Below are positions 1 to 64,000 of a stretch of 64,000 nucleotides of DNA, one piece after another. Every line of letters begins with the position of its first letter. Position 1 is the first letter of the stretch. The translations under genes and the position numbers were made by a program. Under the pieces are notes generated by a model that was given only the letters and a program-made list of their open reading frames with translations, was not told where the DNA came from and searched no databases. Source of the stretch: Candidatus Latescibacterota bacterium (GTDB taxonomy: Bacteria; Latescibacterota; UBA2968; UBA8231). Location: assembly GCA_965208105.1 (NCBI GenBank), contig OZ242318.1, forward strand, positions 608,001 through 672,000, in the 5' to 3' direction.

Positions 1-152
1 TCGTATCCGTCCCTGTGAGAATAGTACCTCTCCTCGAATTCGGGAAGGGAAAGTCCCGTCAAGCTGAGCAGGTTGCCTAGATGACCTGGATCCTGGGCGG
101 CGGCGATGACGCCGCCAAAATCGAAGACGAAGGCTCGGATTTCGTCAACCAT
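1..152 (-). CDS. HAD-family phosphatase, N-terminal part (runs off window edge)
   Basis: Manual translation from ATG at 152: MVDEIRAFVFDFGGVIAAAQDPGHLGNLL..., with HAD motif I (FDFGGV); not in the ORF track because it is truncated. Confidence 0.75.
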   Translation of the reverse strand, partial: MVDEIRAFVFDFGGVIAAAQDPGHLGNLLSLTGLSLPEFEERYYSHRDGY

Positions 153-311
153 GCGTGAGGCGCCCTCTCTGGTTCAGGGCGGGGTTGCACGGGGAATTTG
201 CACGGTAAGGGGAACGAAGGGACAGGCTCGAAAATCTGCATCCCCCATGAGGACAGCCCCAACCGCCGCCTGGCAATTTCCCCGGCCGCCAGCACGCCCA
301 CCGGGAGCAGG

Positions 312-845
312 TCAACCCCAGTCCCTGGCATTCCTCAGGCGAATACCGCTGAAATGCAGGGCGCTCCTGCGCGCCTCTCGCAGTGGAACGAGCGAATCGA
401 CCACATGGAGGTCGGTCCGGCACTCACCCAACTTTTCCGGCAAGTCGGTGAGGACAGCCAGGTCAACGGGGCGTACGGCTCGCTTGCAAACCCACATCCC
501 GGCATCGCGGATGTCGATGAAATCGCCGGGAGCAAACTCGTAGCGAATTATGCTGGCTGCCTGAAGGCGTTGATACCATTCCCGTTCGATGTAGGCCACG
601 GTTCTGTCCCTGTTTCCACCCAACCAGCGGCGGCAATCAACCTCCGTTGTCCGGGGCGTTGCCCACAGCAGAATCCGCGGGCACTGGCGCGGAAAGAGGT
701 ACATCTTCTGATGCGTTTCGGCGATTGCCCAGACCAGGGGGCCGTTGAGCCACTCCATACCCTCGGGGCGGACGGAAGGCACCCGTACCGGGCGAGGTGC
801 GAACTCGGCAATATCGGAATCCTCACTGAAATGAAACAACCTCAT
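312..845 (-). CDS. Conserved hypothetical protein (DUF6886-like)
   Basis: ORF 312..962; likely start MRLFHFSED at 845; motifs PRPV, LVWAI, YLFPRQCPR, FSGIRLRNA recalled from this family. Confidence 0.6.
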   Translation of the reverse strand: MRLFHFSEDSDIAEFAPRPVRVPSVRPEGMEWLNGPLVWAIAETHQKMYLFPRQCPRILLWATPRTTEVDCRRWLGGNRDRTVAYIEREWYQRLQAASIIRYEFAPGDFIDIRDAGMWVCKRAVRPVDLAVLTDLPEKLGECRTDLHVVDSLVPLREARRSALHFSGIRLRNARDWG

Positions 846-939
846 GGTCCCACGGCCATCCTTCAGTTTTCCATTTCGTTCGATCGAACCAGGGTTTTCA
901 GTTGAGTCGCAGACGAGGGCGGAGCCCGGTCTGTTTCGA

Positions 940-2298
940 TCACCGGGTCTCGCCCTGAACACCGGGCGGGTTGCCCGGCGGAGGAACTGATCCCAGGCTG
1001 GCGCCGAATCGGTCCCTGACCAGGGCCACCGCCTCCTCCGGCGTCGACAGCCGGCCCTCCAGCTGCTCGTCTTCCAGGGCTTCGAGAATCTCCTTGAACA
1101 GAGGACCGGGCTCGAATCCCAGGGCGATGAGATCGTGGCCGCTGAGAAGCGGCGATGGACGCAGGTCCTCCTCGTCGATCTCGGCCAGTTTCCGGCGGCA
1201 GAACCGGTAGAGATCCAGCTGCCCGTGGCTGCTCAGACAATCGATGCGGTGCAGCTCGAGGAGCTCGGGGAAAAACGGTTGGCGCAGAAAGCGCTTCAGC
1301 CTGCTCGGCCGCATCTCCCTGACGTGGCGCATGCGCATGTGGTTGCCCACCAGGTGGCAGATCTGTTCGCTTTCACGCCCCGACAGCCGCAGGCGCCGGC
1401 AAATCCGGGCGGCCATGCGGGCCCCGACGACATCGTGGTCATTGAAGCGAATGCGGTCGGTCACCGCGTAGGTGGGAGGCTTGCCGATGTCGTGCAGAAT
1501 AACGCTCCAGGCCAGGGTCGGGCTGGCTCCATGGAGGTGGTCCAACATCAGCTTGACGTGAGTCCAAACATCCCCTTCCGGGTGGAACTCCGGGGGCTGG
1601 GGGATCCCCTGCATCCGCGCCACCTCGGGCAGTACCTGGTGCAGCAGGCCCGTTTCCAGCAGCAGCTCCATGCCGCGGGCGGCGCGGCCTTCGGTGAGAA
1701 TCCTGGTGAGCTCGTCGCGGCGTCGCTCGGCACTGACGCCGCCGATATTGTCGGCATGCTCTTTGATGGCGGCGAAGGTGAGGGACTCGATCTCGAAATC
1801 CAGGCGGGCCGCAAAGCGCACCGCCCGCAACATGCGCAGGTAGTCCTCGGCGAAGCGCTCCGGCGGAGCGCCGATGGCCCTGACCACCTTCTTCTCAATG
1901 TCCCTGCGCCCGCCTACGTAGTCGATCCACTTGTCTGCCAGCGGATCGAAAAACATCCCGTTGATGGTGAAGTCGCGCCGCAGGGCGTCCTGGCGCGCGT
2001 CGGAAAACTCCACCTGGAGCGGATGGCGGCCGTCCAGGTAGGGGCCGTCGCGCCGGAATCGCGCCACCTCGTAGCGCCGGCCCTCCAGCACGACCACCAC
2101 GATCCCGAACTGCGCTCCCACTGGGATGGTGTCCCCGAAGAGGCCCATTATCTCAGGGGGCCCGGCGTCGGTGGCCACGTCCCAGTCCGCCGGCGCCCGC
2201 CCCATGGCCAGGTCGCGCACGCAGCCGCCGGCCAGCAAAGCCTGGTGCCCTTCCTCCCGCAAGGTGCGGACGATTTGGAGGGCACCCGGATCGATCAT
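940..2298 (-). CDS. cca: CCA tRNA nucleotidyltransferase / poly(A) polymerase family with HD domain
   Basis: GGCVRD, DWDVAT, RRDFTIN, EDYLRMLRAVRF and HDIGKP motifs; start MIDPG at 2298. Confidence 0.88.
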   Translation of the reverse strand: MIDPGALQIVRTLREEGHQALLAGGCVRDLAMGRAPADWDVATDAGPPEIMGLFGDTIPVGAQFGIVVVVLEGRRYEVARFRRDGPYLDGRHPLQVEFSDARQDALRRDFTINGMFFDPLADKWIDYVGGRRDIEKKVVRAIGAPPERFAEDYLRMLRAVRFAARLDFEIESLTFAAIKEHADNIGGVSAERRRDELTRILTEGRAARGMELLLETGLLHQVLPEVARMQGIPQPPEFHPEGDVWTHVKLMLDHLHGASPTLAWSVILHDIGKPPTYAVTDRIRFNDHDVVGARMAARICRRLRLSGRESEQICHLVGNHMRMRHVREMRPSRLKRFLRQPFFPELLELHRIDCLSSHGQLDLYRFCRRKLAEIDEEDLRPSPLLSGHDLIALGFEPGPLFKEILEALEDEQLEGRLSTPEEAVALVRDRFGASLGSVPPPGNPPGVQGETR

Positions 2299-2302
2299 GC
2301 TC

Positions 2303-3331
2303 CTATTGAATCTTGAAGCTGGCCACGCCGCTGACCGAGTTCTCCACCCCGCTGTCCTTGGTCCCGGCAACTACCTTCCAGTAGTAGATCTGGCCGGACT
2401 CCAGTGCGGCGCGCTCGCCGGACAACAGCGGACGTCCCACGAAGACCGCGGTGGTGTCGCCCACCAGGGGCATGTCGCTGACCTCCCCGCTTGTCGGAGA
2501 GCTGGTGACGATCACCCGGTAGTTCTTGGCCTCTTTCACCTTCCGCCAGTAGAAGGCCGGTGTCTGCGAGGTGTGCTCTCCCTGCACCGGCCGCACCAGC
2601 TCGGGGAGAACCAGGGCTACATCCGATGCCCACTGGGAAGCGGCGCTTTCCTTGCCGCCCCGGTCCAACGCCGTAATCCGGTAATAGTACACCGTGCCTA
2701 CTTCCACGTCGGCGTCGACATAGCGCGGATCGGTTACCTCGGCGATCATGTTCTGCTCGCCGGGGACGAAATCCTCAGAGGTGGACCGGAAGACTCTGTA
2801 CACGGACAGGTCCGACTCGGGGTTGAGATCCCAGTCCAGTGAAATGGAGACAGCGCTCCAGCCGGCGAGGGGCACGCTGACGGCCTGGGGGCTGGATGGC
2901 ACGGAGAAGTTGTGGGCGACGGCGCGCACCGTGCGTGGGGCCTGGGGCGACAGGTTGTTGAAGGGCTGGCCGCTGACCACGTTCGAGGCTTCGCTCTCCC
3001 TGCCGTTGCCGCCTACCGCAGTAACGTAGTAGGTGTACTCCACTTCGTACTCCAGGCCCAGGTCGCGGAACCTGGTGCTGAAGAGGGAATCCACGGCCAC
3101 CGCCGCGCCCTTGTTCTGCGCCCTGTAGACGACATAGAGCGGACCGTCTTCCTGGCCCTCCCAGCGCAGCCATATCTCGCCGTCCCCTATCTTCTCCACG
3201 GAGAGATTTTCCGGCCTGGTCGCTGCCGCGTTGGCGGCCGGGGCCGGCTCGGGGCCGGTGGAATCCCCTCCACCACAGGCAATCAGCCCCAGGGCTGCAC
3301 CTGCAAGCAGCGGAAAAACTGCATCTTTCAT
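2303..3331 (-). CDS. Fibronectin type III domain lipoprotein
   Basis: Lipobox LIAC; FN3 signatures YTYYVTAV...ESEAS and YYYRITALD...ESAAS. Confidence 0.8.
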   Translation of the reverse strand: MKDAVFPLLAGAALGLIACGGGDSTGPEPAPAANAAATRPENLSVEKIGDGEIWLRWEGQEDGPLYVVYRAQNKGAAVAVDSLFSTRFRDLGLEYEVEYTYYVTAVGGNGRESEASNVVSGQPFNNLSPQAPRTVRAVAHNFSVPSSPQAVSVPLAGWSAVSISLDWDLNPESDLSVYRVFRSTSEDFVPGEQNMIAEVTDPRYVDADVEVGTVYYYRITALDRGGKESAASQWASDVALVLPELVRPVQGEHTSQTPAFYWRKVKEAKNYRVIVTSSPTSGEVSDMPLVGDTTAVFVGRPLLSGERAALESGQIYYWKVVAGTKDSGVENSVSGVASFKIQ

Positions 3332-3490
3332 GATAGTACCTCCCCACTTAAATGGTCTCTAATTATTAAATATATTATGTTTACCTCAAATTCGGCAAGC
3401 AGTCTCGGGCAGCTCCAGGTTCCCCCATACCTGAGGCCCGCCCCTTTCCATGGGGGATTCTGCATCCGCAGGACAATCTTTCACCCGACC

Positions 3491-3569
3491 TTGGCTGCCT
3501 GCGGAGTTTACGTATACCGCCTGAAGGTGGAGCCCGGACCGTCCACCGGCGCATGCTGCTCTGCGCTGA
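3491..3569 (+). pseudogene. Decayed C-terminal FlgD-Ig/secretion-type domain remnant
   Basis: GVYVYRLKV followed, after two single-base deletions, by TVHRRMLL(L)R-stop. Confidence 0.5.
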
Positions 3570-3661
3570 GGACCGGGGCGCAGCTCGATTTCTCTACTGC
3601 ACCAAACCTCGGAGGTTATACTTCCAATTCGTTGAAGGGAAAAGAATTACAGAAAAATTCC

Positions 3662-5116
3662 ATGCTGCCTGAAACCCGGAACGGCGCGGTTGAGATCCCG
3701 CTGGAGGAACGCCAGCTCTTTGTCGACGATCACCTCGTGCGCGAAATGGTCCATCTCACCCGCACTATGCACTCTCCGGTTAAGAAGGGGACCGTGATCC
3801 GCCCGGACCGCGGTGAGCACGCCATCCAGACCCGCAGCGCCCCATTCTGGGATCCAGGGGACGAGGTATTCAAGTACTGGGTGCACGGTTGCCGCGAAAG
3901 CCCGGATGGACTGAGCTGGAAACGGGTGCCGCACACCCGGGATCCGAAAGTGGGAAGGTGCGTCATCTACGATCCGGTGGACCCGGACCCCGCCCGGCGC
4001 TACAAGGCGTGGTCCCCCGAGACCTTCCACGTTTCGGGGGACGGCCGTCAATGGCGGCAGCTCGATGTCGAGCCCATTTCCGCCGGGGACGACTTCAATT
4101 TCTCCCTGGACCGGAAACGCCGGCTCTACCTGGCCACCGTCAAGCACCCGTCGGTCTACGGGCGCTCCATTTGGCTCTCCACCAGCAGCGACTTCGAGGC
4201 GTGGTCCGGGCCCGAACTCATCTTCGAGGCTGACGAGCTGGACCAGGAGCTCGCCCGCCGGCGCATCAGGGACTGGTTTGGCGATCCTGCCCGCCACCAT
4301 CCCTACATCGACATCCCCTCCCACTACGGTGTCGATATCTACAATATGGGAGTTTTCAGGTACGAGAGCGTCTATATCGGTCTGCCCTCCTTCTTCCATC
4401 ACACCGGCACCGTGCACCCCCATTGGCCGGGGTTCGCGGGGATGGACCTGGTCCCCGCCGCGCGCGACTACATATCGGAATACGGCGACTATTCCGGGTT
4501 TCACCACGTGCAACTGGCCTGCAGCCGCGATCTGCGCCACTGGACCCGTCTCGGAGACCGCCGGCCCTTCATCGACTGTTCTCCGCTCGGAGGCGGTGCT
4601 CACGACGTTTCCTCGGTGCGGCCCGCCTCCGACGCCCTGGTCCGCGGCGACGAGCTCTGGTTCTACTATACAGGGGGAAGGTACTACGAAATAATCCGCC
4701 TCGGGGAAGCCGACGTCTACGCCATCTGTCTGGCCGTGCTGCGACGGGATGGCTTCGTCTCCCTCGATGCCGGTGACCTGCCGGGAAGCGTGTTGACCCC
4801 GGCCCTGGTGGTGCCGCAGGGTGCCCGGCGCCTTTTCGTCAACGCAGACCTGGCCGCAGGCGAACTGCGGGCGGTTGTTCTGGACCCTGTCGGTCGGCCC
4901 CTGGAGGGCTTTTCCGATCCCCAGGTGCTGCTCGTCCCCGGAAAGGCCACCGAGACCTGTCCCATCCCGCGCTGCAGCAACCCCATCAGGGGAGACCTCG
5001 CCAGGGCCGAGCTGGTCTGGAAGGGTCACGGGGACCTGGAGGTACTGGCCGGCCGCACGGTCAACCTGCGCTTCACTCTGAGCAGGGGAAGCCTCTATTC
5101 CTTCTGGTTCGAATAA
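3662..5116 (+). CDS. Hypothetical beta-propeller glycoside-hydrolase-like protein
   Basis: Start MLPET; RQLFVDD N-terminus, DPDPARRYK, Asp-box-like STSSDF and SRDLRHW, LRRDGFVSL, C-terminal LYSFWF. Confidence 0.65.
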   Translation: MLPETRNGAVEIPLEERQLFVDDHLVREMVHLTRTMHSPVKKGTVIRPDRGEHAIQTRSAPFWDPGDEVFKYWVHGCRESPDGLSWKRVPHTRDPKVGRCVIYDPVDPDPARRYKAWSPETFHVSGDGRQWRQLDVEPISAGDDFNFSLDRKRRLYLATVKHPSVYGRSIWLSTSSDFEAWSGPELIFEADELDQELARRRIRDWFGDPARHHPYIDIPSHYGVDIYNMGVFRYESVYIGLPSFFHHTGTVHPHWPGFAGMDLVPAARDYISEYGDYSGFHHVQLACSRDLRHWTRLGDRRPFIDCSPLGGGAHDVSSVRPASDALVRGDELWFYYTGGRYYEIIRLGEADVYAICLAVLRRDGFVSLDAGDLPGSVLTPALVVPQGARRLFVNADLAAGELRAVVLDPVGRPLEGFSDPQVLLVPGKATETCPIPRCSNPIRGDLARAELVWKGHGDLEVLAGRTVNLRFTLSRGSLYSFWFE

Positions 5117-5260
5117 GGCGCCGCGCGCACGGGTCCTGCAACCTGGATTCCCCTAAAGGACGGGGCCCGGACCGCGGCGGACTCCTTCCATGCGCAGGCC
5201 GGGTGGTGCAGGCCGAAATGCCGAGGCGAAGGAAATCCGAGGAATTGGTGGGAGGGCAAC

Positions 5261-5428
5261 CTAGTGTCCCGTCGCAGAGATAGGTTGACGAAATTGGGCC
5301 GCCGAGGCGCCCGGCTCACAAGGCGCCTGAGCGAGTCGTACCAGTGGTGTACGGCGAGTGAAGGCAACGCCGTGAGCCGGGATGGATCGGCGGAATAATG
5401 GCGACATATTTCTGCGACGGGACACTAG
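5261..5428. mobile_element. MITE copy A, 168 bp, IS630-like ends (type 1)
   Basis: 18-bp perfect TIR CTAGTGTCCCGTCGCAGA...TCTGCGACGGGACACTAG; nested internal inverted repeats; near-identical to 32898..33065 and 53577..53744. Confidence 0.9.
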
Positions 5429-7824
5429 CTGAAATGGGCGAAGTCCGCCACCGGGATCTGCTCCATGACGGTGGCGGCCGGCCGCAGCAGGTAGTCGCAG
5501 CCGGCGCGGGTCTCCAACACCAGGAGATCGGCGGGGGCGACAGTGCTCTCTCCGCCCTCCTGCTCGACCACCGCCACTTGGGCGGACGGCCAGGGGTTCT
5601 CCAGACGCAGGGTTCCGCCGGCGAGGGAACGCACGAGAACATAGTCCACTTCATCCGTTCTTTTCTCGGCTGAGACCAGAAAGGCCCCCGGCCCCCGCAG
5701 CGAATGGAAGCGGGCCGGCACCCCTGCGGGGATCCCTGGGAAAAGGTGCAGCACACCGGCCAGACCGGTGAGCATCATGTCCGCGAGAACCCGGCATATC
5801 CCCGGGCCGTGGTCCATCTGGAAGATGCCCGGGGCCCACAGGCGCACGGCTCCGTTCCTGGCGAAGGCATCCTCCTCATCGGGATAGCGGGCGCGTTCGA
5901 AGGCGGTCTCGACCTCACCGATGCGCAGCAGCTCGCACAGTCCCTGGCCGCCGAATCCCATGTCACCGCTGAAGCAGTTCTGCCCCGATTCCTCCAGATG
6001 CCTCCAGGTGCGGCGCGCCTGCTCGTACCATTCGCGGGGACCGTGCCACTTGCTCACCAGCTCGGCGGGAAAGACGAGGGGCAGCAGATAATTGTGGTCC
6101 TGGTAGTAGGGCTCCTGGTCCTCCCACGCCTTCCAGCAGCCCTGCGGCGTGGTCGGCGGCGGAGCCAGTCGTTCCAAGCGCGCGCGCCATTCCTCCACGA
6201 GCCCGGCATCTCTCCCGAGAACCCCGGCTGACGCAATGGCGCGCTGGAAGGCGCCGCGGAACATGGCCTGGGCGTAGAGGGAGTTGCGTCCCCAGGCGCG
6301 GAATTCCCTCCCCCTGGCCTCGAAGTGCACCGAGGGCACGATGATCCATTGCCGCCGCTCTTCGTCCCAGATTAGATAATCGGTGAAGAACAAAGCCACG
6401 TCGCGCAGCAGAGGATAGGCCACCTCCTCGAGGAAGGTTTGGTCCTGGGAATACTCATAGTACTGCCAGAACAACTGGGTCACCCAGGAGGAGGCGCTGG
6501 GATCGGTTCCCAGGGTCTGGTAGTCGGGCTGGGTGGTTTCGTTGCCGCCGATGCTGCCCCCGTGAGGGAAGCGCAAGCCGCGCATGCGGAAATATCGGGA
6601 GGCATCGCGGCGCGCCGCGGCGGCGGTGCGGTGGTAGTGGCGCAGATAGGGCTCAACCATGTCGAGGCGGTTGTTGGTGAACATGCCCCAGTAGACGCAC
6701 TGGATGTTCACATTGCTGTGAAAGTCGGCGTTCCAGGGCGGCACGTTCTCCCCCACCCAGGGTCCCTGCAAACCTGGGGATTGTCTGCCCGCCTCAAGTG
6801 CAGACCCGGCAAGATAGAGGGATCGGTAGTAGCCGCGCTCCACCGCCTCGGAGCCGACGCTGGCCAAGCCGCGCCGCCAGTAGCGGCGCCACCAACCCAG
6901 GTGGTCGTCCACAATCGCCCGGGCACCCGCCCGAACCGCCCGCGCCAGCCTCCTCCGCGCCTCGCCCTCGGTATCCTCAGCATCTTCGGAGCTGACGACG
7001 GTCAGCACCAGCGACCCGGAGCCCCGGGTTTCCGGCGTCCATACCCCCGAGAGCCGGCCTTCATGCGCCGCGGCGCTGCACTTGCCGGCGAGAGCAGCCA
7101 CCCCCACCGAGTAGGCGCCGCCGGCGGAGAAATGCTGGGTCAGCAGGCAAACGCCGTCTTCGGCGCTGGCCTCCGGCGCCGGGTTGCGCGGCAACCGGGG
7201 GCGGCCCAGGTCCCAGTGAATCTTCTCCGCAACCAGATCCTCTCCATCCCGGGTGAACTCGATGTAGAGCACCTGAAAGCGCCGCGAAACCAGGGCGCGC
7301 ACCTCCGCCCGCGTCCCGGCACCGCTCCAGGTCAGGCCTGCGCCCCCCGAGCGCAAGCTGGCCCTCAGGGTGCAGGAGGCGATGACGCCGCCCTCGTCCA
7401 GGTGAAGAATCAGGCGCCCGCAGGTGGTCAGGTGGGGGAGCGCGGCGCAGTAGGAGGCTCTGGCTTCCCCGCGCAGCCTTTCGAAACCTTGCTCGTCGTC
7501 TTCGAAGTAAGTCTGCCGGTAAGGGCCGAAGGTCTCTCCGATGAATTGGCTGCCATCGTCGTTCTGGCGGTTCCACACGTCCGATTTGCCCAGGACGAAG
7601 CCCATGGCGTCGGGATAGCCGTAAATCATGGCTCCGAAGTCGCCATTGCCAACGGGGGCTCCCGCGCGCCAGTCCGCCGGCGGTCCTTGAGGAGCCCCCC
7701 AGACCATGTCATGGCGGTCCAGGAGCTGGGCAAGGTCTATGGAAAAACGCGACGGCTGCGCGGGCAGGGATTGCCGCGGCAGGCGCTCCGCGGCCAGGCT
7801 TGCAGGGGGCTTTTCAGTGCTCAC
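5425..7824 (-). CDS. GH95-like glycoside hydrolase (alpha-L-fucosidase family)
   Basis: PVGNGDFGAM, PGLQGPW, WNADFHSNVNIQCVYW, YPLLRDVALFF, FHSLRGPGAFLVSA. Confidence 0.75.
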   Translation of the reverse strand: MSTEKPPASLAAERLPRQSLPAQPSRFSIDLAQLLDRHDMVWGAPQGPPADWRAGAPVGNGDFGAMIYGYPDAMGFVLGKSDVWNRQNDDGSQFIGETFGPYRQTYFEDDEQGFERLRGEARASYCAALPHLTTCGRLILHLDEGGVIASCTLRASLRSGGAGLTWSGAGTRAEVRALVSRRFQVLYIEFTRDGEDLVAEKIHWDLGRPRLPRNPAPEASAEDGVCLLTQHFSAGGAYSVGVAALAGKCSAAAHEGRLSGVWTPETRGSGSLVLTVVSSEDAEDTEGEARRRLARAVRAGARAIVDDHLGWWRRYWRRGLASVGSEAVERGYYRSLYLAGSALEAGRQSPGLQGPWVGENVPPWNADFHSNVNIQCVYWGMFTNNRLDMVEPYLRHYHRTAAAARRDASRYFRMRGLRFPHGGSIGGNETTQPDYQTLGTDPSASSWVTQLFWQYYEYSQDQTFLEEVAYPLLRDVALFFTDYLIWDEERRQWIIVPSVHFEARGREFRAWGRNSLYAQAMFRGAFQRAIASAGVLGRDAGLVEEWRARLERLAPPPTTPQGCWKAWEDQEPYYQDHNYLLPLVFPAELVSKWHGPREWYEQARRTWRHLEESGQNCFSGDMGFGGQGLCELLRIGEVETAFERARYPDEEDAFARNGAVRLWAPGIFQMDHGPGICRVLADMMLTGLAGVLHLFPGIPAGVPARFHSLRGPGAFLVSAEKRTDEVDYVLVRSLAGGTLRLENPWPSAQVAVVEQEGGESTVAPADLLVLETRAGCDYLLRPAATVMEQIPVADFAHFS

Positions 7825-7833
7825 GAGAATGGC

Positions 7834-8724
7834 TCACAGCGGCTGCCCGGCGGCGGTTGCGCGCCTGATCCGGCGCTCCAGGCGGAAGGCGAGAAATTCG
7901 TAGGGGTGCCATGGGGAATAGTGCTCCAATATGGCCTCCTCCGTGCAGGCAAGTCCGATCTCTCCACAGTAACCGCGCACCTCCGAATCTACCGGGATCT
8001 GCCCGTACTCCCCGAGAAGAACGGCGACGTGGTTGATGCTGTAGGGCCCCAGCCCCTTGACCGCGCCAAGCCTGGCGAGGACCTCCCGCGCTCCACCGCG
8101 GACGATCTCGCCGTCGGCGCCGAAGGCCTGGGCGATGTTCCACAAATACCCGGCCCGGTATCCCAGCCTGCATCTCTCCTCCAGCGCCCGGAGACCCAGG
8201 GCCATGACCATCTGACACGAGGGGAAATAGGCAGGTCCTCCTCCGCCATCCGTCATGGCGTTGCATTCGGACACCAGAAGGTGGCACATCTGGCGCGTGA
8301 AGGCCCAGGAGGCATTGGTCGTGAACAAGGTCTTCACCACGTCCTCGAAGAGTGTCGAGCCCTTCAGCATCCGCGCCCCGCCCCTTCGAGCGAGGCGGTG
8401 AATCCGCCGGTCAAGCTCCCGGGAGCGGCGCACGAAGGGACCGGGATCGATATCCAACCCCAGCATGTAGGAGCAGCGGCGGCGCAGCAGCTTCTTTTCC
8501 GGGGCCGTCAGGTTGCTTGCGCACCGGCACGATACGGCCGCCCCGGCGCCGGAATCCTCAACGGCGAGGTGAACGAGCTTCCCGTTGACGTACTCGTGCC
8601 GGCTCAGGATTCCGTCCCGCTCATCCCAGCTGAATGGAGCCAACTGAACCCAACCGTGAGAATGGACGAGCAGATCGAGATCGAAATAGCTCGCCCGGAA
8701 GCGAAACCTGGCTGCCTGCTTCAT
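7834..8724 (-). CDS. HhH-GPD DNA glycosylase (AlkA/OGG-like)
   Basis: LFEDVVKTLFTTNASW, FPS, LGYRA, HhH VKGLGPYS, IPVDS. Confidence 0.8.
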   Translation of the reverse strand: MKQAARFRFRASYFDLDLLVHSHGWVQLAPFSWDERDGILSRHEYVNGKLVHLAVEDSGAGAAVSCRCASNLTAPEKKLLRRRCSYMLGLDIDPGPFVRRSRELDRRIHRLARRGGARMLKGSTLFEDVVKTLFTTNASWAFTRQMCHLLVSECNAMTDGGGGPAYFPSCQMVMALGLRALEERCRLGYRAGYLWNIAQAFGADGEIVRGGAREVLARLGAVKGLGPYSINHVAVLLGEYGQIPVDSEVRGYCGEIGLACTEEAILEHYSPWHPYEFLAFRLERRIRRATAAGQPL

Positions 8725-8880
8725 CTGGAGGGAACTCCTTCGTGGCGGGAAACACGGGTCCGTAGCGGCCCATCACCGGCTGACTGCCCGGCGCCATGAA
8801 CCTCCGTGAAGGCGGGAGAATCCCCGGGTCGCAGCGGGACCCGCACCAGCGTGGACCGGGAAGGGTCCGGCAAGACTGCC

Positions 8881-9001
8881 GGTCGAATACGGCGTTGCGC
8901 TCCCTCCCCGAATCCCCTCGATTCGCCTCGGCCGCACGCCTTGCCTTCGACCGCCATGCCTCGGCCTCGCCTGCAGAGCAACTTTATCAACGGGTTGCTA
9001 G
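8881..9001. mobile_element. Degenerate MITE copy G, type 3 end with the shared core
   Basis: Right end ACTTTATCAACGGGTTGCTAG; core GGTCGAA..GGCGTTGC..CGCCTT..TTCGACC at 8881..8952; left end not recognisable. Confidence 0.6.
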
Positions 9002-10230
9002 ATCACGTCCTCGGCATGCCCGGCCAGGGATCTCTCGAGGGCCGCCATGCCGGCGCCCAGGTCCAGCACGGCCCCCATCTTGGTGAAGGCCACACCAAGG
9101 GCGTGAAGCACCCTGAAGAGATTGGGCGCCCGGCATTGCTCTCCCATCTGCCCGATGCGCACGATGTTCAGGTCAGGATCGATGGAGCCTGCTATCTCCA
9201 CCTTGAACATCTTCGACATGTAGCCCCTCGCCTGCGCGTCGTCCAGACCCCGAGGAACCTCAATTGCAACCACTGAATTGAGACGGTATTCTTTGGGCGT
9301 GAACAATTTAAGTCCCATCTCTTCAATGCCATCCTGAAGTGCAAGGGAACTCCACAGATGGCGCTCGAAGCGTCTTTCGAGAGTCTCGTCGATTATCAGG
9401 CGAAGAGCCTCGTGCATGGCCAGCAGGCCCGGCACCGGGGCGGTGTAATGGTACTGGTGGCCACTCCAGAACCTTTCGGCTCGCAGCGCGTCCAGGCACC
9501 AGTGCGGCTTGGGCCGGGTGTTCCCTTCGATCACCTCCCAGGCACGGGGCGAAAAGGAGATCAGAGAAACCCCGGGCAGCGACGAAAGCCCCTTCTGGCT
9601 GCCGGTGAGCACCACGTCGAGACCCCACTCGTCCTTCTTGAGGGGCATGGTGCTCAAGGTGCAGACCGCGTCCAGCAAGGTCAGGGCTCCGTGTTCCCGG
9701 GCAAGCCGCGCGATTTTGACCAGGTCCGTGTTCCACACCCCGCAGGCCGTCTCTCCCTGCACCATGGTTACCGCGTCGAAGCGCTCCGCCCCCAGACGGC
9801 GCTCCACCTGTTCAGCCGCGATGGGACCTCCCTCAGGTGCCTCGAGGATATGCACTTCGGCGCCGACTCCCGCGGCCATTTCCGCAAAGCGGCCGCTGAA
9901 CCACCCATTCCTCAGCACGAGGACCTTGCGCCCGGGCCACAGAAGGTTGCCCACGGCCATTTCCATCGAGGCCGAGGCGGGCCCCGATACCCCGAAGATA
10001 TGGCCGTCCCAGGTCTGGAAAACGTAGCGCGCCATTTCCTTGATGTGGCGCACCACCATGTCCATGCTTTCGCCGAGGTGGTTGATCACCATGCTGCCCG
10101 CCCGCGCCACCTCGGCCGGCACCGGCACCGGCCCGGCCCCCATGAGCAGCAATGGCTCGGCCGGAAGAACTTCGACGATAGAGGGCAAGTGGGGACGGGG
10201 GATACTCGAGTCGGCCGGGCTCAATTCCAA
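8998..10230 (-). CDS. Class V aminotransferase (alanine/serine-glyoxylate type)
   Basis: LLMGAGP, GETACGV, LDAVCT, PLP lysine in TGSQKGL, YHYTAP, RIGQMG. Confidence 0.9.
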   Translation of the reverse strand: MELSPADSSIPRPHLPSIVEVLPAEPLLLMGAGPVPVPAEVARAGSMVINHLGESMDMVVRHIKEMARYVFQTWDGHIFGVSGPASASMEMAVGNLLWPGRKVLVLRNGWFSGRFAEMAAGVGAEVHILEAPEGGPIAAEQVERRLGAERFDAVTMVQGETACGVWNTDLVKIARLAREHGALTLLDAVCTLSTMPLKKDEWGLDVVLTGSQKGLSSLPGVSLISFSPRAWEVIEGNTRPKPHWCLDALRAERFWSGHQYHYTAPVPGLLAMHEALRLIIDETLERRFERHLWSSLALQDGIEEMGLKLFTPKEYRLNSVVAIEVPRGLDDAQARGYMSKMFKVEIAGSIDPDLNIVRIGQMGEQCRAPNLFRVLHALGVAFTKMGAVLDLGAGMAALERSLAGHAEDVI

Positions 10231-10288
10231 TCCGTACGGTTAAGGAAGGAGATGATGATGAAGAAACCGCTGGGCTGCAATTTTTCCC

Positions 10289-11698
10289 TCACAGGTTGAG
10301 GGCCTCGCCAAAGGCTTCGCCCGCCGCTTCCATGACCGCCTCGGCCAGGGTCGGGTGGGCGTGAACCGTGTGCAGGACTTCCTCGTAGGTTGCCTCCATG
10401 CTGCGCGCAAGGCCGATCTCGGCGATCAGCTCGGTGGCCTCCGCCCCGATGATGGAAGCGCCAAGGAGTTCTCCGTAGGACGCCCCGAAAACCAGTTTCA
10501 CCAGGCCCTCGGTCTCTCCGGTTGCCCGCGCCTTGCCGCTGGCCGAAAAAGGGAAGCGGCCGACCTTGACTTCGTGTCCGGCCTCCCTCGCCTCGCGCTC
10601 CGTGAAGCCGACGCTGGCGACCTGCGGCTGGCAGTAGGTACAGCTGGGGATGTTGCTGCGGTCGATCTCGGGGCGCTCGCGGTCTGCGATAAACTCCACT
10701 GCCGCCACCCCCTCCGCCGAGGCCATGTGCGCCAACTGAGGCGCCCCGACCACGTCGCCAATGGCGCTGATTCCCTTCACGCTGGTCTGCAGCCGCCCGT
10801 CCACCTCGATGGCGCCGCCGCCCGTGCGCACTCCAAGAGCCGCCAGGCCAAGCCCCTCGAGATTGCCCTCCACACCCACCGCCATCAGCACCTTGTCGAC
10901 CTGCTCGCAGCCTTCGCCCTTCTCCCCCTTGTAGCGCACTTCGACCTGGTCCTCACCGGGCTCGATGGCTTCGACCCTGACGCCGGTTTCGATTTCGATG
11001 CCCTGCTTCTGCAGACTTCGATCCAGAAGTTCGGCCACCTCCTCGTCCTCCCGCGGCAGTACCTGGGGCAGGGCCTCCAGCACCTTCACCCTGGTGCCGA
11101 AGGCGTTGTAGAAATAGGCGAACTCTATCCCGATGGCCCCGGCTCCGACGATGATCATGGAATCCGGACGCTCATCGGTGATCATGGCCTCCTGGCTGCT
11201 CAGGACCAGACTGCCGTCGATCTCGACTCCGGGAATGCTGCGCGGCCGTCCGCCGGTGGCAATGATGATGTGACGGGCGTCTAGAAGCGCCGAGGCCTGA
11301 TCCTCCCCGTCCCTCACTTCCACCTTTTTGGCCGGCGTGATGAGCCCCCTGCCGGTGAACACCTGGACCCCGTTCTTGCTCATCAGGTAGGCAACACCCG
11401 AGGCCAGTTGACCCGCCACCCTGCGGCTGCGCCCGATGATCTTCTTCCAATCGAAGCCTACCTCACCGACCTCGAAACCGAATTCGCCGGCGCGCTGGAA
11501 GAGCCTGTAGATCTCCGCCTGCTTGAGCAGTGCCTTGGTAGGAATACAGCCCCAGTTGAGGCAAACCCCGCCGAGGGAATCCTCCTTTTCCACCACCGCG
11601 GCCTTCAGGCCCAGCTGGCCGGCGCGGATCGCGGCGGTGTAGCCCCCTGGTCCCGCCCCGATGACGACGATATCGAACTCTTTGCTCTCTGTTGCCAT
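10289..11698 (-). CDS. lpdA: Dihydrolipoyl dehydrogenase
   Basis: GAGPGG, GGVCLNWGCIPTK, GAGAIGIE, HAHPTLAE. Confidence 0.97.
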   Translation of the reverse strand: MATESKEFDIVVIGAGPGGYTAAIRAGQLGLKAAVVEKEDSLGGVCLNWGCIPTKALLKQAEIYRLFQRAGEFGFEVGEVGFDWKKIIGRSRRVAGQLASGVAYLMSKNGVQVFTGRGLITPAKKVEVRDGEDQASALLDARHIIIATGGRPRSIPGVEIDGSLVLSSQEAMITDERPDSMIIVGAGAIGIEFAYFYNAFGTRVKVLEALPQVLPREDEEVAELLDRSLQKQGIEIETGVRVEAIEPGEDQVEVRYKGEKGEGCEQVDKVLMAVGVEGNLEGLGLAALGVRTGGGAIEVDGRLQTSVKGISAIGDVVGAPQLAHMASAEGVAAVEFIADRERPEIDRSNIPSCTYCQPQVASVGFTEREAREAGHEVKVGRFPFSASGKARATGETEGLVKLVFGASYGELLGASIIGAEATELIAEIGLARSMEATYEEVLHTVHAHPTLAEAVMEAAGEAFGEALNL

Positions 11699-11779
11699 GA
11701 ACTCCCCGCAGCATTGAAATTTGACAGAAGGTTAATAATTACAGAAAATTAATAAAACAAGAAACCGCCGGACAAGCAA

Positions 11780-12241
11780 TTGACTCCAGGTTCGATTACC
11801 ATCTACAGCGACGGCGCCTGCTCCGGAAACCCGGGTCCGGGAGGATGGTCCGCCCGCATTAAGTTTGCCCCTGATCGCGTCCGCGAGCTGGGGGGATTCG
11901 CCGCCGATACAACCAACAACCGGATGGAGTTGTTCGCCGCCATCGCAGCCCTCCGCAGCGTCGGCGCCGCCGTCCCCGTTACCATGGTCACCGACAGCGA
12001 GTACCTGCGCAAGGGCATCACCCAGTGGATCCACAACTGGAAGCGCAGGAACTGGAAGACGGCCGCCAGGAAACCCGTGCTCAACCAGGACCTCTGGCAG
12101 AAACTGGACCGTCTCAACTCTCCACGGATAAGCTGGCACTATGTCCGCGGCCATGGTGGCGATCCGGACAATGAGCGCTGCGACGAGATTGCGCGGGCTT
12201 TCTCCAGGGGCGACCTCCCCGAGCTCGTGGACACTGCCTGA
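11780..12241 (+). CDS. rnhA: Ribonuclease HI
   Basis: YSDGACSGNPGPGGW, TTNNRMEL, TDSEY, VRGH..NERCD. Confidence 0.97.
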   Translation: MTPGSITIYSDGACSGNPGPGGWSARIKFAPDRVRELGGFAADTTNNRMELFAAIAALRSVGAAVPVTMVTDSEYLRKGITQWIHNWKRRNWKTAARKPVLNQDLWQKLDRLNSPRISWHYVRGHGGDPDNERCDEIARAFSRGDLPELVDTA

Positions 12242-12288
12242 ATCGTCCACACCGCCAATATCCGCTCTATCACCAGGAAAGGTCCACC

Positions 12289-13293
12289 ATGCTCCATATC
12301 GGCTTCATAGGCTGTGGCGGCATCGCCCGCCTCCACGCATCCCGCCTGGCCAGGATGCGCAACGTCCGCATCGTCGCGGCCTCGGACCTGGTTGAACAAA
12401 CCGCCCGGGAATTCGCCTCGGACTGCGGCGCTTCTCAAGCCTTCACCGACCATGAAAGGATGCTCGAGCTCGACCGCCTCGACGCCGTCTGGGTCTGCAC
12501 CCCCACCTTTCAGCACACCGCCCCCGTGGTGGCTGCTGCGCGGGCGGGAAAGCACGTCTTCTGCGAAAAACCCATGGCCCTCAAACTGCGCGACGCGCAG
12601 CGCATGGCCTCCTCCTGCGAACGCCACGGGGTTCGCCTTGCCATCGGCTTCGTGCGCCGCTTCGACTCCGAGTGGGGCAAGCTCAAGCAGGTAATCAGCT
12701 CAGGTATCCTGGGAAGGCCGCTGATCTGGCGCTACCTGGCCGACGGCCGTCCGCAGAACCCCTGGTTCAGGGACGCCGGCAAGGGCGGGGGACCCCTGAT
12801 GGACGGGGCGGTTCACAACTACGACTTCGCCATGCAGATTTTCGGACCCGTAGCATCCGTCCAGGCCTCGTCCCTGCAATTCGACCCCACCAGCGTCGGC
12901 GCCGACACGGCCAGCGTCATTCTCAACTTTGCCTCGGGGGATCAGCACACCCTGGTCTGGACCTGGGGCATGGAACCTGGGTCCTCCTGCGCCGGCATCA
13001 ACGACGCCATCGGCCCCAGGGGCTCGCTGCAGTTCGGCATGGCCGCTTCCAAGGCGCCTTCGAGCTACGACCCCGGCAAGCACGGGGCGCTCACTCTCAA
13101 AAGCGCAAAAGGCAGGGAGAGAGTCTATCCCTACCGCCTTCAGGACATGTTCGCCACCCAGGCGCGGCACGTGGTGAGGTGCTTCGAAAAAGACGAGCAG
13201 CCCCTGGTCGGAGCGGCGGACGGCATAGCCGCCCTCAGGGTGGCGGCCGCCGTGCTCAAATCGGGGCAGACCCGCCGCACCGTCAGGATATAG
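12289..13293 (+). CDS. Gfo/Idh/MocA family oxidoreductase
   Basis: IGCGGIA, HVFCEKP, GGGPLMDGAVH. Confidence 0.92.
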   Translation: MLHIGFIGCGGIARLHASRLARMRNVRIVAASDLVEQTAREFASDCGASQAFTDHERMLELDRLDAVWVCTPTFQHTAPVVAAARAGKHVFCEKPMALKLRDAQRMASSCERHGVRLAIGFVRRFDSEWGKLKQVISSGILGRPLIWRYLADGRPQNPWFRDAGKGGGPLMDGAVHNYDFAMQIFGPVASVQASSLQFDPTSVGADTASVILNFASGDQHTLVWTWGMEPGSSCAGINDAIGPRGSLQFGMAASKAPSSYDPGKHGALTLKSAKGRERVYPYRLQDMFATQARHVVRCFEKDEQPLVGAADGIAALRVAAAVLKSGQTRRTVRI

Positions 13294-13472
13294 TCGGGAC
13301 CCTCGGCTCACGGAAGGTCCCTCCCGGTTCTCCTTTTGCGGTGAGCGCTCTTCCGAGGGGACCGAGATCTCTTTTCGACCTCTGAGCGAAGCTTATTCCC
13401 CGGGAGGAAGGAAGGGGCGCCGTGCCGATTCCGCGCGGCGAAACGATCCCGGAGTATTCCAGGGTCGGCACG

Positions 13473-14165
13473 CTATTGGCTCCAGGTCTTCCCCCCGTCG
13501 GTGGAAATGCGCGTATGCGCCTTCCACTCCTCCACCGCACCGTCGCCATAGCGATGGATGTCCCCCACCCGGGTCTCGGCGATTTCGGCGCCCACCTGGC
13601 CGCCGCCGTCCGGCCGGTTGGTCTCTATACGCACGCTGTCGAAGGCGACCTTGCCCTCCAGAATGGCCACCACTTCCCTTTGCGCCGCCATCTGGCGGCG
13701 CTCCAGGGCGGCGCGCTCGATTTTGGGGACGCGGAAGCGCAGCACCAGGCGCTGCAGGTCCGGGTCCAGGTTGATTCCGTAGTAGACCCCTAACTTCTCG
13801 TTGACGCGGCGTTTGATCTGGGGCATGTTGTCCTGCAGCGGCAGGCGCGGCGCCGCCCTTTCCTCCCGCGGCTCCTCCTCGGCGGCGAATCCCTGGAGGG
13901 AGGGGCCCCATATCCAGCCTTCGATGCGGAAGCGCACCCACTCCCCCTTCCCGCTGATGCGCTCGATTTCAACATCCTTGAGCAAGGTGCCCAATTTCCG
14001 GCCGTTGGGAGCGTCGCGAAAATTCTCCACGCTGGTTTCAACCGCGTAAATTCCCTCTTCCTCCGGTTCGAGCTTGGCAGCCAATGCCGCCAGGCCGGAA
14101 GCCAGCACCAGGACCGAAGCAGGCCCCCAAACGCGGACGGCGAACCTTCTGCAGAATCGAGACAT
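13473..14165 (-). CDS. Exported hypothetical protein with SH3-like N-terminal region
   Basis: Hydrophobic N-terminus; ENFRDAPNG..LG.L..GEWVRFRIEGWIW; GGAGG upstream. Confidence 0.6.
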   Translation of the reverse strand: MSRFCRRFAVRVWGPASVLVLASGLAALAAKLEPEEEGIYAVETSVENFRDAPNGRKLGTLLKDVEIERISGKGEWVRFRIEGWIWGPSLQGFAAEEEPREERAAPRLPLQDNMPQIKRRVNEKLGVYYGINLDPDLQRLVLRFRVPKIERAALERRQMAAQREVVAILEGKVAFDSVRIETNRPDGGGQVGAEIAETRVGDIHRYGDGAVEEWKAHTRISTDGGKTWSQ

Positions 14166-14289
14166 GGTAGTATCCGTGTCCTCCTCTCGTTACCCTGAAT
14201 CTACAGGCGCCGGCACTCGCCCACCCGCGCCCTCGCCAACCGGAAACCTCCAGGGTTTCAACCTGGGACCAAACCGGGCAACATGACCG

Positions 14290-14814
14290 TCAGGATTCCT
14301 CCCTGTCAGCCAGAAGCTCGGCGAGTTGGTGAACCTCCTCACCCACCGTCACGGTTCCCCCATAGGTGGGCGGATCGGTCGTCGAGTCGATGGTTATGTC
14401 CACAATTATATCCAATGGACCCTCTTCGCCTTCAATGCCGTTTGCCACCAATTCCCCCTTCAGGGTCAGGGGGCTGGCTTGGATGTCCAGGGTCAACTGG
14501 CCGTCGAGGAAGAGCACGCCATCGGACGAGAAACCCTCGATCGTCAGGGTGGTGCCCTGCACCGTAATGGTTCCCGCCTCGCCCTCGATGGTGCCGCCTC
14601 CCACCAGGACCTTCCCCAGTGCCTCTATCAAAATGGGCTCGAGGGAGGCGAACAGTCCCTGGGCTCTCAGCACCGCGGGATCCACCTCCGGGGTCCCGTT
14701 CTCCGGTTCGGTCGGACCTTCCTCCTTGTCATCGCCGCAGGCCACGCAGAGAAGAGCCAGAACGCCGATCAGCATCCAGGTCCGGGGGTAGTGGTTCAGA
14801 AGCTGCAGTCTCAT
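14290..14814 (-). CDS. Hypothetical acidic lipoprotein
   Basis: Lipobox CVAC-GDD; AAAGGTGG upstream of ATG 14814. Confidence 0.65.
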   Translation of the reverse strand: MRLQLLNHYPRTWMLIGVLALLCVACGDDKEEGPTEPENGTPEVDPAVLRAQGLFASLEPILIEALGKVLVGGGTIEGEAGTITVQGTTLTIEGFSSDGVLFLDGQLTLDIQASPLTLKGELVANGIEGEEGPLDIIVDITIDSTTDPPTYGGTVTVGEEVHQLAELLADREES

Positions 14815-14971
14815 GGGATCCACCTTTCAGTTGGGTATGGGAGCAGCTGCCGCTCTCGGTTAGCTTCCCGAAGTTAGAAATTATTAAGGACCATCGCGTG
14901 CTCGGTCAAGCCGGTTCCGATCCGGCCTTCCCCTTCCCCCGACCGCACCCAACCTCAGAGCGGGAATGGGA

Positions 14972-15000
14972 TTGACCGGGGTCAGGTCAGGGAATACGTT
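14972..15000 (+). promoter_or_regulatory. Putative sigma70 promoter of the TonB-dependent receptor
   Basis: TTGACC-N17-TACGTT. Confidence 0.45.
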
Positions 15001-15047
15001 GAACCCGGCCCACTTCCTCGTTCCCGTTTCTTTCGCGGAGATGATTC

Positions 15048-17711
15048 ATGAGGGGATTCCTCCTGCTTTCTGCCCTGGCCTTTCTCGTCCCTCCCTCCCT
15101 GTCCGCCGCAGGCCTGCAGGGCATGGTGCGCGATGCCCGGACCAGAGAGGCGCTGCCGGGCGCAAACGCCTACCTGGAAGGTACGGGGCGCGGCACAACC
15201 ACGGATTCCGATGGACGATTCGAACTCGCCGGTATCGCCGCGGGCAGCCAGGTCATCATCGTGACCTTCATAGGATACGAGGAGTACCGTGGTCCCGTTG
15301 ACCTGGGAGAAGGTGTGGTCGAGCTCATCGTGGAACTCCAGCCGGAGGTGTTCCGCGGCAAGGAGGTCATCGTCGTCGCCAACCGCGCCAGGCTGCGCGA
15401 AACGCCGGTGGCCTTCTCCGACGTCCCCAAAGCTGAACTGCAACGCAAGCTCGGCTCGCGGGACCTGCCGCTTATACTGAATGATTCGCCGGGTGTCTAC
15501 GCCACCGAGCAGGGTGGCGGCGCCGGCGACTCCCGCCTCAATGTGCGAGGATTCGACCAGCGCAACGTCGCCGTCATGATCAACGGCGTGCCGGTCAACG
15601 ATATGGAAAACGGCTGGGTCTACTGGTCCAACTTCGACGGTCTGAGCGATGCCGCCTCCTCGATTCAGCTGCAGCGCGGACTGGGCGCCTCGAATCTGGC
15701 CATCGCCTCGGTTGGCGGCACCGTGAACATCGTCACCGATCCCGCCCTCCAGGAGCGCGGATTCACAATCAAGCAGGAGGCCGGGAGCGGCGCCTTTTTC
15801 AAGACCAGGTTCGACTTTTCATCCGGTTTGCTGGACGACAAAGCGGCATTCACCCTGGGCGTCACGCGCAAAATCGGCGACGGGCTTCCGCAGCAGGCAT
15901 GGTCGTCGGGATGGTCCTATTTCGGGGCTTTCAGCTTTCTGGCATCCGGGGATCACAAGGTCGATGTGTTCGTCGCCGGCGCTCCGCAACGCCATGGACA
16001 ACGCCTCTACAAGCAGTCCGTCGCTACCTTCGACCACGACTACGCCCGCTCCCTCGGCATCGAGGTGAGGGACGCGGGCGATTTCGGGCTGAACTACAAC
16101 CCGAACTGGGGGCGCTCGCCGTTTCAATCCTATCGCGAGTACTTCAACGGGAAACTGCACCATGCCCGCGACAACGAGGTAATCATGGAGCGGGAAAATT
16201 ACTACCACAAGCCCCAGGTCAACCTGAACTGGTACTGGACCCCCGGAGTTCGGTTCCTCTTGTCCAACGTGTTTTATTTTTCTCGGGGGAAAGGCGGCGG
16301 CACCGGACGCATGGGTCCCGACCCGGGCAGGCTTGCCGACGGCAGCATCGACTGGAGGCGCGCCGGCGGCGAATTGAACTCCCGGGCGGCGTCGGAAGCC
16401 GACCCCGGTCTGGTGGAAACCGGCCAGGTGGGCGGCAATGAGACTGCTGCCCGGACCATCATCCGGAACTCGGTCAACCAGCATTTCTGGTACGGCTACC
16501 TGGGAACCGCCGAATACCGCCTGAGCACCGCCCTGAAGCTGGCCTGGGGCCTGGACCTGCGCTACTACCAGGGCCAGCACTGGCGCGAAGTGCGCAACCT
16601 GCTCGGTGCCGATTACTTCGTCTGCGAAGGGGACGCCAACGCCGCCACCGTGGTCAAGCGCCCGGGCGACAAGGTCTCCTACCACAACGATGGTCTCACG
16701 CGCTGGGGCGGAGGATTTGCCCAGCTTGAAGGGCAGTTCAGCAAGTTCACCGCGTTTGCGAGCGCCTCGGGATCGTTGACCGGCTACCAGCGCATCGACT
16801 ACTTCCGCCCCAGGATCGACGGCGATTGGGACCGGACCGGCTGGAAAAACTTCACCGGCTTCACCTTGAAAGCGGGCGGCAACTACAACGCCACACCCTT
16901 TGTCAATCTCTACGCCAACCTCGGCTGGCTTTCCTCCGCACCCAAATTCGACTCCGTTTACCACTTCGACAACAGCCTCTACGATCCCACCTTCAACGAG
17001 AAGGTAGCCTCCCTCGAACTGGGTGCCGGTTACATCGATCCAGGCCTGGTCAGCGCCCACGCGAACCTCTATTTCACCAGGTGGATGGACCGCTCCTGGC
17101 CCAAGAGCATCTACAGCCCCGGGCTCGGCCAGCGCCTGCGATTCCTGCTCAACGGCATCGACGCCCGACATGCGGGCGTAGAGCTCGACCTGAGGGCGCG
17201 GCCCCACTCCATGGTGGAAGTCCGCGGCATAGTGTCCCTGGGCGACTGGCGATGGCTCAACGATGTGGAGGTGACATTTTCACCGGAAGAGGACCCGGCG
17301 GCCGCGGGCAACTTTCAGGCCTATGCCAAGGGACTGAAGGTGGGTGATTCGGCGCAAAAGACCCTGGCCTTGAGCGCGGCGGTGTCGCCGGTGGACCGCC
17401 TCTACGCCTCGCTGGGCCTGAGGCGATTCATGGACCACTACGCCAGGTTCGACCCGGCCAACCGCACCGATCCCGACGACCGCCGGCAATCCTGGCGCCT
17501 CCCCGATTACAATCTGACCAGTCTGCACGTGGGGTACAGCCTTCCCGGGGATGCATTGCGCCATATCAAGCTGCGGCTGCACGTCTTCAATCTGCTCGAC
17601 AAGCGCTACGTCTCCGACGCGGATGACGGCGACCGCCACGACGCGGCAGGCGCCGTCGTATTTCTCGGGCTTCCGCGCCGGTGGATTGTCTCGCTGTCCT
17701 ACGAATATTAG
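15048..17711 (+). CDS. TonB-dependent receptor with carboxypeptidase-regulatory-like N-domain
   Basis: Signal peptide, GTTTDSDGRF, plug NVRGFDQRNVAVMINGVPVND, VFNLLDKRY, terminal LSYEY. Confidence 0.93.
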   Translation: MRGFLLLSALAFLVPPSLSAAGLQGMVRDARTREALPGANAYLEGTGRGTTTDSDGRFELAGIAAGSQVIIVTFIGYEEYRGPVDLGEGVVELIVELQPEVFRGKEVIVVANRARLRETPVAFSDVPKAELQRKLGSRDLPLILNDSPGVYATEQGGGAGDSRLNVRGFDQRNVAVMINGVPVNDMENGWVYWSNFDGLSDAASSIQLQRGLGASNLAIASVGGTVNIVTDPALQERGFTIKQEAGSGAFFKTRFDFSSGLLDDKAAFTLGVTRKIGDGLPQQAWSSGWSYFGAFSFLASGDHKVDVFVAGAPQRHGQRLYKQSVATFDHDYARSLGIEVRDAGDFGLNYNPNWGRSPFQSYREYFNGKLHHARDNEVIMERENYYHKPQVNLNWYWTPGVRFLLSNVFYFSRGKGGGTGRMGPDPGRLADGSIDWRRAGGELNSRAASEADPGLVETGQVGGNETAARTIIRNSVNQHFWYGYLGTAEYRLSTALKLAWGLDLRYYQGQHWREVRNLLGADYFVCEGDANAATVVKRPGDKVSYHNDGLTRWGGGFAQLEGQFSKFTAFASASGSLTGYQRIDYFRPRIDGDWDRTGWKNFTGFTLKAGGNYNATPFVNLYANLGWLSSAPKFDSVYHFDNSLYDPTFNEKVASLELGAGYIDPGLVSAHANLYFTRWMDRSWPKSIYSPGLGQRLRFLLNGIDARHAGVELDLRARPHSMVEVRGIVSLGDWRWLNDVEVTFSPEEDPAAAGNFQAYAKGLKVGDSAQKTLALSAAVSPVDRLYASLGLRRFMDHYARFDPANRTDPDDRRQSWRLPDYNLTSLHVGYSLPGDALRHIKLRLHVFNLLDKRYVSDADDGDRHDAAGAVVFLGLPRRWIVSLSYEY

Positions 17712-17761
17712 TGTCCCGTCGCAGAAACAGGCTGCGGCGCCAGGACCGTTCCGGGACACTA
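17709..17761. mobile_element. Internally deleted MITE copy E (53 bp, type 1 ends)
   Basis: TAGTGTCCCGTCGCAGAAA...CGGGACACTA; the two ends form the stop codons of the two convergent genes. Confidence 0.75.
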
Positions 17762-18328
17762 TTGCAGGCGGCGGAAGGTCATGGTGTTCGTCATCATCTC
17801 CTCACCTCCCTGGTACATGGACCAGGTCTGGGACATCTCGTCGCCGCCGTCGTAGGCAATGGACACGGAGTGCATGTGCGGTTCTTCCGCTGAATCCAGC
17901 GAGCCCTCTACCATCTCCAGGGTGAGGACTCTTTCCGTGGAGCTGGTCAGGATCATCCGGGGCTGGTTTCCCAGGGCGCAATAGTGCGTCATGGACAGCT
18001 TGCCCCCGCGGTCGTGGTAGACCGAGATCATCTCCTTCGGCGTGTCGGGGAAGTTGCGCTCCACCACGACGCTGCCGTTGGCCGTTACCCGGTACTCCGC
18101 CGCGACCCGGGCCATCGCGCCCTCTCCCCCTGCGGCTCCCTGCGGCATGCCGGCGGTGGCTATCCAGCGGCCGGCCAAGGCCTTGAGGCGCTCGAACTCC
18201 GGCGAGCCCACGTAGGGTGGCGGCGAATGGGCCTCCTCACCAGGCGGGACGGTCTCTTTATCGTTCTGGCCGGACACCGAGAGCGCGGAGAAGGCGGCGG
18301 CGAAGAGGACAAGTGTCGTTCTCATCAT
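17759..18328 (-). CDS. Exported hypothetical protein
   Basis: Signal peptide; FERLKALAGRW, EMISVYH, MTHYCALGNQPRM, PHMH. Confidence 0.75.
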   Translation of the reverse strand: MMRTTLVLFAAAFSALSVSGQNDKETVPPGEEAHSPPPYVGSPEFERLKALAGRWIATAGMPQGAAGGEGAMARVAAEYRVTANGSVVVERNFPDTPKEMISVYHDRGGKLSMTHYCALGNQPRMILTSSTERVLTLEMVEGSLDSAEEPHMHSVSIAYDGGDEMSQTWSMYQGGEEMMTNTMTFRRLQ

Positions 18329-18484
18329 CGGATCATCCTTTTCTTGGGTGAATTTGGGCAGAATAAGCTACGATATCGGCGCCTCTCACCGCCGGGACGG
18401 CCGGCGGCGGTATCATTCGCCTGCCCCGAATCGCAGGCAGGGATCATGGGCAGTCGGCTTTGTTCGGGCAGTTCCGCCCGTCCC

Positions 18485-19231
18485 TCAAGCCCCGGATTCG
18501 ATGATCTCCGGGTGGTCGTGAATCGAGGGGGTGGCCATTAGGCGCTTCTGGCGGTCGGTCAACTCCCCGTACTCTTCCAGATCGTAAAATTCCTTTGCCC
18601 AGGACGAGTAGCCGGGGCTGTACTTGTAGAGCAGAGTGCGGCGCTGGTGTCCGGCGCGCCAGGGCAAGGTCCCGTGGATGAGGGCTTCGGTGAAGAACAA
18701 GGCGTCCCCGGCCCTGGCGGTCGGCTGGACGACGTAGTGCGCCCGGCGCTCGAAGTGCCTGACATCCCCGGGCAGATTGTCGAGATAATTGGTCTTGTGG
18801 CTGCCGGGAACGCAGGCAAACCCCCCGTCACCCTCGCCGGCATCGGTCAGGAAAAAGGTAACCACGCTCAGTCCATTGCGCATACAGCCGTCGCGGTAGC
18901 TGAACCAGTGGTCGGTATCCTGCCTGGGACCGCCGTGGAGAGCTCCCCGGGTTTCGCCCTGGTCCATGATGATGGCGTAGTCGTGGTCGATCCTGACCTT
19001 GGGGCCGATGAGCTCGATCAGGTATGGCAGGATCCTGGGGTGATCGATCAGGCTTCTGGTAGCGCGGCCCCAACCGCTGATCTTGTTCAGGTCGTTGCGG
19101 GGGTTGTTCTCCCAGCCTTCGACATGCCGGTCGACCAGGGCGTTGAGATCGTGCAGCTCTCCTGGGCTCAGGACATCCCTGATTACGAGGTATCCCTCGA
19201 GGTCGAAGACGAACTTTTCTTCATCGGTCAT
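18485..19231 (-). CDS. PhyH-like Fe(II)/2-oxoglutarate enzyme (HxG variant)
   Basis: FDLEGYLV, LHGG, GGFACVPGSHK, AGDALFFTEALIHG, RRTL; AAGGAG RBS. Confidence 0.88.
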   Translation of the reverse strand: MTDEEKFVFDLEGYLVIRDVLSPGELHDLNALVDRHVEGWENNPRNDLNKISGWGRATRSLIDHPRILPYLIELIGPKVRIDHDYAIIMDQGETRGALHGGPRQDTDHWFSYRDGCMRNGLSVVTFFLTDAGEGDGGFACVPGSHKTNYLDNLPGDVRHFERRAHYVVQPTARAGDALFFTEALIHGTLPWRAGHQRRTLLYKYSPGYSSWAKEFYDLEEYGELTDRQKRLMATPSIHDHPEIIESGA

Positions 19232-19399
19232 GACGCACACTCCTTGGGGGTCAGCAATCCCGGGAAATACTTCGCCATCGAATGGGGCCGGAATGGTCCG
19301 TGATGGCCGAGGCAGCGGCCGCACCTGGAGATAGGGAATCCCCGGGACCTGTGGAAGCGGCCGGCAGGAGGTGGAAGATAGCTCCTCCTTGTGAACCTA

Positions 19400-19664
19400 T
19401 CAACAGAGATGCCGTGTTCGGGATGGCACTTTGGTGCCGTCGTCGAAGGTGAACCCGTCGAGCCACTGGTCGCAGTTGGTGGGAATCCCGGTGTTGGTGA
19501 GGGTGGACTCCAGGTTGCCGGCCAGGGAGACTTCCGTTTCAGTCCCGATATAGAATCCTCCAGGGATTCCCGCTCCGGCTCCCGGAAGCGGTTGCGGTAG
19601 CCGCAAGCAGCACAATGAATCCTGCTGAAATTGCCGCGGTGAAATAGAAGATGGCTCTGTTCAT
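19400..19664 (-). pseudogene. Frameshifted, truncated secreted-protein remnant
   Basis: AGGAGGAG RBS + ATG 19664, signal peptide MNRAIFYF...AATATA; protein-like sequence continues in another frame (GFYIGTETEVSLAGNLESTLTNTGIPTNCDQWL) and then stops. Confidence 0.5.
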
Positions 19665-19732
19665 CGACAAGCTCCTCCTGGTTGAGCTGCAGCCCATAAT
19701 TCGGGAAGTCGAGGAGTTCAGGCGCACCAACT

Positions 19733-19795
19733 TTGACTGCCGGGCAGAGAATTCATATTATGAAACGGCCCGTTGCGATGAAACGGCCCGTTGCG
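19733..19795 (+). promoter_or_regulatory. Sigma70 promoter plus tandem palindromic operator
   Basis: TTGACT(19733)-N17-TATTAT(19756); 18-bp unit ATGAAACGGCCCGTTGCG twice at 19760..19795, each containing AACGG-C-CCGTT. Confidence 0.7.
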
Positions 19796-19834
19796 GAAAA
19801 CCGAGACCACTCCCCCAATCCGAAAGAGCCCGGC

Positions 19835-20023
19835 ATGATCCGCTTCAAGTTGGAAGCCATTGAGAAACTGATGGAAGAGCGCAAACCCGAGATCAACCTC
19901 ACCACCTACCAGCACATCAAGAAGACGGTGGACAACGGCGCCGAGGGAATGGCTCCCTACACCTTGTCCAACATGTGCCGCGACCTGAATTGCCTGCCAA
20001 CGGATATCATCGAATACGTCTGA
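19835..20023 (+). CDS. Small Cro/C1-type (HTH_26/YozG-like) protein, 62 aa
   Basis: MIRFKL N-terminus and TLSNMCRDLNCLPTDIIEYV C-terminus typical of HTH_26 proteins. Confidence 0.65.
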   Translation: MIRFKLEAIEKLMEERKPEINLTTYQHIKKTVDNGAEGMAPYTLSNMCRDLNCLPTDIIEYV

Positions 20024-20084
20024 GCCGCCACCTCCCCGGCGCCCAAGAGCATCCCTTCCTGAAATCATCCCATCAGGACGCAGC

Positions 20085-20471
20085 GTGAAGACCCTGGGGA
20101 AACAACTCCTCGTGGACCTCTACGACTGTGCGCCCGCACTGCTCGACGATGTGGGCTACATCGAGACCAGCATGAAAAAAGCGGCCACCGCTGCCGGGGC
20201 CGCAATCGTGAGCTCGAGCTTCCACCCATTTTCTCCCTGCGGAGTCTCCGGGGTGGTGGCCATTCGGGAGAGCCACCTGGCGATCCACACCTGGCCCGAG
20301 TTCGGATTCGCCGCCGTGGACCTGTTCACCTGCGGCGACGGGGTCGATCCCTGGCGCGCCTATGCAGTCCTGAAGCAGGCCTTTCGCGCCAGCCGCGGGA
20401 CCACGGTGGAAATGCATCGCGGGCAACCCGATATGAAGGAGGGGAACGGGGCGACCCAGGCGCCCCGGTGA
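20085..20471 (+). CDS. speD: S-adenosylmethionine decarboxylase proenzyme
   Basis: GVSGVVAIRESHLAIHTWPE (E-S autocleavage), DLFTCG. Confidence 0.9.
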   Translation: MKTLGKQLLVDLYDCAPALLDDVGYIETSMKKAATAAGAAIVSSSFHPFSPCGVSGVVAIRESHLAIHTWPEFGFAAVDLFTCGDGVDPWRAYAVLKQAFRASRGTTVEMHRGQPDMKEGNGATQAPR

Positions 20472-20553
20472 AACAGGAGGCGGGGAGCCCGGCAAGGTGG
20501 AGTCCCCGCAACATTTCCGGCACCGGCAATCCCCGGCGAGGTGTCCCCGGGAC

Positions 20554-21492
20554 TCACTCCTCACCCGCAAGCAGATTGCTCATGTAGCTGCGGAAGGTCC
20601 GGGCGCGTTCCCTCACAACCAGCTCCAACTGGTGCAGCTCCTGCTGCCTCGCCTTCAATTTTTGAATTTCCAGCTGGGTCCTGTCGGCCCTTATCCCCCG
20701 CAACCACCGTCCGTAGCGCTCCGACTGCGGTTCCCCCGATGCGACCAAAGTCGGGGCGACCGGCTCGCGGACCTCTTCCCCCAGTTGCGAAGTGGTCAAC
20801 AGCATTCTGCCCTCGGCCGCCTGTTGGTCAACGAGGCGAATCTCCCTTCCGAAGGCGTGGACCCGGGCCTGCAGGCGGAGCACCTTCTCCAAACGCAGAA
20901 GGCGTTGGGACGTCCTCCTGGCCTCCGCGCGGAGGCGGTCGGCTATGTCTTTCATGAGCTCGATCTTCTGGAGGATATCGTCGACGCCGTCGTCGGGGCT
21001 TATGTCCATTTCCTCGCTGTAGTGCAGCTGCGACTCGTCCACCTTGTCCCCCAGGTTGGCGCGGGCTTCCTGGTACAGGATCAGCTGCAGGATCATTCCT
21101 TGGTCGGGAGTCTCCCCCAGCTTCTGGATCAGGGCTCCGATCTCCCAGTCGTAGGCCAGGCGCAGGCGCTCGTCCAGGTCCTCCCGCTGGGAGCGCAGCT
21201 CCTCCAGCTCCAGCTCCAGGGCGTTGCGGCGTTCCACCATGTCCGTACAGTGGCACAACACCTGCCGCAGTTCCTCCCCTGCCTCTCCAATTCTCTTGAG
21301 GCTGTCGACCCGGGCGGAGAGACTTTCCTCCTCCCGCAACAGTTGCAGATGCCGGACCTCCAAAGAGTCCTGTCGGACCCTCAACCGCTCTTTCTCCACC
21401 TCCAGAACGCGAATCTCCCCCGGGCCTGCCCAGGCCATGACCGTGAAGGCGGCAAAGGCTGCGGAGAATAAAGGGAAGGCGATTGCGAACAT
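20554..21492 (-). CDS. Exported coiled-coil hypothetical protein
   Basis: Signal peptide; L/E/R/Q-rich helical sequence; 2 bp downstream of the response regulator. Confidence 0.7.
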   Translation of the reverse strand: MFAIAFPLFSAAFAAFTVMAWAGPGEIRVLEVEKERLRVRQDSLEVRHLQLLREEESLSARVDSLKRIGEAGEELRQVLCHCTDMVERRNALELELEELRSQREDLDERLRLAYDWEIGALIQKLGETPDQGMILQLILYQEARANLGDKVDESQLHYSEEMDISPDDGVDDILQKIELMKDIADRLRAEARRTSQRLLRLEKVLRLQARVHAFGREIRLVDQQAAEGRMLLTTSQLGEEVREPVAPTLVASGEPQSERYGRWLRGIRADRTQLEIQKLKARQQELHQLELVVRERARTFRSYMSNLLAGEE

Positions 21493-21494
21493 GT

Positions 21495-22874
21495 CTACTC
21501 CAGGCCGTACTTGTCAAGTTTATAATAAAGGGCGCTGGTCTTTATCCCCAGTATCTCCGCCGCCCGGGTCTTTACCTGCCCGGCCTGGTTCATGGCGCGC
21601 TCGATCAGTTTCCTCTCCATGTCGTCCAGGGCCTTGTTGAGCGGGATTTCACCTGCGGGCAGGTCCCCCAGGTCGCGGTCCTCGCCGTCGGAGAAGGTCA
21701 GGGGAAGGGAATGCAGCCCTACCTCGTCGCCGTCGGCCAGCACAATGGTGCGTTCTATTACATTTTCGAGCTCGCGAACGTTGCCAGGCCACGGGTAGTT
21801 CCTGAGCCCGTCCATGGCTTCCGATGTAAGACGCTTGAGAGGCAGATTCATTTCCCGGCATTTTTTCCCGAGAAAATGCTCCACCAGCGCGGGGATGTCA
21901 TCCTTGCGCTGGCGCAACGGCGGCAGCCGCAGCGGAATGACCTCGAGGCGATAGTACAAATCTTCGCGGAACTGTCTTTTCTCCACCATATCCTTCAGGA
22001 GGCGATTGGTCGCGGCAACGACCCGCACGTCGGCGTGGAGGGTATGCTCCCCGCCGACCCTGTCGAACTCCTTCTCCTGCAGCACCCGGAGCAGCTTGAT
22101 CTGGATATCCAGGGGGATGTCCCCGATTTCATCAAGGAATATAGTGCCTCCCTCGGCAAGTTCAAATTTGCCCTTCTTGCGGCGCACCGCTCCGGTGAAG
22201 GCCCCCCTCTCGTGTCCGAACAACTCGCTTTCTATCAATTCCCGCGGCAGCGCACCGCAGTTGACCTTGACGAATGGACTTCCCTTCCGCGAACTCTGGT
22301 AGTGCAGCGCCCTGGCCACCAACTCCTTGCCGGTCCCGCTCTCGCCGTAGATCAAGACGGAGGAATCCGCCGCCGCCACCTTTTGCACCGCGGCGAGGAC
22401 CTGCTGCATGCCCCGCGACCGCCCCACGATCTCCCCGAAGTTGTATCGCCCGCTGATCTCGGCGCGCAGGTAACGGTTCTCCTCGTCCAGGCGCTCGCGT
22501 TCCCTGCGCGCAGCCCGGTGCTCCAGCACCTTGTCGACCTTCAGGCGCAGGGCTTCGGGCGGAAAGGGCTTGGTGATGAAATCGGCCGCGCCCATCTGCA
22601 TGGCTTGCACCGCGATTTCGATGGTGCCATGGGCGGTCATGATCATCACGTCGGTGTCGGCGTACCTGGTCCGCACCGCCTCCAGCACCTGCAGACCATC
22701 CATTTCGTCCATCCGGTAGTCCGTGATCACCAGGTCGAAGGGACGCTTCCTCAACAGCCCCATACCCTCCGGTCCGGACCTGGCCGCCACCCCCTGGTGC
22801 CCCATGCGCTCCAGCATCAGAACCATGCCGCTGCCGAGGGTCTCGTTGTCGTCCACGATCAGAATCCGGCTCAT
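21495..22874 (-). CDS. Sigma54-dependent response regulator (NtrC/AtoC family)
   Basis: ILIVDD receiver, GESGTGKE, GAFTGA, FLDEIGD, WPGNVRELEN, Fis HTH. Confidence 0.96.
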   Translation of the reverse strand: MSRILIVDDNETLGSGMVLMLERMGHQGVAARSGPEGMGLLRKRPFDLVITDYRMDEMDGLQVLEAVRTRYADTDVMIMTAHGTIEIAVQAMQMGAADFITKPFPPEALRLKVDKVLEHRAARRERERLDEENRYLRAEISGRYNFGEIVGRSRGMQQVLAAVQKVAAADSSVLIYGESGTGKELVARALHYQSSRKGSPFVKVNCGALPRELIESELFGHERGAFTGAVRRKKGKFELAEGGTIFLDEIGDIPLDIQIKLLRVLQEKEFDRVGGEHTLHADVRVVAATNRLLKDMVEKRQFREDLYYRLEVIPLRLPPLRQRKDDIPALVEHFLGKKCREMNLPLKRLTSEAMDGLRNYPWPGNVRELENVIERTIVLADGDEVGLHSLPLTFSDGEDRDLGDLPAGEIPLNKALDDMERKLIERAMNQAGQVKTRAAEILGIKTSALYYKLDKYGLE

Positions 22875-22878
22875 CGTC

Positions 22879-24372
22879 CTAGTGTCTCTCCGCGCTCGAA
22901 TCCTCGCTCCCCGGCAGGATGACCCTGCAGGTGGTTCCCCGCCCGACCGCACTTTCCACCTCGATCCTGCCGCGGTTTTCCTCCAGGGTCTGACGCACGA
23001 TGGCCATGCCCAGGCCCGATCCTTTCTCCCTGGTGGTGTGAAAGGGCTCGAAGATGCGGTCCCGCAGCTCCGGGCTCATTCCCACTCCCGTATCCATGAC
23101 TTCCACCGCCACATCCCCCCTGACCTGGACGGCCTTCACCCGCAATTCACCACCCTGCCGCATGGCCTGCACCGAATTCTGCATCAGGTTGAACAGCGTG
23201 CGCCTTATCTGCGCCGGATCGACGAAGGCCTGCAGATGCGGCGCTATCTCCTGGCGGTACTCTATCCCCGCCTTTTCCATCTCGGGCTTGAGTAAAAAAG
23301 CCGCCTCCTCGGCCAGGTGGGACACGGAGGTGAACTCACGGCAGGGCGGCGCCGGCCGGGCGAACTCGAGGAACTCGGAGATCACCCCATCGAGCTTTCT
23401 GACCTCGCCGATGACCTTCTGAATATGCTGCTTGCGTCCGTCCTCAGCGGGCAGATCGCCCGCGATGAGGCCGGCGTACAGTTCGATTCCACCGAGGGGA
23501 TTGCGAATCTCGTGGGCGACCCCGGCAAGCATCTGGCGAAGCTGCGCGTCTCGCGCCAGGAGTTTGAGCCGCATCTCTTCCATGCTCTCCCCCAGGTATC
23601 CCAATTCGTCCCGCGCCGAAGTGTCCACCACCCGCCCCAGGTTGCCGCGGCCTATGTCCCGCGCCGCCGCCACCAGGCGCTGAATGGGCCGGGTAATGGT
23701 TCGCGCCAGCCCCAGGCCCACGATCACGGTGAGCAGGGCGCCGACGCTGGCGAAGATGTAGACCGAACGTTTGAACACGCGGATTGTATCCACAAAACCG
23801 GCGCCGATATCGACACCCACCCCGGCTGCCACCTCGCCTCCTGAAAAAACGGGAGCGTACCCGGTCATATAGTAGGTCCCCTCGTCGTCCTGAAACAGCA
23901 CGGAGTGCGCCGGCGTCCCCTGCCAGACCTGGTCCAGCTCGAGGCGGTCGCGAATTCTGAGGTGAGGGTACTCCCTCCCGATGGGGGTATCTCCCTGGGT
24001 ATCCAGGAGGCTGCGTCCACGCCGGTCGAAAGCATAGATGCGCCGGGCTCCCATCATCTCCTGTTTGCGCTGCAGCTGGGCGGTGAGCATGCTGTAGACG
24101 CGGGAGTCCTCGTAGCCGGGTTGCAGCCGCTCAAGGACATCGCTGTGCAGGCCGGCTGAAACCAGCCGGGCCGTGGCCACCAGATGTTCGCTCATCTGCC
24201 GTTCCAGGCTGCGCTGGATCAGGGCGAAGAGCACCCATCCCGAGCTGCCCATTACCGCCATGACCAGCAGGACGAAGGACAGGACCAGTTTGTGTCCTAT
24301 CCTTCCCCTGCGTCGCACTGGACCTTCTCTGTGTTCTGCCACCTGCCTCCTGCCCGAATTCGGTTCCTCCAT
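22879..24372 (-). CDS. Sensor histidine kinase (2 TM, HAMP)
   Basis: Two TM segments, HAMP, AHEIRNPL, N box, DTGVG, GSGLG. Confidence 0.95.
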   Translation of the reverse strand: MEEPNSGRRQVAEHREGPVRRRGRIGHKLVLSFVLLVMAVMGSSGWVLFALIQRSLERQMSEHLVATARLVSAGLHSDVLERLQPGYEDSRVYSMLTAQLQRKQEMMGARRIYAFDRRGRSLLDTQGDTPIGREYPHLRIRDRLELDQVWQGTPAHSVLFQDDEGTYYMTGYAPVFSGGEVAAGVGVDIGAGFVDTIRVFKRSVYIFASVGALLTVIVGLGLARTITRPIQRLVAAARDIGRGNLGRVVDTSARDELGYLGESMEEMRLKLLARDAQLRQMLAGVAHEIRNPLGGIELYAGLIAGDLPAEDGRKQHIQKVIGEVRKLDGVISEFLEFARPAPPCREFTSVSHLAEEAAFLLKPEMEKAGIEYRQEIAPHLQAFVDPAQIRRTLFNLMQNSVQAMRQGGELRVKAVQVRGDVAVEVMDTGVGMSPELRDRIFEPFHTTREKGSGLGMAIVRQTLEENRGRIEVESAVGRGTTCRVILPGSEDSSAERH

Positions 24373-24455
24373 GCCCTCCGCCGGCGCTAATCTACCTGCT
24401 GCCCTCAGCCAGGACAAGATGCGAGCCAGTCAGTCTTCCACCTGCCGCACGGGAC

Positions 24456-25388
24456 CTATCCGCCAGGGACGGCCGGTGGCCTGTCCTCCAGTTCCCAGGA
24501 GCGAAAGTAGGCTCGCATGCGGCCTGCGAAATCCGCCGGGCGTTCGGCGTAGATCCGCTGCCCGAGGAGTCGCGCAGAGTCCTGCAAGTGCTGCTGCCAG
24601 GCGGCGATTCGCCGGCCCATGGCGGCCACTGTGGAGGGCGCCCTTGAACGCGGGAATTCATCCTTCACCTTGTGGAGCAGCACCGCCAGGTCGTGATCTT
24701 CGCCCAGCACCTCTCCCAATCGATCCAGCTCTCCTGCCAGCGCGGCCATCATCGGCGGCCAGCCGGGGCGCAGCAGTTGGGCATGGTAGCCCAGGTACTT
24801 CACCCGCTTGCGCCAGTTGTGGAACTCCTCGGCCTCCGGATGGCGATAGGCGCTGCCGAACTCGCGGCGGCCGCGGGCGTATATCCGTCTCATGCCCGCT
24901 GCCACCAGGGTCCAATCTCTCCCCTCCAGGGGCCATGTCGCCACCCGGTCACGCGCACGTTGCAACTCCTCGCGGACCTCCTCCACCGCATCCCCGTACT
25001 CTTCCGCCAGGCGGTAAGCGGACTCGCGCTCCTCGAGCAGCCAATGGCGTATGGGCCCGAACCTGCTTCGGGGGACCTTTTTGCCGCTGAAAACAATTAT
25101 TTTGTCGAGGGTCTCCAGGCGCACGGCAGCATCGCGCAGGCCTGCGAGCCGTGCGCCGGCGGTGCGGAAACAGTCGTTCTCGCGCCTGTAGACGCGGTCC
25201 CCCAGTTCAAAGCGCACTAGGCGGACCAGGCCCCGCAGCCGCTTCATGGACTTTCGGGCTTCGTGAATGTGGGCTTCGCGGCTTCCTTCCCCCATTTCCA
25301 GATGTCCGAGGGCTTTGGCGATCTGCTCCACCGCAATGCGCCGCGCTCCAGCGGGAATGGTTTCGCCGTGCTTCCAGCGGTATGCCAT
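24456..25388 (-). CDS. CHAD domain protein (polyphosphate-binding family)
   Basis: IHEARKSMKRLR, RDAAV, FHNWRKRVKYLGY, LGEDHDL. Confidence 0.9.
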   Translation of the reverse strand: MAYRWKHGETIPAGARRIAVEQIAKALGHLEMGEGSREAHIHEARKSMKRLRGLVRLVRFELGDRVYRRENDCFRTAGARLAGLRDAAVRLETLDKIIVFSGKKVPRSRFGPIRHWLLEERESAYRLAEEYGDAVEEVREELQRARDRVATWPLEGRDWTLVAAGMRRIYARGRREFGSAYRHPEAEEFHNWRKRVKYLGYHAQLLRPGWPPMMAALAGELDRLGEVLGEDHDLAVLLHKVKDEFPRSRAPSTVAAMGRRIAAWQQHLQDSARLLGQRIYAERPADFAGRMRAYFRSWELEDRPPAVPGG

Positions 25389-25488
25389 GCCGTCAGTCCT
25401 TATTGCGGGAGAGATGCCCGATTGCCGGGGACAGCCCGATCAGGACGAACCGGCCTGCCATTGCAGCCACTGGGTAGGGCCCCTTCCC

Positions 25489-26328
25489 TCAAGACCCCGG
25501 TGGCGGGGGTATGGAATCCTCCCGGGGACGGAGGGAATGGTTCCAATGTCCGCTCTCATCCCTGCCCCGGCAGACGACCGAACTCTTCCGGTTCCAGCCA
25601 TTGTAGGCACGCACCTCCGGAGGCGCGAAGCGCAGGGTCAGCCCGCAGCGCCGGCGCCGCGACAGGTTGGGGGGCGAGCCGTGCAGGAGAAGATCGGTGT
25701 GCAGCGAGATCTGACCGGCATCCATCTCGAAGGCCACCGGCGGATCGCCGAATGGGGCGACATCCCGCACCGTCTGGCTGAGGACGTTGTCCTCCTCGGC
25801 GGCGCTGGCCTCGAAGGGAATCTGGCCGTGAAGGTGGGAACGGGGGACCACCTGCATGGCGCCGTTCCTCTCGTCGACGGGGTCGATGGCCAGCCACACC
25901 GTCACCGTCCTGCTCGGTGTCAAAGGCCAGTAGGATGCATCCTGGTGCCACGACACCTGCTTGCCGTCTCCGGCCATCTTGCAGAAATAGTGGGTCCCCC
26001 AGCAAACGAGGTCCTCGCCCAGAAGATCCTCCACGTAATCGAGGATGCGAGCTTCGGTAACCAGGTCGTGGATGCCCCCGCAGTATTTCTGCCAGCCGTT
26101 GATCGAGTAGCTGTTGTAGCCCATGGCCGCGGCCTTTTCCATGAGCCGGTCGAAGTAGGCGCGGTGGTGGTCGGCTTCCCCGGAGCTGAAGACGTCAAGG
26201 GGGAACAGGAATCCTTGTTCGTTGAAGTGGCGGATCTGCTCAGTCGTGAGTTTGCGGGGGGCCCGGTTGTCCACCGGGAAGAATCTCAGCTCTCGCTCCA
26301 GATGCGGATGGGCGTCCGTAAAGGACAT
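25489..26328 (-). CDS. Phytanoyl-CoA dioxygenase family protein (canonical HxD)
   Basis: WHQDASYW, TVWLAID, NGAMQVVPRSH, LHGSPPN..RRCG. Confidence 0.92.
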   Translation of the reverse strand: MSFTDAHPHLERELRFFPVDNRAPRKLTTEQIRHFNEQGFLFPLDVFSSGEADHHRAYFDRLMEKAAAMGYNSYSINGWQKYCGGIHDLVTEARILDYVEDLLGEDLVCWGTHYFCKMAGDGKQVSWHQDASYWPLTPSRTVTVWLAIDPVDERNGAMQVVPRSHLHGQIPFEASAAEEDNVLSQTVRDVAPFGDPPVAFEMDAGQISLHTDLLLHGSPPNLSRRRRCGLTLRFAPPEVRAYNGWNRKSSVVCRGRDESGHWNHSLRPREDSIPPPPGS

Positions 26329-26452
26329 TGGTCACCTCGGAAACCTCTCGGCTCGGTCAAGTTCCGGAAACCTGGTGGGAAATAGAATATAGATGTTCCC
26401 AATTACCCGTGCCAGCGGCTCCAAAGAGACCCGGTTCCCCCGTAACCCGCAC

Positions 26453-26480
26453 TTGTCCCCGGGGGACAAATAGCTATCTT
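26453..26480 (+). promoter_or_regulatory. Palindromic operator overlapping a putative promoter
   Basis: TTGTCCCC-G-GGGGACAA (26453..26469); TTGTCC-N16-TATCTT. Confidence 0.5.
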
Positions 26481-26559
26481 TCACCAGCCCGCCGCGGAGG
26501 AGTGATGCAGAGGCTCCTCCGCTCTCTACAACGCCTCGACCCAGGGGACAGGAGCAGCC

Positions 26560-27339
26560 ATGTTCGACGCCCTCCTCAGCTTTCGCCGGCGTCTCGCCGC
26601 AGGCGAAATTCTCATAGGATCAGGGGTTACCCTCGCCGACCCCCTGGTCAGCGAAGCCCTGGCCGACTCGGTGGACTATCTCTGGATCGACCTCGAACAC
26701 ATGGCGTTGAGCCCCGAGTCCCTGCGCGCCCACCTGCTGGCTGCCCGCAGCAAAAGCACCCCGGCCCTGGTTCGCGTGGCCGGGGGAGGCAGCGCCGCGG
26801 TCAAGCCCGTACTCGATGCCGGGGCCCACGGGATCGTTGTGCCGCAGGTGCGCAGCGTCGACGAGGTCCGCCAACTCGTGTCCGATTGCCGCTATCCACC
26901 CGTGGGATCCCGCGGCATGGGCGCCCACATCCCCACCAATTACGGCCGCTCCGGGGGTCCCCCCTACGTCGAGCGCGCCAACGCCAATATTCTTGCCTGC
27001 GTGATGATCGAGACGGCCGAGGCCCTGGAAGCCATCGACGGCATCGTCGCCGTTCCCGGCCTGGACGTTCTCATCATCGGCCCCTGGGACCTGTCCGGCG
27101 CCCTCGGAGTTCTGGGCGATGTGGAACATCCTCGAGTGGTCGCGGCCATGAAGAAGGTCGTTGCCAAAGCCCGGGGCGCGGGTCTATTCGTCGGCTCCGG
27201 AATGCCGGTGGATCCCGATTTCGCCTGCGCCCAGGCGAGGCGCGGCGTGCAGATGCTGCAGATCGGCGGCGATTGCGGATATCTGGTCAGGTGCGCCGAG
27301 CAGATATCCTCCTCGGTGCGCGGAGGGATCGAATCCTGA
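26560..27339 (+). CDS. HpcH/HpaI family aldolase
   Basis: WIDLEH, LDAGAHGIVVP, YPPVGSRG, MIET, IGPWDLS. Confidence 0.92.
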   Translation: MFDALLSFRRRLAAGEILIGSGVTLADPLVSEALADSVDYLWIDLEHMALSPESLRAHLLAARSKSTPALVRVAGGGSAAVKPVLDAGAHGIVVPQVRSVDEVRQLVSDCRYPPVGSRGMGAHIPTNYGRSGGPPYVERANANILACVMIETAEALEAIDGIVAVPGLDVLIIGPWDLSGALGVLGDVEHPRVVAAMKKVVAKARGAGLFVGSGMPVDPDFACAQARRGVQMLQIGGDCGYLVRCAEQISSSVRGGIES

Positions 27340-27360
27340 CCACCCCGGGAGGAGCATGAC

Positions 27361-28407
27361 ATGACCATAAGGACAGCCGTAATCGGCGCCGGACTGATGG
27401 GCAGGTCCCATATCGAGTCCCTCGCCAAGGTGCCCAGGGTGAAGGTGGTCGCCGTGGTCGATCCCCACGAGCCCGGATTGCAGGCCGCCGTCGCCGACTT
27501 CAAGGTGCCCGCAGGCTACGCGGACGCAAGGACCATGCTCGAGAAGGAGAAGCCCGACTACGTGGTGGTGGCGTCACCGGCCCTCTATCACGCCGAGCAC
27601 AGCATCGCCGCCTTCGAGTCCGGCGCTCATGTTCTGTGCGAGAAACCTCTTTGCATGAGCACGGCAGAAGCCGAGGCCATCATCGCCGCTGCCAAAAGAA
27701 CGGGCCGCTTGTTCACCATGGGGCTGCAGTTCCGTCAGCTGCGCACCTTCCAGGCTCTCAAGGAGTTCATCGGCTCCGGAAAGCTCGGCCAGGTGTACCA
27801 CACCCGGGTCTGGGCGGGCCACGTAATGGCCTATCCATGGGGACGCTTCTTCCACCGCAGGGAGTACTCCCTTGGAGGCGTCGTAGCCTCCACCACGGTG
27901 CACCTGCTGGACCTGGCCATGTGGATGATCGGCGCTCCTGAGCCCCTCACAGTGAGCGCCTCCACCTTTCGCCGCATCGACAAGATGCCCGACCCTCCGG
28001 TTCACTTCGAAGGCGAAGTAGGCGAGGTCACGGTGGAGGACTTCGGGCACGCCCACGTCCGCTTCGTGGACGGGTCGTCCATGTCCGTCGAGGGCAACTG
28101 GCTGACCCATCCGCGCTCGAGGCCGGGAGGATTCGAGATCAACGGGATCCTCGGCGTCGTCACCAGCGCGGAGAATACATTTGAAATTGAGCTGGAGGAC
28201 CACGACAAGATCGTCCCCTTCGACCTGGACGTCGAGCACGATCCCACCACGCACGGAGACCGCACCGTGACCCAGCACGAGGTCTTCGTCGATGCCATCC
28301 AGGGCAAAGGCGAACCCATTGTCCGCTTCAGGGAAGCGCTTGCGGTCCAGCGGATTGTATCCGGATTCTACCAGTCGGCGGATGAGGGAGCTGAAGTAAG
28401 GGTGTGA
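27361..28407 (+). CDS. Gfo/Idh/MocA family oxidoreductase
   Basis: IGAGLMG, HVLCEKP, VHLLD, VEDFG. Confidence 0.92.
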   Translation: MTIRTAVIGAGLMGRSHIESLAKVPRVKVVAVVDPHEPGLQAAVADFKVPAGYADARTMLEKEKPDYVVVASPALYHAEHSIAAFESGAHVLCEKPLCMSTAEAEAIIAAAKRTGRLFTMGLQFRQLRTFQALKEFIGSGKLGQVYHTRVWAGHVMAYPWGRFFHRREYSLGGVVASTTVHLLDLAMWMIGAPEPLTVSASTFRRIDKMPDPPVHFEGEVGEVTVEDFGHAHVRFVDGSSMSVEGNWLTHPRSRPGGFEINGILGVVTSAENTFEIELEDHDKIVPFDLDVEHDPTTHGDRTVTQHEVFVDAIQGKGEPIVRFREALAVQRIVSGFYQSADEGAEVRV

Positions 28408-28446
28408 ATCCCGCCCAAATCGAGCAAAGGAAGAAGGAACTCCATC

Positions 28447-29319
28447 ATGGCACTTCTGAATACGGATACACAGGTCTCCGCCTTCATAGGCACTTTCGGC
28501 AGCGGCCTGGATCACCCCGAATGCATCTGCTGCGGCTGTGACGGCTTCGCCTATGCCGGAGGCGAGGCAGGACAGATCTACCGGATCGATCTCGACAGGA
28601 GGGATTTCGTAGAAATCGCCAATGTCGGCGGCGGCTTCGTGGGGGGGATCGCCCAGGATGGCCGGCGCAACCTCTACGCCTGCAGCGGGGACGTCAAGCG
28701 CATCAGCGCCGACGGGACGGTGAGCCTCTACTTCGACGGCACCGGCCAGGATCCTCTGAGCGTGGCCAACTACCCCGTTTTCGACCGCCACGGCAACCTT
28801 TACGTGTCCCACTCCGGGGGCTGGAAAGAGGACAACGGCTGCATCTTCAAGATCGCGCCCGGGGGGCGGGAGGGCGAGGTCTGGTGCCGCAGCCTGTCAC
28901 ACTTTCCCAACGGGCTGGCCCTGGACGCCGCCGGCGGCCACCTCTACGTCGCCATGAGTCTCAATCCCCCGCGCGTCGACCGCGTCGAAATCAGGGATGA
29001 CGGCAGCGCCGGTGCGGTGCAGACCCTGGTTCACCTGCCGCGCACCGTGCCCGACGGGTTGGCCTTCGACGCCGAGGGCAACCTCTACATCTCCTGCTAC
29101 CGGCCCGACATAATCTACCGCCTCACTCCCCGCGGCCGGCTCGACGTCGTCGCCGAGGATTGCGAGGGGACGGCCATCGCCGCTCCCACCAACATCGCCT
29201 TCTGCGGCCGCAACCGCGATCTGTTTCTCAGCGCCAATCTGGGCCGCTGGCACATCAGCCGCTACGATCTGGGAAAGACGGGAATGCCCTTGAACTTCCC
29301 CGATCTTGGCAGCGCTTGA
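28447..29319 (+). CDS. SMP-30/gluconolactonase family protein
   Basis: LDHPE, FPNGLA, PDGLAFDAEGNLY, PTNIAF. Confidence 0.9.
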   Translation: MALLNTDTQVSAFIGTFGSGLDHPECICCGCDGFAYAGGEAGQIYRIDLDRRDFVEIANVGGGFVGGIAQDGRRNLYACSGDVKRISADGTVSLYFDGTGQDPLSVANYPVFDRHGNLYVSHSGGWKEDNGCIFKIAPGGREGEVWCRSLSHFPNGLALDAAGGHLYVAMSLNPPRVDRVEIRDDGSAGAVQTLVHLPRTVPDGLAFDAEGNLYISCYRPDIIYRLTPRGRLDVVAEDCEGTAIAAPTNIAFCGRNRDLFLSANLGRWHISRYDLGKTGMPLNFPDLGSA

Positions 29320-30752
29320 CCCCTGTGGGCGAGCGGCCGAACATCCTCTTCATCCTCACCGACCAGCAACGCTCCGACTGGCTCGCGCTGAACCGGGACA
29401 TCCCGGTGCGCACCCCCAACCTGGCGAAGCTGGCCGCCCGCGGCGTCCACTTCACCCGGGCCGTCTGCCCGTCTCCCATCTGCGCTCCGACCCGCGCCTG
29501 CCTGGCCTCGGGCAAGGAGTACGAGCGCTGCGGCGTCCTCGACAACAGGGAGCCCTATCCCCCCGGCCGGCAGACCTACCATCGCCGGCTGCGCGACGAG
29601 GCCGGCTACCACGTCATGGGTTGCGGCAAATTCCACGTGGGCAACAACACTCCGGCGCCCAACGTCTTTTCCTGGGGCCTGGAGGGAAATGCCCTGATCG
29701 ATGAATGGGGCTATTGCGACGCCCTGTTCAACGCCGGCAAGAACCAGGCCGCAATCATGGCCGCGCGCACGGGCGGACCCTGCGATCCGTACCTGTCCTA
29801 CCTGCAGCGGAAGGGCCTGATGCAGGACCACATCAGCGACTATGAACGGCGAAGCTGGGAATGGGAGGAAAGGCCGGAGATGTGGTCGTCGACCTTTCCC
29901 ACATCCCTGCCCGACGAGGCCTACTGCGACAACTGGATCACGCGCAACGGTTCCATGCTGCTTGACCGCGCCCCGGCCCGCAAGCCCTGGTACCTGGAGG
30001 TGAATCTGCAGAACCCCCATCACCCCTGGGACATCACCGAGGGCATGCACCGGCGCTACCGGGACCCGGAGGTCACCTTCCCCATGCCGGAGTACTGCGA
30101 TCTCGACCTGGACGAAGAGACCCACGCAGAGGTGCGGCGCAACTACGCCGCCATGGTCGAGCACCTGGACCAATGCCTGGGCCGCTTGGTGGCCAAACTG
30201 GAAGAGCGCGGCGAACTTGAGAGCACCCTGCTGGTGTTCGCCAGCGACCACGGAGAGATGCTGGGCGACTACGGCCAGTGGCAGAAGAAATCTCCGCTGC
30301 AGGCCTCGGTGGGAGTGCCGCTGGTAATCGCCGGACCGGGGGTTGCCCGGCGCGGTCCGTGCCATGCCCCTGCCACCATTGTGGACCTGCACGCCACCTT
30401 CATCGAGTGCGCCGGTCTGGCGCCGGCGCGCGACATGGACAGCCGATCCTTGGGGCCCTTCCTCTCCGGGGCGGCCGCGGACCATCGGGAGGCGGTCTTT
30501 TCCGCCCTGGGTCCCTGGCGCCTCGCCTTCGACGGCCGTTACAAGCTCATCGAGGGCTATGACCCCCGATTGAGGCGAGGCGGGTACGGTTGGGAGCCGC
30601 ATTCCCCTGGCAGGTCGGAAAGGAGGCGGCTGCAGCGACAACGCCCTCCCATTCTCTACGATGTGGAGGCCAACGAACGCGACAATGTGGCACTCGAACA
30701 TCCTGAGATCGTTGGCCGTCTGGCCCGCATGCTGGAGGAAAGAAGGTCTTAG
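29316..30752 (+). CDS. Sulfatase
   Basis: PNILFILTDQQR, CAPTRA (CxPxR), GKFH, SDHGEMLGD; TTG 29316 or GTG 29325 start. Confidence 0.92.
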   Translation: MTPVGERPNILFILTDQQRSDWLALNRDIPVRTPNLAKLAARGVHFTRAVCPSPICAPTRACLASGKEYERCGVLDNREPYPPGRQTYHRRLRDEAGYHVMGCGKFHVGNNTPAPNVFSWGLEGNALIDEWGYCDALFNAGKNQAAIMAARTGGPCDPYLSYLQRKGLMQDHISDYERRSWEWEERPEMWSSTFPTSLPDEAYCDNWITRNGSMLLDRAPARKPWYLEVNLQNPHHPWDITEGMHRRYRDPEVTFPMPEYCDLDLDEETHAEVRRNYAAMVEHLDQCLGRLVAKLEERGELESTLLVFASDHGEMLGDYGQWQKKSPLQASVGVPLVIAGPGVARRGPCHAPATIVDLHATFIECAGLAPARDMDSRSLGPFLSGAAADHREAVFSALGPWRLAFDGRYKLIEGYDPRLRRGGYGWEPHSPGRSERRRLQRQRPPILYDVEANERDNVALEHPEIVGRLARMLEERRS

Positions 30753-30794
30753 GCGCTGTCCGAGGGCCAGAACCCTGGTGGACAGGCCACGTAC

Positions 30795-31241
30795 CTACTT
30801 CTGCTCGCCCTGCGTGTAGAGTTTCTCGAAAGCGCTGACGGCTGCTTCGAGGTCGCCCACCACTTCGGCCACGGTGGTCTGCTTCGCTTTCATGGACAGG
30901 ACGATGATCCTGTGCAGGGCCGCCAGTTTCTGCCCGTAGTGCTCCTGTCCTTCCTTGATCCTCTGGGCCAGAAAGTAGTCGAGAGCCACCCCTTTGATGC
31001 GGTCCGCGTGGGTCTCCTTGTTGATCACCCAGCGCACCAACTGGTTGTAGTCGGGGTCCTCCGCCCGGGCCTCGGCGTCGATCATCGCCACCGATTTCTT
31101 CAAGGTCTCCACGTCCTCCATCATGGCCGCAAAGCGGGCGGCGTCTCCGTAGATCCCGCAGGGGATCTGACAGTGAGCCTGGACCTGGCAGGCAAAGGCG
31201 AAAATCAGCATGAGGCCGATCAGGACCGGTTTGGATTTCAC
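30795..31241 (-). CDS. sodN: Nickel superoxide dismutase precursor
   Basis: Ni-hook HCQIPCGIY after a signal peptide; NQLVRWVINKETHA; AAAGGAGA RBS before GTG 31241. Confidence 0.93.
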   Translation of the reverse strand: MKSKPVLIGLMLIFAFACQVQAHCQIPCGIYGDAARFAAMMEDVETLKKSVAMIDAEARAEDPDYNQLVRWVINKETHADRIKGVALDYFLAQRIKEGQEHYGQKLAALHRIIVLSMKAKQTTVAEVVGDLEAAVSAFEKLYTQGEQK

Positions 31242-31299
31242 TATGCCATCTCCTTTCTCGGATTGGTTTGCGCTCATTCATTCCGCGCCCTTGCGGGCG

Positions 31300-32895
31300 C
31301 TAGCTCCGCCGCAGGACCTGGCCGTTGCGCGTCCCGGTCAACTTCCCGTTCTCGAGTGCGACGGCGCCGTTGACCACCACGTGCACCATGCCGGCGGCGG
31401 TTCGGTTGGGTTCGAAGGTGGTTCCGCGCTCGGCAAATCTTTCCGGGTCGAAGACCGCCAGGTCGGCCCAGGCCCCCTCCCTGATGACGCCGCGGTCCCT
31501 CAAACCAAGGCGGGAGGCGGGCAGCCCGGTGATGCGGCGCACCGCCTCCTCGGTGGTGAAGGTGCCGAGATCGCGCACGAAGTGACGGAAAAACCAAGCA
31601 GCCCAGGTGTAGGCGCCGTGGAAGGACGATTCCCGCAGCGGACCGTCGGTGGCAAGGGCGGTGGCGTCGGAGCCGACCATGCAGCGGGGGTGCTCGAAGG
31701 CAGGGCGGATGTCCTCCTCCCGGTAGGCGAAGGCGACCACCATGATGCTGTGCAGATCGTCGATCTCGGCCAGCAGAACATCGTAGATGGCGTCGAGGGG
31801 ATCGAGGCCGCGGTCCTGGCTGATGGCGGCGATGCTCTGGCGCGCCAGTTGGGGCTGGGTCTTGCTCTGAAAGACGACGATGCGGCTCCAGTCGTCCCGG
31901 GCCAAGGCGGCGATGATGTTGGGGGATGCCTTCAACTCCCGCCGCACCGATGGGGATCGGAGGCGCGCGGCGATGGCGCTCCTGTCCCCTTCCAGTGCCC
32001 AGGGCGGCAGCACCGCGCTCAGATTGGTGGTGCCGAACAGCCGGGTGTGCATGTCGAAGTCCACCTCCTGCCCGCCCTCTCGAGCCCTGTCCACCTGCTC
32101 GAGGGCCTGCTCCACCGCCCAGCGTCCGTCCGCGGCGAGGCGCGCCACCACCGAGATGTGGGAGATCTGCAGCGGGACTCCGGCCGCGGCGCCGGCACGG
32201 ACCGCCTCTGCGATGGTCTCCCGCGCCTGGCCTTCGAGGTTGCGGGTGTGAGTGGCGTAAAATCCTCCCACTCGCGCTGCTTCCTTGCAGAGCTCGGCGA
32301 TCTCCTCCTCCGAGCAGGATCTTTCCGGGCCGTACTCCAGGCCGGTGGAAAAGCCGAAGGCACCCTCCTCCAGGCTCTGCGCCAGCAGCCGCTTCATCCG
32401 CGCCAGCTCGTCTGCGGTCGAGGGACGGTCCACCAGCCCGGCCACGGCCAACCGTAGGTTGCCGTTGGGCACCAGGGTGAGCACGTTGAGGGCCGGAGAT
32501 GAGCTCTCGAGGCGCTCCAGGTAGCCGGCCATGGTCTTCCAGTCCAGGGCGTGCTCCTGCCTGCACCCGTAAATGTTGGAACGCGCCAGCTCCACGTCGG
32601 CGATGGGGGCGCATCCGTGGCCGCAGTTGCCCACCACCTCCAGGGTCACGCCCTGGCTAATCGAGCTGACGGCGCGGGGATCGAGAATCAGGGTGAGGTC
32701 GGAGTGACTGTGAATATCGATGAATCCGGGGGCCACGAGCAGCCCGCCGGCCTCCAGGACGGGCACGTCGCCGCCGCACTTCACCGCCCCTACCGCGGCG
32801 ATGCGGCCGCGTTCCACGGCCACGTCGGCCGGGTACGGTCTGCCCCCGCTGCCATCGACGACCGTTCCCCCCCGGACCAGCAGATCGATGCCCAT
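31300..32895 (-). CDS. N-acyl-D-amino-acid deacylase (D-aminoacylase)
   Basis: PGFIDIHSHSD, GNCG, FSTGLEY, MVGSD, RGVIREGAWADL. Confidence 0.9.
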   Translation of the reverse strand: MGIDLLVRGGTVVDGSGGRPYPADVAVERGRIAAVGAVKCGGDVPVLEAGGLLVAPGFIDIHSHSDLTLILDPRAVSSISQGVTLEVVGNCGHGCAPIADVELARSNIYGCRQEHALDWKTMAGYLERLESSSPALNVLTLVPNGNLRLAVAGLVDRPSTADELARMKRLLAQSLEEGAFGFSTGLEYGPERSCSEEEIAELCKEAARVGGFYATHTRNLEGQARETIAEAVRAGAAAGVPLQISHISVVARLAADGRWAVEQALEQVDRAREGGQEVDFDMHTRLFGTTNLSAVLPPWALEGDRSAIAARLRSPSVRRELKASPNIIAALARDDWSRIVVFQSKTQPQLARQSIAAISQDRGLDPLDAIYDVLLAEIDDLHSIMVVAFAYREEDIRPAFEHPRCMVGSDATALATDGPLRESSFHGAYTWAAWFFRHFVRDLGTFTTEEAVRRITGLPASRLGLRDRGVIREGAWADLAVFDPERFAERGTTFEPNRTAAGMVHVVVNGAVALENGKLTGTRNGQVLRRS

Positions 32896-32897
32896 GC

Positions 32898-33065
32898 CTA
32901 GTCTCCCGGCGCAGAGACAGGTTGACGCAATTGGGCCGCCGAGGCGCCAGGCTCACAAGGCGCCTGAGCGAGTCGTACCCGTGGTGTCCGGCGAGTGAAG
33001 GCAACGCCGTGAGCCGGGATGGATCGGTGGAATAATGGCGACATATTTCTGTGACGGGACACTTA
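32898..33065. mobile_element. MITE copy B, type 1 ends
   Basis: Same orientation and near-identical to 5261..5428; ends CTAGTCTCCC...GGGACACTTA. Confidence 0.9.
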
Positions 33066-34802
33066 GCCCTCCCCCTGCATCCTGTGGCGCCGCCGCAACG
33101 CCGCGGTGGCTTCCTGGTCCACCTCCATGGTCTCCTCGTCGAGCACCACCCCGTACTGGCCGCGCGCCGCCTGCAGCCCCACCTTGTCGTTGCGCACGTC
33201 CCGCGCCACTGCCTCCGGGGCGCGGTCCAGCGGATCCCCCCACCCCCCTGCGCCCGCCTGCCGGTGGTAGAGCACCTGCCCCTCCTTCATGGTGGTGGAG
33301 ATCATGACGGGCAGCCTCCTCTCCCCGTCCCTATCGTGCAACACGTTGATCGAACCAGCTCCTTCCCCACCGCCGTATAGTCCGTAGGGGAGGTGCTTTC
33401 TGCGGTCCGAGCGGATGGCCAGATGGGTCTCGCCCGCAAGCAGGGTCCACTCGCGCTCCAATCCCAGGCCGCCGCGGAATTTGCCCGCACCGCCGCTGTC
33501 CTTAACCAGGCCATAGCGGTTGATGCGCACCGGGTACTCGGACTCTGCCTGCTCGATGGGGATGTTGCTGGCCACGTTGGCCGGGTTGCACAGCCCGTCG
33601 TTGCCGTCGCGGTCGGGCCGCGCTCCCCATGTGCCCGAAAGCAGCTCGTAGTAGACGTAGGGGGAGCGGTCCTCGCGCTGACCGCCGATGACCACCAGGG
33701 TATTGCCCCCTTCCCCGGCGGCCGGAATGCGCTCGGGCAGAATTCCGGCCAGGGCACCGAACAAGGTATCCACCAGCCTGAAACCGGTGACCCCTCGCAT
33801 TGAAGAGGCGCCGGGCATGACCACGTTGGTCACCGTGCCCGGGGGTGCGATGATGTTGAGGGGCTTGAACATGCCGGCCGTATTGGGGATGTCCTCGCGC
33901 AGGGCGCAACGCACGCACAGGGCCACCGCCGACACCGTGAAGGAACGCGTGCAGTTGAGCGCGCCGCGGACCTGGGCGTCCGAGCCGGTGAAATCGGCGG
34001 TCAGAGTGTCGCCTTCGACGGTCACCTTCACCTGCAGGCGCACCCTCGTTTCGTCCACCCCGTCGCTGTCCATGTAGTCGGTGAAGCTGTGGGAGCCGTC
34101 TGGCCACGAAGCGATCTCGGCGCGCATCAGACGCTCGGTATAGGCGATCAGATCGGCGGAACACTCCACGAAGGTCCGGGCTCCATAGCGCCCGATCAAC
34201 TGGTGGACCGCGTCCTCGCCCACGTTGCAGGCCGCCACCTGGGCGCGCAGGTCTCCCAGGGTCATGCGCGGAACCCGCACGTTTGCGCGCAGCAGGGTGT
34301 CGATGGCCTCGTCCAGCTCGCCTCGGCGATAGAGCTTCAACCAGGGAATGCGCAAACCATCCTGGAAGACCTCCGTGTTGTCGCACGCGGAGCTTCCGGG
34401 CAGGCGTCCGCCCAGATCGAGGTGGTGAGCCGTGCTCACCGCGAAGGCGACCCGCTCTCCCTCCCAGAACACCGGCTTGACGATGAAGATATCGGGAATG
34501 TGCATGCCCCCGTCGAAGGGATCGTTCATGATGAAGACGTCTCCGGGCTCGATATCCCCATCATCGAATTTCTTCAGCAGGGTCTCCATCGCCGCGGGCA
34601 CCGACCCCATGTGGAAGGGAATGGTGACTCCCTGGGCGATCATCTCCCCGCGGCCGTCGCACAGGGAGGTGGAGTAGTCGAGGCAATCGCGCACGATGGT
34701 CGAGTAGGCGGTGCGGTAGAGGGCCAGGGACATCTGGTCGGCCGCGGCCGACAGGGCGTTGCGGATGATCTCGCGGCTGATGGGATCGATTTCAGACATC
34801 AT
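33063..34802 (-). CDS. Hydantoinase B / oxoprolinase family
   Basis: RTAYSTIVRDCLD, NDPFDGGMHIPD, DSGGAGKFRGG, GAGGWGDP. Confidence 0.93.
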   Translation of the reverse strand: MMSEIDPISREIIRNALSAAADQMSLALYRTAYSTIVRDCLDYSTSLCDGRGEMIAQGVTIPFHMGSVPAAMETLLKKFDDGDIEPGDVFIMNDPFDGGMHIPDIFIVKPVFWEGERVAFAVSTAHHLDLGGRLPGSSACDNTEVFQDGLRIPWLKLYRRGELDEAIDTLLRANVRVPRMTLGDLRAQVAACNVGEDAVHQLIGRYGARTFVECSADLIAYTERLMRAEIASWPDGSHSFTDYMDSDGVDETRVRLQVKVTVEGDTLTADFTGSDAQVRGALNCTRSFTVSAVALCVRCALREDIPNTAGMFKPLNIIAPPGTVTNVVMPGASSMRGVTGFRLVDTLFGALAGILPERIPAAGEGGNTLVVIGGQREDRSPYVYYELLSGTWGARPDRDGNDGLCNPANVASNIPIEQAESEYPVRINRYGLVKDSGGAGKFRGGLGLEREWTLLAGETHLAIRSDRRKHLPYGLYGGGEGAGSINVLHDRDGERRLPVMISTTMKEGQVLYHRQAGAGGWGDPLDRAPEAVARDVRNDKVGLQAARGQYGVVLDEETMEVDQEATAALRRRHRMQGEG

Positions 34803-36885
34803 TAAGGTCCATTACGATGTTGCCATGTTGGTCGAGGCTGGCGCGCACTCGGGGAGGGACCACGATGGTCGAGTCGTACTCGTCGATGAGGACCGGTCCG
34901 TCCTGAGGCCGGTGCAGAGCGCTGCGCTCAAGAACGGGTGCATCGATGCGGTCCCCGTCGAAGTAGGCCTGCCGCTTCGGTTCATTCTGCCCCGGACGGA
35001 CCGCCGGCTTGAGGGCTTGTTCCTGCCCGCGCGCTCCCGCCCTGCCCACCAAACGGACGGCCACCACCTCGATGGGATTCTCCGCATCGGAGCGGTGGCC
35101 ATAGAGCTGCTCGTGCTCCGCTTCGAAGGATCCGCACAGCGCTACAACGGTTCCTGCATCGACGCGGCCACCCTCCAGGGGAATGCGGATCTCCGAGGTC
35201 TGCCCCTTGAAGCGCACATCGAAGCTGCAGCCCATCTCGACCTGCCCGGCCCCGTACCCTTCGCCGGCGAACTGCGCCAGCATGTCCTTCTCCATTTCGG
35301 CGCGGATGCGCTGCAAGGCTTCAGCCCTGAGGTCGTCGCCGGAAAGCAGGCAACTGCGCACCTGGTGGTGCTCGATGCCGGAAAACAGGAGTCCCAGGGC
35401 GCTGAAAAGGCCGGGCAGTGGGGGCACTATCACCCGGGACACCGAGAGCTCGCGAGCCAATCCCGCGGCGTGAATCGGACCCGAGCCGCCGAAGGCCAGG
35501 AGCGCGAAATCCCGCGGATCCCGCCCGCGCTCGGTGGACACCGAGCGCAGCGCCCGCATGGTGCGCGCGTTGCCGATGCGGTGAATCCCCGCCGCCGCCT
35601 GCATCAACTCGAGATTCAGGGGGGCGGCGATTCCACCGGCGACGGCGCTTTCGGCGGCATTCCTGTCGATGCTGACCTCGCCGTCGGCCAGGTCTCCGGG
35701 ACGGATATAGCCAAGGACCACGTTGGCGTCGGTGATGGTGGGTTCGCTGCCTCCGCGCTGATAGCATACCGGCCCCGGCAGGGCCCCGGCGCTGCGCGGT
35801 CCGACGCGAAGTCCGCCTGCACGGTCAAGGTAGGCGATGCTGCCCCCGCCGGCGCCGACCTCGGCGATGTCGATGCTCGGCGCCCGGATCAACTCACCGC
35901 CCCCTCCCACCAGGCGGGTCACCGACGACAGGGAGGCTCCCACCTCGTATTCCGGGCTGTAGTCGATGGCTCCGCCCTCGATCATCGCCGCCTTGGCGGT
36001 GGTGCCCCCCATGTCCAGGGTGATGACGTTTTCGATTCCCAGGCGTTCGGCGCAGAACGCGGCGGCCAGGACTCCCGCCGCCGGCCCGGATTCCAGCATG
36101 AATACCGGGCGCCGGGCGGCGTCCTCGTCCGGGGTCAGGCCCCCGGCCGACTGCATGATCAGCAGCGGCGCCTCGACCTCCATGGCCCGCAGGCCGTCGC
36201 GCATGGCGCGCAGGTAGCCGCGCATGATGGGACGCACGTAGGCATTGACGACGGTAGTCGCGGTGCGCTCGTACTCCCTGCGCTCCGGCAGCACTTCGCA
36301 TGACAGGGAGACAGGAAGGTGCGGCATCCTCCCGCGGAGAAACTCGCCGACGGCCAACTCGTGCCGGGGAAAGGCATAGGCGTGGAGGAAGCAGACGGCT
36401 ACGGACTCCACCCTTTCCTCTTCAAGTCTTCCTGCCAGGTGGCGCAACTGCTCCTCGTCCAGGGGAACGAGGACCTCGCCGGCGGCGCTTATGCGCTCGT
36501 CGACCTCGAAACGCAGAGAGCGCTCGACGAGGATTTCGGGCTTGTCGAAGAACAGGTCGTAGATCTGGGGCGCGCGGATGCGGCGCAACTCGAGCACGTC
36601 GCGGAACCCCCGGGTGGTGATCAACGCGGTCCTCGCCCCCTGGTGCTCCAGCACCGCGTTCGTCGCCACCGTGGTTCCGTGGGCAACCTCGCAAACCGCC
36701 GAGCCGTCCACCGCGGCCCTTTGCAGCAGTCCCGCGCTGGCCTGCAGAACGGCCTGCTCGAAGTCGGGAGGAGTCGAAGGGACCTTGTGGGTCCAGATAT
36801 TCCCCTGGTCGTCGAGGAGGACGACATCGGTGAATGTGCCTCCTACGTCGGCGCCGAGGCGCATGTTTCTGCGAGCGGCGGTCAA
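34792..36885 (-). CDS. Hydantoinase A / oxoprolinase family
   Basis: DVGGTFTD, HGTTVATN, ESGPAAG, DMGGTT, GAGGGSIA. Confidence 0.94.
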   Translation of the reverse strand: MTAARRNMRLGADVGGTFTDVVLLDDQGNIWTHKVPSTPPDFEQAVLQASAGLLQRAAVDGSAVCEVAHGTTVATNAVLEHQGARTALITTRGFRDVLELRRIRAPQIYDLFFDKPEILVERSLRFEVDERISAAGEVLVPLDEEQLRHLAGRLEEERVESVAVCFLHAYAFPRHELAVGEFLRGRMPHLPVSLSCEVLPERREYERTATTVVNAYVRPIMRGYLRAMRDGLRAMEVEAPLLIMQSAGGLTPDEDAARRPVFMLESGPAAGVLAAAFCAERLGIENVITLDMGGTTAKAAMIEGGAIDYSPEYEVGASLSSVTRLVGGGGELIRAPSIDIAEVGAGGGSIAYLDRAGGLRVGPRSAGALPGPVCYQRGGSEPTITDANVVLGYIRPGDLADGEVSIDRNAAESAVAGGIAAPLNLELMQAAAGIHRIGNARTMRALRSVSTERGRDPRDFALLAFGGSGPIHAAGLARELSVSRVIVPPLPGLFSALGLLFSGIEHHQVRSCLLSGDDLRAEALQRIRAEMEKDMLAQFAGEGYGAGQVEMGCSFDVRFKGQTSEIRIPLEGGRVDAGTVVALCGSFEAEHEQLYGHRSDAENPIEVVAVRLVGRAGARGQEQALKPAVRPGQNEPKRQAYFDGDRIDAPVLERSALHRPQDGPVLIDEYDSTIVVPPRVRASLDQHGNIVMDLNDV

Positions 36886-36918
36886 TGCTGAAAGTTCGTC
36901 AAGGTTGGATTTGGCCTT

Positions 36919-38481
36919 TCAGTCAAGCGGATCGAAGAAGGTCAGATCGGCGCCGAAGTTGTCCATGCAAACCACCGCGTCGCCCCGCATCCTCACCCGG
37001 ATCGACCTGCTGCGGTGCTCGAGGACGAGTTCCTCCCCGGCAAGGGGGAAGTCGAAGGTCAGAGTGCGGTTGAGAGGCGGCCGGGAAATGAAAAGATAGC
37101 CGCCGGTTTGTAGCGGCTTCTCTGCCTTCCCTTCCACCTCGACCTGTTGTGGATCGGCCCATGCCGGCAGGCGCACGAAGAGCGGACCGGGCCGCTTCAC
37201 CCGGATGCCCAGAGCCGGATGGGTGTAGGGAGACTCGATTTCAAGGTCTTCGGTCTCGTGGTCGAAGAACAGGTTTGCCCAATGGCCCGCCTCGTCGCTG
37301 CGCGCCACTTCCCCGTAGGCGGCGCACAGGGACCCCACCGCTCCGCCGACGATGTCCATGTTGAAGCTCAGGGACTCGAGGCCCGCGGGCTGGTGCCCGT
37401 AGGGGGCAGGAAAGCCGTAGGCCCCCAGGTGGCGCTGCGCCACGTCGCGCCTGCCGTCCTCGCCGCGGGGATTGGGCGGGTCCTCGATGAAGGCGGTGTC
37501 GCGCAACTGGGACGGCAGCAGATGCCCGCGCAGAATGCGCTCCGCATCCTGGTAATACTCCGGGTAGCCCCATCGCCCAAGGATCAGCGCCGTTTCCACG
37601 ATGTCGCCGCTGTTGTTTGCCTCGCCCTTGTCCGGGTTGCTCGAGTCCCCGCTGTCTTCCACCACCCAGCCCAACTGGTCGCGGATTTCCCACAACCCCT
37701 TGTCGTAAAAGGCCCGCACCCGCTCCAGCAGGCACCCGTCCCCGGTCAGATCGGCCAATTGCGCCAGCGACGACATGACGCAGGTGGTGGAATGGGTGTG
37801 GGTGCCGAACGACTCCGGGTCATAGCCGCCGTCCTCCCTGAAATACTCCAGGGCCTTTTCCTTGAGCACCAGGGCCAGCTCCAGGGCGGACTCGAGCCCG
37901 GTGGTCCTGTATAGTTTCACCAGGGGGCCTATGGCGCGCCCCAGGCCGGAGATGAAGCCCGAGCGGCGCACCTCCAGCCCAGGCTTCCCCTGCAGGCGAG
38001 CGCAATCCCATCCCTTCTCGGCATCCCAGTACTCGAAGATGGCGGCGATGGAGGCGGCGGCCAGGTCGATTGCCCGCTCCGAGCCGCGCATGGCCGCCAG
38101 GGAGTAGAGCGCGTGGAAACCCTCGCGCACGTTGTGCGGGATGAAATTGACCAGGGCGCCTCCCGGAGCGGCGCGATTGAGGGGCAAAGGCAGCGGTCCG
38201 CCGTAGGAGAAGAAAGCGGCGCGGGCGTGCTTGTCGATGCAGTCCTCGTCCAGGCGGACGCCGGCGGCAGCCTCGGCGTTGAGCAGGGCGTTGAGGTGGC
38301 GGCCGGGGACATGGGACTCGGAGTGGACCGGGCTGAAATTCAGGCAGGCATCGGGCCTGACGCGGGAGCCGAAAAAGGGAACGTCCCCGTCGTCGGCGTT
38401 GAAGACGCTGCCCATGGTGCGGCATCCCAGCCGGATGGCCGCGAGGATGTCGGTGGTGTTGACGTGGCGCAGCTTGCTCAT
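36919..38481 (-). CDS. Hypothetical protein, possibly GH127-like (alpha/alpha) barrel
   Basis: HTHS motif, AERILRGHLLPSQ, C-terminal ESPY..VRLPAWA region resembling GH127. Confidence 0.5.
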   Translation of the reverse strand: MSKLRHVNTTDILAAIRLGCRTMGSVFNADDGDVPFFGSRVRPDACLNFSPVHSESHVPGRHLNALLNAEAAAGVRLDEDCIDKHARAAFFSYGGPLPLPLNRAAPGGALVNFIPHNVREGFHALYSLAAMRGSERAIDLAAASIAAIFEYWDAEKGWDCARLQGKPGLEVRRSGFISGLGRAIGPLVKLYRTTGLESALELALVLKEKALEYFREDGGYDPESFGTHTHSTTCVMSSLAQLADLTGDGCLLERVRAFYDKGLWEIRDQLGWVVEDSGDSSNPDKGEANNSGDIVETALILGRWGYPEYYQDAERILRGHLLPSQLRDTAFIEDPPNPRGEDGRRDVAQRHLGAYGFPAPYGHQPAGLESLSFNMDIVGGAVGSLCAAYGEVARSDEAGHWANLFFDHETEDLEIESPYTHPALGIRVKRPGPLFVRLPAWADPQQVEVEGKAEKPLQTGGYLFISRPPLNRTLTFDFPLAGEELVLEHRSRSIRVRMRGDAVVCMDNFGADLTFFDPLD

Positions 38482-38502
38482 CGTGCTTCCCGGATCGCGT
38501 TC

Positions 38503-39396
38503 TCAGCTCGGCGGCGCATCGTGGGCCCGCCTGGCGGACAGGATGGTGTTGTGAAGCAGCATGGCAATGGTCATGGGACCCACGCCTCCCGGAACCGGGG
38601 TGATGGCGCCGGCCTTCCGGCGCACTTCCTCGTAGTCCACGTCGCCGACGATGCGCCAGCCGCGCTCCCGTCCGGGGTCATCGAGGCGGTTGACCCCAAC
38701 GTCTATCACCACCGCCCCTTCCTTGACCATATCCGCACTGATGGCGCGGGGCCGGCCGGCAGCGACGACGAGAATATCGGCCTGGCTGGTGAAGTGTTTC
38801 AGGTTCCGGGTGGCGGTATGGCACACGGTGACCGTCGCGTTTGCTCCGGCGCTTTTCTGCAGCAGGATATTGGCCAGAGGCCGTCCCACCAGAATGCTGC
38901 GCCCGACGACGACCACGTGCCTGCCCTCCACGTCGATGCCGCTGCGCTGAATGAGCTGCTGCACGCCGAAGGGGGTGCAGGGCAGAAACCCCTCTTCCTG
39001 CCGCATCAGGCGCCCCAGGTTGACCGGGTGCAGGCCGTCCACGTCCTTGTCGGGGTCCACCGCGTTCAGTATCCGGCCTTCGTCCAGGCCGGGAAGAGGA
39101 ACCTGAACCAGGATGCCGTGGATGGAAGCATCTCCGTTGAGATCCTCGACCGCGCCGAGCAACTCGCCCTCTGGAATCCCGGCGGCGAACCTGCGTTCCT
39201 GCGAGTGGATTCCCACCTCCCTGCAGGCCCGCCGCTTGCCGGCAACGTAAGAGGCGGAAGCCGGGTCATCCCCGACCAGCACCACGGCGAGACCGGGCAC
39301 GACGCCGTGCTCTTTTCCCAGGTTCTCCACCTCGGCCTTCATCTCCCGGCGCATCTGCGCCGCCACCTTCTTCCCGCTCAGCCTCCTTGCCGCCAA
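38503..39396 (-). CDS. folD: Methylenetetrahydrofolate dehydrogenase/cyclohydrolase
   Basis: KDVDGLHP, PCTP, GRSILVGRP, TPVPGGVGPMT; TTG start at 39396. Confidence 0.96.
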   Translation of the reverse strand: MAARRLSGKKVAAQMRREMKAEVENLGKEHGVVPGLAVVLVGDDPASASYVAGKRRACREVGIHSQERRFAAGIPEGELLGAVEDLNGDASIHGILVQVPLPGLDEGRILNAVDPDKDVDGLHPVNLGRLMRQEEGFLPCTPFGVQQLIQRSGIDVEGRHVVVVGRSILVGRPLANILLQKSAGANATVTVCHTATRNLKHFTSQADILVVAAGRPRAISADMVKEGAVVIDVGVNRLDDPGRERGWRIVGDVDYEEVRRKAGAITPVPGGVGPMTIAMLLHNTILSARRAHDAPPS

Positions 39397-39400
39397 CGCC

Positions 39401-40774
39401 CTACCTGTCCCTTCCTCCCCTTCCGGGCTCGATTCGGTCTTTTCCGACCACCTCCCGCAGCACATCGGGGACCATTACCGCGGAGCCTTTCTGCTGATAG
39501 TTGTCCATGATGGCGATCAGCATGCGGCCCATGGCGCAGCCCGTGTCGTTGACTGTATGGCAGAACCGCGGCCTTCCTCTCCCGTCCTTGTAGCGCACGT
39601 TCAGCCGCCGGGCCTGGTAGTCCGTGGTGTTGGTGTCGGTCATGACTTCCATGTACTCGCGCGATCCGGAGAGCCACACATCCAGGTCGCGCTGGCGGTG
39701 GCTGGCCAGATAGCCTGCGTCTCCGGAGCATTTGTCAACCACCCGGTAGGGCAGCTCCAGGGTCTGCAGCAGCCACTCGTTGATCTCGCCGAACTCCTGG
39801 TAGATGGCCTCGGACTGGTCCTCCGCGCACACCGAGTTCATCTCGATTTTGTCGAACTGGTGCAACCGCTTGATCCCCTTGACGTCCTTGCCCCAGGAGC
39901 CGGCCTCCGAGCGGAAACAGACGGTGGCGGCGAATAGCCGCAGGGGGAGCTGCTCGCGGGCCAGGGTCCGGTCCATGAAGTAGCTGAAGTTGGCCGGCTC
40001 CGACGAGCCCACGAGAAAGAGCTCGGCGCCTTCCTCGACGTTGTCGCTGCGGATGGCATAGACCTGGTCGCGGCCCTCGGGGAAGTGGGAGGTGCCGTAG
40101 AGCGAGCGGTCGCGCACCAGAAGCGGGGGTATCATCATCTCGTAGCCGCGGCGCAGGAGCTCGTCGGTGAGAAGCCGGGTAAGGGCGTACTGCATCAAGG
40201 CCACGTCGCCGCGCAGAAAGGCAAAGCGCGAGCCCGAGACCTTGGCCGCCTGCAAGGTATCCACCCCACCCAGCAGTGGACCCAGTTCGGCGTGGTGCAC
40301 CGGCTCGAAGTCGGCGTCGGCGTGGCAGGGCGCCTGTGGCATGGCCTCCCGGCTGGCATCGCCGGCTCCCAGCAGGGCGCGGTCCAGGTACCCCGAACCG
40401 GGGACCCAGGCCTTTTCCTCGACGTTGTCCTCCTCACCCTCCCCCCGCGGCATGTCCGGGTGCGGCCAGTTGGGGAACCAGTCGAGTATCTCCTGCCATT
40501 CGCCCCCAACCCGCGCCATTTCCCGGGCCATCCGGCGGCCTTCCTCGCGCAGTTCCTGGCCCTTGCGGCGCGCCGCTTCCGGATCGCTCCTGCCCAGCCT
40601 GGCCAACTGCTTCTTCTCCTGGTTGAGGCGGTCCACGGCTACCTGCAACTGGCGTTTCCTGGCGTCCAGCTGCATCCAGCGGTCCAGGTCGGCTTTGTCC
40701 GGATCCACCCGGCGCGCGCGGATGGCCTCGCGCAGGGCTTCGGGATTTGTCCGTATTTCCTTTGCGTCTATCAT
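39401..40774 (-). CDS. serS: Serine--tRNA ligase (divergent)
   Basis: N-terminal coiled coil, AAKVSGSRF, motif 2 FRSEAGSWGKD..RLHQFDKIE, DYQARRL, motif 3 region HTVNDTGCAMGR. Confidence 0.9.
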   Translation of the reverse strand: MIDAKEIRTNPEALREAIRARRVDPDKADLDRWMQLDARKRQLQVAVDRLNQEKKQLARLGRSDPEAARRKGQELREEGRRMAREMARVGGEWQEILDWFPNWPHPDMPRGEGEEDNVEEKAWVPGSGYLDRALLGAGDASREAMPQAPCHADADFEPVHHAELGPLLGGVDTLQAAKVSGSRFAFLRGDVALMQYALTRLLTDELLRRGYEMMIPPLLVRDRSLYGTSHFPEGRDQVYAIRSDNVEEGAELFLVGSSEPANFSYFMDRTLAREQLPLRLFAATVCFRSEAGSWGKDVKGIKRLHQFDKIEMNSVCAEDQSEAIYQEFGEINEWLLQTLELPYRVVDKCSGDAGYLASHRQRDLDVWLSGSREYMEVMTDTNTTDYQARRLNVRYKDGRGRPRFCHTVNDTGCAMGRMLIAIMDNYQQKGSAVMVPDVLREVVGKDRIEPGRGGRDR

Positions 40775-40874
40775 GATTTACCCCGAATGATTTACCCAGA
40801 GCGAATCTCGCGGCTTCCCTCTCCATCAAAAAACGGGGATGCGCCCGAAAACCGCAACCTGGACCGCCTTTCTT

Positions 40875-42188
40875 TCACCCCCCACCGGAACCCGGCCACA
40901 GACGCTCGAGCAGATCCACCGACGCCGCGGTGATTTTGCGCCCCGCCCCTTTCTCCAGGCGCGAGGTGTAGACCGTCCGGTGGACTTCGTAGCCATCCTG
41001 GGCAAAGGCGGCCGCGGTGGGTACGTAACCGCAGTATCCGTTGGTCAGCTCCGCCACCAGGGTTACGTCGAAGGGCGAGCGCCGGCGGATCTCCAGGCCG
41101 AACTCCACGAACAACTCGGCGGGGTTGGTGCAGACCGCCACCTCCCCGAATCCAATGGCCTGGATTTCCACCGGACAGGTGGTAGGGCCGAGAGCCCTGA
41201 CCGCCTCCTCCTCCGGGTCGTAGCGGCTGCGGGCGTAAAGCCTGGCCGCTTCATCGGCGCCGCGGCACAAATCCTCACAGAAAGTAGACTCCTCGAAGGG
41301 CCGGTCGGCAATCTCCATGACCTCGCGGCACATGGAGATTCTCTTCACTTTCCGGCGCGCGGCCGCACGGTAGGCCGGGACCAGGCGCGCGGCGATGTCC
41401 ACCCCGATCCGGCGAGCCAGCAGATTGCCATGCAGGGGAGGGGGATCGCCGCCGCACCACATCACGTCCCCGCAGGCCCCCTGCAGGAACGGTGTGGGGA
41501 TTCCGGCGTCCAGGGCGTCCCGCAGGGCGTCACCGGCGCAGCCCCCGAGGTCGCCGTGAAATTCCTCGCCGACGCAGTTGTTGTGGGAAGGGTAGTTCAC
41601 CACGAATGCGATGGGATCTCCCGATGGTTCCTCGAATGCCATGAACCCCATTTCCCCGTCCACCGGCCCCGCCGGCGGCAGTCCGGGGTGCGCCTTCAGA
41701 GGCCAGGTCATCAGGACCGACCCATCGGGGCGCAGCAGGCGCCTGTTGAACTCCCAGCCCGGGGTGAGGCAGGTTCCGGCCACCAGCAGGGCGGGTCGCA
41801 TGCGGAGCTGCGCCTGCGCAACGGCCTCGGCCACCTGGTCCACGAGAAAGTCGAGATAGAGAGGATCGGGACTGGCGCCGCTCAGGAAGGAAGGACAGAT
41901 GGCCGGGGCCGCGTGGGTGTGGGTAGCGGCCACGGCGATCCAGTCGCCGGCAAGGCCGGTTCTGCGCGCACAGGCGTCCCTCATCCTCAACAGCAGGGGG
42001 CGGTCGACGAAGGTCGCGTCGCAGGAGACCAGGGCCCCCTGGCGCCTGCCGTCGCTGAAGACCACGGCGTGGCAGCGCAAAGGACTGCCCTCCCCGCGGC
42101 TCAACCAGACGTGGGTGTAGTTGGGCAGCGGGCGGTCGGGGGTTATGTCGCGCATGGCGGCGCCGGCGCGGAACTCAGCTGTCGGCAT
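40875..42188 (-). CDS. Neutral/alkaline ceramidase-like hypothetical protein
   Basis: AGAAMRDITP, ATHTHAAP, NRR, FLQGACGD, PAELFVEFGL, GYVPT. Confidence 0.7.
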   Translation of the reverse strand: MPTAEFRAGAAMRDITPDRPLPNYTHVWLSRGEGSPLRCHAVVFSDGRRQGALVSCDATFVDRPLLLRMRDACARRTGLAGDWIAVAATHTHAAPAICPSFLSGASPDPLYLDFLVDQVAEAVAQAQLRMRPALLVAGTCLTPGWEFNRRLLRPDGSVLMTWPLKAHPGLPPAGPVDGEMGFMAFEEPSGDPIAFVVNYPSHNNCVGEEFHGDLGGCAGDALRDALDAGIPTPFLQGACGDVMWCGGDPPPLHGNLLARRIGVDIAARLVPAYRAAARRKVKRISMCREVMEIADRPFEESTFCEDLCRGADEAARLYARSRYDPEEEAVRALGPTTCPVEIQAIGFGEVAVCTNPAELFVEFGLEIRRRSPFDVTLVAELTNGYCGYVPTAAAFAQDGYEVHRTVYTSRLEKGAGRKITAASVDLLERLWPGSGGG

Positions 42189-42286
42189 GGATTCCTCCGT
42201 TGAATCCCCAAGTCCCCTCCCGGCCTGTCCCTGTTCAGGAGCTCACACTGGCCGCGCCTCCCGGGGAGTGAACCTTTCCGTGCAAT

Positions 42287-43588
42287 TCAGCCCCCGGCCT
42301 CCAGGCAGGCGGACAGATGTACTCCCCAGGCGAGCAGGCTTTCGTCGCGGCCGAAAGCCGCCGCGCACTGCAACCCGAGGGGCAGGCCGTTGGACGACCG
42401 TCCCGCAGGCAGGGTGAGCACCGGCACGCCGGCGTGGGTCCAGGGCAGGTTCATCGCCGGGTCCCCGGTGGTTTCCAGACCGGCAGGGGCCGCTCCGGTC
42501 GCCGCCGGACTGATCCACAGGTCGATACCCTCCTCCTGCATTTTCGCCGCCAGGGTGCGGCGCAACTGCAGCCGTCCGGCCAGGCCGCCATGGTACTCCG
42601 CGGCGTCAACCCGCCTGCCCTCTCTCAGGACTCCGGCGCTGCCCTCCCCGTAAAGGTGGCCGTGGGTCTCGAACCAATCCTGGTGAACCTCTGCGAACTC
42701 CCTTTGCACGAGGTGTCCATGGCGCCTGTTGATCTCCTCGATATCCTCCAGCAGGGGTGGGCGGCGCACGACGAAGCCGGCTTCGCGCAGACTCTCCACC
42801 TGTTCCCCGAAAGCCTCCAGCCCGGCAGCCGTTGCCTGCTCCAGGAAGGGTCCCCGCGGCACGCCCAGCACCGGTTTGTCGGCTTCGGTGCGCTGCTTCC
42901 ACCCCGCGCACAGGACCGCTGCGACGCTTCCCATTCCCGCGAGGTCCTGGGTGAACATGCCCACCGTATCCACCGCCGGTGAGAAATCCAACAGCCCTGC
43001 GGTGTCGATCCGCCCCAGACTGGGTTTGAACCCGACGACACCGCAAAAGGCGGCGGGGCGCACGACCGACCCTATGGTCTGGGTGCCCAGGGCGAGGGGA
43101 CAGTAGCCGGCTGCCACCGCCGCCGCCGAACCGCTGCTGGATCCTCCCGGCGTGTGGCCCGGTCGGTGGGGATTTGCGGTGGGGCCGGGATCGAAACCGG
43201 CGAACTCGGTGGTCCTGGTCTTGCCCAGCACCAGGGCTCCTGCCCGGCGCAGGGCGGTGACGCAGGAGGCCTGGGGACCGGCGAGAAGGTGGGGTGGCAG
43301 GCGCGAACCGGCACGGGTCGGGAAGCCGTCCACCCTGATTATGTCCTTCACCCCCACCAGAATTCCATACAGGGGAGGCCGGCCCGCCGGTTCCGGGTGA
43401 CGGGCAACCAGGGCCTCCGCCTCTCTCAGCAGGCGCTCCTTGCGGCCCGGCTCGGGCAGCAGCGCCTGAAGCAGCTCCTCGCAGCGGTCGATCCGATGGC
43501 AGGAGGAGCCGATCTGCCGCTTCAAATCGAGGGCGCCGGCGCGCAACTGGCTCAAGATCGGGGCCAGTGGGACCGGGGAGGTGAACAT
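42287..43588 (-). CDS. Amidase signature family protein
   Basis: VKD, GKTRTTEFA, TPGGSSSGSAAAVA, GTQTIGS. Confidence 0.92.
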   Translation of the reverse strand: MFTSPVPLAPILSQLRAGALDLKRQIGSSCHRIDRCEELLQALLPEPGRKERLLREAEALVARHPEPAGRPPLYGILVGVKDIIRVDGFPTRAGSRLPPHLLAGPQASCVTALRRAGALVLGKTRTTEFAGFDPGPTANPHRPGHTPGGSSSGSAAAVAAGYCPLALGTQTIGSVVRPAAFCGVVGFKPSLGRIDTAGLLDFSPAVDTVGMFTQDLAGMGSVAAVLCAGWKQRTEADKPVLGVPRGPFLEQATAAGLEAFGEQVESLREAGFVVRRPPLLEDIEEINRRHGHLVQREFAEVHQDWFETHGHLYGEGSAGVLREGRRVDAAEYHGGLAGRLQLRRTLAAKMQEEGIDLWISPAATGAAPAGLETTGDPAMNLPWTHAGVPVLTLPAGRSSNGLPLGLQCAAAFGRDESLLAWGVHLSACLEAGG

Positions 43589-43726
43589 GGGCGGCGAAGA
43601 TAGGCATCCTCCCCCGCGGCAACAAGGCCGGCCTCCGTCCCTGCCGCTCATTTTGCCGGGCGGGTAGTTGTGCATTATTTTTTACGGGTTCCGATGCCCG
43701 CCGCACAAATTCCCACAGGAGATATT

Positions 43727-44206
43727 GTGCGCTACTTCTTCGGCAGTCCGGTCGTTACCATGGCCGCGGTCTGGCTGTTGTGGTCCGGCCATTACACTGC
43801 TCTTCTCGTCGGCCTCGGACTGTGCTCCTGCGTGCTCGTGGCCGCCGTTTCCGCGCGCATGGGCATCGCCGACGACGAAGGCCATCCGGTTCACCTCCTG
43901 GGGCGCTCGATTCTCTACTGGCCCTGGCTCCTGTGGTCCATCGCCAGGGCCAACGTCGCCGTCGCCCGCTGCATCCTCCACCCCGGGCTACCCATCAGCC
44001 CGACCCTGATCCAGGTCAGGGCCGGCCAGAAAAGCGCCCTGGGGAGGGTCGTCTATGCCAACTCCATCACCCTGACCCCCGGAACGGTCTCGCTCGACGT
44101 CAGCGGGGACCTGATTTCGGTGCACGCCCTGACCCGCGCCAGCGCCGAAGATCTGCTGGGAGGGGCCATGGACCGCCGCGTCGCCGCCATGGAAGGGCGA
44201 TCATGA
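43727..44206 (+). CDS. mrpE: Mrp antiporter subunit E
   Basis: ANSITLTPGT. Confidence 0.9.
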   Translation: MRYFFGSPVVTMAAVWLLWSGHYTALLVGLGLCSCVLVAAVSARMGIADDEGHPVHLLGRSILYWPWLLWSIARANVAVARCILHPGLPISPTLIQVRAGQKSALGRVVYANSITLTPGTVSLDVSGDLISVHALTRASAEDLLGGAMDRRVAAMEGRS

Positions 44207-44493
44207 TGTACGCGGTGGCAACGGCGGCCATCCTCGCCACCATAGTTCTGGCTCTGACCCGGGCGGTCCTCGGCCCCACCGTCTACGACCGCATACTCGC
44301 CCTGAACATGGCGGGCACCAAGACCGTGCTGCTCATCGCCGCGGTGGGTTTCCTCAGCGGCCGGCCGCACTTCCTGGACTTGGCCCTCATCTACGTCTTC
44401 CTCAACTTCATAGGCACCATCGCCGTTCTCAAATACGTCGAATACGGCAACTTCGCCACCGCCGGAGACGAGGGAGGGAAAGGGCGGAAATAG
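44203..44493 (+). CDS. mrpF: Mrp antiporter subunit F
   Basis: GPTVYDRILA, LDLALIY. Confidence 0.9.
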   Translation: MMYAVATAAILATIVLALTRAVLGPTVYDRILALNMAGTKTVLLIAAVGFLSGRPHFLDLALIYVFLNFIGTIAVLKYVEYGNFATAGDEGGKGRK

Positions 44494-44813
44494 TGGCTCT
44501 GATGGTCGAAATAGCCAGTTGGACCTGCCTCGTCATCGGCTCCTTTTTCTGTATCGTCGGCGGTGTCGGCCTGCTGCGCCTGCCGGACTTCTTCAGCCGC
44601 ATGCACGGAACCGGGGTCAGCGATACCCTGGGCGCCGGATTCATCCTGCTCGGCCTCATGTTCCAGGGCGGGCTAACCCTGGTGACGGTAAAACTGGTCA
44701 TGATCCTTGCCATACTGCTGCTGACCAGCCCCACCGGGTCCCACGCCGTCGCCAAGGGCGCGCGCATGGCGGGTCTGAAACCCCTTCTCAGCCAGGAGAG
44801 CGAAGAACCGTGA
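44493..44813 (+). CDS. mrpG: Mrp antiporter subunit G
   Basis: GLLRLPDFFSRMH, SPTGSHA. Confidence 0.9.
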   Translation: MALMVEIASWTCLVIGSFFCIVGGVGLLRLPDFFSRMHGTGVSDTLGAGFILLGLMFQGGLTLVTVKLVMILAILLLTSPTGSHAVAKGARMAGLKPLLSQESEEP

Positions 44814-45358
44814 TTGAACTGATCAACGTTCTGCTGCTGGCCTTCATGGCAGTCCTGGCCATCGCCATCGCGCGCCTGCGCAACCTCTTCGCCGCCCTGA
44901 TGCTGAGCAGTTTCTTCAGCATCCTGTGCGCGGCCGTGTTCCTCGTACTGGACGCGGTGGACGTCGCCTTCACCGAGGCGGCGGTAGGCGCCGGCATCGC
45001 CACCGTGCTGGGACTGGGGACCCTGATCCTCACCTCCGCCGAAGAAAGGCCGCCGCCCTCCAGGTCCTGGCTGCCACTCCTCGTGGTCCTGGCCACCGGG
45101 GCGGCGCTGGTCTACGGCACCCTGGACATGCCCCATTACGGCGATCCGAACGCTCCCGTGCACCAGCACGTAGCGCGGCACTACATCGAAAACACCCCCG
45201 CCGAAGTGGGCGTTCCCAACCTGGTGACCGCCGTCCTCGCCAGCTACAGGGGGTACGATACCCTGGGCGAGGTTACGGTGATTTTCACCGCGGGAACGGG
45301 ACTGGCGCTGCTGATCGGCGGCCGGCGCCGGCGGGGCCCCGGCGAGAGGCATCCATGA
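44810..45358 (+). CDS. Mrp MrpA C-terminal-like / DUF4040 subunit
   Basis: DVAFTEAAVG, NLVTAVLASYRGYDTLGE. Confidence 0.85.
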   Translation: MIELINVLLLAFMAVLAIAIARLRNLFAALMLSSFFSILCAAVFLVLDAVDVAFTEAAVGAGIATVLGLGTLILTSAEERPPPSRSWLPLLVVLATGAALVYGTLDMPHYGDPNAPVHQHVARHYIENTPAEVGVPNLVTAVLASYRGYDTLGEVTVIFTAGTGLALLIGGRRRRGPGERHP

Positions 45359-45774
45359 GACACCACATCATCCTCCGGGTCGTCTCCAAGCTCCTCATCC
45401 CCTTCATAATGCTCTTCGCACTCTACGTCCAGTTCCACGGGGACTACGGGCCGGGCGGCGGGTTTCAGGCGGGCGTGATCTTTGCGGCGGCCATCGTGCT
45501 CTACACCATGATCTTCGGCTTCGAGGCAGCGCGCCGCGTAGCCGCCACCGGCCATGTGCAGGCCCTGGGCGCCCTCGGCCTCCTGCTCTATGCGGGGACC
45601 GGGCTGGCGCCCCTCCTCCTGGGAGGAAACTTCCTGGACTACAGCGTCCTGCTCTCCGACCCCCTCCACGGCCAGCACCTGGGCATCTTCCTCATCGAGT
45701 TCGGCGTCGGCGTCACCGTGGCCGCCGCCATGACCTCCGCATTTTTCTGCTTCGTCGGACGGAGCAGGCCGTGA
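45355..45774 (+). CDS. mrpB: Mrp antiporter subunit B
   Basis: HGDYGPGGGFQAG. Confidence 0.9.
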   Translation: MRHHIILRVVSKLLIPFIMLFALYVQFHGDYGPGGGFQAGVIFAAAIVLYTMIFGFEAARRVAATGHVQALGALGLLLYAGTGLAPLLLGGNFLDYSVLLSDPLHGQHLGIFLIEFGVGVTVAAAMTSAFFCFVGRSRP

Positions 45775-46127
45775 CCCAGTTTCCAGGCCTGTACAATTAC
45801 TGGATCGTCATCTTCCTGATGATGACCGGGTTCTACATCGTCATGTCCAGCGGCAACCTCATAAAGAAAATCATCGGCCTCAACATCTTTCAGGCCTCTG
45901 TTTTCCTGCTCTACATCAGCATGGGCAAGATCGCCGGAGGAACCGCGCCCATCTTCGCGGCCAGCGCCACCGCCTACTCCAATCCCCTGCCCCACGTGCT
46001 CATTCTCACCGCCATCGTCGTGGGCATCGCCACCACCGCCCTCGCCCTCGGCCTGGTAGTGCGCATCAGGGAAGCCTACGGCACCATCGAGGAGGAAGAG
46101 ATCCACCGGCAGGATGGGGAAACATGA
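45771..46127 (+). CDS. mrpC: Mrp antiporter subunit C
   Basis: NPLPHVLILTAIVV. Confidence 0.92.
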   Translation: MTQFPGLYNYWIVIFLMMTGFYIVMSSGNLIKKIIGLNIFQASVFLLYISMGKIAGGTAPIFAASATAYSNPLPHVLILTAIVVGIATTALALGLVVRIREAYGTIEEEEIHRQDGET

Positions 46128-47605
46128 CCGGTGCCCACCTTCCCATCCTCCTGGTGGTCGTCCCCCTGACCGCTGCGCCCATCTGCGTTCTCCTGCGGCG
46201 CTCCCTGCCGGCCCGGCTCTTCGCCCTCGGGGTGGGCTGGAGTGTCCTGGCCATGGCCTCATCCCTGCTCCTGACGGTGCTCGAGAGCGGCCCCGTCTCC
46301 TACGCCCTGGGCGGCTGGGAGGCGCCCTGGGGCATACAGTACCGGGTGGACGAAGCCAATGCCTTCGTACTCCTCGTCGTCTCCCTGGTGGCTGCCCTCG
46401 CCCTGCTGTACGCCCCGGCCAGCGCCGCCGCCGAGTTGCCGCGGATCCGCCACCACCTGTTCTACGCCACCTTTCTCCTCTGCCTGACGGGCCTGCTCGG
46501 CATGGCCGCCACGGGGGACGTGTTCAACGTTTTCGTCTTTCTGGAGATCTCGTCCCTTGCGTCGTATACCCTGATCGGACTGGGAACAGACCGCCGCGCC
46601 CTTACCGCCTCCTACCGCTACCTGATCATGGGAACGGTGGGGGCCACCTTCTTCGTCATAGGCATCGGCCTGCTCTACATGGCGACCGGTACTCTGGACA
46701 TGGTTGACATGGCGTCCCGCCTGCAGAGGGTCGAGCACAGCCGCACCATCCTCGTGGCGCTCGCCTTCCTGAGCGTTGGGCTGAGTCTCAAGCTGGCCCT
46801 TTTTCCTCTGCACCTGTGGCTGCCCAACGCCTACACCTACGCCCCCTCGGCAGTGACGGCCTTCCTGGCGGGAACGGCCACAAAGGTCGCCGCATACGTC
46901 TACATCCGATTCGTCTTCACCATCTTCGGCGGGGATTTCGTCTTCGCCACGATGAAGCTCGACGCCATACTGATTCCCCTGGCCTCCCTGGGAATCCTGG
47001 TGGCTTCGGCGGTAGCGGTCTTCCAGAACAACATCAAGCGCATGCTGGCCTATTCGAGCATCGCCCAGATCGGATACATAATGCTGGGGGTGGGACTGGA
47101 CTCGGTGACAGGGCTGACCGCAAGCATCGTCCACATGCTCAACCACGCCCTGATCAAGGCGGCTCTTTTCTTCTCCGTGGGATCCATCTTCCTGCGCCTG
47201 GGCTCGGTCGAGCTCGAGGACCTGCGCGGACTGGGACGGCGCATGCCCTGGACCATGGCCGCTTTCGTCATCGCCGGCCTGGGCCTCATCGGAGTGCCGC
47301 TTACCGCCGGATTCATCAGCAAGTGGTACCTGGTTCTCGCCGCCCTGGAACAAGGCCGATGGCTCCTGGCCGGGCTCGTCCTGCTGGCCTCGCTGATCGC
47401 CGTGGTCTACCTGTGGCGGGTGGTGGAAACAGCCTATTTTCAGGACGCTCCCGAGCAATCCGCCAGGGTCGCCGAGGCCCCCTTGTCCATGCAGGTTCCG
47501 GTTTGGATCACGGTGGGTGCCATCTTCTATTTCGGGGTCTCGACCTCATTCAGCGCCGGAATCGCCCGCCGCGCGGCGGCCATGCTCGTGGAGGGAACGC
47601 CGTGA
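46124..47605 (+). CDS. mrpD: Mrp antiporter subunit D
   Basis: DVFNVFVFLE, KLALFPLHLWLP, KRMLAYSS. Confidence 0.92.
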   Translation: MTGAHLPILLVVVPLTAAPICVLLRRSLPARLFALGVGWSVLAMASSLLLTVLESGPVSYALGGWEAPWGIQYRVDEANAFVLLVVSLVAALALLYAPASAAAELPRIRHHLFYATFLLCLTGLLGMAATGDVFNVFVFLEISSLASYTLIGLGTDRRALTASYRYLIMGTVGATFFVIGIGLLYMATGTLDMVDMASRLQRVEHSRTILVALAFLSVGLSLKLALFPLHLWLPNAYTYAPSAVTAFLAGTATKVAAYVYIRFVFTIFGGDFVFATMKLDAILIPLASLGILVASAVAVFQNNIKRMLAYSSIAQIGYIMLGVGLDSVTGLTASIVHMLNHALIKAALFFSVGSIFLRLGSVELEDLRGLGRRMPWTMAAFVIAGLGLIGVPLTAGFISKWYLVLAALEQGRWLLAGLVLLASLIAVVYLWRVVETAYFQDAPEQSARVAEAPLSMQVPVWITVGAIFYFGVSTSFSAGIARRAAAMLVEGTP

Positions 47606-49065
47606 GTCCCAGCGTCGCCATCCTGGCCGCCGTGGCCCTGCCTTTGCTCGCCACGCCGGCCATCGTCCTGCTGGGATCGAGGCCCAACCTGCGCGAGGCC
47701 GCGACACTCGCCTGCGGCGCTCTCACCTTTCTCGCCGTCGCCGCCCTGGCTCCGGCCGTTGTGGGGGGATTAAGGCCCTCAGTGGACCTGTTGGAGGTTA
47801 TGCCCGGGCTGGCGCTGGGCTTCGAGGTCGAACCTCTCGGCCTGCTCTTCGCCCTCGTCGCCGCAGGACTGTGGATCACCACCTCGCTCTACTCCATCGG
47901 CTACATGCGCGGCCACCGCGAGGAAAACCAGACCCGGTTTTTCGCCTTTTTCGCCCTGGCCATAGGGGCGGCGCTGAGCGCGGCCTTCGCCGCCAATCTG
48001 CTCACCCTGTTCGTTTCCTACGAGGTCCTGACCCTCACAACCTATCCCCTGGTCACCCACCACCGGACTCCCGAGGCCAGGAGGAGCGGCAGGATCTACC
48101 TGGGGATCCTGGTGGGCACCTCGATCGGACTGCTTCTACCCGCCCTGGTGTGGACCTGGAACCTGGCGGGCACCCTGGACTTCGCCTCCGGCGGCATTCT
48201 CGCCGGCAAGGCCGATCCGGGCGTCCTCTGGATACTGCTTGCCCTCTACGCCTTCGGTACCGGCAAGGCCGCCCTCATGCCCTTCCACCGCTGGCTGCCG
48301 GCGGCCATGGTGGCGCCGACCCCGGTGAGCGCCCTGCTGCACGCCGTCGCCGTGGTCAAGGCGGGTGTCTTCGCGGTGATGAAAGCTGTCGTCTACGTCT
48401 TCGGCATAGACCTTCTCCACAGCACCGGGTCCAGCATCTGGCTGCTCTACGCCGCCGCGGCCACCATCCTGACAGCTTCGGTCGTGGCCCTGACCAAGGA
48501 CAACCTCAAGGCCCGCCTCGCCTATTCGACCATCAGCCAGCTGGCCTACGTGGTCATGGGGGCGGCGCTGGCAAACGGTTGGGGGATAATTGGCGGAAGC
48601 ATGCACATCGCCATGCACGCGATGGGCAAGATAACCCTGTTCTTCTGCGCCGGCGCCATCAACGTGGCCCTGCACAAAACGGAGGTCAGCGACATGAGCG
48701 GCATCGGCAGGGCCATGCCCCTGACCATGACCGCGTTCGGGCTTGGCGCGCTGAGCGTGATAGGCACTCCTCCCTTCGGGGGCTCCTGGAGCAAATGGTA
48801 CCTTGCCCTGGGGGCCCTGGAAGCGCAGCATCCCCTGTTCGTCGCCGTGCTGGTGATCAGCTCACTGCTCAACATCGCCTACCTCATGCCCGTGGTTGCG
48901 CGGGCTTTCTTCGCGCCACCTGGGTACCCGGACGCCTGTCAGGGCATCAGGGAAGCGCCCATCCTGTGCCTCGCGCCCCTGTGCCTCACGGCTGCGGCAT
49001 GCCTGGGGCTGTTCTTCTACGCCGATGCCATCTACCACTTCTTGACCCCGATCGCCCTGCCTTGA
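47602..49065 (+). CDS. MrpD/NuoM-like proton-conducting subunit
   Basis: KAALMPFHRWLP, PTPVSALLHA, KARLAYSTISQ. Confidence 0.9.
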   Translation: MSPSVAILAAVALPLLATPAIVLLGSRPNLREAATLACGALTFLAVAALAPAVVGGLRPSVDLLEVMPGLALGFEVEPLGLLFALVAAGLWITTSLYSIGYMRGHREENQTRFFAFFALAIGAALSAAFAANLLTLFVSYEVLTLTTYPLVTHHRTPEARRSGRIYLGILVGTSIGLLLPALVWTWNLAGTLDFASGGILAGKADPGVLWILLALYAFGTGKAALMPFHRWLPAAMVAPTPVSALLHAVAVVKAGVFAVMKAVVYVFGIDLLHSTGSSIWLLYAAAATILTASVVALTKDNLKARLAYSTISQLAYVVMGAALANGWGIIGGSMHIAMHAMGKITLFFCAGAINVALHKTEVSDMSGIGRAMPLTMTAFGLGALSVIGTPPFGGSWSKWYLALGALEAQHPLFVAVLVISSLLNIAYLMPVVARAFFAPPGYPDACQGIREAPILCLAPLCLTAAACLGLFFYADAIYHFLTPIALP

Positions 49066-49075
49066 GGACCCAGTC

Positions 49076-49360
49076 ATGAACCAACCCCAGGAAAAGCGGA
49101 ACGACAGACGCCGCGGCCTCGATAATCCAGCCAACGTTACCCGGCTCTTCCACCTTCTCGCGGTCCTCTGCGCCGCCCTCCTCATTTTCGACCTGTTCGA
49201 CCTGAGCGACCTGCTCTACCACAAACACGTCAACTACGAGGTGGAACACTGGTTCGGCTTCTACCCCCTGTTCGGCTTTCTGGCCTACTCCTTCATCGTT
49301 TTCGCCGGCCACCTCTGGCGCCGGGTGGTCATGCGCGGGGAGGACTACTACGGTGACTGA
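49076..49360 (+). CDS. Small membrane protein of the Mrp operon
   Basis: 2 TM segments; GFYPLFGF, MRGEDYY; overlaps the next gene. Confidence 0.75.
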   Translation: MNQPQEKRNDRRRGLDNPANVTRLFHLLAVLCAALLIFDLFDLSDLLYHKHVNYEVEHWFGFYPLFGFLAYSFIVFAGHLWRRVVMRGEDYYGD

Positions 49361-51050
49361 TCTTCCCCCCGGCACCGTCATGATCATGGGAGCGCTACTC
49401 CTTCCCCTGGCGCGCGGGCGCCTGCAGTCCGCCTTCCTGGTGGCCTTGCCCTTTCTCAGCTTCGTCCACCTGCTGCAGTTTTCTCCCGGCATCCATGGCC
49501 GAATCGAGCTGTTCGACTACACCCTCGCCTGCGTCCGCGTCGACAAGCTGAGCCTGGTCTTCGGCTTCATCTTCCACCTAATGGCCATTCTCGGCTGCGT
49601 CTACGCCCTGCACCTGCGGGACCGGGTGCAGCACGGGGCCGGCCTGGTCTACGCCGGCTCGGCCATCGCAGCCGTCTTCGCGGGCGACCTGATCACCCTC
49701 TTCGCGTTCTGGGAGGTGACGGCGGTCTCCTCCGTACTGCTGATCTGGAGCCGGCGCACCGAGCGCGCCTACTCCGCCGGCATGCGCTATCTGATCATCC
49801 AGGTCAGCTCGGGCCTCATCCTCCTGGCGGGAATCCTCCTCCACCACCAGGCCACCGGCTCCCTGGATTTCGTCGATATGGGTGAGCTTGGGCCGCGCAA
49901 TCCCGGGGGCACTCTGATCTTCGCCGCCTTCGCCATCAAGTGCGCCTTCCCGCTGCTGCACAACTGGCTTCAGGACGCCTATCCCGAGGCCACGGTGACC
50001 GGCACCGTGTTTCTCAGCGCCTTCACCACCAAGATGGCGGTCTACGCCCTGGCGCGGGGCTATGCGGGCACAGAGATACTCATTCCCATCGGCGCTGTCA
50101 TGACCGCTTTTCCGGTCTTCTACGCGGTGATAGAAAACGACCTGAGGAGGGTGCTGGCCTACAGTCTGAACAACCAGCTGGGATTCATGGTGGTCGGCAT
50201 CGGGGTGGGAACGCAAATGGGCATCAACGGCGCCGTATCCCACGCCTTCGTGCACATTCTCTACAAGGCCCTGCTGTTCATGTCCATGGGGGCTGTCCTC
50301 TACCGCGTCGGCACCACCAGGGCCTCCGACCTCGGGGGAATCTACAAGTCCATGCCCCTCACCGCGGCCTTCTGCATCGTCGGCGCCGCCTCGATCTCCG
50401 CCTTTCCGCTCTTCAGCGGCTTCGTCACCAAATCGCTGACCCTGGCGGCGACCGCCGATGGAGGCCACACCGCCACCTTCTTCGTCCTGCTCTTCGCATC
50501 CGCGGGGGTGCTGCACCACTCCGGTATCAAGATCCCCTTCTACGGCTTCTTCGGCCGCGACTCGGGAATCCGCTGCAAGGAAGCCCCCCTGAACATGCTG
50601 ATCGCCATGGGCGCCGCCGCCTTCCTGTGCATCGCAATCGGGGTGTACCCCCAGCCGCTCTACGCGCTCCTTCCCTACCCGGTGGAATTCGAGCCCTACA
50701 CCTCGAGCCACGTTGTGACCCAGCTGCAGCTGCTGGCCTTCGCCGTCCTGGCCTTCGCCATCCTGGCGCGGAAGCACCTCGAAAGCGAAGAGATCCCCTG
50801 CACCAACCTGGACGCCGACTGGATCTACCGACGCCTGCTGCCGGCCGCGGTGGGAGCCGTGGAGCGGGCCGGGGCCCCACTGCTGCGCCGTTCCCTTGCC
50901 GCCGCCGATGCCGCGGTCGCCGCCGCCGTTGCCGGGGTGCGCCATCTCCACGGTCCCCAGGGCATCTTCGGACGGACGTGGGTGACGAGCAGCTGCGTTC
51001 TGCTGACGATGATATTTCTCATGTTATACCTGGTTTTCAATCTCGGATAG
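49353..51050 (+). CDS. MrpA/D-like Na+/H+ antiporter subunit
   Basis: LHNWLQDAYPEA, FTTK, RRVLAYS, FSGFVTKS. Confidence 0.9.
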   Translation: MTDLPPGTVMIMGALLLPLARGRLQSAFLVALPFLSFVHLLQFSPGIHGRIELFDYTLACVRVDKLSLVFGFIFHLMAILGCVYALHLRDRVQHGAGLVYAGSAIAAVFAGDLITLFAFWEVTAVSSVLLIWSRRTERAYSAGMRYLIIQVSSGLILLAGILLHHQATGSLDFVDMGELGPRNPGGTLIFAAFAIKCAFPLLHNWLQDAYPEATVTGTVFLSAFTTKMAVYALARGYAGTEILIPIGAVMTAFPVFYAVIENDLRRVLAYSLNNQLGFMVVGIGVGTQMGINGAVSHAFVHILYKALLFMSMGAVLYRVGTTRASDLGGIYKSMPLTAAFCIVGAASISAFPLFSGFVTKSLTLAATADGGHTATFFVLLFASAGVLHHSGIKIPFYGFFGRDSGIRCKEAPLNMLIAMGAAAFLCIAIGVYPQPLYALLPYPVEFEPYTSSHVVTQLQLLAFAVLAFAILARKHLESEEIPCTNLDADWIYRRLLPAAVGAVERAGAPLLRRSLAAADAAVAAAVAGVRHLHGPQGIFGRTWVTSSCVLLTMIFLMLYLVFNLG

Positions 51051-51097
51051 TTTCCAAGCTTCCTGCGCACCGGGGCAGGCCCAGGTTCGGGCAGGAA

Positions 51098-52294
51098 TCA
51101 CCCCGTTTCCGGCTTCCGGAGGGTCTCCGGCACCAGAACCGCGAGAATGAAGGCTGCCGCCAACCCCATGCCGGACACTGCCAGAGGAGCCAGCGCCAGG
51201 CCGACCAGGTCCGCCACGCTGCCGACGATGAGGGGACTGGCGGCCAATCCCCCATCCCCCACGAACCTCCACATCCCGAGGAACTCTCCCCTGGCCTGCG
51301 GCGGAGCCAGGTCGGCACCCAGGGTCATCATGGTGCCGGAACCAATGCCGTTTCCCAGGCCGATCAGGGTGGCAGCCCCGAGGAGCCCCATGAAGCTGTC
51401 GCTCAGGGGAATCAGGGCCATGCCCACGGCCTGGATCAGGAAACAGGGCACGGAGGCGTACTTGCGGCCGAGGCGGTCCATGAGCATCCCGGCGGGGTAG
51501 AACATGCACATGTCCAGCGCCGCGGAGATGCTCAGGATGAGACCCACATCCTGGACCTGCAGCCCGAGCGCGTCGGCGGCATAGAGCGGAACCACGATTG
51601 GAAATGCGGCGCGGATCATCTGGGCGAAGACCTGTCCCGAGCCGGCGGTGACCAGCTCGCGGCGATGCGATTTGAGGGTGGCCATCAAGCCGCCGCCGCC
51701 CTTATCGGCGCTCCGGGCCCCCTCCATTCCGGATCCTCTGCCGCGCACCCAGACGGCAACCGCAGCCAGCATGACCGCCGCCAGGACCGCGTATATCAGA
51801 AAGGGTGCCCTGAACCCGTACGCGGCCGCCACCACCCCACCCAGGGCGGGTCCAAAGAACTTTCCCATGCGGGCAATCCCGCCCCAGACCGCAATGGCCC
51901 TCCCCCGGAGGCCGCGGTGAACCACTTCGGCGAGGTAGGCGTAGCGCGAGATGTCCCACAGAGCCAGCCCCATGCCCGAGACCAGCCGGCAGGCGATGAG
52001 CTCGGCAAGACTCCGGGCCCAGACCAGTCCCAGGACACCCAGGACGGTGCAAATCATCCCCAGAATCATCACCTTCCTCTGTCCCAGTTTTCGCAGCAGC
52101 ATTCCCGCCGGCACGTCGCTCAACAAGGTCCCTATCCCCTCCGCCGCCAGCACCAGGCCGATGAGTCCGTATGACACCTCGAAGGACCGCGCGTAGAGGG
52201 GCAGCACGGGCAGCAGCAGACCCTTGCAGAACGAAACGGTGAGGTTGGGAAGGTAGACCGTGAGGATGAGATTCTTGGCGGTGGGGGTGAGCAA
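51098..52294 (-). CDS. MFS transporter
   Basis: Multiple TM segments; GMLMDRLGRK motif A. Confidence 0.9.
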   Translation of the reverse strand: MLTPTAKNLILTVYLPNLTVSFCKGLLLPVLPLYARSFEVSYGLIGLVLAAEGIGTLLSDVPAGMLLRKLGQRKVMILGMICTVLGVLGLVWARSLAELIACRLVSGMGLALWDISRYAYLAEVVHRGLRGRAIAVWGGIARMGKFFGPALGGVVAAAYGFRAPFLIYAVLAAVMLAAVAVWVRGRGSGMEGARSADKGGGGLMATLKSHRRELVTAGSGQVFAQMIRAAFPIVVPLYAADALGLQVQDVGLILSISAALDMCMFYPAGMLMDRLGRKYASVPCFLIQAVGMALIPLSDSFMGLLGAATLIGLGNGIGSGTMMTLGADLAPPQARGEFLGMWRFVGDGGLAASPLIVGSVADLVGLALAPLAVSGMGLAAAFILAVLVPETLRKPETG

Positions 52295-52444
52295 AGCGGG
52301 TTCAGCCTCTATATTTTATTATTCCATTGCTTCAATTGGGCGCCCATGGATCGATCCGCGTGGAAGCGGCCTCTCACGGTAGGTGCCGCACCGCCCCTGC
52401 GGTCGGCCCCGGGCGGCTTGCGCATCTCACACCAGGTTTTCGCG

Positions 52445-53497
52445 ATGAAAATCGCCGTACTGCTCTCGGGCGGGGTGGACAGCTCCGTCGCCCTCAACCT
52501 GCTCAAACGCGGGGGGTACCGGGACCTCACCGCCTTCTATCTCAAGGTCTGGCTAGAGGACGAGCTGGCCTTTCTCGGCGAGTGTCCCTGGCAGGAGGAC
52601 CTGCGCTATGCCCGCGCCGTCTGCGAACAGCTGGACGTACCTCTGGAAATCGTGTCCCTGCAGTCAGCCTACCGCGACAAGGTGGTGGAGCACGCCCTGG
52701 CCGAGCTGGCCGCCGGCCGCACCCCCAGCCCGGACATCCTCTGCAACCAGCGCATCAAGTTCGGCGAGTTCTTCAGGCGCCTGAACGGCCGCTGCGCGAA
52801 GGTCGCCTCGGGGCACTACGCCCGCATCGGCCAGCGCGGCGGCACCTTCTTCCTCGAGCGCGGACCCGATGCGGTGAAGGACCAGACCTATTTCCTCTCC
52901 AACCTCGACCAGGGCCAACTGCGGCGCATCCTCTTTCCCATCGGGCATCTGACCAAGGAGGAGGTGCGCCTCCTCGCCGCAGAGCTGGACCTGCCCACCA
53001 GGAACCGCAAAGACAGCCAGGGAATCTGTTTCCTGGGAAAGATCAACTACCGCGACTTCGTGGCCTTCCACCTGGGCAGGCGCCGCGGAGACCTCGTTGC
53101 GCTGGAATCGGGGGAAAAACTGGGCGAGCACCAGGGTTTCTGGTTCTACACCACAGGCCAGCGCCACGGCCTGGGTCTGGGTGGCGGTCCCTGGTACGTG
53201 GTGCGGAAAGACGTGGACAGGAATATCGTCTATGTCTCCCACCAAGACCAGGGTGAACTGCGCCAGCGCCGTCGTTTTACCGCCTCCAATCTCAACTGGA
53301 TCTCCGGCAGACCAGGCGCCGGCACCGTGCAGGTGAAGCTCCGCCACGGCCCCGAACTCTCCCCCTGCCGCCTCGAGTTTCTCGCTCCCGATCGCCTGCA
53401 GGCGACCCTGGATCTGCCCGACCCGGGGATCGCCCCGGGGCAGCACGCCGTCTTCTACCAGGGCAGGCGCTGCCTGGGCGGCGGCACGATCGAATGA
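52445..53497 (+). CDS. mnmA: tRNA 2-thiouridine synthase
   Basis: SGGVDSS, TPSPDILCN, ASGHYA, KDQTYFL, DSQGICF, PGQ. Confidence 0.96.
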   Translation: MKIAVLLSGGVDSSVALNLLKRGGYRDLTAFYLKVWLEDELAFLGECPWQEDLRYARAVCEQLDVPLEIVSLQSAYRDKVVEHALAELAAGRTPSPDILCNQRIKFGEFFRRLNGRCAKVASGHYARIGQRGGTFFLERGPDAVKDQTYFLSNLDQGQLRRILFPIGHLTKEEVRLLAAELDLPTRNRKDSQGICFLGKINYRDFVAFHLGRRRGDLVALESGEKLGEHQGFWFYTTGQRHGLGLGGGPWYVVRKDVDRNIVYVSHQDQGELRQRRRFTASNLNWISGRPGAGTVQVKLRHGPELSPCRLEFLAPDRLQATLDLPDPGIAPGQHAVFYQGRRCLGGGTIE

Positions 53498-53543
53498 ACG
53501 GGTCGAGGTCCTCGCACGGCGCCACTGCCTGCCCCCGCGTCGA

Positions 53544-53580
53544 CTGGCAGCCCGTTGAGAAAGTCCATCCGGGCTGCTAG
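53544..53580. repeat. Collapsed type 3 element (37-bp hairpin)
   Basis: CTGGCAGCCCGTTGAGAAAGT...CGGGCTGCTAG; left part matches the reverse complement of the end at 8981..9001. Confidence 0.55.
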
Positions 53581-53744
53581 TGTCCCATCGCAGAAATATG
53601 TCGCCATTATTCCGCCGATCCATTCCGGCTCACGGCGTTGCCTTCACTCGCCGTACACTACTGGTACGACTCGCTCAGGCGCCTTGTGAGCCTGCCGCCT
53701 CGGCGGCCTAATTTCGTCAACCTATCTCTGCGACGGGACACTAG
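53577..53744. mobile_element. MITE copy C, type 1 ends, inverted relative to A and B
   Basis: CTAGTGTCCCATCGCAGA...TCTGCGACGGGACACTAG, 168 bp. Confidence 0.9.
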
Positions 53745-54733
53745 GCCATGGTCTTGAGCATCTCCAGGGTCACCCTGTAGCGCAGGGGGCGGCCGGCTGC
53801 CCAGTTCTCGAACTCGGCGATGGCATAATCGGCCTGGCGCAGGATTTCGTCTCCCTGGGAACCGGCAATGTGCGAGCTGAGATGCACGTTGGGCAGGGTG
53901 TAGAACTCCGAGCCCTCCAGCGGCGGCTCGGGATCGGTCACGTCGAGCAGGGCGGTGAGGTCGGGGCGCTCCCTCAGTACTCCTATGAGGTCCTCCTCCA
54001 CCACCTGGGCCCCGCGTCCGGTGTTGATGAAGGTCGCGCCCTCGCGCATGCCGGCGAACAGCCTGCGGTCCAGCATGCCGCGGGTGGCGGGAAGGTCGGG
54101 CAGATGGTTGCTGACCACGCAGGAGCGGGCGAAGACCGCATCCAGCCCCACCTTCTCCACCCGGAGACGGGCAGCTTCCTCATCCTTCAGGAAGGGGTCG
54201 TGGGCGATCACCTTCAGCTCGAAGGGCCGCAGGAGCCGGCAGACCCTGCGGCCCACCATGCCCGCCCCGATGATGCCCACGGTCTCGCCGAATGCTCCCG
54301 GTCCGCGGGGAGCCCGGCGGCGCAGCGCGGGCGAAAGCAAGGAGCGGGTATTGCGGAAGTACCCCTTGCACGAGAGGAGGATCTGGGCCAGGGTGAACTC
54401 CGCCACCGGCACCGCGTTGGCTGCCCAGGAGCTGACCAGGAGAATGCCTCGGCGCAGCAGGGGAGGGGCGAAACTCTGCACCGTGCCGGCGGCGTAGAAT
54501 ACCGCCTGCAGGGCCGGCAGCCGGGCCAGCTCCCCGGCCCCCATGGGCACCATGCCCCAGGTGGAGAAGATGACCTCCAGATCCCGAAGGCGGTCGGCAT
54601 GGTCGGCAAAGTTTTCCGATGTAACCACGTGGGGATAGAGGTCCACGAGCCTCTCCAATCTCTCTCTTCGGCCCCGGGCGAAGACGCGCTCCAATCTCTC
54701 GGGATCCTGGTTGAAGAATGCCGCTTTTTTCAT
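53741..54733 (-). CDS. D-isomer-specific 2-hydroxyacid dehydrogenase family
   Basis: GAGMVG, FINTGRG, LDVTDPEP, SHIAG. Confidence 0.92.
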   Translation of the reverse strand: MKKAAFFNQDPERLERVFARGRRERLERLVDLYPHVVTSENFADHADRLRDLEVIFSTWGMVPMGAGELARLPALQAVFYAAGTVQSFAPPLLRRGILLVSSWAANAVPVAEFTLAQILLSCKGYFRNTRSLLSPALRRRAPRGPGAFGETVGIIGAGMVGRRVCRLLRPFELKVIAHDPFLKDEEAARLRVEKVGLDAVFARSCVVSNHLPDLPATRGMLDRRLFAGMREGATFINTGRGAQVVEEDLIGVLRERPDLTALLDVTDPEPPLEGSEFYTLPNVHLSSHIAGSQGDEILRQADYAIAEFENWAAGRPLRYRVTLEMLKTMA

Positions 54734-55102
54734 TATCCCCGGGCTATTCAGGTAAGGGCGGCGCCGGCCATGCGTCCATGGCGCATGTGGGTGAAGAGAT
54801 CCGCCGGGGGCTCCCACGCTCGGGCGGACCGGCACCGGTATGCTCCCCCGGTGACACCTCGGCGGCCGGGCCAATCGAGGCTCCTAAACTAGGAGGACGG
54901 CAGACCCGCGCAATGCCCCCGAGGCCACCGTCCGGGCATAGCCGGGCATGGACAGCAATTCCGGATTTGGCTTTCTTTGCACCACCCAAAAGGGGCCGGC
55001 ACCAACCGCTCCGGGCGTTGCTCCGATGGCCCGGATCAATCGCCCTGGACTGGGAGGCTACCTCGCTACATCCTGACCGTCCGTCCCGGCAAGGAGAGCA
55101 GA

Positions 55103-56185
55103 ATGAGCTACGGTCTCGACATTCCCCGGGAAGGCGCCCTCGACCTGGTTTCCCTCGGCGCCCTGGTGCACCGGCTCGATCCGGGTATCATCCCCTTCCG
55201 CAAGGCGAACGACTGCAGAATCCACGTGAGCGGCGGCGAGTTCAACGTGGCGGCCAACCTGGCGGATTGCTTCGGCATGCGGACGGGAATAATCACCGCC
55301 ATGGTCGACTACCCCATCGGCGACCTCATCTCCGAGCGCGTCAGGGCCATGGGGGTGAAGCCGTTCTACAAGCGCTTCGACCACGACGGTGTCAGCGGAC
55401 CCAACATGGCCACCGTCTTCAGCGACCGGGGCTACGGGGTGCGCGCCCCCCTGGTCTTCTACAACCGCTCCAACGAGGCGGCGGCGCGGCTCAAGCCCGG
55501 AGACTTCGACTGGGACGCCGTCTTCGCCGGCGGGGTGCGCTGGTTTCACAGCGGGGGCATCTTTGCGGCCCTGTCCGAGTCCACCGCCGCGGTGATCGTC
55601 GAGGCCATGCAGGCGGCCAAGGCACGTGGTGCGGTTGTCTCCTTCGATCTGAACTTCCGGGAAAAACTGTGGAGCGTCTTTGGAGGCCTGGAAGGGGCCC
55701 AGGCCACCCTCGGGAACATTGTCGACAACGTGGACGTCATCGTCGGCAACGAGGAAGACCTGCAGAACGGGCTTGGAGTGTCCGGACCGGAAATTGGGGA
55801 TCGCTCCAAGCTCGACCCCAGCAGCTTCTTCCTCATGATCGACCGGGTCCTGGAGCGCTACCCCCAGCTAAGGATCATCGCCACCACCCTGCGCGAGGTG
55901 CACTCGACCAACCGCCACAGCTGGGGCGCGGTGGCCTGGGTCGACGGGGAGGCCTACGTGGCTCCCACCTGCGAGCTGGACGTTTACGACCGTGTCGGCG
56001 GCGGCGACGGATTCGCCTCCGGGTTCTTCTACGGGCTCCTCTCCGGCGCCACCCCGGAGGAAGCCACGCGCCTGGGCTGGGCCCACGGCGCCCTGCTGAC
56101 CACCTTTCCGGGGGACACCACCATGGCGACGGCGGCGCAGGTGCGCTCCTTCGCCGAAGGCGGCTCCGCCCGCATCCAGCGCTAG
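55103..56185 (+). CDS. PfkB family sugar kinase (KdgK-like)
   Basis: GGEFNVA, FDLNFREKLW, NEED, DRVGGGDGFASG. Confidence 0.9.
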   Translation: MSYGLDIPREGALDLVSLGALVHRLDPGIIPFRKANDCRIHVSGGEFNVAANLADCFGMRTGIITAMVDYPIGDLISERVRAMGVKPFYKRFDHDGVSGPNMATVFSDRGYGVRAPLVFYNRSNEAAARLKPGDFDWDAVFAGGVRWFHSGGIFAALSESTAAVIVEAMQAAKARGAVVSFDLNFREKLWSVFGGLEGAQATLGNIVDNVDVIVGNEEDLQNGLGVSGPEIGDRSKLDPSSFFLMIDRVLERYPQLRIIATTLREVHSTNRHSWGAVAWVDGEAYVAPTCELDVYDRVGGGDGFASGFFYGLLSGATPEEATRLGWAHGALLTTFPGDTTMATAAQVRSFAEGGSARIQR

Positions 56186-56283
56186 CGCCGGTGCGCGATA
56201 TCGAGCTTACGAGCGAAGGCAACGCCGCGGGACGGGATGCAACCGCGGCCGAATTCACCCGGAATTGCGCCCGCTGGCACTTG
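56182..56283. mobile_element. Degenerate half copy F of the type 2 MITE
   Basis: 56210..56283 resembles the reverse complement of the left part of 62481..62647 (GGCAACGCCGCG..GGGATGCA..GCGGCCGAATTCAC..GGAATTGCGC..GGCACT); starts at CTAG. Confidence 0.7.
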
Positions 56284-56304
56284 GTCCGTTGAAGGAAGGC
56301 TGCC

Positions 56305-56991
56305 ATGCCGCTGTGGAATGACGACGCTGAACTCTTCGATCTGATGAAGCGCGAGTTGTTCACCGCCGTGGTCGGCGACGTCCTCGACAGCGCCGGGATG
56401 ACCCTGCAGTTTCTGCCGCGCCAGATCCAGCCCCTGCGCGACGACATGATCGTCGCCGGCCGCGCCATGCCCGTCCTCTCGGCCGACTGCAAGGGCTCCA
56501 CCGCGAGCGAACAGGGCCACCGCCAGCCCTTCGGCCTGCTGTTCAGGGCCCTGGACGATCTCAAGCCGAACGAAGTCTACCTCTGCACCGGGGGTACACC
56601 TTCCTTCGCCACCTGGGGCGGCCTGATGAGCACCCGCGCCATCAGGCTGGGAGCCGCCGGAGCCGTGCTCAACGGGTGCTCCCGCGATACCCGCGAGATA
56701 CTCGCTCTCGACTTTCCCACCTTCTCGCTGGGCAGATACGCCCAGGACCAGGGTGCGCGGGGCCGGGTCATCGACTTTCGCTGTCCCATCTCCTTTCACA
56801 ACGGTGTGGCGGTGGAGCCTGGAGACATCGTCTTCGGCGACGTGGACGGGGTGGTCATCGTGCCCTGGGACAGGGCCGGTGAAATCATTGCAGCGGCCCT
56901 GGAGAAGGTGAGGGGAGAGGACCAGGTGCGCCAGGCCATCCGCGCCGGCATGGGAGCGCAGGAGGCCTACGACAAATACGGCATTCTCTAG
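56305..56991 (+). CDS. RraA / HMG-aldolase family protein
   Basis: WGGLMS, GCSRD, PGDIVFGDVDGVVIVP. Confidence 0.88.
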   Translation: MPLWNDDAELFDLMKRELFTAVVGDVLDSAGMTLQFLPRQIQPLRDDMIVAGRAMPVLSADCKGSTASEQGHRQPFGLLFRALDDLKPNEVYLCTGGTPSFATWGGLMSTRAIRLGAAGAVLNGCSRDTREILALDFPTFSLGRYAQDQGARGRVIDFRCPISFHNGVAVEPGDIVFGDVDGVVIVPWDRAGEIIAAALEKVRGEDQVRQAIRAGMGAQEAYDKYGIL

Positions 56992-57002
56992 GTCCTTTTT
57001 CC

Positions 57003-58406
57003 ATGAGCCACGGTTCGATTCCCCGTTCCCGCCTGGAGGCCGCCCTCGCCTCCCTGGAAGCCTTGCTGGGGCCGCGCCTGTCCACCGATGAGGAAGCCCG
57101 CGCGCGCCATGCCAAGGACGAGTCACACCACGCTGCCCAACCCCCCCACGCGGTGGCCTTTCCACGCTCCGGGGAGGAGGTGGCCAGCATCGTGCGGATC
57201 TGCGCCGGGCAGCGAGTGCCCATCGTGCCCTACGGCACCGGCACCGCGGTGGAGGGCGGAGTCGTGGCCATCCACGGCGGCGTCTGCGTCGACTTCTGCC
57301 GGATGAACCGGATCCTGCGGCTGAGCCCGAGGGACATGGACGCCACCGTGCAGGCGGGCGTCACCCGCAGGCAACTCAACCGGCATCTCGCCGACGCCGG
57401 CACCGGGCTGTTCTTCCCCGTGGACCCGGGGGCCGATGCGTCCCTGGGGGGCATGGCCGCGACCCGGGCTTCGGGCCTGTCGGCGGTGTGCTACGGCACC
57501 ATGCGCGAGAACGTCCTCGGCCTGGTGGCGGTCATGGCCGACGGGCGCATCGTGCGCACCGGGGGGCGGGCGCGCAAATCGGCGGCCGGATACGACCTGA
57601 CCCACCTGCTGGTGGGCTCGGAAGGAACCCTGGGAATCATCACCGAGCTCACCTTGCGCCTGGGGCGAGTGCCGGAGGCCATGGCTGCCGCGGTGTGCGC
57701 CTTCGCCGGAGTCGAGGCCGCGGTGGACACGGTCATCGAGGTGATGAGCGCGGCGGTCCCCATGGCCCGGATCGAGCTCCTCGACGCGGTTCAAATGGGT
57801 GCCATCAACCGCTATTCGGGACTGGACTACGAGGTCTCCCCCACCCTCTTCTTCGAGTTCCACGGATCCTCAACCGCGGTGGTCGAACAGAGCGAGGCGG
57901 TGGGCGCCATCGCCGCCCGCTTCGGGGGCGAAAACTTCCGCTGGGCAACCGAGGCAAAGGAGCGCGAGCGCCTGTGGCAGGCGCGCTACGATTCCTACTA
58001 CGCCTCCCGCGCCCTGCGCCCCGGCGCCGTGGGCTACGTCACCGACGTCTGCGTCCCCATTTCCCGGCTCGCCGCGGCCATCGTCAGGACCAGGAAGGCC
58101 CTTGAAGAGACCAGCCTGCCCGCACCTCTCTACGGCCACGTGGGAGACGGCAACTTTCACGTGGTCCTTCTCATCGATCCGGAAAGTCCCCCCGAACTGC
58201 GGGAGGCCCGGGACCTCGGCCGCCGCATCGTCGACATCGCCCTGGAACTGGGAGGCACCTGCAGCGGCGAGCACGGAATCGGGCTGGGCAAGATCGATGC
58301 CCTTGCCCGGGAACACGGCGAGGGCACGGCGGTGATGAAGGCGATCAAGAACGCCCTGGACCCGCACAATATCATGAACCCGGGAAAGGTGCTGGGAGCC
58401 CCATGA
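57003..58406 (+). CDS. FAD-linked oxidase (D-lactate dehydrogenase/GlcD type)
   Basis: FPVDPGADAS, GSEGTLGII, GHVGDGNFH, GEHGIG, NPGK. Confidence 0.92.
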   Translation: MSHGSIPRSRLEAALASLEALLGPRLSTDEEARARHAKDESHHAAQPPHAVAFPRSGEEVASIVRICAGQRVPIVPYGTGTAVEGGVVAIHGGVCVDFCRMNRILRLSPRDMDATVQAGVTRRQLNRHLADAGTGLFFPVDPGADASLGGMAATRASGLSAVCYGTMRENVLGLVAVMADGRIVRTGGRARKSAAGYDLTHLLVGSEGTLGIITELTLRLGRVPEAMAAAVCAFAGVEAAVDTVIEVMSAAVPMARIELLDAVQMGAINRYSGLDYEVSPTLFFEFHGSSTAVVEQSEAVGAIAARFGGENFRWATEAKERERLWQARYDSYYASRALRPGAVGYVTDVCVPISRLAAAIVRTRKALEETSLPAPLYGHVGDGNFHVVLLIDPESPPELREARDLGRRIVDIALELGGTCSGEHGIGLGKIDALAREHGEGTAVMKAIKNALDPHNIMNPGKVLGAP

Positions 58407-59041
58407 CCAAGGCGGAAAAAGTCCGGATCGTCATGGATACCCTGGAAAGGCTCTATCCCGATGTCAGCGTGCCCCTCGACCACCGCGATCCCTACACCCA
58501 CATGATCGCGGTGCTGCTCTCGGCCCAGTGCACCGACGCCCGCGTCAACGTGATCGCGCCGCAGCTCTTCGCCCGCGCCCGAACCCCCACCCGGATGGTC
58601 GAGCTCGGGGTGGCCGAGATCGAGGCCATCATCCGCCCCTGCGGCCTGGCGCCGCGCAAGTCCAGGGCCATCCGCGACCTCTCGCAGATCCTCCTCGACC
58701 GGCACCAGGGAAAGGTGCCTGCCAGTCTGGAGGAGCTGGAGAAGCTGCCCGGAATCGGCCACAAGAGCGCCCAGGTGGTCATGGCCCAGGACTTCGGCGT
58801 GCCCTCCTTTCCGGTGGACACCCACATACACCGGCTGGCCTTCAGGTGGGGTCTGTCCACCGGCAGGAGCGTGGAGCGCACCGAGAAGGACCTCAAGCGC
58901 CTCTTCCCGAGGGAGCGCTGGAACAAGCTGCACCTGCAGATCATCTATTTCGGACGCGAGCACTGCCCCGCCCGCGGCCACGACCCCTACGCCTGTCCGC
59001 TGTGCAGCAGAGTGGGCCGCAGAAGCCTGTTCAAACGATAA
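58403..59041 (+). CDS. nth: Endonuclease III
   Basis: LLSAQCTD, LPGIGHKSA, PVDTH, C-terminal Cys cluster. Confidence 0.93.
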   Translation: MTKAEKVRIVMDTLERLYPDVSVPLDHRDPYTHMIAVLLSAQCTDARVNVIAPQLFARARTPTRMVELGVAEIEAIIRPCGLAPRKSRAIRDLSQILLDRHQGKVPASLEELEKLPGIGHKSAQVVMAQDFGVPSFPVDTHIHRLAFRWGLSTGRSVERTEKDLKRLFPRERWNKLHLQIIYFGREHCPARGHDPYACPLCSRVGRRSLFKR

Positions 59042-59262
59042 GCTATTAGGAATAGGCAAATGGTTGGCTGGTGTGGTGGCGATTTGCGCAGAGCGTCGGG
59101 CAGGAGCCACCTGAAATCAATCAGTCCGAGCCAATACCGGCGAGCAGATGATCGAGCCTGGTGGCAACTTCGTAGAGGGCGGGGCCTCCCCTGAACCATC
59201 CCTCGAACAATACGACGCCAGGGTCGGCATGCGACGGTGCCCTGCAACCCTGCCGCCCCCAA

Positions 59263-60060
59263 TCACCTGCCCTGGTAGAGGTCGCGCGGCTGGCGGCTGT
59301 CCGATGCCACCTCGATGTAAAACTCGCGCTGGCTGGGTGTCATTTTCTCCAGAGCTTCCCTGCTGGGGAAGAACCTGTGGAACTTCATGCCGGCGTGGTG
59401 GTACTTGTAGAACAAGGTGACTCGGTCGCTGTCGCCGCGCCAGGGGGTGGCCCCGTGGCACAGGGCCTCGGTGAAGATGATGGCCGAGCCGGCCCTGCAC
59501 GGCACGCAGCGCACCAGGGAAGGGTCGACACCGTTGCCGAATTGCCTCATGTCCTCGGGGATTGGAAAGTTGGCCTTGTGGCTGCCGGGCACGCAGGCAA
59601 AGCCGCCTTCCTCCTCGCCGGTGTCGGCCAGGTCGAAGGCGACCACGGTATGGCCGCTGAAGATGCGGCCGTTGAAGTGGCGGTACATCAGGGTGATGTC
59701 CTGGCCGTTGCTGTCGAACGAGCCGCCGCCGTGCAGCTCGAGGCCGCCGAAGCCCCTGCTGCGAATGAGGCCGTAGGCGATCTCCAGGCGCAGCTCGTGG
59801 TGGATGATCTCCTTCAGGATGTCGATGACCGGAGGCAGATCGATCAGTTCGCAGAACGCCGCATCGGCGCTGGTCAGGTCGCCCAGGGACCGCAGACAGT
59901 CATCCTCCTTGTGTTGGACGCCCTCGGGCAACTCCCCGTTGGGCACCGCCATCAGGCGCCTGGCGGTGTCGATCAGGCGGTCGCAGTGGGCTCGGGTGAG
60001 CACGTCCTCGAGGACCAAGTAGCCGTTGACGTCGAAAAGGTATTTCTGGCGGGCGTCCAT
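59263..60060 (-). CDS. PhyH-like Fe(II)/2-oxoglutarate enzyme (HxG variant)
   Basis: YLFDVNGYLV, LHGG, GGFACVPGSHK, FTEALCHG. Confidence 0.88.
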   Translation of the reverse strand: MDARQKYLFDVNGYLVLEDVLTRAHCDRLIDTARRLMAVPNGELPEGVQHKEDDCLRSLGDLTSADAAFCELIDLPPVIDILKEIIHHELRLEIAYGLIRSRGFGGLELHGGGSFDSNGQDITLMYRHFNGRIFSGHTVVAFDLADTGEEEGGFACVPGSHKANFPIPEDMRQFGNGVDPSLVRCVPCRAGSAIIFTEALCHGATPWRGDSDRVTLFYKYHHAGMKFHRFFPSREALEKMTPSQREFYIEVASDSRQPRDLYQGR

Positions 60061-60134
60061 TGGAATCTCCTGGGGATGGCGGCACCTGGTGCCGCGGATT
60101 CTTGAGGGTTTAACGGCTGGGCGGCGGGTCCGGA

Positions 60135-61141
60135 CTATTGCCCCTGATCCACCTCTATTCTTTCCCGGCGCCGCGCCGATTCGAGCAGCGCGTCGCACAC
60201 CCTCATGGTGTCCAGCGCCTGGCGCGGCCAGCTCTCCTGCAGCTCTCCGCTGCGCGCGATTTCCGAGAATCTTTCGACCATGAGCACGGTCTGCGCGGGG
60301 CCTCTCACCCGGCGCTCGAGATTGTCCCCGCCCTTTCCGTGAATCCAGTACCTCGACCTTTCCGGGTCAGCCGGAACCACGAAATCGTCGCAGACCAGGG
60401 ACCGTCGGGTCCCAGCCACCTCGAACCACCTGCGCGACGCCGTATCGAAGCCGCAGTCGAACGAGGCCATGCGCTCCCCCTCGAACCAGAGCAGACCTGC
60501 GAGATTGAAGTCCACTCCCCTGTTAAAACGCGCCGCGGCGTAGACACTGACGGGCAATTCATCGAAAGCCCACAAAATGGCGCGGACGCAGTAGTATCCC
60601 AGGTCTCCCAGGGCGCCGCCGCCGAGCTCCTTGCTGACGCGGATATTGTCCTCCGGGATCTCGTCCCAGTTGAAGGAGAAGGCCGCGGTAACCCGCCGCA
60701 GCGGTCCCAGGGTCCCGGATTTCATGTCCCCTTCATCATCGCCGTGCGCCGGTGGTGGACCCACATGACTCCGTCCATCAGCTGCACCTGGTTCGCCCGG
60801 CAGGCGGAGACCATGGCCCGCGCTTCGGCCGCGTTTGCGGCGAGGGGTTTTTCACACAGCACGTGCTTCCCCCTCTCGGCGGCCTTGATGGTCCACTCCA
60901 TGTGCAGGGAGGGCGGCAAGGGGATGTATACCGCCTCGATGTCATCCTGCTCCAGCAGGGCCTCGTAGCCTGCGTAGGTCCTCTGCAAGCCGCGGGCGGC
61001 TCCCCAGCTGCGGGCGCGCTCCCCGTCGCGGCTGGCCACCGCCACCAGTTCGGCGCCCTGCGCCGCGTCCATGGCCTGCCCCACGCCGGCGGCGATGTTG
61101 GCCGTCCCCAAAATTCCCCAGGGGACCTCTTTGCGCTCCAT
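60135..61141 (-). pseudogene. Gfo/Idh/MocA oxidoreductase split by a single-base frameshift
   Basis: N-half 60722..61141 (WGILGTANIA, HVLCEKP) and C-half (GGGALGDLGYYC) join if one G is added to the G4 run at 60728..60731. Confidence 0.85.
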
Positions 61142-61270
61142 CCTGGCAGAACTCCTTTCAAGGTGTTGGCAGGGGCGTGGCGCCTGAAACTCGCGGAGGT
61201 GAGGGCCGGATGCCCGGCTGGCAGAAGCGCTTGTCGAAGCCCGGGGGCGGACCCTGTTCCCGCCTTCGGG

Positions 61271-62335
61271 TCATCTGCCCAGGTGGGCCTTCACTATATC
61301 GATGACGAGGGCGATGTCGTTGCGCGCATCTTCCACCGGGGTGCGGCAGACGGCTCCCTCGGTGACGCAGGAGTGAAAGTGGCGCAGCTCGCAGAGGAAG
61401 GCGTTGTCCCATTCCACCGCTGGTTCCTTGCAGAAGGTCCTGCCCTCCTCGTCCACACCCTGTATGGAGACTCTGGAAGGGATTCCACGGGCGAAACCGC
61501 TGGGATAGTTGACGATCACCCGCCGGTCATCGGCGTAGACCTCGAGGGACTCGGTGAAGTTCCACAGCCCGGGCAGGGACACCCAGGAGGCGGCGCAGCG
61601 CGCTCCGCTCTCGTAGGCCAGGACGGTGTTGATGCCGCGGCCTTCATTCCAGATCTCGGTGCTGACCACTCTTCGTGGCTGCCCCATCATCAGGCGCAGC
61701 CCGTAGATGTCGTGGATCATGCTGCCGGCGATGGTGCGGAAGGCCGAAGCCACATGCGGAGGAACGCCGCTGCCCAGCGCCTCCCTGGCAATATCCGGCA
61801 CCGTAACCTCCGGGACCGCCGGCAGGTCGTCGAAGCGCTTGAGCCGCAGGTGGCGAAGGTGGAACTCGTTGCCCGTGTGCAGATGGTTGATCTGCACGAA
61901 GCGGATGGAGCTCATGCCCCCCACCTCGCGATGGGCGATCTCATAGGCCGGATCGTAGACCTTCATGTAGGCCGCCATCCCCACCCTGCCCGAGGACCGG
62001 GCGGCGGCGATGACAGCGTCGATGTCGGGCAGGGAGAAGCACAGGGGCTTCTCGATGAGAACGTGCTTGCCCGCTTCGAATGCGGCGAGGGCCACCTCGG
62101 TCTTGGGATCGGAGTGGCACAGCAGCACCGCGTCCAGGTCCGCGCCCAGAAGCTCGCGGAAATCGTCGGTGTGGAAGGCAACCCCGTAGTCTGCCGCGAT
62201 GGTGCGGGCAAGGGTCGGCGAGATGTCGCAGAGCCCGGCTACCTCGAACTCCTGGTCCAGCATCATCAGGTTGGGCAGGTGGTGGACCTGGGCGATCGCC
62301 CCGCAGCCCACCAACCCTATGCGAATGCGTTTCAT
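61271..62335 (-). CDS. Gfo/Idh/MocA family oxidoreductase
   Basis: VGCGAIA, HVLIEKP, IHD. Confidence 0.92.
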   Translation of the reverse strand: MKRIRIGLVGCGAIAQVHHLPNLMMLDQEFEVAGLCDISPTLARTIAADYGVAFHTDDFRELLGADLDAVLLCHSDPKTEVALAAFEAGKHVLIEKPLCFSLPDIDAVIAAARSSGRVGMAAYMKVYDPAYEIAHREVGGMSSIRFVQINHLHTGNEFHLRHLRLKRFDDLPAVPEVTVPDIAREALGSGVPPHVASAFRTIAGSMIHDIYGLRLMMGQPRRVVSTEIWNEGRGINTVLAYESGARCAASWVSLPGLWNFTESLEVYADDRRVIVNYPSGFARGIPSRVSIQGVDEEGRTFCKEPAVEWDNAFLCELRHFHSCVTEGAVCRTPVEDARNDIALVIDIVKAHLGR

Positions 62336-62480
62336 GAATCTCCCTTCATCGACTTCAGTCCCCGGTCCGGATCGGCAGAGACGGCGGCGCGGCGCCTGGA
62401 TGGAATATGGGGTCCCCGCTCCAAGGCCGGGGCGGCGGGAAACCTGGGCCCGGGTTCAGGCGCGACTGTACCCGCCTGTA

Positions 62481-62647
62481 CTAGTGCCTGCTTGCGCAAT
62501 TCCGCGTGAATTCGGCCGCCGCTGCATCCCGGCTCGCGGCGTTGCCCTCCCTCGCCGTACACTCCAGGTACGACTCGCTCAGGCGCCTGGCGAGCCGGGC
62601 GCTTCTGCGCCCTCGTTCGTACGCTTAATTACGCAAGCAGGCACTAG
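62481..62647. mobile_element. MITE copy D, 167 bp, type 2 ends with the shared core
   Basis: TIR CTAGTGCCTGCTTGCG(C/T)AATT; internal 62528..62599 nearly identical to the core of copies A-C. Confidence 0.88.
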
Positions 62648-63282
62648 CCCGTATCCGTGGTTCCTCCGGCCCGGGGCGCCATGTTGTTCCATACCTCCCC
62701 CAACTCATAAACCGTGGTGAATGCCTTGCACAGGTTCTCCCACACCGCAAGGCGCGCCTTCCCGGCATCCTCCAAAGGGCCGTCGGCCCCCTTGAGCGCG
62801 GCAGCCTCCCCGGCACTTGCACGCAGGGCGCTGGCGGCGGCCTCGGCGGTCTCTATGTAGCTGTCCACCATGGCGGCCAGGGGAGTCTCCACGTCCGTCT
62901 GCCTGTCGAACTGGTTGAGTCCGCCGATGCGGACCGGATGGCGGCCCCCGTCCGCTGTCCTTCCGGTGTGGGTCGGCACGATGTGCGGAGTCACCGACAG
63001 GTACATGATTACCGGTTCGTCCCCGACGACGCGGACCCGGTGGGGCTGGTCGGACAGAGCGACACACATCTGTCCCGGCCCGAGCTCCGCCTCCTCGCCG
63101 TCGATCTCGAAGAGGCAGCGGCCCTGGAGGATCAGGAAGATCTCGTGACCCAGGTCGTGGCTGTGAAGCTCGGCGCCGTCGGGCCCCGGTTCCAGGCGGA
63201 AGAGGCGGGAGCGGATCTGAGGTGTGACCAGGACATTGCGCTGGTCCTCCTTCCGGCGAAAATCGTAGACGTCAAGGGCCAT
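62644..63282 (-). CDS. Cupin domain protein
   Basis: HSHDLGHEIFLILQG, GPGQ..PH. Confidence 0.85.
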   Translation of the reverse strand: MALDVYDFRRKEDQRNVLVTPQIRSRLFRLEPGPDGAELHSHDLGHEIFLILQGRCLFEIDGEEAELGPGQMCVALSDQPHRVRVVGDEPVIMYLSVTPHIVPTHTGRTADGGRHPVRIGGLNQFDRQTDVETPLAAMVDSYIETAEAAASALRASAGEAAALKGADGPLEDAGKARLAVWENLCKAFTTVYELGEVWNNMAPRAGGTTDTG

Positions 63283-63294
63283 GGTTCTCTCCTT

Positions 63295-64000
63295 TCAGGC
63301 CAGCTGGTCTTTGACAATTTCCTTGACCGTATTGAAAGACGCCGGCTCCACCAGGTCCCTGGTCCGGGGCGACAGGCGCTCCAGGATCTCGGGCGGGAAA
63401 TTCAGGGTGCCGGTGTTCTGGGTCTTGAAGCGCAGCACCAGGGCGCGGCGCACCCGGTCCTCGGGTTGCCAGGGCATGGTGCCGTGGGTGAGCAACTCGG
63501 ATATGATCACCACGTCCCCGGCGCGGGGGGTGACGTTGACCACGCCGTCGGGGACCTCGGTGGTCACCAGTCCATCGTAATACAACTGCTCGGGACGTTC
63601 GAACTCGGCCTTGTGCGAGCCCGGCACTACAACCAGGCCGCCGTCGCCCGGGTTGACATCGTCCAGGTAGGGAAATACCACCAGGTCGTCGCAGAAAATG
63701 CGGCCGTCTCTGACGCCGTAGCGGGTGCTGGGCCAGCCATAGCCTTCGCGGGCGCAGTGGAGACGGCTGTTCGAGTCGCGGCGCCGGTCGACGATCAATG
63801 TGCCGTTGCCGAGCCGCGGCCGGTCATAGGTGAGCTCGCGGATGATCGGCCAGAAGGAGGGGTGCATGGCCAGGGCCTCGAGGGCCTTGTCGAAGGCGAA
63901 GCCGTGGGTGTGCCTCCACCCATCGATCTCGAAGCCGGGAGGAAGTTGGTCGGGGGGCGTGTTCATGTAGCGGTCCGCCGCCTCCCGGGCTTTCCGCAGC
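63295..64000 (-). CDS. PhyH-like Fe(II)/2-oxoglutarate enzyme (HxA variant), start outside window
   Basis: LHCA, GGLVVVPGSHK, AGDVVIISELLTHG, RRAL; frame stays open to the window edge. Confidence 0.85.
   Translation of the reverse strand, partial: LRKAREAADRYMNTPPDQLPPGFEIDGWRHTHGFAFDKALEALAMHPSFWPIIRELTYDRPRLGNGTLIVDRRRDSNSRLHCAREGYGWPSTRYGVRDGRIFCDDLVVFPYLDDVNPGDGGLVVVPGSHKAEFERPEQLYYDGLVTTEVPDGVVNVTPRAGDVVIISELLTHGTMPWQPEDRVRRALVLRFKTQNTGTLNFPPEILERLSPRTRDLVEPASFNTVKEIVKDQLA

Follow-up and report, generated by a model that had tools for sequence, protein, structure and literature searches.

TA-flanked MITEs with a conserved, foldable centre and their probable kinship with the Correia repeats of Neisseria

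Correia repeats (CREE, NEMIS) are, according to the Background of PMC2649163, found only in Neisseria; the abstract of the same paper links them to RNase III, and part of PMC13714241 describes RNA 3' ends inside Correia repeats that coincide with RNase III sites. A section of a review places an IHF site in the long Correia form. Among other small repeats, ERIC elements carry a terminal TA on each side (a passage in PMC3184786) and MITEEc1 is listed under IS630 (PMC11602168). Insertion sequences (ISs) of the IS427 group duplicate 2 bp on insertion (Table 2 of PMC3281130).

The window, i.e., the whole stretch of 64,000 nt that was analysed, contains four full copies (A-D) of an inverted repeat of about 166 bp with TA flanks, together with an internally deleted copy (F), a one-ended copy (G) and two remnants. 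These elements have three types of end sequence and a common centre of 52-54 nt. In copies A and B the purine-rich (GA) strand of the centre is the + strand.

5262..5427, + strand: copy A, full, type 1 ends, 166 bp from TA to TA; centre 5319-5371
8871..9000 (homologous part), - strand: copy G, type 3 with a single end; retains the centre (8881-8933) and the right-hand arm and end
17709..17761, unstranded: type 1 remnant of 53 bp, ends only, without the centre
32899..33065, + strand: copy B, full, slightly decayed type 1 ends; centre 32956-33008
53547..53577, + strand: solo type 3 end with the start of an arm, about 30 nt, interrupted where copy C starts
53578..53743, - strand: copy C, full, in inverse orientation to A, with type 1 ends; centre 53634-53686
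56183..56282, + strand: copy F, type 2, internal deletion; half of the centre gone, GGCAACGCC kept at 56218-56226
62482..62646, - strand: copy D, full, type 2 ends, 165 bp; centre 62538-62590

When the sequence was re-read, copies A, B, C, D, F and G were all found where the initial annotation had put them, and the half-centre it had reported for F is indeed the product of an internal deletion that spared GGCAACGCC, but the 53-bp remnant and the solo type 3 end had been overlooked. The latter abuts copy C and is, to judge from the junction, a nested or adjacent insertion. On its left side copy G has unrelated small hairpins in place of an arm and lacks an end; its type 3 subtype is also present at two other loci (L026 and L053).

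That one centre stands behind three end types, as had been proposed, is borne out by repeat searches within the window. Copy A is 95% identical to B over 167 nt and 96% complementary to C over 170 nt, D matches the centre of A at 87% over 97 nt and F at 86% over 72 nt, and G matches the centre of D at 69% over 55 nt (E 3e-4). The type 1 end occurs seven times at three or fewer mismatches when 0.19 are expected, the type 2 end twice when 0.00 are expected, and GGCGTTGCC six times when 1.64 are expected, the occurrence at 655 being unrelated. A covariance model (R1), built from the centres of these elements only, gives 91.6, 84.6, 84.2 and 83.7 bits for A, B, C and D, respectively, 72.0 bits for G (E 5e-15) and 23.5 bits for F.

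The host genome is GC-rich, and the copies occupy the TA of stop codons. The right TA of copy A forms with a G the TAG stop of a GH95-like ORF (5428-7824, -), and the left TA of copy F forms in the same way the TAG stop of a PfkB-kinase ORF (54977-56182, +); TAG is restored because the element end begins with G. The right TAs of copies G, C and D lie inside the stop codons of an aminotransferase ORF (9001-10230, -), a 2-hydroxyacid dehydrogenase ORF (53744-54874, -) and a cupin ORF (62647-63282, -), respectively, where neighbour identities come from the ORF list and Pfam. The 53-bp remnant exactly fills the gap that separates two convergent ORFs (15048-17708, + and 17762-18328, -), from one stop codon to the other. 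Copy B is flanked by ORFs for hydantoinase B and an amidohydrolase that both read on the - strand, so that its GA strand is antisense to that operon.

Beyond the window, a genome scan with a pattern confined to the centre returned at least 75 loci, of which at least 69 hold real elements, six of the 75 listed being chance matches by model score. Among the matches listed, at least 46 of these loci are in Latescibacterota, at least 10 in Gemmatimonadota, at least seven in MAGs labelled 'Deltaproteobacteria' and at least three in uncultured organisms, and others are in Nocardioides, a Streptomyces sp. and Guyparkeria; Embleya also carries the centre. Over 1.47 Mb, R1 gave 105 matches, of which 99 were accepted, and 24 of these 99 lack the exact search pattern; many copies are recent, near-identical duplicates, and their counts are not counts of independent events. 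In the scan and the model search together, about ten end types from several phyla, among the matches listed, enclose this centre, and it is not tied to the single lineage of terminal inverted repeats that the initial annotation had named as the opposing outcome.

The layout is the same throughout: TA, end repeat, an arm of 56-58 nt, the centre, a second arm, end repeat and TA, and this geometry with arms of 56-58 nt recurs in eight end types. Between subfamilies, ends and arms retain little more than background similarity, and conservation is higher in the centre than in the arms. In its free stretch the identity between families is 0.60, compared with 0.47 in shuffles, although the between-family identity of the centre is inflated by a search pattern that fixed about 23 of 53 positions; for the arms the corresponding values are 0.54 and 0.49.

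These observations bear directly on the first reading of the locus, in which a separate RNA or ssDNA motif has been captured as cargo by unrelated transposon families. The number of end types fits this reading, since type 3, Nocardioides and Correia ends have no detectable similarity to type 1, and so do a chimera at locus L019, in which a type 2 left half is joined within the centre to a type 1 right half, demonstrating that halves can be exchanged, the existence of an IS with Streptomyces MITE ends and no centre, and the covariation described below. Yet a constant total geometry across end types points to descent and not to repeated capture, all ends are flanked by TA, the centre is present in 79 of 79 end-defined elements, neither these nor the R1 search of 1.47 Mb contain a free-standing centre without arms, there is no match to an Rfam family, and the orientation preference expected of a host-level RNA function was not found. 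We consider separate capture improbable. What remains of the original proposal is one centre with different ends, its conservation and its covariation; a separate payload looks unlikely, because eight end types share one geometry. For the presumed IS630 affinity of the ends no link emerged, the one autonomous partner belonging to another branch and to the IS5 family. The constant geometry fits better with one old family whose ends have diverged than with three unrelated transposons that each gained a motif.

Consider next the fold. The element as a whole is an imperfect palindrome that forms one rod, and for the + strand of copy A the predicted fold is a single rod of -109.4 kcal/mol (z -11.5, RNA parameters), which contains all the parts that had been described for it: the stems CCGCCGA/TCGGCGG and CCCGGCTCAC/GTGAGCCGGG, the GAGCGA/GAGTGA loop and the apical hairpin. 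Copy D folds at -104.1 kcal/mol, and its compensatory swap to CTCGC/GCGAG is real; among the 63 seed sequences, 36 have A-U and 20 have G-C at the pair concerned. The replacement stem GGTCGAA/TTCGACC of copy G is likewise real by sequence, although F and G taken alone fold no better than their shuffles (z -0.3 to -1.2). On the purine strand the centre consists of a GGC/GCC helix, an AAC bulge of 3 nt, a helix of 4 bp, two tandem G.A/A.G steps with 2 bp between them, and an apical hairpin.

Compensatory changes are present in each helical segment of the centre, and 16 of its 26 pairs have changes on both sides. In the seed alignment 87.6% of cells are paired, compared with 70.3% in shuffles, and the covariation score is 0.406, compared with 0.148 in shuffles, which leave the relatedness among copies in place, and with at most 0.101 for slid partners; a repeat analysis gave similar values. 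Covariation is thus present, and the compensatory changes fit a single-strand hairpin. The two 5'-strand GA steps, which lay outside the search pattern, read GA in 77 and 81 of 89 unique matches, and Streptomyces and Embleya copies have canonical pairs (GA/UU, GG/CC) in place of G.A steps, by which the helix is preserved. Of 88 unique centres, 74 are more stable when folded as the purine strand than as its complement, and 72 are so with DNA energy parameters.

It may be argued that the centre has no selected function, and that descent, horizontal transfer and gene conversion have preserved a palindrome which by itself mimics covariation. Many copies are indeed near-identical recent duplicates, one type 3 subtype is common to MAGs labelled Gemmatimonadota and Latescibacterota (L005 and L016), the L019 chimera is a recombination in the centre, and relatedness survives the shuffle controls. 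If this were the whole explanation, however, the centre should have decayed with the arms and ends, which are near background identity, and co-resident type 1 and type 3 centres should have been homogenised, while in one genome they stay distinct. Conservation furthermore extends to Neisseria, Nocardioides, Streptomyces and Guyparkeria, and the non-palindromic AAC bulge and the one-strand G.A steps are kept, as mere inverted duplication would not do. The absence of any selected function is accordingly very improbable.

A function in host transcripts would be expected to leave a trace in the orientation of the copies. No bias relative to flanking genes was found in co-directional contexts (11 sense, 9 antisense) or among genes reading into elements (39 against 32), counts that come from a crude gene caller and in which 24 of 99 copies have no gene call on either side, and none relative to local GC skew (44 against 39). 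The difference in folding between the two strands is therefore not visibly mirrored in genomic placement, and the missing orientation bias speaks against a role in host transcripts that depends on the strand.

An autonomous partner was found for one branch. In Streptomyces, an IS at L082:3215-4184 encodes DUF4096 and DDE_Tnp_1 in two overlapping ORFs, and its end matches the Streptomyces MITE end at 18 to 20 positions in aligned 23-nt windows (shuffle p about 0.0005). By its sequence, this IS5-family, IS427-style element (assigned by features in Table 2 and passages of the text of PMC3281130) is the only autonomous element tied to any branch. R1 finds no centre inside it (best score 7.2 bits). 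The ends in the window are weakly similar to the IS5-type end (p 0.02-0.26), and searches of the 1.47 Mb, of plasmids and of phages found no autonomous partner for them.

The centre could instead be required at the DNA level for transposition, as an 'enhancer' of the element that is independent of the transposase reading the ends. In one variant a fast-folding apex would nucleate a fold-back or cruciform that joins both ends; in the other, the centre would bind a conserved host protein that recognises DNA structure. The conservation of the centre while ends change, the constant arm length of 56-58 nt in eight end types, the persistence of strand asymmetry with DNA energy parameters, and the missing transcription or skew bias, expected if host context were irrelevant, all agree with such a role. 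So does the exchange of G.A steps for canonical pairs, from which follows that the helix matters and not a sequence read by protein. Against it, the element interior is not known to be required in DDE transposition, be it cut-and-paste or replicative, and the 53-bp remnant and a MITE of about 100 bp exist without the centre, although these two may never have moved. A DNA-level requirement is thus possible but rather doubtful.

The best overall explanation, which we hold to be fairly probable, is that the elements are non-autonomous, TA-duplicating MITEs with a persisting foldable centre, moved in trans. Resident DDE transposases would move them, with an end specificity that co-evolves with the ends, and in the Streptomyces branch the mover may be an enzyme of IS5/IS427 type. 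The centre would persist because a lineage without a foldable apex ceases to spread or turns harmful. When co-transcribed, the rod would be a long double-stranded RNA hairpin which, by analogy with Correia elements, could be handled by RNase III to give 3' ends, and the G.A internal loops might limit or position the cleavage. We thus infer that the centre serves a rod-like MITE as a structural module, subject to RNase III-type processing; that such processing is also its selected role is suggested more tentatively, from the same analogy.

The analogy rests on a direct comparison. In 40 kb of Neisseria gonorrhoeae (L076), the top three R1 matches are Correia repeat-enclosed elements, with 23.9, 23.6 and 21.8 bits and E-values of 4e-4 to 1.5e-3 from a shortened, rough calibration; the next match has E 0.16. 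These are three of the five Correia elements present, the two long ones not being found full-length (8.8 and 12.1 bits). Reciprocally, blastn of a Correia element against the window returns A, C, D and B as the best four matches (next E 1.1), over a short stretch of 25 nt at 80-84% identity. The initial annotation had counted a match to a described repeat against its proposal, and here one is obtained in both search directions.

Such a resemblance might be due to chance or convergence, the present elements then forming an independent MITE superfamily. The two have only a short stretch in common, E-values of about 1e-3 for the model come from a rough calibration, Correia elements are 105 or 155 bp long and the present ones 165-168 bp, and Correia ends have no similarity to any end type here. 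On the other hand, all three top model matches and all four top blastn matches are the expected elements, aligned in the expected register, the best non-elements in 1.47 Mb stay below 21 bits and pattern-selected chance loci at or below 20.6, and TA duplication, two boundary boxes, a 54-nt spacing and the offset of the GTAC hairpin are common to both. Coincidence is thus unlikely, and true homology is, on these sequence matches, probable. The window elements are then distant relatives of the Correia/NEMIS MITE and not new in kind, and a repeat described as confined to Neisseria looks like one part of a widespread family.

Among known systems, MITEs of the IS5/IS427 type resemble the present elements in the 2-bp duplication, the short terminal repeats and the end common to the Streptomyces branch and its IS; they differ in that the element interior is no deletion remnant of that IS and that the end types of the window are weakly or not similar to its end. 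By description only, the IS630-associated ERIC/MITEEc1 and Nezha are similar in being small, TA-flanked and intergenic with a hairpin-forming transcript, and the centre may resemble ERIC. REP/REPIN sequences, which depend on RAYT transposases, are, again by description, also abundant intergenic palindromes with structure-preserving changes, but REPs are about 20-35 nt long, have no terminal inverted repeats flanked by TA and need a RAYT gene that is present in one copy.

Correia elements differ from the present ones in their unrelated end sequences, in arms of about 25 nt compared with 56-58 nt, in a core that keeps the G.A steps only in part, in lengths of 105 or 155 bp, in the insert of about 50 bp of the 155-bp form, which has no counterpart here, and in their hosts, those here belonging to other phyla. 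Both duplicate a TA target and have a conserved, directional core enclosed by terminal inverted repeats. They further share the boundary boxes ACAAGGCG and GGCAACGCCGT at a box-to-box distance of 54 nt, CCGTAC and a GTAC...GTAC apical hairpin at equal offset (L076:20011-20116), a full element that folds as a hairpin, and deletion derivatives of several lengths, to which copy F and the 53-bp remnant may be compared.

All six copies that the initial annotation had named in the window are found in the sequence where it had put them, and together with two pieces absent from its list they make eight:

5262-5427: copy A, full, type 1 ends; A, B and C are 92-96% alike over about 168 nt
32899-33065: copy B, full, type 1 ends
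53578-53743: copy C, full, type 1 ends, inverted
62482-62646: copy D, full, type 2 ends; common to A, B and C only over the central ~97 nt (84-87%), the ends being different
56183-56282: copy F, of the D type (type 2) with an internal deletion; 86% identical to D over 72 nt
8871-9000: copy G, with the third kind of end (type 3) on one side only; its centre matches over 55 nt at 65-69% (E 3e-4 to 0.03)
17709-17761: 53-bp remnant made of two type 1 ends, interior absent; not in the initial list
53547-53577: solo type 3 end with the start of its arm, ~30 nt, directly upstream of C and abutting it; not in the initial list

The full elements measure 165-168 bp and share the general characters of bacterial MITEs, being small, non-coding and multicopy, with inverted-repeat ends and TA at both ends; the TA flanks are present even where the outer flanking bases vary, in the window copies as well as in type 3 copies. 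The type 1 end motif matches the window 7 times when 0.19 matches are expected, and the type 2 motif matches it twice when 0.00 are expected. At 53547-53577 copy C looks to have inserted at a TA within the arm of a type 3 element, the remainder of which was lost. In every piece that ends in TA, one end coincides with the stop codon of an adjoining ORF. In the 53-bp remnant both ends do, and the remnant exactly fills the gap between the stop codon of a TonB-dependent receptor-like ORF on the plus strand and that of an unassigned ORF on the minus strand. Since the TA is followed by G as the first base of the ends, TAG is restored as a stop codon.

The genes of the window are ordinary chromosomal genes, as judged from a GC3-based ORF call and Pfam, and none of the 53 window ORFs scanned against Pfam matches a transposase family. 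A chromosome labelled Candidatus Latescibacterota (external locus L019) matches the window in two stretches at 81-83% DNA identity, which makes it probable that the window comes from a relative of that organism. On the minus strand at 60138-61141 there are two overlapping ORFs, of which 60138-60764 has the C-terminal and 60725-61141 the N-terminal domain of a GFO/IDH/MocA oxidoreductase; they look like one gene split by a frameshift.

The full copies are predicted to fold into one rod, with energies of -109.4 kcal/mol for the plus strand of A (z -11.5) and -104.1 kcal/mol for the minus strand of D, and the stems, internal loop and apical hairpin described in the initial annotation all reappear in this fold. 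Consider the centre, i.e., the conserved hairpin core of 52-54 nt between the two arms, on its purine-rich strand. From 5' to 3' this strand has CAAGGCG, a 3-bp helix, a GA, 2 bp, GA segment and the apical hairpin, followed by a second GA, 2 bp, GA segment, the 3-bp helix again, a C, an AAC bulge and GCC. When 63 seed sequences are aligned, 87.6% of cells are paired, compared with 70.3% in shuffles, 16 of the 26 pairs change on both sides, and the covariation score is 0.406, compared with 0.148 in shuffles and at most 0.101 for slid partners. A 105-row model alignment gives similar figures for pairing and covariation, but that alignment was fitted to the structure. Across end types the changes are compensatory in all helical parts: the 3-bp helix occurs as CCU/AGG, CGC/GCG and CCG/CGG, the 2-bp step as GC/GU, GC/GC and CC/GG, and the apical stem as GUAC/GUAC, GACCUGG/CCAGGUC, GAAUC/GAUUC and GUACU/AGUAC. 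The two GA steps of the 5' strand, which lie outside the fixed search pattern, read GA in 77 and 81 of 89 unique matches. In actinobacterial copies that were found independently of the pattern, the G.A steps are in part exchanged for canonical pairs, GA/UU in one (L079) and GG/CC in another (L080), from which follows that it is the continuity of the helix that is kept, rather than the identity of the G.A pairs. Among 88 unique centres, the purine strand is the more stable of the two in 74 when RNA parameters are used and in 72 when DNA parameters are used, counts that include many related copies and are not independent.

Three other readings of this structure were rejected. The segments GAGCGA and GAGTGA are not a direct-repeat protein site, since their inner bases are complementary between the strands (CC versus GG in type 3, GC versus GC in the others) and unrepeated. 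A K-turn, in which a 3-nt bulge directly precedes tandem G.A pairs, is excluded on geometry, as inspection of the alignment places the AAC bulge 4 bp from the first G.A step and on the other strand side. A hammerhead, in which a conserved catalytic core is surrounded by three helices, is excluded by the single apical helix and the absence of any Rfam ribozyme match.

The distribution of the centre was explored with a pattern made from the centre alone, in one genome per species, which gave at least 75 loci, so that the distribution is a lower bound. By record title, the real elements include at least 46 loci in Latescibacterota (10 assemblies), at least 10 in Gemmatimonadota, at least 7 in MAGs labelled 'Deltaproteobacteria', at least 3 in uncultured bacteria, and at least one each in Nocardioides aquiterrae, Streptomyces sp. 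and Guyparkeria sp. Six scan loci, four of them in one Streptomyces coding region, one in Bordetella and one in a gammaproteobacterial MAG, are chance matches, which the covariance model R1 either misses or scores at no more than 20.6 bits. R1 was built from 63 distinct centres and run over 1.47 Mb of loci and window, where it makes 105 matches, 99 of them accepted, and 24 of the 99 lack the exact search pattern. When elements are defined by their ends alone, 79 are full-length and all 79 have the centre, with the exact pattern in 63 and with one to three changes or small insertions in the remaining 16. The observation of the initial annotation is confirmed and extended, and the selected, structured centre that it had proposed is supported by covariation together with conservation across phyla.

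In a plasmid collection, blastn finds relatives of the Nocardioides copy in 8 records, while the Streptomyces copy matches 86, made up of 17 Streptomyces records and 69 Ralstonia records with a short match; Streptomyces and Embleya records carry relatives, four of which R1 scores at 41.8-46.6 bits. The same collection gave no or only chance-level blastn matches to the window centre, the whole of A, the type 1 end or the type 3 end, and no phage sequence was matched by blastn with element A or with the Streptomyces element. Guyparkeria sp. TX1 has two diverged centres within 900 bp (L045:9989-10064 and 10795-10871; 62.8 and 33.6 bits), with a left flank in common and clear inverted ends absent. 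Type 3 copies are near-identical between MAGs under the labels Gemmatimonadota and Candidatus Latescibacterota (L005 and L016), a likeness that points either to exchange across phyla in a common habitat or to errors in the labelling or binning of the records. Two related MAGs (L056 and L068) apparently have the same insertion.

Rfam has nothing at its gathering thresholds across the whole window, and in E-value mode A and one type 3 copy hit only unrelated families far below threshold, such as a plant miRNA precursor model that reaches 25 bits where its threshold is 268. Literature searches gave nothing relevant on MITEs in sponge symbionts and no Streptomyces MITE of this centre-carrying kind.

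The boxes, i.e., the boundary sequences of the centre, resemble the Correia element of Neisseria (CREE/NEMIS), a likeness that was tested by sequence. Correia elements were the first bacterial MITEs to be described, and they shape gene expression in pathogenic Neisseria. A published primer led to a chromosome of N. gonorrhoeae among plasmid records, from which a 40-kb stretch (L076) with five Correia elements was taken; two such records of 2.17 Mb, NZ_CP119140.1 and NZ_CP119142.1, are filed as plasmids and are evidently chromosomes. When R1, which contains no Neisseria sequence, is run unfiltered on this stretch, its three best matches all fall on Correia elements, three of the five (23.9, 23.6 and 21.8 bits; E 4e-4, 5e-4 and 1.5e-3), and the next match has E 0.16. 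Two 155-bp Correia forms in the stretch, with an insert of ~50 bp in the core, are matched by R1 only in part. In the reciprocal direction, blastn of a 106-bp Correia element against the window has as its four best distinct matches A and C (E 0.014), D (0.043) and B (0.13), followed by a match with E 1.1. The statistical support for the Correia core is modest, with E values of about 1e-3 and alignments of 25 nt, and we consider true homology between the centre-carrying elements and the Correia elements to be quite probable.

The ends behave differently from the centre. There are about ten kinds of them: types 1, 2 and 3, a variant 1b, two kinds in 'Deltaproteobacteria' MAGs, one in the external locus L036, one in Nocardioides, one in Streptomyces and Embleya, and one in Guyparkeria whose ends are unclear. 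Every clear kind is flanked by TA, including those where the next outer bases differ, and eight kinds have, on either side, an arm of 56-58 nt between TA and centre; the Streptomyces copy measures ~188 bp. Between kinds, the identity of end plus arm is 0.54 compared with 0.49 in shuffles, i.e., near baseline, while the stretch of the centre that is free of the search pattern has an identity of 0.60 compared with 0.47 in shuffles; the raw value of 0.76 for the whole centre is inflated by the pattern.

Some elements are composite. One (L019:9925-10130) is a chimera, type 2 on the left and type 1 on the right, with the junction within the centre, and in four other loci (L016:12644-12926, L035:912-1157, L051:15742-16024 and L015:10001-10240) one end type lies inside or directly beside another, forming compound repeats. 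Small GC-rich palindromes of the CCTGCCTGC...GCAGGCAGG kind are inserted into the centre, where they separate GC from AACGCC, and into the arms as well (L058:1633-1840, L010:3404-3625 and L075:11488-11583); they form another, still smaller repeat family, which has these elements as its target.

The only autonomous element that can be tied to any of the end types is an insertion sequence of ~970 bp in Streptomyces sp. NBC_00825 (L082), where the annotation reads IS5 family transposase. Its two ORFs overlap and have DUF4096 (E 1.8e-28) and DDE_Tnp_1 (E 3.6e-7) domains, and its end shares 18 positions of an aligned 23-nt terminal window with the end of the centre-carrying Streptomyces MITE (L078) and 20 positions with that of a neighbouring MITE of ~100 bp (shuffle p ~0.0005). 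The latter, at L082:2503-2600, has the same ends as the adjoining IS, and the conserved centre is absent from it. The best R1 score inside the IS is 7.2 bits, which means that there is no centre, and that the centre is therefore not a leftover of this IS. The IS427 group of the IS5 family comprises elements of ~830-865 bp with two frameshift-linked ORFs and 2-bp duplications (PMC3281130). Type 2 and SMWZ01-type ends resemble the IS end weakly (p 0.01-0.05 for the two, 0.02-0.05 for type 2), types 1 and 1b not significantly (p 0.11-0.26), and type 3, Nocardioides and Correia ends show no similarity to it.

For the type 1 ends the initial annotation had pointed to IS630, since they translate as ISATGH-stop; this reading frame is present. 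The TA duplication of the window elements is not exclusive to IS630, as IS427-group elements also give 2-bp duplications (PMC3281130). Paired ends 350-4000 bp apart in the 1.47 Mb reveal no autonomous partner, the single such pair mixing two end types, and the 33 solo ends in the sampled DNA are remnants or chance matches with no autonomous partner either. Nor did tblastn turn up anything when all loci and the window were searched with the ORFs of the Streptomyces IS. For the end types of the window, neither the loci nor the plasmid and phage collections yielded an autonomous partner.

The elements are non-coding, TA-duplicating and rod-forming, and they lie mostly at the 3' ends of genes: of 32 copies for which both neighbours were called, 11 are between convergent, 20 between co-directional and one between divergent genes. 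In relation to co-directional genes the purine strand is sense 11 times and antisense 9 times, so there is no bias; nor is there one in the genes that read into the element, 39 from one side and 32 from the other, as counted with a crude caller that left 24 of 99 copies without a called neighbour, or in GC skew, where the purine strand coincides with the locally G-rich strand in 44 cases and with the C-rich one in 39. This absence of bias in orientation and skew argues against a strand-specific host function, and a role of the centre at the DNA level, in fold-back or in synapsis, is therefore a serious rival.

The mechanism that we propose would have resident DDE transposases moving the elements in trans, so that the ends would track the enzyme, while selection acting on the element lineage would preserve the apex. 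If Correia elements are a guide, co-transcription of a copy would yield a long hairpin that may be bound or cut by RNase III, and the G.A internal loops could position or limit the cleavage. For Neisseria, two papers describe Correia transcripts whose hairpin is bound or cut by RNase III (PMC2649163) and RNA 3' ends that map to RNase III sites within Correia repeats (PMC13714241).

A more far-reaching reading is that the Correia-type centre, a helix with the AAC bulge, two tandem G.A steps and the apical hairpin, would be a pan-bacterial, structure-constrained single-strand module, which a whole MITE superfamily would need in order to spread, whatever transposase reads the ends, and which would be recognised by a universal host factor or act by its own folding. 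We regard this reading as rather unlikely; if true, it would account for the persistence of Correia elements although no cognate transposase is known for them, and would make Streptomyces, Nocardioides and Guyparkeria tractable, non-pathogenic hosts for finding the mobiliser. If the Correia relationship as such holds, the family spans at least Pseudomonadota, Actinomycetota, Latescibacterota and Gemmatimonadota, with the Correia elements as one branch, the 'conserved core' of these is a structured module of old origin, IS5/IS427-type transposases are suggested as partners by one branch of the family, and the old question of what moves and maintains Correia elements becomes testable in harmless, cultivable bacteria. 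Neisseria meningitidis reportedly has IS5-family elements, one of which is said to duplicate TA. For annotation, the family accounts for the densely occurring ~166-bp repeats that are found on stop codons in GC-rich genomes, sponge-associated ones included.

Published descriptions, as far as the sections available go, confine Correia elements to Neisseria with no mobilising mechanism identified (PMC2649163), stress the conservation of the core, and place an IHF site in the long form (PMC10969869); relatives outside Neisseria go unmentioned in the corresponding sections of two MITE overviews (PMC10969869, PMC11602168). Among the literature matches listed there is no use of the term 'Correia-like', and the boxes of the centre appear in print, in the text available, only in a 1987 gonococcal paper.

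The initial annotation had seen a structured cargo core carried by MITEs with three types of transposon end. The centre is the core of a known kind of element rather than a new cargo, and three unrelated transposon families are not demonstrated. Correia elements resemble the elements of the window in the distance of 54 nt from the first box to the last, in a conserved directional core between terminal repeats and in their TA flanks (in the gonococcal copies), and they resemble type 1 in having CCGTAC and a GTAC...GTAC hairpin at the same offset. They differ in their arms, ~25 nt compared with 56-58 nt here, in their size classes, 104-108 and 153-157 bp compared with 165-168 bp here and ~188 bp for the Streptomyces copy, and in their ends, which score at background against the reference IS5-type end. 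The Correia 26-bp inverted repeat, TATAG[CT]GGATTAA... (PMC2649163), is not seen here; over 23 nt, the Correia ends have nothing but the leading TA in common with those of the window. New in relation to these known elements are the reach of a Correia-type core beyond Neisseria, its helix with G.A steps, and the lead to IS5/IS427 transposases.
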